Positions 1 through 64,000 of a stretch of 64,000 nucleotides of DNA are shown here, piece after piece (positions within the stretch are counted from its first letter, which is position 1; each line of letters starts with the position of its first letter). The stretch covers positions 270,196,001 to 270,260,000 of the forward strand of contig NC_091469.1 in NCBI RefSeq assembly GCF_036971445.1, read 5' to 3'. The position numbers and the translations under genes are program-made. A model generated the notes under the pieces. That model saw only the letters and a program-made list of their open reading frames with translations. It was not told the origin of the DNA and ran no database searches. Origin of the DNA: Narcine bancroftii (taxonomy: Eukaryota).

Positions 1-2583
1 GAGTTATTAATTCCTCCTCTCCTGGAAGTAATGAACCAGATAGAGGAAAAACAAAACTTGCCAGATTCATGCAAGACAGCAATAATTACAGTAATACCAA
101 AGATGGGGAAGGATCCACTAACACCAGCATCATATACACCAATATCTCTACTTAATTCAGATTATAAGATAATAGCAAAATTATTAGCAAACAGATTGGC
201 CAACTGTGTACCAAAAATAGTAAAACAAGATCAAACTGGATTTATTAAGAAAAGACGAACAGCGGATAACGTCTGTAAATTTATTAATTTAATTCATGCA
301 GTTCAAGGAAATAAGATGTCAACAGTGGCTGTTGCTTTAGATGCAGAAAAAGCCTTTGACAGGGTAGAATGGAATTATTTATTCAAAGTATTACAAAGGT
401 TCTATCTACCAGAAAAAATATTAATTGGATTTAAGCATTATATAATGGACCATTGGCGAAGGTGACAGTAAATGGATATGTATCGAACCAATTTAAATTA
501 AGTAGGTCAACTAGGCAGGGATGTCCACTATCTCCCTCACTGTTCACTTTAGCAATAGAACCATTGGCAGAACCAATAAGAACAGAAAATAAAATAAAAG
601 GGATAAAAATAAAGGAGAAGGAGTATAAAATCAGTTTATTTGCAGATGACATCATAGTATACTTAAAAGAACCAGAAATATCAATAAAAGAGCTACATAA
701 GAAATTGAAGGAATATGGCAAAATATCGGGGTACAAAATCAACGCTAATAAAAGTGAATCGATGCCAATGAGTAATGCGGATTATGCAGAATTTAAAAAA
801 GAATCACCATTTAAATGGCAAACACAAGCAATCCAATAGCTCGGTATTAGATTAGATAATAATTTAAGCCACCTGTACAAATTATCAGCCATTAATGAAG
901 AAATTACAGGAAGACTTAGAATATTGGAAAGAATTACCACTAACACTGATAGGAAGGGTAAATTGCATTAAAATGAATGTCTTCCCAAGGATATAATTCT
1001 TATTTCAATCATTACCAATTCCCTTAACAGAGAAATTCTTCAATGAACTAAAGAGAATAATAAGGAATTTTTATGGAAAGGGAGAAAACCGAGGATAACA
1101 TTAGATAAATTAATAGTGGTACAAACAAAGTGGTTTGCAGTTACCAAACATTAAAAATTATTATAGAGCAGCACAATTAAGGTATTTATCAGATTTTTAT
1201 CAGACAAGGGGAAAACCAGATTGGACTAAGATAGAGCTCGATAAAATAGGGGAGAAGGTACCGGAACATATACTTTATAAGTGGGATGAAAACCTGGTGC
1301 AATATAAAAGCTCACCAGTACTGCATCATTTACTCAATATATGGAAGAAGATTCACTTAGAAAGGTAAAAAACAAATTACCAACTACCAAAATTATTATT
1401 GACACAAAATCAACTAATCCCTTTACAATAGATAATCGTTCCTTTGGAGAATGGGAGAGAAAAGGAATTAAAAGAATAGAAAATTGTTTTTTGGGAAAAA
1501 TTTATTAACATTTGAAAAAATGAAGTACAAATAAGGAATAACTCATGGTACAATGTTTGTATACCATCAACTGAAAACCTACTTAATGGATAAATTGGGA
1601 AACAGACTGAGATTACCAGAAGGAAGCAGCTTTGAATATGTAATTACAGAAACAATGATAATAAAAAGATTTATAATGAACATGTACATCAAACTGCAAG
1701 AGAAGGAAAATGAGGAAATAAACTATAAACCCAAATAGAAGTGGGAAAAAGATTTAAACATAAAGATAAAAAATGAAATATGGAAAAGTTATGCTCTGGA
1801 ACTATGAAGAATATAATAAACACAAGGTTACGCATGATACAGTATAATTGGTTACACAGGCTATATATCACACCCCAAAAGTTAAAAAAAAAATGGGATC
1901 CAACATTATCAGATAGATGCTTTCGCTGTAAGAAAGAAATGGGAACAACAGTACATGCAATTTGGGCATGTGAGAAGGTGAAAAAGTTTTGGGAAGATCT
2001 AAATCGGTATTAAATAAAATCACAAAAAGCAACATACCAAAAAATCCAGAGTTCTTTCTTCTAAGTAATATAAGAAGTAAAGAATTAGGCCTCAAACTGG
2101 ATGATGCGCAAAAAAAAATTATTATGAAAGCCTTAGCTGTAGAAAAAAAATGTATAATTTCAACTTGGAAATCAGAAGAGAGCCTGCAAGTACAGCAATG
2201 GTACATGGAAATGAATAAATATATTCATTGGAAAAAATAAAGTCACATTATTTGAACAAATCTGGGAACCGTACATGGAACATAACAGAGAGGGTTTGCC
2301 TTGGACCTCCACCCCCTAAAATGATAAAATGATAAAAGACAAAATGACTTGATCCAGTGTGTAAAAGTAGATGACACAATTTTCTTGTTTATTTTCATTG
2401 TGTGATGACATTATTTAATATTTTTATTGTATTGTATATGTTGAATGTTTAATGGGTTTGGAGGGGGCTGGGAAGGTTGGGGGGGAAAAAAGGGGAGATA
2501 ATGCCACTGTGTATATTTAAGAGGGAAATGTTTGTATGTATTTTGATTGATATGGTTCACAGTGTGAAAAATATAAAAAAAAT
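1..2583 (+). mobile_element. L1-clade LINE, 3' part of ORF2 (RT to C-terminal Cys motif) plus 3' UTR and A-rich tail; frameshifted
   Basis: ORF fragments contain RT motifs PISLLNSDYKI, LDAEKAFDRVEW, TRQGCPLSP, LFADD and C-terminal CFRCKKEMGTTVHAIWAC. A G-rich 3' UTR tract lies at 2454-2495 and an A-rich end at about 2567-2583. Antisense, in intron 10 of the ZP gene. Confidence 0.9.
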
Positions 2584-2682
2584 CTACAAGGATTCCATCT
2601 GGGATCAACTCATCCATGACAAACCAGTATCAGCTCTCAGCACCCCTCCCGTCATGATTCCAAGTGCAGGGTCCTTACATAC

Positions 2683-2849
2683 CAGTAATTTAGTACCACA
2701 CCCTGAGTAGGGAATGGCTAGCAGCAGATGAGTGTCATTTCCAGTGATGTTACAGGAAGCATCATTGAGCTGCAAGCTTTTGTCTGGCAGATTTGAGACC
2801 AAACTTCTTGGCACAGTCAGAATCATAGCATTGGACAAACACTGCAGAT
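2683..2849 (-). CDS. Uncharacterised ZP-domain gene, coding exon 10 (ZP-N: DLQCLSNAMILTVPRS...LQLNDASC...AIPYSGCGTKLL)
   Basis: tttgcag acceptor and gtatgt donor, 167 nt, phase 1->0. The C..M.L.V / L.D..C / CGT pattern is typical of ZP-N. Confidence 0.88.
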
Positions 2850-3409
2850 CTGCAAATAGAGACAAGTGAGCTATCATGTTATGCTGCAACAAACCTACAC
2901 ATTCATCCACATTGAGCAACCTGAAGTTCCTCTTTCACAAAAGATGCTCTTTCTCAATATAAACTAATTTGGTGTCAGCTGTCAACTTGTGCCATTACAT
3001 CTCCAACTACATGGTGCTGTAAATTTGTCTCCTGTCTCTACCATAAAGCAAAAACTAGCTGAACAATTCAAAAATGTAGTTCACAATCTTTTATCGTCAT
3101 AGATATTTATAGCCAAGAAGAGGCTTTTCAGTTATTTGTGCCCATTGTTGCTCAAGTCAAGCCATGTTATAGTCAGGAAATTCTGAAGAAATTAGTTGAC
3201 ACAACAAATCTTCTGATGAAAGATGGAGAAATATTTGTTTCTTTGTCATTAATAATCTACAAACAAAATTTTTTTTTTCAGAAAACTCATTGGCTGTTTT
3301 ACATTGCAGAAAAATAGGTTTTTGTTCAGGGGAATTTTTGAAATCTTATAAATAATTAATTTCATCCTTTTATTGCCAGCCAGTTTATTAATGCTCTTGA
3401 ACAATCTTG

Positions 3410-5570
3410 TTAGAACCATAGATCATTACAGCACAGAAACAGGCCTTGTTGCCCTTCTAGTCTGTGCCAAAAGTCTCACTGACGCATCCAGTCCATTGCT
3501 CTCTATACCTCTCCCATCCATGTACCTGTCCAAATTCCTTTAAAATGTTAAAAGTGAGCCCACATTCACCACTTCAGCTGGAAACTCGTTCCTCACTGCC
3601 ACCATTCTGTGTGACGTTCCCCCTAACTTTTTCCCCTTTCACTCTTAACCTATATCCTTTGGTTTGTATCTCACCTATTCTCAGTGGCTAAAGCCAATCT
3701 ACATTTACTCTGTCTATCCCCCTCATAATTTTAAATACCTTATAAAATCTCCCCTCATTCTTCTACGCTCCAGGGATTAAAGTCCTAACCTGTTTAACTT
3801 TTCTCTGTAACTCAGTTCCTGAAGTCCAGGCAACATCCTAGTAAATCTCTGCACTCTTTCTATCTTATTGATATCTTCCTATAGTTAGGTGACCAAACCT
3901 GCACACAATACTCAAAATTTGGCTTTACCACTGTCTTATACAACTTTAACATAACATCCTAACTCTTGTACTCAACACTTCGATTTACGAAGGCCAATGT
4001 GCCAAAAACTCTCTTTACAAAACTATCCACCTGTGATGCCACATTCAGGGAATTATGTATCTATATTCCCAGTCCCTTCGGTTCTACCGCACTCCTCAGT
4101 GCCCTATCATTTACCGTGTATGTCCTTTCTTGGTTTGTCCTTCCAAAATGCAGCACCTCACATTTGTCTGCATTAAATTCCATCTTCCATTTTTCAGTCC
4201 ACTTTTCTAGCTGGTCCAGATCCCTCTGCAAGCTTTGAAAACCTTCTTTGCTGTCCACAACACCTCCAATCCTAGTGTATCTGCAAACTTATTGATCCAA
4301 TTTATCATCCTGATCATTGATAGAGGTGACAAACAACAATGGTCCCATCACTGATCCCTGAGGCACGTTACTAGTCATAGGCCTCCAGTCTGAGAAGCAA
4401 TCACCCACCTCTACTCTCTGGCTTCTTCCATCCAGCCATTGTCAAAATTCAGTTCATTATTTCACCATGAATACCTAGCATCTGAACCTTCCTGACTAAC
4501 CATCTATGCGGGACTTTGTCAAAGGCCTTACTAAAGTCCATATAGACAACATACACAGCTTTTCCTTCATCAACTTTCCTAGTAACCTCCTCAAAAAAAA
4601 AGCTCTGCAAGATTGGTTAAACATGACGTACCACGCACAAAGCCATGTTGACTCTCCTTAATCAGTCCCTGACTGTCCAAATAATTGTATATCCGATCTC
4701 TTAGAACACCTTCTAATAATTTATCTACTACTTATGTCAGGTTCACCAGCCTATAATTTACAAGGTTACTTTTGGAGCCTTTTTTAAACAACAGAGCCTC
4801 TGCAATTTCTACACTTGCCTCCCTCAAAGTACGAGGAAATATCTTGTGAAGCCACCCTTATTTGCTTTAAGACAGCAAGCACTTCTTCCTCCATGAGCTC
4901 ACTGGCTGTTTTTCTCACCTCGCCACGACTCTGTGCCCTTTTCCTGAGTGAACACTGATGAAAACAAACATTTAAGGCCTCTCCCATCTTTTTTGGCTCC
5001 CTACAAAGCTGACCACTCTGATCTTCAAGGAGACTGATTTTGTCCTTTGCTATCCTTTTCCTTTTAATATACCTGTCGAAACCCTTAAAAGTTTCCTTCA
5101 TATTTTCTGCCAAAACAACCTCAAGCTTTCCTCATTCTTTCTTGAGGTTTTTCTTGCATATTTTATACTCCTCAAGTACCTCATTTGATCCATGTTGCCT
5201 ACATTTCTCTCTTCTTCTGAACCAGATCCCTCGAAAACCAAGGTTCCCTATGCCTTCTAACCTCGCCTTTAATCCCGACAGGAACATACAAACTCTGAAC
5301 TCTCGAAATTTCACCTTTGAAGGTCCTCCACAGACCTGGCACATCCTTGCCCGAAAACAATTTCTCCCAATCTATGCATTCTAGATCCTTTCTCATTTCC
5401 TCAACCCAAAGCCCAGATCTATCCTTTTCCATAATTCATTTGAAACTAATGGCATTATGATCACTGACCCAAAATGTTTGCCTACACGTATTTCTGTCAC
5501 CTGTCCTGTCTCATTCCCTAATAGGAAATCCAGTATTGCATCCTCTCTTGTTGGTACCTCTCTATATTGA
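3410..5570 (-). mobile_element. CR1-type LINE, decayed, with internal deletions
   Basis: Minus-strand fragments LQRDLDQLEKWTEKWKMEFNADKCEVLHFG and IDWEKLFSGKDV...PWF; CR1-like 3' end near 3410. Confidence 0.85.
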
Positions 5571-6059
5571 TGTTTTGGTAGTCATCTCTTATTTATGACA
5601 AAAAAGCATTTCTGTACAGCATCAACAAATGATAGAGGTACAGAGGAAACAGCAGGACATTTATCAATGAGGGTTGATTTTAAAGAGCATCTTAAAGAAG
5701 GAAAGGTAGAGGCAGTAGGATTTATACAGGAAATGCAAAGTTTTGGGCATAGAGATTGGGAAAGTACCTTTTTATTGTTTAATCTCAATTATTAAATTAA
5801 ACTTTAAAAACTACTAGCAAAATACAATCTGCTGGAGAAACTCCGCAGGTCAAGCAGCATCAATGGCAGTAAAAGAAATGTCAACATTTCAGGTCAGAAT
5901 CTTTCATCAAGTCTAATACTTCTTCAGTCACCCCTCAATCCCCAGATTTTGTTTTGCCCAATACATGTTACTTTGCATCCTGTAATTTTATCACAATATC
6001 TGCATTTTAAAATTGTTATTCTTAAAGTAAAATGTACAATCGAATGGCACAAAATATTT

Positions 6060-6595
6060 AAATTTAATTTTTTTAATTTGGACATACAGCACAGTACAGG
6101 TCCTTTTGGCCCAAGAGTCCGTGCTGCCCAGTTAAACCCAATTGACCTACAACCCCTGGTATGTTTTTTAGAATGGTGGAAGGAAACCAGAGCCCCTGGG
6201 AAAACCAACGCAGACATGAGGAGAACATGTAATGGCATTGATTTACCACAGCTCACAAACAAGTAAAGAACACACTCGCTCATTTCTTTCAGCACACCGT
6301 GAAGTCGACTTTCATTTTTATTATTCACCCGACACAGCATTGCATTCTTCAACACCCCAAACACCATCAAGCTAAACTCCTCTGACCTTTTCACTGGCTC
6401 ACTGCCACACGGATGATCCTGACAGTCTCACTCTCCTCCTCCTGTATTGGAGATCCATCATCCGTATACCGAGGCTTAACACACCTGCCATTCATGCTAT
6501 TACTCCTGCACGTCGCATGGCTTAAATGTACTAACTCCTTGCAGACAGCGCGGGATTTGAACCCCGGTCTCAATCGCTGGTGCTATTTTGCTGTC
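6060..6595 (-). mobile_element. HE1-like tRNA-derived SINE interrupted by a ~300-bp insert (about 6228-6526)
   Basis: Matches other copies in the window (gacatacagcacagt..aggcc...ggaaaacc.acgcagacat..ggagaa..tac.aactcct..cagacagc..gggatttgaaccc). Confidence 0.65.
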
Positions 6596-7525
6596 ACTGC
6601 AGTTTGAACTACCAGTAAAATTCTAATAGTACGGCATTCAATAATTTGGAAATTCTAACGTTGCAGCATTTGGTTCACTCGCTGTTCTGGAATGTTACAA
6701 AGGTATCTAGAGGGAAAGCAAAGTGTGAGGCCAATTTCCAGGGTCTGGAATGTGACTAGGGCCAGGTCTGAGGATTGAACTATGGGCCAGGTTGTTGGCC
6801 AGAGCCGGGAATGGTGTCAGGAATACCGGGGCCAGGAATGTTGGAAGGTTTGCAATTGGAACCAGACTCTTGAGTGCTTGAACATCAGGTTCATTGGGAA
6901 CATTTTATACACGCAAAATAAATAAATAGCTAAATTAAGGCGTGTTTGGGTATTCACAGGAATAACATCCTATACTCCAGAAAACCTACCATAAAGCACT
7001 ACCAAAGCCCCAAAGATCATAACAAAATGTTATTGATGTAATGTTAATGTGCTTATTGGGTTCTTAACCTCCAACAAAGCCCATTCCAAAGTGTATGGTC
7101 AAATGCATGCGAGATAGAGTAACTCAATAACAACACTCCATGTTCGGCCTGTAGAACTCTCTACACATATTTTTACAAGCAGAGAGCATCACAAGACAAC
7201 TTTTTAATAGGTGAGAGCCTTAAAATACCAATTAACATTCACAATCAATACTTCAAACACTGTATTTGATCAGATGCCTCCGGTGAGCAGAAAAATACGA
7301 TCAGCATTCCAATATGTATCACAGCTACATTAAAAATAATTTTTTTTATCATCAATTTGCTCCATATAGATTTGCAGTTATAGCTGCTCAGAGAGACTGG
7401 TAAAATTGTTTTGAATGGAGATTTATTGCACTCTGTTTCTTAAAAGTTCTAAAAAAATACAAGAAAATTATTTTGCAGTCTAAATTTGAGCAGCATTTTT
7501 TTTTGTTTAAGGTGTTCTTTCTTAC

Positions 7526-7561
7526 CTGGGGCTAGTGTTTGTTCTTCAAACAAATGTTCAA
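7526..7561 (-). CDS. ZP-domain gene, coding exon 9 (36-nt linker: IEHLFEEQTLAP)
   Basis: ttttaattgcag acceptor, CCAG|gtaaga donor, phase 1->1; joins exon 8 to the ZP-N exon in frame. Confidence 0.7.
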
Positions 7562-9440
7562 CTGCAATTAAAAGAAAAACAAAAATTAGGTTTATAAACA
7601 ATACTGCTTTCTCCTCATTACATCTTTTGTTCTGAGACATCATCTACCTCCGCCTTAAATACATTCAGTTGCTTAATCTCCACTGCCTATGTGATGGAAA
7701 ATTACACAGGATCAACACCTTGAGTGAAAAAATTCTCATCGCGACCAACATCTGCAGACTGTGACTTCCTATTCTGGACTCTCCGGCCAAAGGAAACATC
7801 TTCCTTGCATCCAGTTTGTCTAATCCTGTCAGAATTTTGTTTCAATGAGATGCCCTTTCACGCATCTAAACTATTGTGATTAAGACCTAGTCAACCAAAT
7901 CTCTTCTCAAGGGATTGTCCTGCCATCCCAGGAATCAGTCTGATAAACCTTCACTGCAATCTAGCAAGGATTTTGGATATCAGAACTTCAATCACAACAT
8001 TTCAGGTGTGGACTCCTCAAGGTCCTGTATATTTGGAGCAAGATATTCTTGGCTTCTGTACTCAAAACCTCTTGTAGTGAAGGTCATGATATAATTTCTT
8101 AACTGCTTGCTACATCAATATTTATGGTGTCAGTAACCGGTGCACAAATACCCCCAGTTCTTGTGCATCAACAATTGCAATCCATTACTATTTAAATAAT
8201 GCTCATTTATTTTTGCTTTAGTCCTATCAGAATGGATCAACATAACATGAAACTGGCGCCTGCATTTGATCACTCACTTAACTTGTCTAAATGTTCTTAT
8301 CAACTCTCAATTCCACCCAGTTCCATGCCATCAGCCAGAAGTAATTCAGTTCACTTCCTCATTGTGAATAGCTGGTCCTGAAGGATCAACTCTTGCGCCG
8401 CCCCCCCCCCCCCCCCCCCCCCACAAAATGTACTGTGAATTCCTACTTTTGATTGGGTGACTGGATGCCATTGGATCAATGACTGGCCCTTATTTGCTAT
8501 TTCAGTGAATGAGGAATGTTCAATTCAGTTATGTAAATACAATTATTAAAATCCTAGCTTATAATTATTGATTCAATTGAAACATTAATTTAAGTTCTAA
8601 TTATCTGACAAAGATTTGTTAATTAGAATTCTGTAGATAAATTTTAAAATATCCTTTCTTGTCTTGAAATTGTTGGTCACTTCATTGGCAATGATTTATT
8701 ATTTGTCTCTTTCATCATTTTACCCTATAAAGGGCATCATATCAAGCAAATACAGAGTTGATTTCCTACCAGTTGAAGCTGTATCTATTATTCCAGTAAT
8801 AACAGAAATCCTTGTTAGATTTTCTCCTTGTTCGTTTAGAGATAAAACCAGTGTCTCAGTACAGACTAAAGATCAACACTAGGGCTTTTCTGATGAATGG
8901 GAACTATGTCAATGGATAGCTTGAGCTTTTCATTGACCAGCCTGCATGAGAATAAATAAAGAGGACAACATGATCTGATGAAGGAACTAATTCAGTTAAG
9001 CAGCATCAGTGGGAAGAATGAATTGTTGACAGTTCCCTGGAACTTTTCAAGGGTTTTGACCCAAAATGGTGAGCATTCTTTTTCGCCCATTGACAATGCT
9101 CAACTTGCAAAGTTCTTCCAACAGATTGCTAGGTTGCCAAGATGCTCAAGGTGCCAAGTTGCCAAGATGCTCAGCTTGGCAAGTTCTTCCAGCAGATTGC
9201 ATTTTGCTCCAGATTCCAGCATCTGCAGTCTCTCATGTGAAAAGGAATTAAATTGCTTCAGAAGGCAAAATATGTTTCCAATTGAAAATTGATCTTATGC
9301 TCATGACTTTAGAAGACTTGACATAAAGACTCTCTCTCCCTATTGCAACAGTTAAAAAAAATACTGAATTCCTTTCTGCATTGGAATGAGGAACAAAGTA
9401 CCAGTACAATTTTTTTTAAAAATGGTTTTACAATACATAC

Positions 9441-9478
9441 TCAGCACAATCCAAATGCATCGTGGTTCTGACTGGAAT
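9441..9478 (-). CDS. ZP-domain gene, coding exon 8 (38 nt: GFQSEPRCIWIVL)
   Basis: ctttcattcag acceptor, gtatgt donor, phase 2->1; continues the exon 7 motif VCF...G.QSE.RC. Confidence 0.8.
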
Positions 9479-10262
9479 CTGAATGAAAGAAAAAATGAAC
9501 AATCAGGAGGTATTATTTTGGAATGACACAGAAACCCCTAAATTTTCTGTCTGACACACAGAGTCCTGATGGAATCTTAATCTTCACTATTGGAAGGTTC
9601 AATCACAAAGAATGCAATTCAAACATGCCTGGTCACCCAACCTCAACTCTAGGAATTTGTGGTTTGAGCTCCATTCCATGCTATTGATAGAATGCTGGAT
9701 ATTTGCAGACTTCAGCCTTTGCATGGATTTGGTGAATCAGCAAATAAGATGGATCGTTGTTTAAATAGCTACTGACGATCCCTTGATATACTTTGCAAAA
9801 GAGAATGGAGTTGGCTTTTCCTGGTTTACTGGCCAACATTTCTCCTCAAACAACCTTACTGAAATAGTGATGTGACATGATCATTGTATTCTAGATAAAA
9901 ACAGGGAAGGGCAGTTTGGATTTGTAGAATGTTTCTTTTCTCTCTGACGTAAAGAGATTTATCTCATCAGACACATTATGGTGGAAGGTGGTGTGGTTGA
10001 GCAGCAGTCACGGTTTCCATTTTCCTTCCATTAGGTTTTCCTAGTATTATTTGTGAAATAAATTACACACTAAATTATAACATTAATCCTCAAAAAGTAA
10101 ACAAGTGTTTAAATTTGAAGACTGAAATTTTAAAAACTCCAAGTTTATCTATAACCCATTATCACATGTAATCAGTGGTAGACCATGTTAAAATTATGAT
10201 TTTCATTTAACACCAAGGAAATCTGATTCTGATAACGACCCCTTGCTTAGGGTAGTTTTTAC

Positions 10263-10421
10263 CCTGAAGAAGTTGTTGAGAGAAAGCACACCGGAACTTG
10301 CTTGGGAGTAGTGTGTGCACCCACTGACCAAGAAACATTCACTGACACAGATTCATCATCCATACTCCAAATATCTGACTTGAGCAATCCATGGGGACCC
10401 ACGACTGTGAAGGTAGTGATC
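10263..10421 (-). CDS. ZP-domain gene, coding exon 7 (RITTFTVVGPHG...VSWSV...PVCFLSTTSS)
   Basis: ctatttttgacag acceptor, gtaaaa donor, 159 nt, phase 2->2, open frame. Confidence 0.85.
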
Positions 10422-11191
10422 CTGTCAAAAATAGAGAGGAGAAAAGCAGAATTAATTATTTCTCAACTTTCATGTTTTTAATTTTTTGCCATTGTTAGTG
10501 TGGTTAAAGTGAAGCTTTTTAAGTGATGAGATTATTATCATAGTATATTGATAATGGTAAACATAAGAGATGACACCTTAACCTATGCTACAGAAGGGCA
10601 GTTGTTAACTGAACACATTCTGGATGTAATGCTATTGATGGAGCAAATGGCCTTTCAGCATACCTTTTTTTAAGTTCTAAATTGTTCAGTGAATTTTACA
10701 AACCACCAATAATACATTTAGTGTAAATTATATGACATAACTGAGAAACTTAATCATACACAAATATTTTCATTTTAAAAAAAAGTGTTTCACCAATAGG
10801 CAAGACTTTTATTCAATATGAAACTGTGCCAAAGAGAACAGAATAAATATAAATCCAGTCTCAAACACGTTAATTTAATTGTCCTCAGCATGTGCAGTTA
10901 AAAACATTCAAGATCATTGGTGTTGGACTCGAATGGATATCTCTTGGATTGCTCTATCCACAGGATTCAATTTATACACTGTGAGAAAAGAGAATTAGTG
11001 TGAAACACATCGAGGATGGCATCATCAATAAAATTCTTAACTAGATCAATTATGTATAGGCTCGACTGAGAAATATGTGTCAGTTTAACCGAGGTCTCTT
11101 TAACTCTGAAAGTAAAATTTTGAGTAGGTGGCACTTTTTATTCAGGTGAAAAATCTATATCATTAGTAGTATTCCAGTGTAAAAGAGATAC

Positions 11192-11333
11192 CTTTCATTT
11201 AAGCTGAAGGCATTTATTGTAAAGTTAATCTCATCATAATTTGAAGCATATATTCTTGCTCCATTGGGAGGTGTTGGATGAACAAATGTAGGCCGAAATA
11301 TTCCAAATGCACATTCTGATATAGCCTTTTCCA
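11192..11333 (-). CDS. ZP-domain gene, coding exon 6 (VEKAISECAFGIFRPTFVHPTPPNG...AFSLNE)
   Basis: cttttgcag acceptor, AG|gtatct donor, 142 nt, phase 1->2. Confidence 0.85.
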
Positions 11334-12624
11334 CTGCAAAAGATGGGAAGATAGTTCAACAGATGCACAGAATGTATTACAATATAAAGTGGATGCCTCA
11401 ATATCTCTAATCATTGCACCTGGTTTCCTACCCCCGACACAATATTGTAGTGATAGAATGCTACCACCAGGAGGAGTCAGAGATGGAGTGTGTAGCCTTT
11501 GGGAAAGGTGTTTCATCTTGGGTAAATCAGGATGGATGCCTCCACACGAGGTCTGGCATACGTATGTTGTTTCTTAGTGCTGTTTGCTAGTTAATAAATG
11601 TAGTGTTTAAAAAAAAGCATCAAATATGATGCTCAAAGAATTCTGTAAACTCTAGTGAGTACTGTCATCCTTAACCATTGAACTTTCCTCTTCACTCCTT
11701 TAATAGCAAGTGACAACTTTGTGTATTACAGAAAGACAAGGAGCTCACACATCTGTATAATCTGTCATGTCCAGCCTTTCTTTCTCCAGCTCTCAATCCA
11801 CATTACCAAATATAGAGTACCAAATTATTAACATAAAACTTAATAGGGATAATGCCTCTAAGTAACTGCTGTTGTAGTTGCAATACTACATTGTATTTTA
11901 ATGACCAAGAGCTCAGTTTCAACACCCTCTGATTGCTTCTAAAGATAAATTTACCTCAATTGCACCCAATCTTGCATCATGACTCCCTGTGGATGCCAGA
12001 TCACTTTCATGATGTCCCCTTGGAAGTCATATAGTCATTTTTTTTCCTCAAGTATTCCCTTTCTGGGTCATCTCCAAGCCATTACCATTTTCAGTCTGGC
12101 TTGCCTCACTCTAGTTACATTACATTGGGATGACATGAAGTTCATGTTGCTGCAACATCCTCTACGGGTTCTTCAGCACTTTTCAACTACTGACAATTTG
12201 CAATGCAACCTTCTCTTAAAACGTTCAGCATAATGTGCCCAGAATCAATAATCGTGTGAAAAATAAGAAACAGGTAGATATTCAGATCATCCCCAGAACT
12301 TGGGCATTTTTACATTCTCTGATATCCTTTCAACATTTCCTTGTTACCACAACCTGTGCTGAGCTTTTTTTTTTAAAAATTAGACATACTTCTGTACTAC
12401 CAAACAACCACAATCAGATAGAGAATCATAATTAATAGGCTTTAATCACCTTAGTGTCAGCACAGTTTGTATGTTGCTGACCTGGTTCCAAGGCAAGGTA
12501 CTGAGTGAGGGGTTTGGGCATAACAGCCTTTATGGGGATATCTGGGAGGGGAGTCACAGGTCCAGGGGGTGGGACAGGCCTTACAGTATATACATACATC
12601 TATATACATAGTGGTAGCACCAAA

Positions 12625-12845
12625 ACTTCAGGATAACAGGCCCTTCCAGCCCATGAGTCCGTGGTGCCCAGACACCCTAATTAACTGACAACCCCCTTAT
12701 GTTTTAAAAGGTGAGAGGAAAGCAGAGCACCCAAAGAAAACCCATCCAGACATGGGGAGAACTGTCCAAAATCCTTAACAGCACCAGTGACCCGGGTACG
12801 AACCTGGTGCTGTTATAGTGTTGGGCTAACTGCTATGCTAACCTG
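12625..12845 (-). mobile_element. HE1-like SINE
   Basis: Shares the aacaggccc...ggaaa.cagagcaccc..agaaaaccca..cagacatggggagaac core with other copies. Confidence 0.6.
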
Positions 12846-13544
12846 TGTTACCCAATCGTGCTTCTCTCCTTGTTTGTAGACTCTTGTAACGGCTCTGAAA
12901 AACCGGTGAATGGACTCTCTCGTGCTGACCAATCAGATTTCAGACCTCCTTCAAACCTCTTGTCATCATTATGAGTAATCCCACTGTTCTGAGAAGGCAA
13001 AGTCATACCAAATGATGTCTTTGCCTCAGCTGCTCATATAATGCTCTGCCCTCCACTGACCTTGGAATGCCTTTTGCTCTGAACAATTCCTCCTGGTCTA
13101 ACATCTGACCAGCTTGTTTCATTGCCACACCACTGTGTTTCTTAACCTCATGGTTGCTTCAGATATTAATACCTTCAAATACCTAGTATTATCTTGCCAT
13201 TGTGATGCAATCTGTGCTATTTTTAAACTTTGCCTATTCACCTTTACTGGGAGTGCATACCCTGTCACAACTGTAGCACCATCTGAATTGGGCATTCTAA
13301 ATGCAGGTGGCTTCTATAACATCCAGACCCAAGCATGTTTCCTTTGTGACTGACTGCTTTCCGGATGGGCCCACTAGTAACAGTTGTGTGACTCATGGCT
13401 GCTGTAAGCATTTTTGTGGGCTTGCTCCCCATTGGCATCTCAAAATCACTGTCTCACAGCTTTCACTAATGAATTTAGTTTATTGTCACGTGCTCTGAGA
13501 TACAGTGAGAATCTTAGTTTTGTGTACTATCCAGAAAATTTAAA

Positions 13545-14110
13545 AAACCTCCAAAGGGTTGTTAACTTGGCCTGTGACTTCATGTCTTCACTTTATTGAG
13601 GACATCTACAAGACATAGTGTCTTAAGAAAGCAGCCTGTATCCAGTGGTTCTCAACCTTTTTTGGTCTAAGGCTCACATGACATCTGGCTTAACATGTGG
13701 TGGATGACCAGTGGCAATGACTGAGCAATACTTTCAAGTCAAAGGCAGTTCTGTAAGAAATACATTTTAGCTAATTTAAAGTATTTTATTTAACATTTAT
13801 TAAGTCCAACATGGCAATGCACTGCATGGCCCACTGATTCAGAACCTCTGCAGCCTCAAGGAGCCCCACCACTCAGGCCATGCCCTCTTCACTCTGCGAC
13901 CATCAGAAAAAGGTACAGTTACATGCAGACAGGCACTCAGCAGCACAAGGACAGCTTCTTTATCTCTGCCATCAGATATCTGAATGAACAATGAACCACA
14001 GACTCTACCTTACTTTGCCTTTTGCTTTTTCTTGCAAAATTTTTATTTATTTTGTAATGTGGTTTTTATAAATTTTTATAACAATAAATTCCGATTCTAT
14101 GCAGGGAACG
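13545..14110 (+). mobile_element. Rex1/Babar LINE 3' fragment interrupted by a hAT-type MITE (about 13643-13850)
   Basis: Similar to the 3' end of the 20525-23420 element (aggacatctacaag...cacaaggacagcttct...aataaatt.cgattct). The insert starts CAGTGGTTCTCAACC and ends AGAACCTCTG. Confidence 0.7.
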
Positions 14111-15214
14111 TAAATAAATCTCCACTCATTGGCCCAATTTTTGATTTAAAAAATGCACAGAAAACATTGGAAAAGCAAAGTAAGAAGACGACTTGCAATC
14201 ACAGTCAAACTGGGTTTTGAGCATTTTAACATAACAGGCAAATCAGACTCATGCACAGAGGCTTCCTGCCATTCCAGAAGCTGCTCTGTCATCTCTGAGT
14301 GGTAGAGGAACTGGCCATCTCTGCACTAGAAGCCATCCTGCATACCAAAACAGAAAACAATTGGAAATTGCATTTTTTTTTTGCATGGTGACCACAGCAT
14401 CGGACCACTGAAGGGCTGTGAGGCTGAAAAACACGCAGACGGTAGGCTGTTGGCGACCTGAGGCGAGGAACCCACGCAGGCTCTGGGCTGCTGGAGACTG
14501 TGCTCAAAGGACTCATACCAGGCTGCAGACTGCTGGAGACTGGCTGAAGGGGTACCAAGATCACATTCTCTGTTTTATTACATGACAATAATTTGGAATC
14601 TTGAATCTCCTTCTCACTGTACATGCCCACATCAAAAAAAAATCTAGATAGGAACAAGGTCTTTTCTCATTGTCTTTGCTTCTTTCTACAGTACATTGCT
14701 TTTAATTTGTCCAAACAGGTTTTATTTTTCAAAATACCTCACCCATTAATCAAACATATGGATAGTTTCTCAGGTATAGCACTGAAGAATGATGACCAGA
14801 GGGTCCGACAGCAGTTGTACTTTTTTGGGGGGGTGCGGTTCTTCATTCTGGTAATTCTGGTCTGAGACAGAAGCGTGCAACTAACTTTCCTGTTCCTGAC
14901 CATCAGCACAAATAAAGAAGAAAGACTTAAGCAGAGATCGGCTCAGGACTATTGCACTGGACAACAAAGATTTGCTACCTGAACACATTTGGGGGCATTT
15001 TATAGATTTTTGGGCTGCTGATCATGAAAATTACCTTCAAATTTTCATATCATGTACCGTCTTTAGATATGACGTATTTTGTGATTTCCTGTCATATTTT
15101 AAGCCTACTGGCATATTGCCCACAAAACAAGCTTTCTTGGTCAGTCGAAACATGCCTGGACAGTGCAGGTGCTATGTAACTATTGTCAGGCTATAAGCAG
15201 GTCACATATACAGA

Positions 15215-16045
15215 ATCATATTCAGATTTATTGTCAGAGTACATACATGACATCACATACAACCCTGAGATTCTTTTTTTCTTGTGGGCGAGGCAGAATT
15301 ACTACTTCTTGGTAGTGCAAAAAAAGTGTACTTAAGATACACATGTAAACAAATAAAGAAATGTAAACAAACTGATTGAGTTTGTTGTTGAGGACTCTGA
15401 TGGTGGAGGGGTAACAGCTGTTCCTGAACCTGGTGGTGCGAGTCTTGTGGCACCTATACCCCTTTCCTGATGGCAGCAACGAGAACAATCCTTGATGATT
15501 GTTGCCATCCTCTGAAGGCAGCATTCCCCGTAGATGTTCTCAATAGTGGGGAAGGTTTTGCCTGTGAGGTCTTTTGGATAGTTTTACGCTCAGGGGTATT
15601 GGTGTTCCCATAGCAGGCCATGATGCCACTGGTCAGCACACCTTCCACCACATTTCTGTAGAGAGTTGCCAGTGTTTCTGGTGTCATACCAAACCACTGC
15701 AAACTCCTGAGGAAGTAGAGGCATGATGCCATTAATGGGCTGAGTCCAGGAAAGATCCTCCAAAATAGTGACTCGCAAGAACTTTTGGCTTACCCTCTCC
15801 ACCTCTGATCTCCCAATGATCACTGGATCATATACCTCTGATTTTTCCCTTCCTGAAGTCAACAATCAACTCTTTGGTTTTGGTGACGTTGAGTGCAAGG
15901 TTGTTGTTAGTGCATCATTCAGCCGTTTTTAATCTCCCTCCTGTATGCTGACTCGTCACCTTTCTTTATCCAACTTTCAGCAAATTTGTAGATGATGTTA
16001 TTGTCGTACCGAGCCACACATTCATAAGTATAAAGTGAGTAGAAC
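15215..16045 (-). mobile_element. Rex1/Babar LINE 3' fragment
   Basis: Minus-strand VERVSQKFL.VTI.EDLSW, LYFLRSL..FGM, and an aataaatctgaat..gattctg tail. Confidence 0.8.
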
Positions 16046-16322
16046 AGAGATGCTAACCCTAATGCTAAATTTAATACATTAATTCAATGTTTCTCCAACT
16101 TCCTACATGATACAGCAAATCTGAAATTATCTTGTACTCAGCTTCAAGCTGTCTATCATGAATCCCAATATTTTTTTAGGAAGCAAACTTTAAAAAAAAA
16201 TGTTGTCAGTGTTACTTGCAGCTCTGTCTCCTACATAGTGGAATCTTGCTCATTTGTGCTTCCACTTGGAAGAAACTTCAGGAAAGAAAGGATATAAATA
16301 GGGAAAAAAAGGAACAGCTTAC

Positions 16323-16533
16323 CAATGATCGCAAATTGCATGGGAATGGAACTCAAGCATTTTGCACTTTTAGTGGATGAAGCAGAGAAATCATCTTCGA
16401 AAGCAGAGTACACGGTCTGTGTCCCATTGCTGTGGGTCAGGAGAATGGTTTCTCTTGGATACTCATCGACCATCAGTTCCAAGGTGTACACACCATTAGT
16501 CCCAAACCCATTATATTGAAGGATGCAATTTTC
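16323..16533 (-). CDS. ZP-domain gene, coding exon 5 (ENCILQYNG..GVYTLELMVDEYPRETI...LSSIPMQFAII)
   Basis: cttgcag acceptor, G|gtaagc donor, 211 nt, phase 0->1; lies inside ORF 16231..16698. Confidence 0.88.
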
Positions 16534-17049
16534 CTGCAAGATATCAGGCAAGACAAATATTTTTTCTTCTCTAAATATCTTTATTACAGAGCCCAAGAGT
16601 CTTTTGCTCATTTTTTGCCAGGATTGGGATCTCTGAAAAATCTGTTTTCCTTTCCTTCTACAATTGTTAGGCTTTAAAAACCCAACGTTTGAGCCCACTT
16701 AATTATTTTATCTATACTTTTCATCAACACTAAACTCTTGCTCAATGGCATTAAACATTCACTGTGGTTTCACAATTATAAAAAAAAACAAATGGATATA
16801 AAAATCGAGTCATTCAGGGCAAGGTGACTCAGAGTTTAGATTACAGCTCCTGCCACAACTTGTCTCAGAACCTCTGAGCACACATGATGAATTGTAGAGG
16901 TGTGAAATGATCCAGAGTCAGGGCATCAAACCCACTCCATCAATGACCTACATCACTGCAATGACATTCTCAGTCAGGAGGTATGTAATAGAATCAAGGG
17001 ATTATTGACTCTGAAACAGCCATGTCCAGGAAGCCAATTCACTTCATAA

Positions 17050-17645
17050 TAAACAAACCAAGAATTGGTGGAGGAACTCAACAGGCCAGACAGCAACCAT
17101 GGTAGAAATGGTCAGTCAACCTTTTTGAACAAAACGTTTTATCAAGACTAGGATATAAAAGGTAAAATTACATACATAATGGGGAAAAGGAGATGGGGTC
17201 GAGACCCAAAGGAGAAAGGACAGAAGGTGTAAGAGGTGAAGAGATGGATGGAGGGAGAAACCATCAAGAAGGGGACGGGAAGCAAAGTTAGAGAAAGAAA
17301 ATAAAATGAATATAGGATTAGGTAAAGAAGAGATGGAAAGGGTGCAGATGGGGATATGGGTAAAAAACAAAATCGATGTTCATGCCATTATGTTTAAGGC
17401 TGTCCAGGTGAATTGTGAAGTGTTGTTCCTCAAATTTGTGTTTAGCCTTACCCTGACGATGGACGTGGCTAAGGACAAACATGTCACTGTAGGAAGGGTT
17501 GTGGAGTTAAAATGATTGATTCCAGGAAGTTAGACCCACAAACAGAGCATCGGTGTTCAGCAAAGTGGTCACCCAATCTGCATTTGATTGCACCAATGGA
17601 GAGGAGGCCACACCAGGTACACCGAATGCCCTAGATTAGGTTGCA
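17050..17645 (-). mobile_element. Penelope-like element remnant (GIY-YIG endonuclease end)
   Basis: Minus-strand translation of about 17550-17640 gives IRCTWCGLLSIGAIKCRLGDHFAEH, a degenerate CGLLYIGETKRRLGDRFAEH. Confidence 0.7.
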
Positions 17646-18090
17646 CGATGGGCATGTTTTTTTTTTAAATTTTGCTTAACTTTATATTTAATTTGTTTAG
17701 CTATTGTTCTCATTTTAACATTTCCAAAAGCTTTCAGGAATGGTGAAGTATCTGGAATGCCTCTCAACACAGAGACACTCAGTTCAACCTAATCAGAACT
17801 ATTTAATGCAGGCTGGAATGAAAAGTTCTGGCCATGGGCCAGATCCAGTATATGTTCATCAACACAGGGAGGAGGTTTTTAAATATTGGAATGGAGCAAA
17901 GATTCTAACAGAAAATAAAGTAATTCAAGTCCAAATTAAATTTATTTTGTCTAATTCTGCCACCTAAGGCAAGTGATTTTCAAGGAACCGGTGTGTGTGG
18001 GAAGGGCGGGGGGGGGGAGGGGGGTGAGGGGAGAAAAACTTAATGGAACAGACTGATTTAAACCAGAACATAGGAAAGACATTTAACTAC

Positions 18091-18229
18091 CTGATGCAAC
18101 TTAACAAAATCATGTTGGGTACATTGGGCACATTCATGCCTTGCCTGTAGTCCATAGCGGCAATTTATAATATCTCCATTCCTCTCATATATGGTCAGGT
18201 TATAAGTGGCATTGCAATTCTGAGGCACC
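18091..18229 (-). CDS. ZP-domain gene, coding exon 4 (RVPQNCNATYNLTIYERNGDIINCRYG...ECAQCTQHDFVKLHQ)
   Basis: ttttccccag acceptor, CAG|gtagtt donor, 139 nt, phase 2->0. Confidence 0.88.
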
Positions 18230-19131
18230 CTGGGGAAAAAGAAAAGAAGACTCTTGATAAGAAGATAATCCAGTCAGCAGGATGTGGAATGCTCAGCCTG
18301 ATCATTATTTTCAATCATATCTCATCATACTGGATAGCCTCACTTTATAAGGTATTGCTTTGTACAATCTCCAAGCTTCCCTCTAAATTCCTCTGAAGAG
18401 CTCAAAGAGATGTAAAGATATTAACAGGCTCACACTGCAATGTCCATTTTTGGGCACTTTCTACAATTAACTCGAGCTTTATTTCCCCCCAACAAATCCA
18501 GAAAATGAGATCAACTGTATGTAATTACACCGAGGTTAATCAATTTGCTCCTAGTTAAACATGATCAAAAAGGTTGGTCTGGGACTCGCATTTAAGCCCA
18601 ATAATTCTGAAATCAGAATGTGCCAATGCTAAGCCCAGTTAATTTTATGAGATTTATTTGTTGTTTAAAATAGGCTGCGTGGAAACTGTTTAAATGAAAG
18701 TGACAGATGAAAACTTTCCACTGCTTTTCTCAAAGCAGAGCCTGCATTTAATTTAACCATGAGGATGTCCTTGGTAATGTTAGAGGTAAAGAATATTAAA
18801 ATAATTTTAAAAAGCATACCCAAGGTTTGGCACCTTATTTGTGTTGTTTTAACCAGTCCATATTTGAGCTCATGTCCAGAGCATAGTGATTGACCTCAAA
18901 ATCTTGGTTGAGGAAGAGAAGTCCTGACCACTTGGCCTGATTTCTTGCTAGAGAGATGCTGTTCAGGATTAAGCTAGATAACCTCCATGGTTGAATAATG
19001 GTTCATTGTCTGGAGGAGAGCATGCATGACTATTGAATGAAGCACTCAGGACTGCACAATGAACACCTTCAGGGAAGAAGATGGCAAAAAATGGGGGTAG
19101 TATGATTGAAATGTAGATTCTGATGCTTTAC

Positions 19132-19284
19132 CTTAAGACAGGTAACAGAGGAAGTTGTGGAGGTGCATTGACTGCTGCATCATCCGAGCGCTTTCCCAAA
19201 TCCGCAAAGAGAGAAAACGTAAATTGAAAGCTCTCTGTTTCCCTTGAAGACTCTATGTAGGGTGACCAACAACAACCATATGAC
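19132..19284 (-). CDS. ZP-domain gene, coding exon 3 (KSYGCCWSPY...ADLGKRSDDAAVNAPPQLPLLPVL)
   Basis: tttgtttacag acceptor, AG|gtaaag donor, 153 nt, phase 2->2. Confidence 0.88.
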
Positions 19285-20059
19285 CTGTAAACAAAAAAAA
19301 AGTCCTGCTTACTTCTGAAAGGAGGTTCATTGGACTGGCAGTAGTGCTAAGTTGTCGAAATCTGGCTATAGCAGCCCCTGGCACCCTTTCCCCACATCCC
19401 CATCCCATAACCACACCACCTCAAATTCCCCGCCACCCTTCAAAAACCAGTATATTTCTAGTCCTCAGCCAAGCCGAGTAGATTGCTGAATTCTGACTCT
19501 CCGGCTTGTCTTTTTCCTTTAGCTTGCTTCCTATCTGTTTTTAAAACTGCACAGCTATGTCTGAGCTCCTGTCAGAAACTCAGTGACATGCTAAATATAT
19601 CTCTATCTTCTTTAGTGGATGATGAGGTGTGGTACATTAGGCAAAATTATGATCATGTAATTCTGAAAGCCAAATGAAATATGGAAAAAAAATCAGCTAC
19701 AAGCCTTGGAAAAGAATTAGAACTGCTATAAAAGTGGTTTGACAAGATAGACCATGAGTCATGACTAGTCATGTGCAAAAAGGGAGCATTCTTGGAGATA
19801 AATTATCGTCTGTTAACGAGATGGCTGCATGAACCATGATTTTAGTATTAAACATATTTTCAATAACAGGGGTATCGGTTAATTGGGTATAGATTGGGCA
19901 GCTTGGACTCGTGGGTCGAAATGGCATGTTACAGTGCTGTATGTCTAAATTTAAATTTAAAGAGATTCACCAGGATATTGCTGGGCTTTAGTTACAAGGA
20001 GACATTGGTTAGGCTGGAGTTGTTTTCCCTGGGGCACAAGAGGCTGAGGGATGATCTTA

Positions 20060-20189
20060 TAGGTTCTCAATCTTTTTCTGTCCACTCACATACCACTTTA
20101 ACTAATCCCTGTGCCATCAGTGCTCTGTGATTAGTAAGGGATTGCTTAAGGTGGTATGTGAGTGAAAAGAAAAAGGTTGAGAACCACTG
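20060..20189. mobile_element. Short hairpin-like hAT-type MITE inside a CR1 3' fragment (about 19960-20500)
   Basis: Ends GGTTCTCAATCTTTTT ... AAAAAGGTTGAGAACCACTG; internal arms cactcacataccac / gtggtatgtgagtg are reverse complements. Confidence 0.7.
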
Positions 20190-20524
20190 TAATAGAGAGT
20201 ATTAAAGGTATTAGGGGCATAGAAAGAGTAGATAGTTACTGTATTTTATTTTAAGGGTAGGGAAGTCTAAAACTAGGAGACCCAGGTTTCCAGTGAAGGG
20301 AAAATATTTAAAGGAAATCTGAGGGGCAAGTTTGATCAACACAAGTGCTGTATGTAAAACAAGATGGCCGAGAAGATGGTAAAGGTGGTAATCACAACAT
20401 TTGAAAAAGCATTTGATCAGGTACATATCTAGGAAAGAAATAAGGGAATACAGGAAAATAAGATTAAAAAAGATTGACATCTTGATTAGCACAGATAATT
20501 TTTATTTAAAATGTAGCCATACAG

Positions 20525-23420
20525 GATAGAATTGGCAATCTCCATCAGGGCGAGGGACCTTTAAATGGCTCACACAAGTACAACAACTCCTCCACGGCTG
20601 TTTTAAACAGCTCAAGCAGGTACAACAACAACTCTAGCATGGACCCATGAGCCAGGTAAAGAAGACCCGGCCACTTTGGTGCCGAGAAGGGCTACAGGTC
20701 AAGCTGAGCAGCCGGGACCTGAGGCTTCTGCTCCCTACCATCCTCCTGGCCAACGTACAGTCCTTGGAGAACAAACCTGATGAACTCCAAGCCAGACTTC
20801 AACATCAGAGAAACATCAGGGTCTGCTGCTATATGATCTGCTTTACAGAAACATAGCTAAATGCGGACATTCCGGACACAGCACTGTAGCCCAAAGGCTA
20901 CACCCTCTATCGCACTGATCGAAAACTGGCATCTGGAAAAACCAGGAGAGGTGCTCAGACATGACAGTCATGTCCCAGTCCTGCTCCCTGGACCTAGAAC
21001 ATCTGGCGATCAAGTGTCGCCCATTCTACCTTGCCGTGGCAATTCACTGCCATCATCCTAGTTACAGTTTACATTCCGCACCTGGCTAACGTCAGGACTG
21101 AGCACTGTGATAAACAGCCATGGGGCAGCACATCCAGATGCCTTCCTGATCATTGTGGGAGACTTCAATTAGGCCAACCTGAAGAAGTCTCTGACAAACT
21201 ACCACCAACACGTCACATGTGAGACCATGGGAACCAACACACTGGACCGCTGGTACACCACCATGAAAAACGCATACCAAACCATACCACAAACGCACTT
21301 TGACAAGTCTGATCACCTGGCTGTACTTCTAGTCCTGGCGTACAAGCAGAGACTAAAGACTACAGCGCCAGTGGTGAAGACGATGATGGCGTGTCGAGGG
21401 AGGTGGAGGAGCATCTGCAGGACTGCTTTGAATCTGTGGACTGGAACATATTCAAGACTCATCCATAGACTTGAATGAATATGCAACAGATGTCACTGAC
21501 TTCATCAAGACCTGCATGGATGAGTTTGTGCCCACGTACAAATACTGGGTGTTCCCCAACCAGAAGCCCTGGATGAATCAGAGAATCTGCAACCTGCTGA
21601 GGGTAAGAACAAGGGCACTTAAGGCTGGGGATCGAGATCTTTATAAAGAGTCCAGGTATGACCTTGAGAAGGCCATCTCCAAAGCAAAGTGGCAACTCTG
21701 GAGGAAGCTAGAGACAAAGACAGATACATGCCAGTTATGACAGAGAATGCAGGCCATTACAGTCTACAAAGCAAAGACAAACACTATAATGGCTGCGATG
21801 CTTCACTACACGATGAGATGAACACCTTCTATGCCCACTTTGAGAAGAACTAAACAATGCCTACTAGAATCCCTGAAAATGCTGAGGGCGCTGTGATATC
21901 TGTCTCTGAGGTCAACATCATTCAAGAGGATGAACTCTCACAAGGCATCAGGCCCTGAAGGCGTATAAGGCATGGTATTGAAAATCTGCACCAACCAACA
22001 AGCCACAGTATTCACGGACACTTTCAACCTCTCATTGTGGCAGTCAGAGATACCCATCAGTTCAAAAGGACATCAATCATCCTGACACCCAAGAAGAGTA
22101 GCGTGGGCTGCCTCAACGACTACCACCCAGTAGCACTAACATCTACTGTGATAAAATGCTTTGAGAGGCTGGTCATGGCCAGAATTAACATGTACCTAAG
22201 TAAATATCTGGACCCAGTGAAATTTGCCTATTGTCACAAATCGCTCCACAACAGATGCAATATCACTGGCTCTCCACTCAGCTCTGGATCACCTCGAAAA
22301 CAGCAATTCATACATACAGCTGCTCTTCATAGACTACAGCTTGGCCCTCAATACCATTATTCCCTCAGTGCTGGTCAAGAAGTTACAAACTCTAGGCTTC
22401 TGTACCCCCCCCCTCCCCCCCAACCTCTGCCACTGGATCTTTGGCTTTCTCAAGACCACAGTCAGAACGAATTGGAAACAACGTCTCTTCCTCACTGATC
22501 ATCAACACAGGCGCACCGCAAGGATGCGTGCTTAGCCCACTGCCGTACTTGTGATACACCCACAACTGTGTGGCCAGGCATAATTCAAATGCATCTACAA
22601 GTTTGCCAATGACACCACAGTTGTTGGTAGAATCACAAACAGCAATGAGGATGCGTACAAAAGTGAGACTGATCAGCTCGGTGAATGGCGTAACAACAAC
22701 AACCTTGCGCTCAACGTCAGCAAAATCAAGAAGATGATTGTGGACTTCAGGATGATATCAGGGGAACTTGACCCAGTCCTCATTGAGGGCTCAGTAGTGG
22801 AGAGGGTCAAGAACTTCAAATTCCTGGGTGTCAACATCTCCAAGGATCTACCTGGGAGCCTCCATGTTGATGCAATCATAAAAAGGGCTCACCAGCGGCT
22901 CTACTTTATGAGGTATCTGAGGAGATTTGATATGTCACTGAAGACTATCGCAAACTTCTACAGGTGCACCGTGGAGAGCATTCTGGCTGAATGCATCACT
23001 GCCTGATACGGAGGTGCCAACTCTCAGGACAAGAATAAACTCCGGAGGGTTGTTCATTCGGACTGTGATGTCTCAGGCACCACTCTATCAAGGACATCTA
23101 CAAGAGGCCGTGTCTTAAAAAAAGCAGCTTCTATCCTTAAAGACCCTCACCACCCAGGCCATCGGGGAAAAGGTACAGGAGCCTAAAGACAAGTACTCAG
23201 TTGCACAAGGACAGCTTCTTTCCTCACTGCCATCAGATTCCTGAATAATCAAGAAATGGATTAGGGTACTGCCGTACTTTTCATGCTTTATTATTGTTAT
23301 TATTAATTTTATTTTTTATAGTAATATTGAAAGATGATTATAATATGAATGTCTGTGCTGTGATGCTGCCGCATAACACCGAATTTCATTACTTGTTCAT
23401 GACAATAAATCCTGATTCTG
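20525..23420 (+). mobile_element. Near full-length Rex1/Babar LINE (APE endonuclease + RT), decayed
   Basis: LPTILLANVQSLENK..CFTET (endonuclease), CLNDYHPVALTSTVIKCFERLV and VERVKNFKFLGV (RT region), tail aataaatcctgattctg. Flanked by ATACAG direct repeats (20519-20524 and 23421-23426). Confidence 0.9.
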
Positions 23421-23622
23421 ATACAGCACAGTAACAGGTCATGCTGCCCGATTTACACCCAATTAACCTACACCTCTGATACATTTCAACCAGAGCTCCC
23501 AGGGAAAACCCACACAGATGCAGGGAGAACATATTAATTCCTTACAGTGCGAGATTGGAACCCCATCCCAATCGCCAACATGGTAAAGACGTTTCACTAA
23601 CCACTACACGAACCGTGCTGCC
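23421..23622 (-). mobile_element. HE1-like SINE whose tail was split by the Rex1 insertion
   Basis: atacagcacagtaacagg...ggaaaacccacacagatgcagggagaac; the rest of the tail lies at about 20500-20524. Confidence 0.65.
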
Positions 23623-25149
23623 CTATTTGGACCAAACAGCCTTTTTCCATGCTGTACGACTCCGTGTTGATATAGATCAATTGAACAAAGCAAAAATAAT
23701 TCTAAAAAGGAACTGGCATTCCTCATTGCTTAATTACTCTTTATCCCTGTCAAGAAAGACAAAACAAAGGGCAGACCAGAGCTGGAGGAAATGCTCAGTA
23801 AATCAGGCAACGCTGGTGAGGAGATAAATACAGACTCTCTGCTACAGATGGAGAAATTGCCACTTCTAATATAAACAGTGCAAGCGAGCTAACTGAAAAT
23901 ATGGAACTCAAAGCACTAAATCGCAAGCCAGGTCATGGTTATACTGGCTGATTGTTCTTCAGAATAAAGCTGCGAACTGCACTTGCAAAATGACAAGGCT
24001 TTGTGCCTTACTCCGCAAAACCTGAATGCTCTCAAACTATGGATATTAATATTCTAATTCTCAAAAAAATCATTTATGTCCTATTTAATGGAGCCAATGA
24101 ATATTGGATAATGCATAACAATGACCCTGTGGAGAATTCCATTTCTAGATCTGCATCAATCCACTTTCATCATGCTGTAAATTCTGGCATTTCAAACCTT
24201 ATTTGGAAGTGCCTTCAACCTGCTGTCTTTAACCCCACGCCCCAATTCACTAATGACTAGGTGGGGAGATGAATGCCTTTGCTACTGGTAGCATCATCCT
24301 ACAGAAATATTCAATGCAACTTAAATGTCTTCTCAGGGAAGGGGGGAGGGGGACGGGAGGTTGGAGAGGTCTTGGCAGGGATTAATTCATTTCAGGAAGG
24401 TTAGGAAAAGAATCCCAAATTTCAGTGAATACATATTGAACTAATAATTCTTAAATGTAGGAATGGAGTGATTGAAGGATATAGAAAAGAAACTAAATGG
24501 TTAAAAAGTGAAACAGTGAAAGATAAAGTTGCAGAAGACTGAAGGACAAGATCAAAATGATGTTAGAACAGGGACATAAGCTGATTTATCAGCAAGGATA
24601 TTTTTATTATGAGTAAATTTGAGAAGGCAACCTGAGGGCAATTTGTTGTTACTCAACCTGATGCAAGAGAGGAGGCTGAATAGATTGATTTCTGGAGCAC
24701 ACAAGCTGGGGGTGGATAATTCAAGTCTAGAGATGACAAAGATGTAGTTGAAATGGATGTTAAGTTGATCCTCTTGGTGAAGGTTGTAATCTGTGTGTTG
24801 AAACTCATTATGTGTGTAATGCAAATCAAACTGAGTGTGCAACTAGGCAGGGGGCTGGGAAGTTTCCGCTCAGTTTATATCTGCTCTTTCAGGCATTTCT
24901 GACGTTCCTGTTATAGAATCTGGATTATCCAAGGTATTTATCAAAGACATTCTGACGGTGCAAGAGGTGACAGTGGGGGAGAAGAGGTTGAAAGGGGTCC
25001 CTTGCTTACAAGACCTTATACTTGTACACAGGGAGGAGGTAGATGAGTGATGAGGGAAGACAACTCGAAAGAGGTCAAACAGCTTCAGAGGTGAAGGAGA
25101 CAAGACAGCTGCTCACCGATTGGACTGGCATTGCTCATGGTCTCAAATT

Positions 25150-25375
25150 TGAGCAGCACAGTTAGTGAAACAATTAGCATGACACCTTAATACCTAGTGA
25201 CCCGCCGGTTCAAATCCATTGTTGGCTGAAAGGAGTTTGTACATTTTCCCATTGAGATTCCTCCAGGTGCACTGGTTTCCTCTGGCATGTTAGTAGGTTA
25301 ATTAGTCGTGTGGCAGTGAAGGCTGATGGGTTGGAAGGACAAGTTATCACGATGGATCTCTAAATTAAAAATTAA
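25150..25375 (+). mobile_element. HE1-like SINE (plus orientation)
   Basis: gcagcacagttag...ggttcaaatcc...aggagtttgtacatt..ccc...ggtttcctc, the reverse complement of the other copies. Confidence 0.55.
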
Positions 25376-25741
25376 ATACCAACCGAATAACCACTTCGAA
25401 GAAAAAGTAGAAAACGGGATAATCTATGGATCTGACCGATAAACTGTGGAGGTTTTTGAAGGTTGGCCGAAAGACTGGAATTCTGTAATTCTATTGTGAT
25501 TATTAATGGTGACTGGTGAGTGGTGAGTTAAGTGACAACAGAGTGAATCAGGGAAGGTGGAGTCAAGCAAAGAACTGGGGAGGGCTTCGGGTAATGAGAG
25601 AGGAGCTGTCACTGAGGTTGGTTTCAATATAAAGGGTTAAATTGAGGGAAGGGATGAAAATAAATGTTAAAGAAAAAAGATGGATCATCTAGTATTTTGC
25701 CTCAGATTAAATAAATTAGAATGAAAATAGAATCCACGTAC

Positions 25742-25923
25742 TTCATATCCAGTGGGTCTGTGTCAAGAGCAATTACCGTCTCTCCATCCAGCAGACACCA
25801 GTTTGTAGTGTAGTTGCCATCTTCCACTGCTCGAGTTCTGGAATAAGAGCAGTTTAGAGCCACACAAATTTCATCTGGGCTTTGGGAGCATGGCAGATTG
25901 ATTCCTCTGTAATACATGTGCAC
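25742..25923 (-). CDS. ZP-domain gene, coding exon 2 (VHMYYRGINLPC...NWCLLDGETVIALDTDPLDM)
   Basis: atatcag acceptor, AA|gtacgt donor, 182 nt, phase 0->2; intron 1 is 108 bp. Confidence 0.82.
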
Positions 25924-26031
25924 CTGATATATGCAATTTAATAGTCAATAAACTAGCAAGCTAGGATTACTTCATATGAAACAATTTGTTCACACTGTAA
26001 ATTAACACAGCTGATATACAAAAATCAGTAC

Positions 26032-26157
26032 CTGTAATGTTCCATTAACCAACAAAGTTTCCAAACCAAAGGATGCACCAAAGTAGGAGAACTGCATCGG
26101 ATAGCAGGCTTGAAAGAAGGCAGCACTTATTGCCAATGTCCACATATAAAACCCCAT
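26032..26157 (-). CDS. ZP-domain gene, coding exon 1 (signal peptide MGFYMWTLAISAAFFQACYP...NGTLQ)
   Basis: ATG in GCTATGG Kozak context, hydrophobic signal-like N terminus, CAG|gtactg donor. An upstream in-frame ATG at 26283 also exists. Confidence 0.78.
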
Positions 26158-27009
26158 AGCTGTTCCCAAGTTGTTAGTAATGTCAAAATAATAAAAAGTC
26201 CATATTTGACATGATGTAAGGCTCCTCAATGTACTCCTGCTAAACACGCAAGACTCAGAAACAAAAATACCAAAGTTACCCATGAAACTTGGCCAGAAGT
26301 GAATGTGCAAGGGAAAGAATGTTTAAGACATATCACAGCACAGATTGGTTTGTTACTACAATTGCTCACTGTGATTGGTGAACACTGGGAAGGGTTTTTA
26401 CTTCTTGAACAGCTTCCAAGAATTAACCTTGTAATATTTCAAAAATATATTTAAGGCCAATTTTGTAGTATAATTTAACCATGCGAGAGGAGTAACACAA
26501 CTTCCTTAATGTAGATGTTTTCCTTCCCACCAAATCATGTCATCTCCTCCTTTCCACCCCTCCCCAAAATTCTGGCAGCCTCATTTGCAATAGTAGAGTT
26601 GTATCATCAAATCAGCTTTGTTTTATTTGTCAACTCTTGGTCTTAACCTTTACTTGAGAAGATAACACATTTATTCAGTCTTTCACAATGGAGATAGCCT
26701 CAGTTTCGATATTCTTTGCTGTTTTGCATCATCTTCTCCAATGCTTTTTTTATTGCTTTTGTAATAAGGTGTCCAGAAATTTTCAACCTAGTTTGACTGA
26801 TGCATTACTTGTAATGAACTGCAGATTAAAGTGAATGCTTCTGGTATCTTTACTAATAAAACCTGTGCCAAAAGGTTTCAGAAGGAAAATAATTGCCTGT
26901 TAATCTCACTGGTGTTTTGGGTATTTGATGCTGCCTTTTTTGGCTGCTCTAAAAAGATTTGCAGTAAGAGCATATTAGTTAGTGTGCAAGCTGTTAACCA
27001 GGAAAGCTC

Positions 27010-27800
27010 CTGAGATTGTTACTTTCAAGAACTTAAATGTGTTTACCCTCCCCACCTCTGATCTAGTGATCATTGGATTGTACACCTCTATTTTTCCCTT
27101 CTTGAAGTCAATAACACGCAATGACAATATTGCTTTCTGAGTATTTTAGGGTGTATGTTCCAATTCGTACTCACTGTGGTCTTCCAATTAGAACATCAAT
27201 GATCCAGTTGCGGAGGGTGGGGCAGGGGGGGGGGGGTACAGAGGCCTAGAATTTGTAGCTTCTTGACCAGCACTGAGGGAATAATGATATTGAAGGCCAA
27301 GCTGAAGTCTATGAAAAGCTGCCATATGTATGAATTGCTGTTTTCGAGGTGACACAGAGCTGAGTGGAAAACCAGCAATATTGCATCTGCCGTGGAGCGA
27401 TTGTGACGATAGGCAAATTGCTCTGGGTCCAGATCTTTGCTTAGGCATGTGTTAATTCTGCCCATGACCAGCCTCTCAAAGCATTTCATCACAGTAGATG
27501 TTAGTGCTACTGGGTGGTAGTCGTTGAGGCAGTCCACACTACTTTTCTTGGGTACCAGGATGATTGATACCCTTTTGAAGCTGATGGGTATCTCTGACTG
27601 CCACAATGAGAGGTAGAAAATGTCTGTGAACACTACGGCTAGATGATTGGTGCAGATTTTTCAGTACCCTGTCAGAGCCTGACACCTTGTGAGGGTTCAC
27701 CCTCTTGAATGATGTTCTGACGTTGCACTCAGAGACCAATATCACAGAGACCTCAGCCTTTTCAGGGAGTCTAGTAGGCCTTATTTAATTCCTCTTAAAG
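27010..27800 (-). mobile_element. Rex1/Babar LINE internal RT fragment
   Basis: ORF 27196..27633 VPKKSSVDCLNDYHPVALTSTVMKCFERLV; closely similar to 21870-22450 in the opposite orientation. Confidence 0.88.
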
Positions 27801-30481
27801 CAGGCATATGGAAGGTTTGATCACCCAATTAGCTTCAGACCATGGGGCACATTCAAGAACATTGACATGTGCAATGGCTGAGAAGAGCTGATCCTTTATG
27901 GACAAAAAAAAATCATTGGGTACCTTTAGTTATGAAAAATAAATGAATTGTATTTCAGTGAGCATCATCCATTACCTTTAGCTACCTACAAGTAACTGAT
28001 TACTCCAACTCCATAAGTCTGATGATCATCTCTTAAAGTAACTGCATTTACAGGGTTAATCTGTCAGACATTGTTTAACATCTTGTAGTGGAATTCAAAA
28101 GAATGTAATGGAAAACAAACTTTCAACATTTGAAGTTGTGACATAATGACGTTGGTTTCCAGAATTGAACTTCAGTTGTTAACATTTTCTGCTTAGAATC
28201 CTCTACACTGAAGACACTCAAGTGATTACTGGCAATTAAATAATTCCAAAGAAACATGTAATAAATTGTGTGTGTCAACTTTACTCGAATTAAATACAAA
28301 AACATTTAGTAATGCCCTTTAGGTGACTCCAGACCCAACTGCATGGGCAACTTTAATGCCTTCTGAAATGGCCCAATGAACCACTCAAGAGAAATTCAGG
28401 ACAGGCACAGCTACTTTGCTAACTCCCAGAATTTTGTCTTGATAATTTTTAAAATTTTTCCCTCTGGATTCTGCATTTCCATCTATCAGAGGAAATCATT
28501 ATTCCCCCATATCATTGTCAATAATCCTCAACTTATTCAGAAATCTACAACTTCAATCCATGCATTGAGAGTCAGCCTCTGCTTCATTGGGAAGAGAATT
28601 CTACAAATTCATTGTTCCTCAGGACCAGTTCCTCCTCTGTCTTGACTCTTCTTCCCTGAATATTGACACCATGTTGCCTAATTCTAGCATTATCTGCCAG
28701 TGGATACAACCTCCCTACTTCGAGCTATTCCTTATCTATTCATTTATAATTTTGTTTCCATAATATTCCCTTCATGCTGGCTACCACCAGTTGAGTATAG
28801 TCCCAGGCTAGTCAGATCTCTTCTCATGAGCTTATCCCCTCATTTCCACTATTAAATTGGTGAAGGTCCTCAGCATTGCCTTCAATGCCAGTGTATCCTT
28901 CAAGTCAGGAGTCCAGAATGGACACAGTACTCCAGTGCAGCCTCCTCAGTACCCTGTATACTTGCAGCAGAACCTCCCCACTCTTAAATTCAATCCCTCC
29001 AGCAATTAAGCACAACATTCCTGGGGTTTTTTTCTTTCCCTATTTTCCTTAAAACCAGAAGTTAAAGTCTTGCAAGATAAGGATTTTAACCTGGAGTCAA
29101 TTCCCTTACACCTGACATAATTACAAATTCAAACTGATCTCTCATGTAGAATTATTCCAACTTTATTGCCAAAAAACTTGGCTCTCATTTAAAATGATAT
29201 TCCCTGCCTCCATGGTACCAAATGGAGTCAGCACAGGGAAGGCCCTTCACTCCAACAGTGGAAATAATCTCAACCAACCTATACCAATTCTCCAATTGAA
29301 ACAAACCATTGTCTTTTCTAAATTATATGGCATAATTTTGATCGGAATTATTTTCCCCATGTATTTTAACCCTTGTAGATTAAATATCACACTTTGATCA
29401 AAAAAGTACAGCAGATGCTCCTTGAAGAGAACTCATCTTTCCATTTACCCAGAACTGCAGTTCAATGGTGGTCTCTGCAGAGCCCATTCAGATTTTTGTT
29501 ATTCAGTTGTTCTATCCTTTTTAGGTCTTAGTTGTATATTGATTCAAACTATTTAAAACCATCATTCAACCAATCCATCTGGAATGCAATGAGCTGTTTT
29601 ACATAAATAGAGTTACAATGGGTCAGTAGGCACTGGTCTTGAATGTACGGGCAACCCCAGAATGACCAGTGTGGGTCAAAGAGAAAATATTTTTTGTGCA
29701 TAGGAAATTGAATTTATTACATTTCACTGGGGAAAATCAAGTAAAATGTTACTAAAAAATTGTTAAATGTGTGCTCTAGATGACAGAGTTATCAGTTATG
29801 ACAGAATTACTATCTCCACCATGTGGCAGAATGTGGTAAAGATCAAATTAAGTTTTGAAAAATAGTTGGATGAGAGAATTAATCAATTACTGTAAAATGT
29901 AAAAATTAACTCACCTCATTTTGTGGCTTATGTTAAAGAAAGGGAGCAAAAAAAAAATTAAAAAATCAATCCACCAGTGCCCTTAATTAGGTTAAATTTT
30001 GTAACTGGTCCTTTGAAACTTTACATAACAAAATTATGCAAGGGGATCAATGGCTTTACCAAGATCAGATTCAGATCAGAACAAGGTTTCATTATTGTCT
30101 TGTAAATCAACAATACAAATGATGATTTACTGTATCCCCATCAACCAGTGATTATTTTTATTATAGACCAGTAATCCATTCAAGTAGTTACCTATTACTT
30201 ATTTTAGGTAGTTGCACCTACACAATACAATATTTTGCTCCAAACTGATTGGGGAAATAGTTGCAGAACTTTACTGCAAAGACAACAAGTTTGTATGTTG
30301 ATGTATTTATTAGAAACTATTGCTCCAAAATGCACAAGCCAAGATTCAGCACTGTCCAATTCCAGACACACCAATACAGTATACTGTATTGTGTTCATTT
30401 TACACAATTGGTCATAAAGAAGCAGAACAAATCTTCAAAGAAACCATGTGATTCAAATGATCCAAGTGTGTAAGGGACTTC

Positions 30482-30514
30482 CTAGCATCCATTCTTGGCA
30501 TCAAAAAGCCGTTC
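30482..30514 (-). CDS. TALDO1: Transaldolase, exon 8 (ERLFDAKNGC*)
   Basis: tttttgcag acceptor, 33 coding nt including TAG; matches the human C terminus ERMFNAENGK. Confidence 0.9.
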   Translation of the reverse strand, partial: ERLFDAKNGC

Positions 30515-31724
30515 CTGCAAAAAGGTAAAACAGCGAGTCAATTAACCTAAAGACATGAGACGTAATGTTCAATGCCATTGAGTTTTGGATCACATACACC
30601 AATCCCTTGAAAAAGAACTAATCTTCATGATATGTGGTAAGAACTTGAAGAAGTATCAATTGGGAAGACAAGCTACAGCAAATGATTAATCTTCTACTAG
30701 TTTATTGGAGTTTTCGATTATCCCACAGTTAATTTTTCAAAAATTACCACTTTATACCAGTGCTTTATGCCAGCAATCTGCTCCAAAATAAAAATGGCAA
30801 CTCTTGAACATCTGTTTATTGACATTTTATACCTTCCATTGTCCCTACACCCATCAACTGGTTTCCTTCCTCATTGACAATAAAAGGCTAGATAACATGT
30901 CTATGCTGCAATGAACAATTAAACATCAAGGCATCTGCTTTACCAAACACATCAAAAGTAAAAGCCACCTGTAATGAATCCATAAATATTCTGTTTTATT
31001 CAGAGGAAAAAAAAACACTTTTCAACCAGCAGTTCGCCAAACCTGCATCTTTAACTTTCCCGTCATCGCTAAGATTTTCCATTGTCAGCAAAATTGAAAG
31101 CTAGAGTGAGATTAAGCATTTAACAGCATCATGTAAACTCAAGGCCATTCAGCACAACACAATTTGCTTGATAGAGGCCTTATCCGCCAATTTAAGATTC
31201 GCTCTCAAGCACTATTGCTGCAGTGTGCTGTGCCTTCAAGGTGCAGTGCAGATACCCACCATGGCTGGCCTGACAGCAGCTCAAACCTGCAGGCTCTGTC
31301 GACTGAAAGAATGCCAGCACCAGTAGGTTCTCCTCCAGATGACATACCATTCTGAGATGAAATCTCACCAGTGTGTGCTCAAGGATATTTGTAAAGAGCA
31401 ATAGATGAGAGCACAGTGGTTCCTTTCTTTTTGAATATTTTATTTAAAAATTTTCATACATGTAGTAATATTTATATAAGAACCAAAATGAAGTTACATA
31501 CACAATGGTTTTCACCTCATCCTACAAACCCCATCCCACCCAACCTCCTCTCAAAAAAAATGCATAATATAGATACTATAAAGCTACGAGTAAAAGGAAG
31601 AAAAAAAAATGGAAAGAGTTTTTGAATTGCCTAGAGAAGCATCATCTGGCACAAACCTTGAAATTTTTCATAACTACTCATAACTAAGAATCTCGCGGGT
31701 CGAGGTGCATAGGAAGAAGGGTAG

Positions 31725-31848
31725 AAATTCTCAACCTTCCCACTCACATACCACCTTAAGCAATCCCTTACTAATCATAGGGCACCGATGGCATAGGGAT
31801 TACATAAAGTGGTAAGTGAGTGGGAAAAAAAGATTGAGAACTAATGCT
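31725..31848. mobile_element. Hairpin MITE of the same family as 20060-20189, inverted orientation
   Basis: ttctcaaccttcccactcacataccaccttaagcaatcccttactaatca... is the reverse complement of the 20060-20189 copy. Confidence 0.7.
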
Positions 31849-32009
31849 CTTCATGGCACCTTAACCTACCCAAAGATGTATCGGACTTCCAAATAACTGC
31901 AATTCATTTCTTTGCCACTGCTAAAGCTAATTTAACAAATTCCAACTAGGACAGTGGTTCCTGTAGAAAGGAGTTCCAATGAAACTAGCAGGCTTCCAAA
32001 CGTACATAC

Positions 32010-32155
32010 CTTTAGCATGTTTTCTAGCTTAACGGCATCAGCTGAAAACTTGCGGATTCCATCAGACAATTTTTCTACAGCCATCTGATCCTCATTGTGA
32101 GACCAACGAAACTTCTGTTCATTCATTTCAACTTTTTTGATGTCAAGTGCTTCAG
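32010..32155 (-). CDS. TALDO1: Transaldolase, exon 7
   Basis: [49 protein letters not shown]; 146 nt, AG/GT boundaries. Confidence 0.95.
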
Positions 32156-33838
32156 CTGCATACAAATAAAGCAACTGTTGGCATCTTTGGAAATTAACTC
32201 AAACTTTAATTAAACAATGCACAATCAGAAGTTTCAACTGGTCAGCTACCTGCTACAGGAAAATTGGTCTCATGCACAGAATTGGGATAGCAAAATAAAA
32301 ATCAAGTTCAGTGTAATGAAAATAAACAGAATATACATTTTAAACATTAAATTTGATCTATGTTTTAGAGAGAATAAAAAGGCATTTCGGGCCACAGTGT
32401 CCATGATGACCCAGCTAAGCAAAGCCACATTATTCTCAGCACATTCTCATCATTTCCAGACTCCACCATTCACCTGTACACTTGGGTCAAATGATAGTGA
32501 CCAGTTAACCTGCATATCATTGGGAATTGGAGCATTAAGAAGAAATCTAAGGTTAGTGGAGCAGTTAGCACATTGCTGTTAAAGATCAGCACTGCCTTCC
32601 AACCATACAATCCACCAATGCCTAGACCCCAAAATAGATACTCATCAATGGCATCATTACCAAAATATGTACATGAATAAAATATCTACCTCAGAAAAAT
32701 AAATGGTCCCAAAGTAAAATTAATCCAAGTGAAGCAGGCAAAATAACCAACATCTGTCAAAAAAATGGGTCAATTCATTGTATCAAAATCTGCACACTGT
32801 ATGTTGCAGCCCTCTCAAGAACCATTTCCAACTCTGAACTATAACTTGCTCCGAACTGACAGTGAATACCGACAGAATAAAAACAAACCTGGAGAGTTTA
32901 GAAATACAAGTACTACATTGATGTAAAAACCTGCATTTTTACTTGAACTTTAAACTTCAACATCAATTCCAAAAGAAATGAATGTGGAGAAATCAGTAAA
33001 GGAACATTCCACTTTAAAAGCGAAATAATAACAATGAACTATTTCAAACAATTGAAACTCAACAGATATTTGCTGAATCAAAACCTCCAGGTGCTAGATA
33101 TCCAAATGACAAAAAAATAAATTAATAAAATTGGTGAAAAACAGGCAACTGCAGAGAGCTTACATTTCAGATCAACAACATTTAACCCACTTAACATTTC
33201 CAGCATTTTCAAGTTTCTTTCCAATAAAGTCTTTTAAGCAACATGTACTTCCTGATGAAAATTGTTAGGAGCCATTTGCATTTTCCCTTTCAATAGATGC
33301 TGACCAACCAAATATTTTTTTCAGCATTATGCAGTGCTTGTAAGATTTCCAGATTTTATAGCGTTGCATTAAAATACATACATTTTTACCTGATCAGCAC
33401 AGATGCTTAACCAGTGCTTGCGCCAAACATCATGGAGCAGTTTCACATTTCAAAACACTGCAACATATCAAACTGCATCCTCTGCATAGCTACGTTCCAT
33501 AATCTACACTTCATAATACAAGTGCACTTTCATATATTCTGTATGTTCAGACAAAAAAAATTACTTTCAAATATTTTTGGAGACTATTACGGCATATGCA
33601 ACCAAAAAAGATATCAACAAACGATGATGCTACACATTTCCTGTGCCATTTACAGTCAAGGTGTATAATGTTGAAATCTGTGGTTGTATTCAGCACATCC
33701 AAAACATTTTTCACTAACAATCAGCTTACGACAAAATGAAAACCACTCATCGTCTATTTTAACTTTGTTCGTGTTCAAGGGTTTTAATACACTGAGCAAA
33801 TTGTTGTTTGACACCTTCGGCCTTGGGAGATGACATAC

Positions 33839-34036
33839 CTTTTTTCGCATTCAAAGCTGGAATTAGCTGCTCATTGTCTTTGCTGAGTTCTTCCAGCAAT
33901 TTTGGAGATATTGTTAGATAATCACAACCTGCCAATGCTTTGATTTCACCAGCGTTACGGAAAGATGCACCCATGACAATAGTCTTGTACTCAAACTTCT
34001 TGTAATAGTTGTAGATCTTTGTTACACTTAGTACAC
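33839..34036 (-). CDS. TALDO1: Transaldolase, exon 6
   Basis: [48 protein letters not shown]; 198 nt, AG/GT boundaries. Confidence 0.96.
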
Positions 34037-34677
34037 CTGGAGCCAAATGAGAAAGATACACAAGGTAGGTAAATCTTCAGATATTACTAGAGACAGGATG
34101 GGCTTGCCCTTCACTATTCCCATGAAGAGAAAAAAATCTCATCAGAAGTGTTTAGATCACAAGTAAGTATGCATAAAATATAAAAGGGTGCATAAGAGGG
34201 TGAAGCAAACAATGGAGAGGAGTCTGGAATGTTCTGGATTGCTGCAGCAAGTGCTTTGGAAGCAAAGGCCCAGCAGTTAGCAGGGAAAGTTTGGGATTTT
34301 CAAGAAGCCAAAGCTGAATTAGACAACAGACATGGAGAAATAGGGGCCAACACTCAGGGATCTGAAAACAAGGGCAAGTTGGAGTTATTCCATCAGCCAA
34401 CATAGATCAACAGTCAATGGTTGAACAGGATATGGGCAGAGTTTATGGCAATTGGACAATTGGAATGCAATGGGACTGTTAAGTCTTGGTAGAAACAAAT
34501 ATACCAGTGTGGATTTTATCTGACAAGGGAGAGGTGGGTGCTGTTATCGATGTGGAGATAAATTAATGATGCCCCTGCTCAAGGTTTGAATTTCCTATTG
34601 GGATCAAATTTCTAAACAATCTGGTACAGCTTCATACAAATGATACTATTTAAATTTAGGGTAAATGACTAACTTAA

Positions 34678-34987
34678 AAAAGCAGCCTCTATCCTCAAAG
34701 ACCCCCACCACCCAGGCCAGGCCCTCTTTACTCTGCTACCAACAGGAAAAAGATACAGGAGCATAAAGACATGCACTCAGCAGCACAAGGACAGCTTCTT
34801 CCCTGCTGCCATCAGATTCCTGAATAATCAATGAACCAAAGACACTGCCTTACTTTTCGTGCCCTATGGTTTTTAATTTTTTTTTAATAATGTCATAAGA
34901 TTGTAAGACAGTTTATAATATGAATGTTTGCACTATGACGCTGCCGCCAAAAAAAAACAAATTTCATGACAATAAATTCTGATTCTA
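34678..34987 (+). mobile_element. Rex1/Babar 3'-end fragment
   Basis: Close match to 23120-23420, ending in aataaattctgattct. Confidence 0.75.
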
Positions 34988-35020
34988 ACCCTCAGTGGGT
35001 TTAAGAGCCCTCTTAATTAA

Positions 35021-36031
35021 TCTTCTTTCTTTGGCTTGGCTTCACGGATGAAGATTTATGGAGGGGTAAATGTCCATGTCAGCTGCAGGCTCGTTTGTGG
35101 CTGACAAGTCCGATGTGGGACAGGCAGACACGATTGCAGCGGTTGCAGGGGAAAATTAGTTGGTTGGGGTTGGGTGTTGGGTTTTTCCTCCTTTGTCTTT
35201 TGTCAGTGAGGTGGGCTCTGCGGTCTTCTTCAAAGGAGGTTGCTGCCCGCCGAACTGTGAAGCACCAAGATGCACGGTTTGAGGCGATATCAGCCCACTG
35301 GCGGTGGTCAATGTGGCAGGCACCAAGAGATTTCTTTAAGCAGTCCTTGTACCTCTTCTTTGGTGCACCTCTGTCACGGTGGCCAGTGGAGAGCTCGCCA
35401 TATAACACGATCTTGGGAAGGCGGTGGTCCTCCATTCTGGAGACGTGACCTACCCAGCGCAGTTGGATCTTCAGCAGCGTGGATTCTATGCTGTCAGCCT
35501 CTGCCATCTCGAGTACTTCGATGTTAGGGATGAAGTCGCTCCAATGAATGTTGAGGATGGAGCGGAGACAACGCTGGTGGAAGCGTTCTAGGAGCCGTAG
35601 GTGAAGCCGGTAGAGGACCCATGATTTCGAGCCGAACAGGAGTGTGGGTATGTCAACGGCTCTGTATACGCTAATCTTTGTGAGGTTTTTCAGTTGGTTG
35701 TTTTTCCAGACTCTTTTGTGTAGTCTTCCAAAGGCGCTATTTGCCTTGGCGAGTCTGTTGTCTATCTCGCTGTCGATCCTTGCATCCGATGAAATGGTGC
35801 AGCCAAGATAGGTAAACTGGTTGACTGTTTTGAGTTTTGTGTGCCCGATGGAGATGTGGGGGGGGGGGGGGGGTGGTAGTCATGGTGGGGAGCTGGCTGA
35901 TGGAGGACCTCAGCTTTCTTCAGGCTGACTTCCAGGCCAAACATTTTGGCAGTTTCCGCAAAACAGGACGTCAAGCGCTGAAGAGCTGGCTCTGAATGGG
36001 CAACTAAAGCGGCATCGTCTGCAAAGAGTAG
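35021..36031 (-). mobile_element. 5'-truncated RTE-clade (BovB-like) LINE, young
   Basis: LLFADDAALVAH...LRWVGHVSRMEDHRLPKIVLYGEL...CNRCNRVCLSHIGLVSHKRAC; 8-bp TSD TTAATTAA (35013-35020 and 36032-36039). Confidence 0.92.
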
Positions 36032-36113
36032 TTAATTAAAGAAGAGCAGAAAATCTCAATACGGACTTCAGGCAATAAAACAGTCATAATTATTTTTTTT
36101 AAATCCCAAATTA

Positions 36114-36419
<306 letters not shown>

Positions 36420-36787
36420 TCATCAAATTCAACTTCTAAGATGGCTGCTCAATATTGAAGGAAAAAGAAACAGATGCCCCTCAACAGCCTTTTATTTTCT
36501 CATGTTGCTAATCATACAAATATTATAACTCATTGGGATATGCAAATTCAACTAGCTGTGAGAGTGAAAGGAGTTAATGCAAACAGCAAGCTAATGTTAG
36601 ACTGAACAGCCTATCCATGATTTTAATGCTGCTGAGGGCAGACACCATTTTTTTGCCCTTGTTAAATGCTGTGAATACTGTAGTAATGCAGATTTTATTT
36701 TAGTCTATCAGATTTCAACAATTTGAATTCTGAAGTAACGACTTTCTTTAAAAAGTTAAAATGTAAAATTCAGTTCGCAAACTGTAA

Positions 36788-37120
36788 CCGTAAATATTCG
36801 AGTATAATGCAAATTTTTCCGCCCAAAAATGGGGGGGGGTTTGCATTATACACGAGAGTAAAATTTTTTTTTAAAAATCTGCAACTTGTGACTCAGGCCG
36901 GAGAGACGGCATCGCGACTCAGGCGGCCGGGCGAGCGGTAGACAGCAGCACCACTTGGCCGGCGAGGTCATGAGAGATGGCAGCGCGTCTCAGGTGGGTG
37001 AGGGAGTCGTGAGAGAAGGGACCGCGACTCAGGCAAGTGGGGGGGTGGGTCGTATTTTTCCCCCTTGAAAATGGGGGGGGAGGGGGGGGGGAATGTTGCA
37101 TTATACACCAATATTTACGG
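36788..37120. mobile_element. Non-autonomous DNA transposon (Tc1/mariner superfamily, Tc2/Kanga-like CCGTA termini)
   Basis: 25-bp TIRs CCGTAAATATTCGAGTATAATGCAA / TTGCATTATACACCAATATTTACGG (2 mismatches), TA on the right flank. Confidence 0.75.
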
Positions 37121-37459
37121 TAATTTGTCTAGCTATTGGCTTGAGATAAATGTGCAACTTTGGCAAGTTTAGAAGCACTATAAAGTTACAGCAGGAACAC
37201 TGAAATATACCTTGTCATTTGAGTTCCCATTAAATCAAGCAAATGCATCCACAATAATTTCCAAGTGGTTCTACATTATCAAGTTCCAACATTTGCTAAA
37301 TTTCAAATGAACATAATCTAGTTTACAGTCGAATTTGCATTCTATGCATGAACTGAATGATTCCCACAATTATAATTAAATACCTAATAATAATCACACC
37401 CACCCAATGTGCGCATTTGATATTCAAAATAATTTGCACAGTAACCAAACATCACTCAC

Positions 37460-37591
37460 TTGCCAGCCTGAATTCCCTCCCACGTGGAAGCAAGTTTGAT
37501 AAGAATGCGATCCTTGTTGATTCCTGCGTCCTTGTACATCTGAATTAGACTTTGTGCTTTTGAGACCATGGCATCTTTGTTAAAAGATAAC
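37460..37591 (-). CDS. TALDO1: Transaldolase, exon 4 (catalytic Lys in [12 protein letters not shown])
   Basis: [44 protein letters not shown]; 132 nt, tag/gtgagt boundaries. Confidence 0.96.
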
Positions 37592-38029
37592 CTACACATT
37601 TCAAAAAGTGAGCAAAAGGCAAATACAAGTTATTAATCACAAAACAAGATTCAGTTTTCTGCCCGCATTCTATTTTATTGACCTTGTTATTTCTGACATA
37701 CTTATTTTAAAATTCAATCAATTCAGCACAAATAAGATGTCCACATATAAAAGTATTGTATGATAGCAACCAAACTGTTACAGTTCAAAACTGACATCCA
37801 TCTGACATTGTGTAAATTGCCCAGATAGGCCCTTTCATGAAAAAAAAAACAGGAGAAATTCAATCTGGCTAATCACCATGCTTCTTCAAAATGATAGAAG
37901 ACATCATTAACAGTGCTAACAAGCAGCACTTATTCACTAATGACCTGCTCACCAATATTCCATTTAAGGCTTACCACACACCACACCAGACTTGATGTCA
38001 GTCTTGATTTTCAGATTATCAAACAGCTG

Positions 38030-39030
38030 AATTCCAAGGTGAGGGAAGGGAAATAAGCTTTGACATCACAGCAGATTTCGATCAAGACTGGGATCAAAGA
38101 TCTCTGGTAAAAATGAAATCAGTGGCCTTCAAGATGGAAAACACACCTCACACATAGGAGTTAGAATATGATTATGTCAGTTGATAAAAAAAAAATCTCA
38201 GCCCTAGAAAACCACAAATGGAGGTTCTCAGGTTGTCCCTTCAGCCCACTCTCATTTTCAGCTTCATCAATGACCTTCCTTCCATTACTCGATCAGTTAG
38301 GATGTTTGTTTAGGGTTGAACAATGCTAAATTCTATTCACAGCTGTTCATGAATAGACATCATTCAGACATGAACAGATGTGGCAAGTCTTTTTTTGTGC
38401 TACAAGTGTCAAGCAATGCTCGTCTCCATCACTAGAGAGTTGGAGACTTACCCTCAAATTCAGAGGCATTCCAATCACTGAGACCACCATCACCATGGAC
38501 AAGAAAGTCAACTGCACCAGCCACCAAACTATAATACTTGTATGATTAGCAACTGACCTTTTCACCATCAAAAGGGCCCAATCGGGAATGTGATGGAATA
38601 GTCTGCATGCCTCATGAAATGATCCCCCTGAACAAAGCCAAATGCTTAAATGGCACATCATCACCCCCCCCCCCCCCCCCCCCATTTCCTTGAACCACCA
38701 GTTCAGTGTACACCATCTACATAATGTACGGCAAGTACTTCAGCACAACTGCTCCTTCACAGAGAAAGACCTAGGCAGGAGGCATTTAGAACCTTCCTTC
38801 AGGTTCTCTACCAAATTACAAGTTTTCTTGATTTGGAAATCCATCATCCTTTCCCCTCACCGGATCTAAATCCTGGAACTCCCTACCCAGAAGCACTGAA
38901 GGACCATGTTCACCAGAAGGATGCAGCAATTCAGATCGCAGGCCAGTCATCTTCTCAATGGCAATTGGGGATGGCAGATCATTGAGGGCCTTGCTCATCA
39001 TGCCCTGATCTCAAAGAATAAATAAGTGAA
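38030..39030 (+). mobile_element. Old LINE RT 3' fragment (CR1/L2-like, clade uncertain)
   Basis: Degenerate LDI.AAFD.VWH-like sequence at 38058 (FDITADFDQDWDQ) and a LINE-like 3' end near 39020. Confidence 0.5.
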
Positions 39031-39454
39031 TAAACATTGACCGAAAACTGCAAGGTAATTTTGTTGCAGGAGCAATAATTTATAATGGTAACTGCTTTGC
39101 AAACTGAATGAAACACTTTTGTGTTTTATCATATCCTTACAAAGATGATAGAACTGACTTCAGTCCCACTCAGATTTTCAAATTGAGACAATTTTATCTT
39201 TGATTTTAAAATGGAAAGACAGAAACATTAGGATCCTTCTCAGGGGGGTTAGCGATAGAACAATTCGTCACAAACGAAAAAACATGAAACATTCTCAACA
39301 GTCCAGAGATCCACAAATTACTTCAAATTGCCACGAAGAATCTCGGTTACAGGTACACAAAGTATTTTTGATAATCCACTCGTCCTATGGGGTACGATTT
39401 TTAAAATATCTGAATCGATCGACTGTATCGAAACTTGATGCTAATTTAATTTAC

Positions 39455-39562
39455 CTTGCATCAACTTCAGTGGACACTCTGCCTGGAACTTTCTTCAAAA
39501 TTTCTACCCCAAAATTAATATACAATTTGTCTATGACGTTGGACATCTGTTCTTCCTCACAT
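39455..39562 (-). CDS. TALDO1: Transaldolase, exon 3
   Basis: [36 protein letters not shown]; 108 nt, AG/GT boundaries. Confidence 0.96.
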
Positions 39563-39854
39563 CTGGAAAAAAACACGTCAGATTCTTAGTCATGAATTTT
39601 CAGCAAGTCAACTACTGCATTTGATATCCAAATTCGGGCGACTGAACTCAGTTTTCTAAAAAAAATAAATGAACAATGAAATCCAACACAAGGAAAATAT
39701 CATATAGAAATATAACCTATTAACAGGCCATGTTCTGCTATGAAACAGACAACTATTGCAACAATTCCAAATCATTGTTACACAGCAAATAAACAGGCAT
39801 ATACCAAGGAATCTACAATTCACCATTACTGCAGCCCTGTCTGCAATTTTTTTT

Positions 39855-40100
39855 CAAATCTAGACATCCAGTGCGGTAACTGGCCCATCAGCCCATAACC
39901 CCCGCCCCCCGCCCCATACACCAATTAACCTACACTCCCTGTACACTTTTATAAGTGTGCGAAGAAACCACAGCACCCGAAGGAAACCCAGGCAAACATA
40001 GGGAGAATGTATAAACTCCTTACATACAGCACCAGATTTGAAATCAGATTACTGGTGCAGTAATAGCATTGTGCCAACCACTACACTAACCATGCTGCCC
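39855..40100 (-). mobile_element. HE1-like SINE
   Basis: tctagacatcca...gaaaccacagcacccgaaggaaacccaggcaaacatagggagaatgtataaactccttacatacagc. Confidence 0.65.
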
Positions 40101-43100
40101 AAGAGCATTTACAATTCAAGGAAAGCTCGAGTACTAAGTTGCTCCCATAAAATATCCTACCTATGCACTGATCATTTGTCAGTGAATTTATCAGCCTTTC
40201 ATCCAGAGGAATAGATTCAGTATTTATACAGGTAAATAAAGTTGACAGATATTATCAGCCTCTGCAAGAAAACATCAACGGCTACATTGAAGGCTCTGGT
40301 CACCTCACGGATTCTTGCTGAGACTTTTGCTGAATGGAGGACAGCGTACAATTTTAGTCCTGTATCTGAAGGATTACTTTCTTGGGAGTCAGTGCAGAGT
40401 TGGATTCCTGGAATGAGAAGGTTGCCTTTTGAGGCGGAAATGAGCAAGACCTATCTTCACTCATTGGAGTCTAGAAGAGCAAAATACAACCTTAAACATT
40501 CTAATAAAAAAAAACTTTCAGTGAAATGTAGAGGACATAGAACAAAGGAGTATAATCTTAGGAATTTAGCCTTTTAGCGCCAAGATGTCGAGAAACATTT
40601 TTTTCCAAGACTGCAGATTCTGGAAATCTTGAGCTCCTGAATGCTGTCAGATCTACCTTAGTCTCCATAAAGTTTCCCGATCCAAAACAATGACTGACCA
40701 TTTCTATCTATGGATGCTATCCGACCTGCTGTGCACTTCCAGCAGCTCAGGAAAAGGCTAACAGAAATGTGTTGATGACTGAAAGAAACAATGCCCTTGT
40801 ATCTTTGACAGAACATGGTGACATTATAATAATCTTTTGCCATCCCAATGTCACTTCTAAAAGATTCAAATAACAATCTACTCATGCAAGGTTCTCAGAA
40901 TTTTGTTGTTCAGGTGTGATGTTGCACAGGTTCCAATGCAACTACTGTCTTGATATTACAAGATGGCGCAGCTGATAGAACTTCATATTGCATGTAGGAT
41001 CTTGAGAGTCAGCTCTAAAAGACACACATAAACAAGAGCAAATATCTTAACCTCTAGAGAGTAACCTCTAGAGAGTGAGTGATGCCACTTCAAAGAAAAA
41101 AAGGCATTTGTGTTTGGCAAAGTGGTCACTGACACCCATCAGAGCTCAAACCAGATGTTCATAGGATGAGCCTGCCAGGTCAGAAGCAATACTACGTCCA
41201 GTTTATGAATGCCTCTTTGGGAAGGCCTGCAATGAAATCATCCCCATGCCTGCATTAGCTCTTGAATTTAAAAAAAATATTTTCTACCTAAGGGTCAGGA
41301 TCAGGTTTTATAAAATACTGCACAGCAGAATGGCTAGTTCTACATATCGTCCTTCAGGAAAGAGGAAACAGTTTTGTAGGATTCACAAAAAAAAATCTAA
41401 ATTGATTCAAGGGATGAGGATCTTCGATATATGGATAGACTGGAGAAATTAAGGATATCTTCCTTGAAAATGATTGCTAAAGATCAGTGTAGATAATGAG
41501 AAATTCCTCTCAAAAAAAAAGTAAAATAAAGATGACTGGCAAAGATCCTGAAGCCACACATTGGAATTCAGTGCCAGACATAGCAGTGGAACTCAAGGAA
41601 GAATTTGAAAGGAAAGAGTCGTCACAGCTCAGAGAAGAAACCATAGGACTTGGACTAGCTCATTTGCTCTTGCATTGAGCTCATACAGTCTCAACTGGAC
41701 AAATGGTCTCCTCCACTGCTGTACTCACCGTGATTCGGTGAACTTAATCAAGATCAGAATCAATGTATACCCTGTTTCAAGATTGAAGGATGTGAGAATT
41801 AAATAAGACTTGGCCTTCCAGAGTCTAAACCTTGTCCTTACCAAATTATTAGTCTCAGAAGGCCACGTTATCTTCTCTTGTTTCTATTGCTAACATACAC
41901 AATTTGCATAAAGCCAAAATGTGCATTTTGGTGCCATTCAGAATTTGAATTACTTCAAGCTATATAGAAAACATGTAAAAATAATTCTAGGTGCTCATAG
42001 CAAACTTATAATATTCCTATTCTGGACTTAACATTGTTTTTAAAAAAAAAAAAGAATTTCATTTTGAACTAATTGAAATATTAAATAAATTACTTCCACC
42101 CATTTGTGCCTTTTTCAAAGGCGAGAAAATTAAACAGAACAGCAATAAATAAAATGCTTTCTGCAAAGAGAATGCAAGAATAGACAACTTATGGCACAAT
42201 ATTTATAAATCCTATAAATAGCATCAGAATTTCATTAATAAATGCTCTGAATTGAAGCTGTACAGAGAAATCTGAGGTTTGGTTGTCGAAGCACAAGCAT
42301 TCAAAGTGAAAAGCTTCCTGTGTGACAAAGGTCATTCATTGTGAATTCTGTACTGGAAATAGCCCATTTTCCATTGGTAACCTTGAATTCATTCTTAAAA
42401 CCTTTCTGGTGATTTCCATTTCACATCCATGGAGGCAGCCGACAAACTACTACTCGATGATTGTAATGTTGGTGGATATTAAATAAAAATGGTAATCAAT
42501 AGGGTGAGCAGTTTTATGTGCAGGTTAAAATACACTAATTTTAACGTAGGATGGATACCAGTCAGAACTTTGGAATAGCTATGTCTAAAACAATAAATTC
42601 AGGCTTTATTCAGATAAAGAGAGGCAAGCAATATGATATGAAAGATGCCCCATTTCAAAATAGTACCAAAATCTTACAGCGAGATCATCACCAATTTCAT
42701 TCAATTTCAAACATTTGCAATGGAGACAGATGAGGTTCAAAAACTATGGCTTTCATTTTTTAACCATCTTTTGTTGGAAGAAATTTCTCCACATTTAGCT
42801 TTGGATTTTAGATTAACTGGCTAAGTTTGGAAATGGAGAGATAATAGTCAGGTAGATCAATGGAAAATGACATTTCTTTCAAGTGATGTCACCAAGGGGT
42901 TGCATGCAAAGGACAAAGGGAAGATATAAAGATGATAGTTGGAAAAAGTGAGGAAACATTGCAAAAGCAGTATTCCAGGCAATTCTCTGGTTGTAAGTGG
43001 ACAGATAAGAATAGAATAGACTAATTAGTGCAGTTCTTCCCAGCCAAATTAATAGGCACTGAAATCTGATTGTTGTTCCCCACGTCAAAAGGATTAAAAG

Positions 43101-43249
43101 TAAACTCTCTCTGCTCCAAGATGACAAACAATATCAATGAACCTCATAATTTTATCAAAAGCTTATTTTATAAATGTAGATTTATAAAATACATACTTCA
43201 TATTCAAGTCACTTTAATATTTCAGTAGTAAATGTTGCTTTGAAAGTAA

Positions 43250-43625
43250 AGACGCTGCCTTACTTTTCGTGCACTAATTATTATTTTTATTTTATAGTAA
43301 TGTTGCAAAATGGTTATAATATGAATGCTTGCGCTACATGCTGCCGCAAAACACCGAATTTCATGACTTGTTCATGACAATAAATCCTGATACGGAAACA
43401 TAATTGGTGAAAATCACACAGCCATCTTTTGGAGAAATCTGGAGAAACAGAAAATATTTTTTAAACATTTAGACACAGCATGGTAACAGGCCCTTCTAGC
43501 CCACTAGCCTGTGCTACCCAATTACTCCCAAATGACCAACTATCCCAGTATGTTTTGAACCGTGGGAGGATACCAGAGCTCCTAGAGGAATCCCATGCAG
43601 ATACGGGGAGAATGTACAAACTGCT
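43250..43625. mobile_element. Rex1 3' tail (+, about 43250-43392) and an HE1-like SINE (-, about 43460-43625)
   Basis: Direct similarity to 23270-23420 and to the other SINE copies. Confidence 0.6.
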
Positions 43626-43758
43626 TGTCACCCCTTAGAAGTGCTTCTAATTCTTTAATAGGACTATTAGTTGTCTGCTTCCTGTGACTGGATCACCTCT
43701 TGCATTCAATAAAAATCACTAAAATCATCATTCTTAGGTTTGAGCTGAAAGACCTTAC

Positions 43759-43882
43759 CCGCCATGGCTCTTTCCATATTCAATAGCATCATCCAACAGT
43801 TTTTTATAGGTTGGCATCTGAGCAGCAGCAAGAATAAGTGAAGGGTTGGTTGTGGCATCCTGTGGTTTGTATGCATCAATGG
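43759..43882 (-). CDS. TALDO1: Transaldolase, exon 2
   Basis: [24 protein letters not shown], containing the transaldolase signature DATTNPSLI; 124 nt, AG/GT boundaries. Confidence 0.96.
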
Positions 43883-44110
43883 CTGCATAGGAAATGCAAA
43901 AGATTCAGCCACAGGTTACAACTTCAAGCTCGCATCTTAAACAAACATAAGGAATGAAAAAAAATCATGAAATATAGCAGTTTCTCTCATTTTAAGGGGA
44001 ATTGCATATTAATTAATCCCACACTTGCATTTTCCTCTATCTAAAGCAACAAACAAATTAAAACTGTAATTAAGATGTACTGTTAATAATCCACCAATAG
44101 TTTTCTCTAG

Positions 44111-44130
44111 TCAACATGACTCAGCAATTT
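44111..44130 (+). promoter_or_regulatory. Extended antioxidant response element (NRF2/sMAF site) in TALDO1 intron 1
   Basis: TCAACATGACTCAGCAATTT matches TMAnnRTGAYnnnGCRwwww at every defined position and embeds the AP-1 site TGACTCA. Confidence 0.6.
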
Positions 44131-46429
44131 GTATTTTGCCTGGATGTTGAATAACGAGTCAAGGAATGCAGAAGTGGCTCAAATTACAACAAATCACGCA
44201 GCTATTTATAACTCACATACTGATCAAAGAGCCTTGTGCATAATTTGAATGCAGTTTTAAATACTATAGTTGAAAATGAACTTCTTACCTGCAAAGATGC
44301 AAAATGCCACAAAAGCATTAAAATCACCAAAAAAAGCATGACAATCAAATGTTTCTCAAAAATAAACAAATGTTCCTCTCCCTGCACTCTAAAAATCAAG
44401 CTTGTTGCAAAGCTTTATGAATGTGAGAGATAACTTGCTGGACTGCTCGCAGAAGAACCCCAAGTGTAATGTCATAAATAAACCAAGTTCTTAGAGCAAA
44501 TTATAGAAATTTCACAAAGGCAATTAGTCAACTCCACACAAGCTCTATAATTTGCTTCTCAAATTGACCCATTAATCTGACTAACCATTCATTTCCAATA
44601 TTGTTTCAATACAATTTAAAAATTGTACAAGTTATTCATTTGACAAATATCACATCCTCCTTCCAAGGCCAAGTCAGAGCCAGAAATGAAACTGTTTTGC
44701 TGCATAACATTTAATTATCTTCCTCCTACTCCCTCTCCTCCTGCTGGCATTGTAGCGATATTAGGTTGGAACTCCATGGTTAGCCAGCCATTCTGTAGAA
44801 AATTGCTAGCCAGCTAGTGTACAAACAAGAACATGCTACATTTCCATGCCTGCAAATTGCATTGCAGAAATACAGAACATGCTGTTGGTCACAAATGCTC
44901 ATCATCCAGTGGAAATCTTGTAATGTACTAAGCAGAGGGACCCAGACTTCTCATTAGGCTTCTTGGATTAATGATTGCTTCAGCTAGATCATTTGATCAC
45001 TGGCCTTTTCATTTAAGTGTCAAATATGGTCAGGGTGGTACAGGTTGGGAGTTGTCTAGAGGCCTGGATCAAACTTGCAATCGAGCCCATTGATAGGACA
45101 GCAACAGAAGCAAGGTCCTGAGTAGTTGGAAACTGAGCAATCACAGAAGATGGGTTGTGGCCATAGGATCAGTGCAGTGGTTGAATGTAAGAAGTGACTG
45201 GATATGTACAATCTGGTCCATCATCTTTTTGTCAGTTTCATTCAAAACTCATTAGCCATAAGAATAATTCTCGAGGTCCATGCTCAAGAACGGCAGCAGA
45301 CCACAAGGCTTGTAGGCTCTGGGGGAAATCAGCAGACAATTGCAGGGTGGGAGAACATCCACTCCCACCCAACCCTTCCACTGAGGAGAAGCACCACCAC
45401 AGTAGCACACCAGAGGAGCTCAGCAGCTGAAAGACTCGCACAAGCTACTGGAGACTGGCAGTTGACAGACTCACACCAGGCTGCTGAAGAATGGATCATG
45501 GGAGCTAGGTAGCGGGATCAGGGTTCATGAGGGCATCCATGTCAAGAAAAGCTCCCAAAGTGCCTCCGGCACTAACAGTTACCTGATCACATTAGAGGTT
45601 CAGATCGAAGAATTTGGGTTTGCAGGTAGGAGGCCATGGAGCTGCAGAGGAGGGTAGAAGGCAAATCCACAGACACTATAGTGACTATGTAAGGCATCTC
45701 CTTATAATAATAAAGGAATCTTGAAATCCAAGGGGTGAGTTAGGAGGGCAAATTCCAGAGCTCGTTCTCTTGGCAACTGAAGTTCCACCACTCATTGTGG
45801 AGCAATATCAAGACATTCAAGAGATCAGAAATGTTGGAAGCACATATAGTTGCCAAGGGTTTCAAGATTCCTGAGATTAACAAAGAATCTGAAAATACAA
45901 ATGTGAATTTAAAGACGTGATAACCAACCAGGAACTAATGTAGGGAAGCAATGACAAGGCTGAAAAATTATAGAAAGGATGTGAAGATTTTGAGTTACCG
46001 AGCATAATAACCGAGATTGTGAAAATACTGCTCAATGTGACAAAGATGACCCTTATAACTTTGCTAGCCCTCAAAATTAAGCTTGAAGCAAAATAATAAG
46101 ACATTGCCTATTATAATGGTTCTACCTCTTGCTACATCCTTACATTACTTTTATTTGATGGGTCACAACATGTTGATTGTATCCACTAACCATGAACTAA
46201 AATTGAGGCTGGTGGATATGCCCATCTTGAATTCAACAATGTCCTTGTTCCCTCCCTTTCACTTCAGGCAAAAAAAAAGTGCCATGTTGCACAACACGAG
46301 AAGACCAGGTCTTTACCAAATCATAAACTTTACAACTAACAGATATCAGCTATTTCACTACAACTTCCATTTTATTTTCTAAAGCAATTTCAAAGGAGCC
46401 TCACGGAAGAGAATGGATTCAATCTGCCC

Positions 46430-47270
46430 ATCAGTTAACCAGTAGGAATCGCAGACTTGGCTCCTCGAAGAGGTGGCGTTGGTGCTGGGTCACAGGGAAA
46501 GGGGCTGGGTGCCCACAGCACCGTGGGGTGGGGGCAAGGAGCCCGCAGGGAAACTCCTCGGGGAGACAGGGCTGCCAGCCGCCGAGGGGGGCGATAGCAG
46601 GTCAGGGGGCTCCGCGATCCAGGCACAGGGTCAGGCCGGGCACCATCTCCGCCGGGATCCGATCCCCTCGGTCAGGTCCCATCCCCCTAAGAGCGCGGGC
46701 CCGGCTCTCACCGTTGAAGTCGCCGGTGTCGGCCACCACCACCGTCAACTCCTTGAGCTGATCGAGCACCGACGCCATCTTCTGCCTCTTGACCAACGAT
46801 TCGCACTCTGCCATCGCACGGCCGGGTATATCGGGAGGGCGGGCCAGCCGGTGGGTCGCTTCCGCGGGAGGTGGTCGGAGGGAGGCGCGCAGCCAATGGA
46901 CGCTCACCGAGGATGAGGCGAAACGAGTGGGCTCGAGCGACCACCGCGGCTACACCAATAGCTGACGCCCAGCAACAATGTGCCGGCCAATGGGTTAAAG
47001 GTGGTGGGACCCATTCTTGCAGCGTAACCAATGAGAAAAGCCCGAGCTTGTGCGGGAAGGTGATTGGCCGAGACAAAAACCATTGTTCTCTTTACCAATC
47101 ACACGAGCAATGGCATGAGCTTATCCAATGGTATCTGGTAATCTTTATGCAAATCACAACGCGCCACAAGCCAATGACCTTAGCAACTCTATTAAAGCAA
47201 CCAATGGGAGTAATGGCTTCGCCTGTCATTAAAATAAGAGATGAAACAAGGCAGCCTTTGCAGCCAATTC
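46430..47270. promoter_or_regulatory. CpG island and CCAAT-rich promoter of TALDO1
   Basis: GC/CpG-rich block over exon 1. CCAAT at 46893, 46955, 46987, 47028, 47095, 47125, 47171, 47201, 47264; ATTGG at 47063; octamer ATGCAAAT at 47147-47154. Confidence 0.85.
46712..46814 (-). CDS. TALDO1: Transaldolase, exon 1 (MAECESLVKRQKMASVLDQLKELTVVVADTGDFN)
   Basis: VVADTGD motif, G|gtgaga donor. The eight exons sum to 1020 nt = 339 aa plus stop. Confidence 0.96.
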
Positions 47271-47989
47271 AGTATGTTCCCTTGTATTAGATTCCTGCGA
47301 TCTGCAGTTGTCTGATTTTGTAATTTTCTTTTGAAATAAGACATCAGGATCAATGACACAGCCATCAGGTGGGAAACCGATTAAAAAAACCCAAAACAAT
47401 AAATTATTTCCAAAAAATAAAAAAAGTTCAGTCTTTTCACTGTCATCATATCAATACATTCCCATTAATGTACATTGTTACATTTGTTTTCTAAATAACA
47501 CCATTACCCATCCCTGTGGCACCTTGTCGCTTCTTCCCCCTCTGCTGTTTGAGGGACATTCCCTCAGTATCAAACCCTCAATGCCCAGTAATGGGAGGAC
47601 TACACTGTGGTCCTTCCACTCAGGGCCCTTGCATTGGCTGCACTCAGTGCATCCCTCAGCACTACTCCTACAGCCTAGGATGTGCCAGTTGGCAGTATTC
47701 CCTCACTGACATCTCCACATGCTGATGGTTTGAGTCAACAGTATTAGGTGACTGATACAGAAGCAGAAGCCATGTAAGCATTTAAGTTCCACTTGAGCCT
47801 CCTTCCATCTTAGATCATCAATCAGAGTAACTGTCCAATATGCTTGTTCAGCCTCTTTTTAAATGTATGTAATTGCTTTTACCACTCACTGTTGCGAAAG
47901 GTTCCACATTTTAAAGTTTTTTTTCCCTGAAATTCCTATTACATATTAACAGAATTTGTAGAGCTGCTTCCAAATTAAACTATAATTAA

Positions 47990-49131
47990 ACTATAATTTT
48001 GTTGTTAAACATACTTTGAGAATTTGGTTTCCATTTAGATTTTTTTTGTATTTCATAGATTTTTACTTCCTAGCCCTATATCATTTAATTCTTTCCTTCA
48101 CCTTCTGTGGAAGATTCTGCTTTTCATGAAAGATTTAAGTCAGGTATCCTATCTTTTCAGGATTTATTTATTGATAATATTTTATCTTCATTTGAACAAT
48201 GTAAGTTACTTAAGTACAATTTTTTAAAATACTTACAAATTAGCAGTTTTTTAAAAAAATTCACAGTCATTGAGAATTCCTCAGGACCTTGCTATAAACA
48301 CAATAAGGAGGATTTATAATTTTAAACTGTTATCAGTTATATATGATTTACAATTATAGTCTAGGGATAACTCCCTAGATAAGATTTTAAAAATTATGGG
48401 AGCAAGATCTTCAGCTATCATTCTCAGTTACTACATGAGATTCTATCCTAAAATTGGTAAATTCCACCTCTTTATTTGCCCATCATTCATTTCTACAATT
48501 TAAGGTAATACATCAAGCCTACTTTTCTAAAGTTCAATTGGTTAAATGTAATTCTAACATTTCTTTGAATTGTGATAGGTGTAAGACTGAAGAGGATACT
48601 TTGTTACATATGTTTTGGTCTTGTTCCTCTATTTTCAAATTTTGGGAAGATATGTTTCATTCCTTATCTTTATTTCTTAATGCAAATCTAATACCTAATT
48701 CTCTAATTGCTCTTTTTGGATCAACTAAGGTAATTGATTTGAAATGAACTGTGTCTCAATCTCATGTAGTTTTTTTTGCTTCACTTATTGCTAGACAATT
48801 AGATCGAGATATGCTGTCCCTCCTACTCACACTCAATGGTTATACGACATGATGGCATATCTAACTTTGGAAAAAAACTAGATGTTCTTCTAATGTAACG
48901 GAATTAAAATTTTCAAGCTTATGGTGTCCTTTTATTATTTTTTTTCATTAACATATAAGTCAATTTAAATCTTCTCGTGAGTTTGTGGGGTTTTTTTAAT
49001 GGTAGTGAAATTATATGTAATTACCAAATAACTTTGGAAGAGAAGGGGGTAGAATTTGTTGTATAGTATCAATTTATTTTGCTTCATCTTTTTCAGTTAG
49101 CCATATCTTATAACTGATTAAATAATTACTT
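47990..49131 (+). mobile_element. Old L1 3' fragment; its AT-rich 3' UTR appears to resume at about 54170-54320, after the Gypsy insertion
   Basis: ORF 48454..48747 LQFKVIHQAY...CDRCKTEEDTLLHMFWSC is the L1 ORF2 C-terminal motif. Confidence 0.75.
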
Positions 49132-49276
49132 TGTGGTAGACTGAGTGGCCAGCACAGAATGGTGCAGACTCCCCTTCTTTGCTCAGTAGAAATCCGAGTT
49201 TGCAGACTTGTGTGGATTGACGGAGCATGTTACTTCCCTGCTGGCATGTTGTCAAAGAGACAATGACCCTGCAGCA

Positions 49277-49643
49277 TGCTAACTTCACTCCTCTTTGTGA
49301 GGGATGCTGACATCACTCCCTTTGTGAGGCGCGCTGACATCACTTCCCTTTGTGAGGCGCGCTGACATCACTCCCCTTTGTGTGAGACGTGCTGACATCA
49401 TACCCCTTTATGAGGCGTGCTGACATCCCTCCCCTTTATGAGACATGCTGACGTCACTCCCTTTTATGAGACATGCTGACATCACTTCCCTTTGTGAGGC
49501 GCGCTGACATCACTCCCCTTTGTGTGAGACGTGCTGACATCACACCCCTTTATGAGGTGCGCTGACATCCCTCCCCTTTATGAGACATGATGACGTCACT
49601 CCCCTTTGTGAGGCGTGCTGACATTACTCCCCTTTGTGAGGCA
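49277..49643 (+). repeat. 28-bp minisatellite, 13 units, in the Gypsy 5' LTR
   Basis: Consensus GCTGACATCACTCCCCTTTRTGAGRYRY, counted by eye. Confidence 0.92.
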
Positions 49644-52600
49644 CACGATTGTTTAAAATAAAAATCAGTTGGTAGTTGACTCTTCTCTGGTAGCTGTTGT
49701 TTCTTGAGCTCTGCAGTTAGTCCCACTAAATTGGTGACCCTGATGGGTGCTCAATGTTGTTTGAGCCCCAACAGTGAAACATAGTGAGAAAGCCTGCAGA
49801 ATGGATGCCACTACTGCGCTGCACACAGTAGCTGTGAAACTGCCCACCCTCTGGCCTCACAGACCATGTCCATGGTTCCAACAGGCTGAGGCCCAGTTCC
49901 ACATTAGGAACATAACAAATGAAGCCACCAAATTCTGGCATGTAGACGCCTCATTAGATGAAGATTCTGCTGCCAAGGTAGATGAATCTATCAACAACCT
50001 GCCCGAGGAGGAGCAATACAGTGCTTTTAAGGCACACTTCCTTGCAACTTTCAGCATGTCTGACCTGGAAAGAGGCACACGCTTACTTCACCTCGACAAT
50101 TTGGGGGACAGAAGGCCAACAGAACTGATGAATGAAATGCTTGCATTAGAGGATGGCCATTTCAACTGCTTAATGTTCAAGGCAGCTTTCTTGGATCGGC
50201 TCCCTCATGACATCGCCCTGCTATTCTCTTCTGCTGACTTCTCCAGACTTCACAGGGTACTGCAGCCTCCCATGGAAAAGTTTCTACAGGTCACCTTGGA
50301 CAGTCAAATCAATGCAGCAGCATTGCTATGCCCTGCTATGGCATTCCACAATCTACCAAGGAAGAAAAAGCCACTGGAGAACAGTGAGTGGTGTTTCTAC
50401 CACAAAAAGTGGTGCAGGAATGCGCACTGCTGTGTGCCACTGTGCAGTTGCGTGGTTGACTCCCAGGGAAACGACCACGCTAACCGCCACTGATGGCCTT
50501 GGCGGTTGGCACCAGCCCAGCCTGTTATATGCCACTGATCAGAACATGGGATGCAAACTGCTAGTCGACACCAGAGCTCAGCTCACTATCTTCCCGCCAT
50601 CCTCTTATGAGTGGGAATCTTGAGTGCCTCAAGCCGACTTGCACTACAATTAGCAGTTATGGTACCAAGTCAATGCAACTGGTATCAGGCAACACACCTT
50701 ACTGCTGAACTTTCACGCTAGTGGCCGTAGGGCAGCCCATTTTGGGAGCAGACTTTCTGAGGGCACATGACGTTGGTAGATGTGAAAGGGCACCGTTTGG
50801 TCCATGCCACCACATTCCACACATGCCCACTTTCCTCAGGTCATCAGCTGGCAACACTGCTACGTATACAAACACTCACTACTGATGATTTTGTGAACTT
50901 ATTAGCAGAGATACCTGAACTACTTAAACCAGATTTCCATTTAGACTCTCCACGTCATGCACTACTTAACCACCACCGGCCCTCCCCTACATTCGAAGGC
51001 ATGCAGACTTCCCCCTGACTGGCTATTACAGGCCAAAAATAGTTTAAACTATGGAGGAACTAAGCATCATCCGAAGGTCGGATAGTCCTTTGGCATCGCC
51101 ACTCCATAAGGTCCCCGAAGCATCCGGTGGCCTATGACCTTGTGGAGATTACCGACGCCTCAACGGTGCAACTGTGCTGGATAGGAATCCAATACCACAT
51201 ATTCAAGATTTTGCCGCAACCACCATGGCAAACGTATCTTCTCTAAGGTAGACTTAGTAAAAGGTTATCACCAAATCCCAGAGGACATCCCTAAAACAGC
51301 CATTATTACTCCATTTGGTCTATTTGAGTTTCTGAGGATGCCTTTCGGCCTTAAGAAGCCGGCTCAGACATTCCAATGTTTAATGGATGCCATCACGAGA
51401 GATTTGCTTTTCCTTTTCGTCTACCTTGATGACATCTTAGTGGCCAACGAGTCAATACAAGAGAACAGACAACACCTGTGACAATTGTTCCAGAGGCTTT
51501 GGGATTTTGGCCTTTCTATCAACCTTGCGAAGTGTGCATTTGGCAAACATACAATTGACTTTTTGGGTCACAGGATTTTGAACACAGGCACAACCCCACT
51601 TCCAGACTAAGTATCAGCCATTCGGGCCTTCCCAAATCTCACTACAGTTAAAGGGCTACAAGAATTCCTGCGAATGGTTAACTTTTATAACAGGCTCATC
51701 CCAGCAGCTGCCAGGATCATGAAGCCCTTGTTCCATATCCTCACCGGCAAACCTAAAAAACTGCTCTGGAATGCAAAGGCCACAGAAGCATTTGACAAAA
51801 CAAAAGAGTCGCTTTCAAAGGTAACCATGTTGGCCCACCCCCAAATGCACGCCCCACTTGCGCTCAAGTCAGTCACATTGGACATTATTGCGGGGGAGGT
51901 TCTAGAACAGAAAATCAGCAGTCATTGGCAACCCCTGGCATTTTTCAGCTGCCACCTACACCCGTCCGAATTAAAGTACAGCTTTTTTGACCGGGAGCTG
52001 TTAGCAATTTATCTGGCCATCAAACATTTCAGATATTTTCTCAAGGGCAGGCATTTTACTGCATTTGCTGACCATAAGCCTCTAACATTTGCCCTTGCCA
52101 AGATTACAGATCCCTGGTTGGCGCATCAACAGAGACATCTAGCCTATATTTCTGAATTTACCTCTGATGTGCAGCATTTGTCCAGTAAAGACAATGTTGT
52201 AGTTGATGCCTTGTCTAGAACAGAGGTAAAATGATTACATGAGGGCCAGATCTCCGGGCTCTCACAATAGCCCAACAAGAGGACCAGGATTACAAGCTTT
52301 CCATACAGCTATAACGGACCTGCTCTTAGCTGACATTCCACTGGGCCCCAACCAGGTGACATACTCTGTGATACTTCAACCAATCGCCCACAACCAATCA
52401 TCCCACTGTCTTGGCAGAGGAAACTTTTCAAACATGTTCATGGCCTGTCCCATCCACACAACTGTCAAGCTTATGTCCTCAAAATATATCTGGCATGGCT
52501 TAAAAAAGCATGTCACTCACTGGGCACAATCGTGCCTCTCCTGCCAGGCAGTTAAGGTGCAATGGCACACCTAAGCACCACTTCAACAATTTCCACCTAC

Positions 52601-53696
52601 GACTCAAAGGTTTGAGCATGTACACATAGGCATTGTGGGCTTGCTGCCCATGTCCAGAGGTCAATGGTATATAATAACAATGGTTGACTGTTTTACCCAC
52701 TGGCCAGAAGCTACACTAATGATGGACATCACAGCTGAAATGTGTACTCGGACCTTTCTCTCGACCTGGGTTGCTTGATTCGGAGTACCAGTCCATCTAA
52801 CCTCTAACAGGGGAACTCAGCTTACTTCAACCTTGTGGGCAAACCTGGCGAGACTTTGTGGTATCCAATTACACCATTCTATGGTGTACCTCCCATAGGC
52901 TAATGGGCTAGTGGAATGTTTCCATCAGCATTTGAAACAAACCTTGCAGGCAAGACTTAACGGGCCTCAGTGGGCAGATGAGTTACCATGGGTGCTGTTG
53001 GGTATTAGAGTGGAACCTAAGGATGACCTGGAGACCTCTTCAGTAGAATTAGTTTACGGTGCTCCACTCCTAGTACTGGCAGACATCACTCCTTCTCCAG
53101 CCAAAGATAGATCCTCGGTTACATAGGAATTACAAGAACTAAGAAACACGATGGGTTTCCTGGCTCCAGTTCCTGCAAGTCATCATGGATCATCGCCTAC
53201 ACACATTCCTGCTGCTCTCGACTCTACTTCTTACACCTTTGTTCAACATCCATCTCATACTACACTCCTGCAGCAACCTTACAAGAGGCCTTATAAAGTG
53301 CTGCAGCACAATGAATCCACGGTGCTATTGGACATTGCTGGTCCACCAGAACTTTTTACATGAGACAGACTGAAGTCTGCACACATGGACATTGCTGAAC
53401 CTGCGCATGTCCCACCTCCCAAGCACTGGGGACACCCTCTTAAAATACTCAAAGTTGTGACATTGCAGCCATACAACGATTCTGGGCCAGTGGTGGGGGG
53501 GTGGGGGGGTGACATGGCGGATCAAGCAGCCACACAGCTAGACAGGCAGAATCGCCGCATTGAGCGGCCGGCACAGAATAGTGCTGGCTTCCTTTGTTTG
53601 CCCAGGAGAAGCCCGCGTTTGCAGACTCGTGTGGGTTGACGGAGCGTGTTGCTTCCCTGCTGGCATGTTGCCAGAGAGACAATGACTCTGCAGCAC

Positions 53697-54088
53697 GCTG
53701 ACTTCACTCCCCTTTCTGAGCCACGCTGACTTTACTCCCCTTTCTGAGCCACGCTGACATCACTCCCCTTTGTGAGGTGCGCTGACATCACTCCCCTTTG
53801 TGAGGTGTGCTGACATCACTCCCCTTTATGAGGTGCGCTGACATCACTCCCCTTTGTGTGAGACGTGCTGACATCACACCCCTTTATGAGGTGCGCTGAC
53901 ATCCCTCCCCTTTATAAGACACGCTGACATCACTCCCCTTTATGAGGTGCGCTGACTTCACTCCCCTTTGAGGTGCACTGACATCACTCCCCTTTGTGAG
54001 GTGCGCTGACATCACTCCCCTTTATGAGGTGCGCTGACGTCACTCCCCTTTGTGAGGTGTGATGACATCACTCCCCTTTATGAGCTCG
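53697..54088 (+). repeat. 28-bp minisatellite, 14 units, in the Gypsy 3' LTR
   Basis: Same unit as 49277-49643. Confidence 0.92.
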
Positions 54089-55384
54089 CGATTATTTAAA
54101 AAAACAGTTGGTAGTTGACTCTTCTCTGGTAAGCTGTGTTTCTTGAGCTCTGTAATTAGTACCACAAAAATTTCATAATTTCCTTTTTTTGCTTGATTGT
54201 TATGATATCTAGTTTATATGTAACAGATACAAGTCTTTCTTTTGTATATTTTCTTTATCATATATCTAGATTTTGATAAATATGGCTTGTTTTATTATTG
54301 CAAAATTTAATAAAAATATTGACTCAGCAGATTATGGCACATTTTGTAGAACTGCTATATCACAGTTCCAGTGACCCAGTTCACTCCTAATCTTCAGTCC
54401 TTCTTGTATGGAATTTGCGTGTTCTTTCTGCGACCACACAGACTTCCCTTGGGTGCTCTAGCTTCCTCTGTCATTCTCAAAAAAAGTCCAGATGAGCCTG
54501 TTAATTGGCCATTGTAAATTGTTCCTGGGTGTAGATGAATGGTGGAATCTAGGAAGAAATGATGGGAATGTAGAGAGAATAAAATGAGATTAGCATTGAA
54601 CATGGATTTCTGATGGTCAACATGTGTGCAGGCTTCAATCTGTCTTGTGTAACATGGACCCAGTACATGAAAGGGCTTGTTTTAGTGCTCCAATGACTCC
54701 AGAGAGACATGTCTAACTTTTCAGTTTAAAAAGAGCCACATTTAAGTTGTAGGTAAGTTGAAGGGTGGGTTGCATAAAGGTGTGAGAAACACAGCTCACT
54801 GACTAAATAATTTCTCAGTCAGTAGGTGAAGCGATATAACCTTTTCTTCAATGTTCTTGCAAGAGTCGGTCTCCTTCAGAGAAGGCACACACTGATATTC
54901 AACAATCTTATACATTTCTTTGTGTTAATAACCACTCCTTTGTTAATTCAATTGGTTAGTTAACTGAGTAATTGATATGTTAGTTTAACCTATCAAAAGC
55001 TGTTCCTCTCCTTGTCTTAAAGCCTGCCCAAGTTTACTTCTCCCATTCCCATGATTTTTGCAACCCCATCTCTTATTTATTCTTATCCTTATTTGGTAAG
55101 ATAGTTTGTCACATGTTCCTGTTCTTTCGCAGGCTTTTACTATATCAAGTTGACCTTGCCTGCAATCTCTTACAGGAACTGTCCTTCCTTTGTATTGTAG
55201 CAGACACCCCCTCCCCTTTTATTCTCTCACATCTCATTTCTGTACAGCCATTGTTAACACTGATAATTACATTTTGCTGAAACATCACTTTGGATAATTC
55301 TCACAATTCCCCCTTTTTCTATTTATCCTGCTGTATCTGCATCATTGGAGATAGTACCATAAAATGACTCCAATTTGGATAACA

Positions 55385-57229
55385 TCATACCACTAGTCTC
55401 TTCCATTTTCTCCGGGCTTCGTAGTCAAGTAGATACAGCTTATCCCATGCTGTCCCATCTTCTATGTCCCTTAAGGGCATTTGTTTCATAATTGCAGTTT
55501 CAATAAGCTGCTGTGTAAGCCTGTGCACACAGGGTATAATACAAAATTCCACAACAGTTAGTGAGGTGTCCACCCCAGAATTTTCGGCAAAATCCTCAGC
55601 CAGAGTGGAGAGGCACTGCAACGCTTTTGTAATAGTTCCATCTGGGGCTGTATTGTTTGGGATAAAAATACAGCATTTTCCACCTACATTACACATACTC
55701 CTCCTTTCTCTGCTAACATCATGTCTAGTGCTATTCTGTTTTCCCAAGCCCCTCAACTGGTGGCATCCAATTACTCAGTGATCCCCTTTACAGCATTCTG
55801 GATATAATTTATAAACTGCTGTTGATTTTAATAAATATAGTTTATTCAATCCACATTTTTATTAATAGTTACCCACCAAAAGAGGGTCGACTCAAACCCT
55901 GCTGCTATCTGATTGCGTGCCTAAAATTTGTTAGGTACTCCCCTTGGAACCCCAACTGAATCAATATAAATTTGGTTATCTAAAGATGTCCCAAGGAACT
56001 CCCTCTTACTTCTCTTTATCCCTATTACCTTCTCCTGTTCAAAAGCCATGGTGAAGGGTATGGCCAATTGAATGATTGCACAGATGCCCTTCCAATTTGG
56101 AGGAAGAATTGGTCTAAGGATTTTGCCTCCGCAGAACCACCATAGATCTGCTTGAGGTACATTCAAGGCTGAGTAGTTCCCTCCCCTCTCCTCCATCACT
56201 TCTTATACCTTTGTGCATAGTTGTAGCTTTCCTAGGTCCTTCGTGAACTTTCTACCTTGTCTTGAAATGCAAGCTGTGTGATTCCCTGACACACAGAATG
56301 CCAGTGGATTCCGGACATCCTTTGTCTTCAGAGGAGGGAACGTCAGGGACAGAGGTTTACAGGACTGGTTACCCCAAGCCACTCTATCCTGATACAAAGC
56401 TAACATGCACTTCATTCCTCATCCATCTTTACCCCACCCCAATGGAAGTGGAACTACCTGTGCTATTGGACGTCCAGAAGCACATGCATAGCAATTGCTC
56501 TTGTTTAAATTCTTCACTGTACGTTTTACCCATTCTACACAGGCATTTGTATCCCTATATCCCGTCTCAATCGTCTGTCTAAGGTCCTCTACCTCGACTA
56601 TCTTTACTATTTTCAGATCATTGGGTGGAGTATAGGGTTTCACGATGGGCATTATTGTGAAGGTACTATCAATTGGATTAGTCTTCTATGATTATTCTAA
56701 AACAACACGCCAATGGGTCCTTTTCCCTGATTTGTTTATCCCCAATCCAAATTGTTTTCCCATCTACCCCTTGCAAGTAGGTTTTTCCATTTATTTCCTC
56801 AATCCATGAGGTTCGTTTAATGGTCATATAGTCAGGATTACACTCTTTGTTCCTGCAGTTTGTGACATGAGGTCCTCTCCGAATTGATATCTGACTTTTT
56901 ATACGAGATCTTGTACTAGCCGTCCAGCCCTGGGTCTGAGTATTCCACCATATATCACTCCAATATGGGCAGTATCTATTAAGACACATATATTTCTCCT
57001 AAACATTATATCATCTCTGACTCTTGAACCCTCCACATTTTATTAAACTACAAGCATCTAACCCTATCGCCTGTGGTTTAGAACTCTCAGGGATGGTAAT
57101 GGTGAACTTTACTGGCCCTGAGGGCTTGACGATGGATTCCAATCCTCTCCCTATTGGGGTATGAATCCCATTAGCCCAACCCTGGTTCTCACTTACCAAC
57201 CCTATTCAGCATATCCACCACCATCTCAT
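55385..57229 (-). pseudogene. env: ERV env, disrupted by stops and frameshifts
   Basis: SU CxxC (SNCYAC), furin site KRSKR, TM segment YIDSVGVPRGVP...ARNQIAAGFES, KCCIFIPNNTAPDG. Confidence 0.85.
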
Positions 57230-57314
57230 GTTTCTTTCTACCAAAGGAGGAGGGTTGTACATAGGTATTTAACTTATGCTTCACAAACTATTCAAAGTCC
57301 TGGACTATTGACCA

Positions 57315-59040
57315 TCAATGTCTTTTCAACTGGATCTTGAGCGGATCTTCAGTGGGATGTATGTGCCAAGTTGACAGCTCAGCAGGGGTCCTTGGTCCTT
57401 TCACTTTGGTGTGATGTGTCCACCCTTTTTCTGCAGTTCTTATTGCCGTCTCAATGGTCAGGATGGTTAGAAATGGTCCCTCCCAACTTGGCTGAAGCTT
57501 GGCGTCCTTCCACATCTTAACCAGAACCTGATCACCTGGTTATATTTTGACAATGGCAAATTTGAGTGGAGGTGTCTGGGTCAACAGACCCTTTATCCTA
57601 AGAACAAATAAAGAAGAAGCGAGCGCCAATACATAGTTCCTTAGAAATTTGTCAGTGAATTCCACGGTAAGCAATTCTCCTTCTCTTCCCAAAAATGGCA
57701 GTCCGAACAGCATCTCATAAAGAGACAATCCAACATTCCTTTGAGGTGCTGTTTGGATTTGCAGTAATGCTATAGGGAAGCATTTAATCCTGGGTAACTT
57801 TCTTTCTAGCTCCAATTTGGACAATTGTTTCTTAAATGTCTGATTCATTCATTCTACCCGTCCTGAGGAAGGGGGATGCCATGGGGTATGAAAATCGCAT
57901 GTTATTTCTAACTTTTGCATTGTTTCTTGAAGTATCCTAGAGGTGAAGTGACTTCCTTGGTTAGAGTCTATGTTTTCCACCATCCCATAGTGTGGTATAA
58001 TGTGCTCTAAAATAACCTTTGATACTTCCCCCTGAAGTGGCCGAGGCCATTGGGAATGCCTCTACACATCCTGTCAGGTGCTCTACTAGTTTTAAAAGGT
58101 TCTTTTCCCTGCATACCTGAGGTAGTTCGGTAAAGTCTACCTGTATACTCTGGAAGGGCCTTATGCTAGGTCCCCTTCCTCCCCTTTGGGGTTCGCTTAG
58201 TATCTTTTTGTTAACTTTTTGACAGGTTAGACACCCTGCACATATCTGTTTTGCCATGGTGTATACTCCCTTGCTTCCATATTTCCTCAACACTATTTCG
58301 CACGTCACTTGTCTTCCCCAGTGACTCCCTTGGTGCAGGGTGGCCAGGACATTTCTCATGATGGATTTATTTATTAACTCTCTTCCATCTGGGAGAATCC
58401 ACTTCCCTCGTTCAGTGTTTACTGCCCCCATTCCATGGAATTCCTCCTCTTCCTCTTTAGTAAATATTGGTTTAGCTTGTTCACAGTGGGAACCCACATG
58501 TATATCTTAGAGATTTCAGGACTTAGGGTTGCCTCCTTTGCCATCTCATCTGCCATTCAGTTGCCTCTAACCTCTGGTGATTTGCCTTTCTGATAACCAT
58601 TGATATGTACCACAGCTATCTCCCTGGGCAGCATTAGGCTCAATAGTACCTGCTTGACCAGTTCCTCATGTACTAGCTCCTTCCCTCTACTGTTTACTAG
58701 CCCTCGCTCCTGCCAGATTTTTCCAAGGGTATGTACTACCCCAAAGGCATATTTAGAGTCAGTGTAGTTAGTTCCATCTTTACCGTCCAATTGTTTAAGT
58801 GCAAAATTCAGAGCGTACAACTCACAAGTCTGGGCTGACCAGGTGTTTGGTAACCGGTCAGCCTCAATCACTCAATCATTGCCATCTATTACTGCATACC
58901 CATTGTGCCTTTTTCCTTGGATTACTCAGGATGACCCATTGATAAATAACCATTCCCCTTCATGTAGGTCTCTGAGGTATGTGATAGGTCACCCCTCACC
59001 TTTGGTATTCTATAATGCCCAGACAATTATGTTCTAAGTC
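57315..59040 (-). pseudogene. pol: ERV pol 3' part (RNase H + integrase), disrupted
   Basis: WSAQTCELYAL, YTDSKYAFGVVH, HQGSHWG...CLTC, IQVDFTELP, LQPSWEGPF. Confidence 0.88.
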
Positions 59041-59929
59041 TTGTCCCTTGTTCTCCTCTGCTTAAATTTAAACTGCAAGCAAATTGGTATCTTATGTGGC
59101 TCCTGGACGAGTCCCAAATTGTGAGAAACACAGCCCACTGATTAAATAATTTCTCAGAGTCAATAGGTGAAGCGATATAACCTTTTATTCAACGTTCTTG
59201 CAAGATCGAGTCTCCTTCAGAGAAGGCACACTCACTGATATTCAACAATCATTTTTATACATTTCTTTGTGTTAATAACCACTCCTTTGTTAATTCAATT
59301 GGTTAGTTAACTGAGTAATTAATATGCTAGTTTAACCTAACAAAAGCTGTTCATCTCCTCGTCTTAAAGCCTGCCCTTGTTTACTTCTCCCATTCCCATG
59401 ATTTTTGTGACCCCAAGGACCCCCCCCCCACCCCCCACTTTTCTTCTCTCATGTCTCATCTCTGTACAGCTATTGTTAACACTGATTATTACATTTTGCT
59501 GAAACATCACTTTGGATAATTCTCACAAAGGTAACAATGGAGTCCAAGAAAAAAATGGGCGATGCAGAACCTGAAAGGGAGATGGTATGCTGGCGCTCAA
59601 GCAGATCTGAAAGGAACATAGTTATGCATAGTTCAAGTGGATCTGAAATGACAAAGGCTCAGTAGACTGTGGAGAGTGATCCACAGGAAAAGGGATGGAC
59701 AGAGCGCAGAGGAAAATAACCAGGAAATGTGCCACCATGGTATATTGAAGCAGTGGCAATAGGGCTGAGGTGAACCTATCGATGTGAAGAGATGTCACAT
59801 GTGGAGCCAGGACATCATACAGTGTAAAGCAGGAATGGGTTGACAAAGGCAACAAAGGCAGCTTGGTGTTAATGAAGACCTGAAAGGAAAATTGCAGTCT
59901 GGACGTGCAAGTACAGTGTAGGCAAATGG

Positions 59930-60265
59930 CCAAGTAGACCATGTAGGGTGAGGGCCAAGCAGACCTTGCGGAGTGCAGGCCCAGTGATCTGTGTGGGTGA
60001 GGGAACTGTATGGGGCAAGGGCCCAGCGAACTATGCAGGGCAAGGGCCAGTAATCCGTGCGGGGCGAGGGAACCATGCAGGGCAAAGGCCCAGCAATCTG
60101 TGTGGGGTGAGGGGACCGTGTGGGGCGAGGGGACCATGTGAAGGAGGGGATCCGTGTGGGGGAGTGGATCCATGTGGGGTGAGAGGATCCATGTGGGGTG
60201 AAGGGATCCATGTGGGGCAAAGAGATCCGTGCAGGGTGAGGGGATCCATGTGGGGATGAGGTCCC
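59930..60265 (+). repeat. Degenerate G-rich ~18-bp tandem repeat (GGGATCCATGTGGGGTGA-like)
   Basis: Visible tandem units at 60100-60260 and more degenerate units upstream. Confidence 0.75.
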
Positions 60266-60869
60266 AGTGAACCGTGAAATGCAGATCAAGAAATTGAAAG
60301 TGAGGGCAAGAGGGTGACAGTGACAATAATCAAGGGGGACTTTAACCTATCACATATCTTTTGTTTTGTTTTCATCATAACCTAAAATATGAATTTTGTG
60401 GGATATAGATAAGAATATTTTCTAGATCAGTTAAGAGACAGTTTAAAAGATATTTGGACAGGTACATAGGCAAAATTTAGAGCAATATCGGTTAAATAGA
60501 GACACGGGACTAGACCAGAAAGGCAAGTTGGTCGGCAAGGATGAGTTGGGCTTAAGGCCTGTTTCCATATGGCAGCCACTGGAAACTCTTGCCATTGCAT
60601 GAGCTCTTGAAGTTTACCTTTGATTAACTAAACGTATAGCGTCCAGTCAGTTGCACCCTTGCTATTGGTCTTGCAACTGACTGGACACTTTGATGAGAGC
60701 GTATCCATGATCACCACTTACTGGCACCTTCTAATTAATGCAGCAACACATTCCATTCTGAAAAATACTGCAGATCTCACCTATGATAGCCTGGAAAGAG
60801 ACAGATGCACAAAAGCATGTATGCTACTATGAAGTGACATTCTGGATAAATAGCTCTTGCCCGAGAGAA

Positions 60870-61450
60870 TAACAACTGTAGATGCTGAACTCTTGAGTGA
60901 ACAAAGAGTTGCTGGAGGGGCTCAATGGGCCAGGCAACATCCATGGATGGTTTAAAAAAAATATATGGTCAGTCAACATTTCGGGCTGGGATGTTTCATC
61001 AACTCTGGGGAGGGTAGAGAGCAAGTACATAAAGGAGTACAAGGGGAGAAGGGGCAATGTGTGAAGGACAGAACAAGGTGGATCAGATGGAGGTACAGGT
61101 AGAACAAGAGACCATTGTGGTGGGAGGGGTGGGCACGTTGGAGAGAAAGTGAGAATGGGAGCAGATAAAGGAGAGATGGAAACAATGGAACTGGGGAGAG
61201 GTTGGGATTGCCTCAATATTCATACTGTTGGGTTTAAGGCTGTCCAAGAAGAATATGATTTGTTGTTTCTCGAATTTACATCCCCTGCCCCCCTCCCAGC
61301 AAAGGAAGCTGAGGACAGGCTTGTCTGTATGGGAATGGCTGACAACCAGGAGTTCCAGCCTGGAGCTTCAGATGGAGTGCAGGTGCTCAGCAAAGTGGTC
61401 GTCCAGTCTGCATTTGGTCTCACTAATGTAGAGGAGGCCACACCAAGTAC
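60870..61450 (-). mobile_element. Penelope-like element remnant (GIY-YIG end)
   Basis: Minus-strand CGLLYISETKCRLDDHFAEHLHS at about 61375-61443. Confidence 0.75.
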
Positions 61451-62879
61451 AAAGATTACTCCTGACATATAATTAGCAGATCAAGTTTGCTTTGCTGCAG
61501 AGATAGAGAGCTAAAATTAGCCATTATTTTATCATCCTTGTTTCGATTGACTTCGCACTTGACTGTTCCAGTGAGCCACTTCCAATTCTTGTTCAGAACC
61601 AAACCTGAACTCATACTGGTAAATAAAATCCACTCAGTGCAGAAGCAATTAAACAATTGGAAGAGAGTTCGAAGGCCCAAGAAATTCAAAATACCGTGAA
61701 TTTGAGGGATGACTGATGTTTGTGGTGCACAGATACACTTTGTTCTAGAGACAGGATAGAGTGAGCAGGACACAGCAGTGTGCTAAAAACTGTAAAATTC
61801 CTCAGCAATCTATTTTCAGCCTGCGTCCAGAGAATGAAACAGTAGCAGAGCTACACGACTGCCAGCAGATCACTGCACATTGTCTACCCTGTCCCTAGAG
61901 AGGACAGCTGGCATGAAAGTTGAGGATGGTGAACTCCCTCATCAAGGAACATCATGCCTAAAAATGGCCTCTCAGACAGTGTGTTTATCCATTCTCCGGA
62001 GTTAGGTAATCGAGACTCTTCCTTCATCTGAGCCTGGGAAAGAACCTGAAGCTGACCCATCTTGGGCAGGTGTTGCTGATGGGCCGTTGAAGATAGATTC
62101 AAAGAGAATGGATTGAATGCAGTCACAGGATCAGGATGTCAAAAATCCACAGGTAAGATTGAGACACAGGAAAGGTGCAGGGGCATTAAGGTTGAACTAA
62201 TAAGTTGTATCATGACAGTTGAATTTGGATCTAGAATTGGAAGTTTGCGTGTCTTTCCAATGCAGCTCTTACATAATTCTATAGAACGGCTGTTGGTTGT
62301 GGACCCATTGTTAACTCTTATGGCGATTTCTGTTAGATATGTTGGCTTTACCTCTTGAGCATGCACCAAACAGATGGAAATTGGTTGGATGTTGCATTTG
62401 TATCTGTTCGATGTCAGTTGTGTGGGTCCTTGTAGCAACAGATTTTGTATGGTGTCTGTTGGATATAGACTGCAAGTCATGTGTATAGGTTTCATGATTA
62501 TAACAAAACACAGTTATCAGCAATTGTTTTAAAATCCCAAATGGAATTGAATAATAGATTTATTATTACAATATTTGCATAAATGAAAGGAAGCTTACTT
62601 TATCCAATTATGCTTTAGAGTAATTTTTAAATAAACAAACTTTATCTTTTAGTTCACAAAAGTAAGGTCACATTAACCACACAACTATTAGGAATAATCA
62701 TTCACAATATTAGCAGACAAAAGCTTAATAACTTTTATGATATTCCATCTCTACTTTGAGTTGTTTGCAGATTTACTTAATTTTCTCCAAAAATACACAA
62801 TGCCATAGATTTTCTTGCTATATATATATATATATATAAAATGTCATTTTACCTGCTGAGTCACTGTCAAATCTCACAA

Positions 62880-63140
62880 GATTCCCATCAGTCCCTCATA
62901 TTTTTTCCATGTAACCTATTCTCTCTCATATTTCCATCAACCCTTTCCTGATTCTCCTATTATCTTCCCATACACAGGTAATTTACAAAAGATAATTAAT
63001 CTACCAGCCAGCATGTGTTTGGGAGGTCGGAGGAAAATGAAAGATCCAGGGAAAACCCAGGCAGTCATAGGAGAACACGCAGACAGTATCAAAGTTCTGT
63101 AGCAAACCAAGGTTGCAGGAGCTGTGTGGCAGTAGAACTC
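62880..63140 (-). mobile_element. SINE remnant in the putative EPS8L2 3' UTR
   Basis: ggaggaaa...ccaggggaaaacccaggcagtcataggagaacacgcagacag core. Confidence 0.5.
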
Positions 63141-63596
63141 ACCCTACAGTGAGATACACAGTCAGCATTTGTCCATGAATATTGCCCAGGACAGATCCTG
63201 ATCTGCGAGTTCAGAAGCCAGCTACCATGTTGGACTACCATGTTGTTGTTTCACAATTATTAAGCAAATTACGTCTATTCTGTGTTCGCTTGGCTTCAGG
63301 TTTTGGCAACATTGTTCCACAAATATTACAATAGCTATGTATGCATGTACATATAAAGAAAGGAAGAGATTTCAATGTTCATATGGAATACATATTAATA
63401 CCTTATGCAAACTATATGACTGCCTGAAAGCCATGCAAATTCTGAATATGAATTTACTTTAGAAATTACAGGAATAAAATACACAAATAATTAATGTTCA
63501 TTATTAATTTCTATAGAAGGGACACATCCCTCTCTATTCATACACATTCATTCATCTGTTTTACTGTCTGGCTGCTGAACAAATGGCTGCAACATT

Positions 63597-63668
63597 CTAG
63601 TTGCTTGAATCAATCCTCTCTTGCCTTCGTTTCATGATTTCTTCCAACTCTGTATCACCTCGATGTTT
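63597..63668 (-). CDS. EPS8L2: EPS8-family gene (probably EPS8L2), last coding exon KHRGDTELEEIMKRRQERIDSSN*
   Basis: ctaattcacag acceptor, 72 nt to TAG. Resembles the EPS8 C-terminal SELQEIMRRRQEKI. EPS8L2 is the same-strand upstream neighbour of TALDO1 in human. Candidate AATAAA at 62564-62559. Confidence 0.75.
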   Translation of the reverse strand, partial: KHRGDTELEEIMKRRQERIDSSN

Positions 63669-64000
63669 CTGTGAATTAGAATACAATATAAAGTTCATGA
63701 CTTTTCTTACCATAATTATATATGTCCCAAAAGATTATAGTGCTGCTATATAGCGAGCTAACAAAAATCTTTCAGGAATTCTGTGGTCCTTTGCTACCCA
63801 TAGAACAGCAATGGAAGTGATTTAAACAAACACAATTCTCCTGAAAACAGTTGCTGAAAAAAAAAGTTGAAACCAATGAATCTTTAGGCAGATATACTAT
63901 GTCTTGAACATCAACTTGATTTAGGGAACTAAACTTTTCTTTCAGTCAGGATACAGAACAATCTAAAGGCTGTTGTGAGTACAGTAGTTGAAATCTCTGC

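What the first reader, a model, noticed from the sequence alone, without database searches (positions are those of the whole stretch)
2683..26157. Uncharacterised secreted protein: unnamed Cys-rich N-terminal region fused to a ZP module
Seen: ten GT-AG exons with fully consistent phases (126+182+153+139+211+142+159+38+36+167 = 1353 nt, 451 aa, no stop); the ORF track shows only five of them in frame. Order: signal peptide; GCCW...DLGKRSD..VNAPP..PVLRVPQNC...NGDIINCRYG; beta-rich Ig/cadherin-like-looking segments (RPTFVHPTPPNG; VSW...VCF...QSEPRC); short linker; ZP-N. Several N-glycosylation sequons (NGT, NCS, NYT, NAT, NLT, NFT, NVS, NIT, NDT). Established: ZP modules polymerise into extracellular filaments (UMOD, GP2, DMBT1, tectorins), and the N-terminal cargo sets the function. 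Inference, from memory only: the N-terminal motif order resembles unannotated proteins of teleosts and aquatic invertebrates, and more distantly Bacteroidetes secreted surface proteins (CCR...NSSP...DxDGD). This may be an undescribed filament-displayed mucosal or matrix protein family with no mammalian member I recognise.
Basis: partly seen in the sequence, partly recalled or inferred. Interest (0 to 1): 0.72.

Follow-up and report, generated by a model that had tools for sequence, protein, structure and literature searches.

The report
Amoeba-type adhesin head on disarmed ZP
This is a real, spliced but unstudied gene of sharks and rays with counterparts in bony fish, lungfish, coelacanth and crocodilians; its protein joins a head related to amoeba adhesion proteins and to secreted bacterial proteins to a zona-pellucida stalk that lacks the known filament-forming motifs, so it likely stays on the cell surface as a binding or adhesion receptor.

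Summary
The ten exons are exactly as reported. Four more lie left of the window. The 14 exons give a 705-aa type I membrane protein identical to an NCBI 'uncharacterized' ray protein, and contigs splice 6 of 6 junctions tested.

The head is not nameless. It has three beta domains (AlphaFold pLDDT 90.7): one homologous to Pfam SIBA-E_N (Dictyostelium Sib adhesion receptors), one cadherin-like and one Ig-like. Homologues occur in corals, clams, tunicates and Bacteroidota.

Vertebrates have two clades. Clade B keeps the ZP-C FXF motif (22 of 22) and a dibasic cleavage site (21 of 22). Clade A, this gene, has neither (0 of 24 each), and elasmobranchs also lack the ZP-N fg-loop arginine (0 of 11). 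In uromodulin each of these elements is required for filaments.

So 'filament-displayed' is not supported for this gene. It is most likely a membrane-retained binding or adhesion protein of wet epithelia; ligand and tissue are untested. The architecture was remarked on once (cod 'cuzd1-like', 2018). I found no paper on the Sib link or the disarmed clade.

The parts
26032..26157 (-). Exon 1 (coding part): signal peptide and start of head domain D1. The NCBI model starts 42 codons earlier at an in-frame ATG (26283); 14 of 15 orthologue rows start at the 26157 Met
25742..25923 (-). Exon 2: head domain D1 (Sib-N-like)
19132..19284 (-). Exon 3: GCCW, end of D1, RSD...N.PP linker into the cadherin-like D2
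18091..18229 (-). Exon 4: D2, RVPQNC and ERNGD (family DxDGD)
16323..16533 (-). Exon 5: rest of cadherin-like D2
12843..13056 (-). Alternative exon in intron 5, spliced to exon 6 in one contig of run X1; single-copy DNA; stops in the frame of exon 6; its 5' end is not known
11192..11333 (-). Exon 6: Ig-like D3, first part
10263..10421 (-). Exon 7: Ig-like D3
9441..9478 (-). Exon 8: last strand of D3 (QSEPRC)
7526..7561 (-). Exon 9: 12-residue linker
2683..2849 (-). Exon 10: first half of ZP-N. Exons 11-14 (rest of ZP-N, ZP-C, EHP, TM, tail) lie 4.9-15.3 kb left of the window

Best explanation
The gene encodes a 705-aa single-pass membrane glycoprotein whose three-domain head is homologous to the N-terminal part of Dictyostelium Sib adhesion receptors and whose ZP module lacks the cleavage site, FXF motif and fg-loop arginine, so it likely stays uncleaved on the cell surface and likely binds extracellular partners (microbes, matrix or neighbouring cells) with its head. 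Shown: gene structure, splicing of six junctions, domain order, homology, motif losses, orthology across jawed vertebrates. Predicted: fold of the head (D1 Sib-N-like, D2 cadherin-like with a partly eroded acidic DxDGD motif that may bind calcium, D3 Ig-like). Inferred: with no cut between ZP-C and the EHP strand, the EHP stays docked and the ZP module serves as a glycosylated stalk (15 sequons in the ectodomain); a GxxxG TM may dimerise it; the 18-residue basic tail has no NPxY, so it would not couple to talin as SibA does. Inferred, weakest: it works on water-exposed epithelia.
Confidence: 0.5

Rival explanations
1. It is a filament or matrix subunit, released by a non-furin protease or built into a heteropolymer with another ZP protein, displaying the head along the fibre.
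For: Complete ten-Cys ZP module with EHP; near-normal interdomain linker; uromodulin structures are the best Foldseek matches of the full model; the sister clade and tunicate relatives have all polymer motifs.
Against: FXF 0 of 24, dibasic site 0 of 24 in clade A, fg-loop Arg 0 of 11 in elasmobranchs; each loss abolishes uromodulin filaments. No clade B head was found in this genome with P0038 or P0064 as queries (insensitive searches).
Confidence: 0.15
2. It is a growth-factor co-receptor working like betaglycan or endoglin: a non-polymerising ZP membrane protein with a short tail that presents a ligand to signalling receptors.
For: Same plan (ligand-binding head, uncleaved ZP, TM, short tail); TGFBR3 was the best solved-sequence match of the elasmobranch profile (E 5.7e-4) and tied with a uromodulin-type chain for the wide profile; one main copy per species following the species tree, as for developmental genes.
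Against: The head is Sib-type, not an endoglin/betaglycan orphan region; the linker is not minimal; clade A nests with polymerising clade B and invertebrate relatives by its head.
Confidence: 0.15
3. It is shed next to the membrane and acts as a soluble mucosal decoy or agglutinin, like GP2 or DMBT1 cargo but monomeric or dimeric.
For: Many relatives are secreted or mucin-linked without TM, or carry SRCR, D8C, sushi or chitin-binding domains; cod induction with zg16 and pglyrp2; some teleost clade A members end in a hydrophobic C-terminus without a tail, as GPI-anchored proteins do (inference).
Against: TM and tail are as conserved as the ectodomain from rays to lungfish, coelacanth and alligator (35-42% identity vs 34-50%); no recognisable cleavage site.
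Confidence: 0.13
4. It is a decaying remnant whose motif losses reflect relaxed selection.
For: Several family motifs are eroded; an alternative transcript form would lack the signal peptide.
Against: Intact 14-exon frame, 62-86% identity per domain across sharks and rays and 27-50% to lungfish, coelacanth, alligator, sturgeon and bichir; the same losses are shared by the whole clade.
Confidence: 0.04

Closest known systems
Dictyostelium SibA-E adhesion receptors (Pfam SIBA-E_N PF24907, Ig_SIBA-E_2nd PF24908, Ig_SIBA-E_3rd PF24910)
   Same: Homologous N-terminal head (through clam, coral and bacterial relatives); type I membrane topology; glycine-containing TM.
   Different: No vWA domain, no NPxY talin-binding tail, a ZP module instead of the Sib stalk, about 700 aa. 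Sib sequences themselves were not fetched.
Fish and frog 'CUZD1-like' proteins (clade B; cod cuzd1-like of Vestrum et al. 2018, PMC5938384)
   Same: Same head plus ZP architecture; sister clade in the head tree; some carry the NCBI name CUZD1.
   Different: Clade B keeps FXF, fg-loop Arg and a dibasic site, is expanded, often has mucin-like inserts or no ZP; clade A has lost FXF and the site. No CUB hit in any member scanned.
Uromodulin / GP2 / DMBT1 / CUZD1 (polymerising or mucosal ZP proteins)
   Same: Ten-Cys ZP module, EHP, membrane anchor, N-terminal cargo.
   Different: Cargo is Sib-type, not EGF/D8C/SRCR/CUB; no cleavage site, FXF replaced by SSL, fg-loop Arg replaced by Gln.
Endoglin and betaglycan (TGFBR3)
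   Same: ZP membrane proteins that do not polymerise (PMC7737619); short tail.
   Different: Different head, full-length interdomain linker; loss of polymer motifs looks independent (inference).
Bacteroidota secreted proteins with SIBA-E_N and Big_9/He_PIG repeats (L150, L151; Atlas clusters with Por_Secre_tail or CHU_C)
   Same: Whole three-domain head, same motif order.
   Different: Fewer cysteines, repeat stalks and type IX secretion tails instead of ZP; their function is also untested.

Membership tests
ZP-module proteins | ZP-N domain with four Cys | tested here: met
   PF23344 44.5 bits vs 24.7, P0001 441-526; Cys 441, 470, 488, 526
ZP-module proteins | ZP-C domain with six Cys followed by an EHP strand and a membrane anchor | tested here: met
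   PF00100 32.8 bits vs 24.6; VSAGPVHI aligns with GP2's EHP (whale-shark orthologue); TM helix 708-735
Polymerising ZP proteins (uromodulin/GP2/ZP3 type) | Basic cleavage site between ZP-C and EHP | tested here: not met
   No Arg or Lys in that segment of P0001; dibasic/RxxR in 0 of 24 clade A rows, 21 of 22 clade B
Polymerising ZP proteins (uromodulin/GP2/ZP3 type) | ZP-C FXF motif | tested here: not met
   SSL at the GP2 FMF position; 0 of 24 vs 22 of 22
Polymerising ZP proteins (uromodulin/GP2/ZP3 type) | ZP-N fg-loop hydrophobic stretch plus Arg (uromodulin R415) | tested here: not met
   Ten residues before the last ZP-N Cys: Arg in 0 of 11 elasmobranch rows, 12 of 13 bony clade A rows, 22 of 22 clade B rows (counted by eye; the script's own pattern gave 7 of 24 and 20 of 22). 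The same position is Arg in filament chain 28yj_A; equivalence to R415 rests on recalled numbering
Polymerising ZP proteins (uromodulin/GP2/ZP3 type) | Long ZP-N/ZP-C linker | tested here: met
   27 residues vs 29-30 in 21 of 22 clade B rows
Polymerising ZP proteins (uromodulin/GP2/ZP3 type) | Filament formation | not testable with these tools
   needs expression and microscopy
Endoglin/betaglycan co-receptors | Minimal interdomain linker | tested here: not met
   criterion from PMC7737619
Endoglin/betaglycan co-receptors | Orphan-region head | tested here: inconclusive
   The head is homologous to SIBA-E_N-type proteins; the TGFBR3 matches cover only the ZP part; fold lists cannot exclude a family
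Endoglin/betaglycan co-receptors | TGF-beta family ligand binding | not testable with these tools
   needs binding assay
CUZD1 | CUB domains before the ZP module | tested here: not met
   No CUB hit in P0001-P0003 at E<=1 or in 64 relatives
Dictyostelium Sib family | SIBA-E_N domain | tested here: inconclusive
   No direct hit; homologous by two-step link through P0143, P0163, P0146, P0110 and L151, which pass the cut-off
Dictyostelium Sib family | vWA domain | tested here: not met
   No hit; no room in the model; feature from PMC9197732
Dictyostelium Sib family | NPxY talin-binding tail | tested here: not met
   Tail KRSFVRLQYRGPTRSFH
Dictyostelium Sib family | Glycine-rich single TM | tested here: met
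   GMSLGG; a GxxxG after the EHP in 19 of 24 clade A rows, one of them outside the TM core
Cadherin superfamily | Cadherin repeat fold | tested here: inconclusive
Cadherin superfamily | Tandem repeats with calcium-binding linkers | tested here: not met
   One repeat; family D169/D171/D173/E223/D224 positions partly replaced (ERNGD, VDEYP)

The most novel reading that the evidence does not exclude
An ancient adhesin head shared by amoeba Sib receptors and Bacteroidota surface proteins survives in jawed vertebrates on two ZP lineages: one builds mucosal filaments, and the other (this gene) was disarmed before sharks and bony fish split, giving a third, independent non-polymerising ZP receptor beside endoglin and betaglycan. 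In bony fish, where the fg-loop Arg is kept but FXF and the cut site are lost, it carries the motif combination that is dominant-negative in uromodulin, so it could cap or anchor ZP filaments.
Probability: 0.35. Interest if true: 0.72.

Novelty: new variant of a known kind. Interest (0 to 1): 0.52.

Why it matters
It names the 'unknown N-terminal domain' of a widespread family of aquatic-animal surface proteins and shows that many fish genes labelled CUZD1 carry no CUB domain, which affects how fish gill and gut transcriptomes are read. It links a vertebrate gene family to Dictyostelium Sib receptors through a domain other than the vWA and tail usually compared with integrins. Clades A and B are a natural pair, same head with and without polymer motifs, for testing the rules of ZP filament assembly.

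Tried and rejected
Homodimer prediction of the head: no answer, score 0.00, alignment not used; not evidence either way.

No run was listed as RNA on record; the three runs are 'RNA?' by guess. Contig depths (310 for the alternative exon vs 25.5 for E3-E5 in X1) cannot rank isoforms.

Paralogue searches in G000 with P0003, P0064, P0038 and PF24907 found only this locus or unrelated ZP-C exons; these searches are insensitive and do not show absence of clade B. The PF00100 search did not list this locus among 26 matches.

The long-protein profile search covered only 1449-4135 aa and returned 1 protein of 3943 candidates, a mussel EGF protein; no Dictyostelium Sib was returned.

Foldseek gave only generic Ig/cadherin chains; D1 was not folded alone. 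NKG2D matches to the profile (E 0.002 and weaker) and arterivirus GP3 feature hits (0.83) were rejected as weak. A back-translation scan of prokaryote genomes could not be run on A4. In 251 Bacteroidota genomes only 3 matched.

The careful tree did not finish; the quick IQ-TREE tree with SH-aLRT only is used, 63 rows picked by hand from about 180 stored proteins, no bacterial outgroup.

Literature: six LOC ids gave 0 papers; two searches gave 0; searches gave nothing that describes the Sib link or clade A. Cornillon 2006 was not held. Earlier scan findings: none. Rejected: CUZD1 orthology, chance exons, repeat origin of the alternative exon.
Full report
1. Observation. The window is G000:C1:270196001-270260000. 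In 150 kb fetched to the left I found four more exons of 380, 100, 157 and 128 nt. The 14-exon frame gives 705 aa and equals residues 43-747 of P0001, which the databases list as an uncharacterized protein of the electric ray Narcine bancroftii, XP_069754849.1. Contigs from runs X1 and X2 join all 6 junctions in 6400-23400; one 2433-nt contig runs through E3-E7 without a gap. The runs come from one study and are RNA only by the tool's guess; tissue is unknown.

3. The family. phmmer with the head found 337 clusters at E<=0.001; I saw the best 150 and could name 20 clusters of them besides the elasmobranch set. Named members: lungfish, coelacanth, alligator and gharial, sturgeon, paddlefish, bichirs, bowfin, several teleosts, two frogs, two tunicates, a clam and a coral. 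None of the named ones is a bird or mammal, but absence there was not tested. The head is a mobile module: it occurs in tandem triplicate, on Thr/Ser/Pro-rich stalks, or with EGF, SRCR, sushi, D8C, NIDO or chitin-binding domains. Atlas structure neighbours add echinoderm ZP proteins, rotifer clusters and Bacteroidota clusters with Por_Secre_tail or CHU_C tails (TM 0.58-0.61).

4. The head has a name. Pfam SIBA-E_N, built on Dictyostelium integrin-beta-like proteins A-E, hits 4 of 88 aligned relatives; among 31 rescanned proteins 7 hit and 4 pass the cut-off. The clam member P0143 passes, is annotated 'integrin beta-like protein A', and aligns with the elasmobranch profile over 286 columns (99.3%, E 1.5e-20). 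An invertebrate profile matched 3 of 251 Bacteroidota genomes; the best hit spans the whole head (E 2.4e-16), shows the signal-THF...CCR...NNPP...DPDND order, and passes SIBA-E_N at 44.3 bits. The window's protein does not hit SIBA-E_N directly, so the link is two-step. SibA is the main candidate adhesion receptor of Dictyostelium and binds talin through NPxY motifs; it also has a vWA domain (PMC9197732 and PMC12686525, passages). This protein shares the head only.

5. Two vertebrate clades. A tree of the head alone (63 rows, quick IQ-TREE, SH-aLRT) gives clade A (18 rows, 100), clade B (27 rows, 99) and invertebrates (18 rows, 100). Clade A holds this gene and broadly follows the species tree: elasmobranchs, lungfish, coelacanth, alligator, then bichir, sturgeon, bowfin, teleosts. 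Clade B holds sturgeon, frog and expanded teleost genes, some named CUZD1 by NCBI although no CUB domain is found. A 2018 cod study described 'Cuzd1-like' as a novel protein with an unknown N-terminal domain and ZP, conserved in fish and amphibians, without clear mammalian orthologues, and induced 3.1- and 4.9-fold in larvae under microbial stress (PMC5938384, abstract and passages). I did not fetch those genes, so placing them in clade B is inference. A salmon gill paper reports Cuzd1 induction in smoltification (PMC8129531, passages); identity unverified. A clam table lists 'integrin beta-like protein A' as down after PAMP challenge (PMC7430831, one passage).

6. The ZP module looks disarmed. 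In uromodulin, filaments need cleavage before the EHP, the ZP-C FXF motif and ZP-N R415; removing any one abolishes them, and the FXF and cleavage mutants are dominant-negative unless R415 is also lost (PMC7737619, passages). Here GP2's FMF aligns to SSL. FXF is present in 0 of 24 clade A rows, 22 of 22 clade B rows and 4 of 4 invertebrate rows; a dibasic or RxxR site in 0 of 24, 21 of 22 and 3 of 4. This protein has no basic residue in that segment. The Arg ten residues before the last ZP-N Cys is present in 0 of 11 elasmobranch rows, 12 of 13 bony clade A rows and 22 of 22 clade B rows (read). The rows are related and some are near-duplicates, so these counts reflect roughly one loss at the base of clade A and one in elasmobranchs. 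With tunicates keeping all motifs, the polymer-competent state is the likely ancestral one (inference). The linker is not shortened (27 vs 29-30), unlike endoglin and betaglycan. TM and tail are conserved as well as the ectodomain, with GxxxG in most clade A rows.

7. Mechanism. Most likely (0.5): an uncleaved type I membrane protein whose ZP module is a stalk and whose Sib-type head binds extracellular partners on water-exposed epithelia. Shown: structure, homology, motif loss. Inferred: no filaments, surface retention, binding role, tissue. Rivals: filament subunit by an unusual route (0.15), growth-factor co-receptor (0.15), shed mucosal decoy (0.13), remnant (0.04).

8. Novelty. ZP proteins with variable cargo are well known, the head has Pfam models, the gene is in RefSeq and the architecture was remarked on once. 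I found no paper on the Sib/Bacteroidota link in animals or on the disarmed clade (searches; subscription papers and supplements not covered). Verdict: new variant of a known kind, interest 0.52.

Noticed in passing
window 13056-12843 (-): Single-copy alternative exon in intron 5 spliced to exon 6 in run X1. It has stops in the frame of exon 6; the next in-frame Met is P0001 M380, so such a transcript would lack the signal peptide and most of the head. Possibly an internal promoter.
   Followed up: partly
window about 46814 down to 32000 (-): Transaldolase (TALDO1) exons directly upstream on the same strand, with a CpG island near 46.5 kb.
   Followed up: partly
L012 2803-4956 (-), about 105 kb left of the window: 717-aa open frame with DUF4643 and a 9-residue repeat array; PRR33-like by recall, which with TALDO1 would suggest the human 11p15.5 neighbourhood.
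   Followed up: partly
window about 49700-53400 (+): Broken gypsy-like retroelement (DUF7041 gag-like, RT, RNase H pieces).
   Followed up: no
window about 55400-58900 (-): Decayed endogenous-retrovirus-like stretch with RNase H-, integrase- and env-like pieces broken by stops and frameshifts. Observed only.
   Followed up: no
P0022, P0027, P0031, P0049: Teleost relatives made of two to three tandem copies of the head without a ZP hit.
   Followed up: no
P0045, P0058, P0066 C-termini: ZP-less teleost relatives with Thr-rich stalks end in a shared unnamed domain of about 50 residues and no predicted TM.
   Followed up: no
L150 1-2475 (-): A Bacteroidota head homologue also carries Dictyostelium CTDC repeats (PF00526, 8 stretches), a second amoeba-bacterium link.
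   Followed up: no
alignment: Clade B, invertebrate and bacterial heads begin with S/T/D-H-F right after the signal peptide; clade A has Tyr in place of this His. A candidate functional residue.
   Followed up: no
P0003, P0019, P0020: Skate annotations split this gene into head-only and ZP-only models, one named CUZD1.
   Followed up: no
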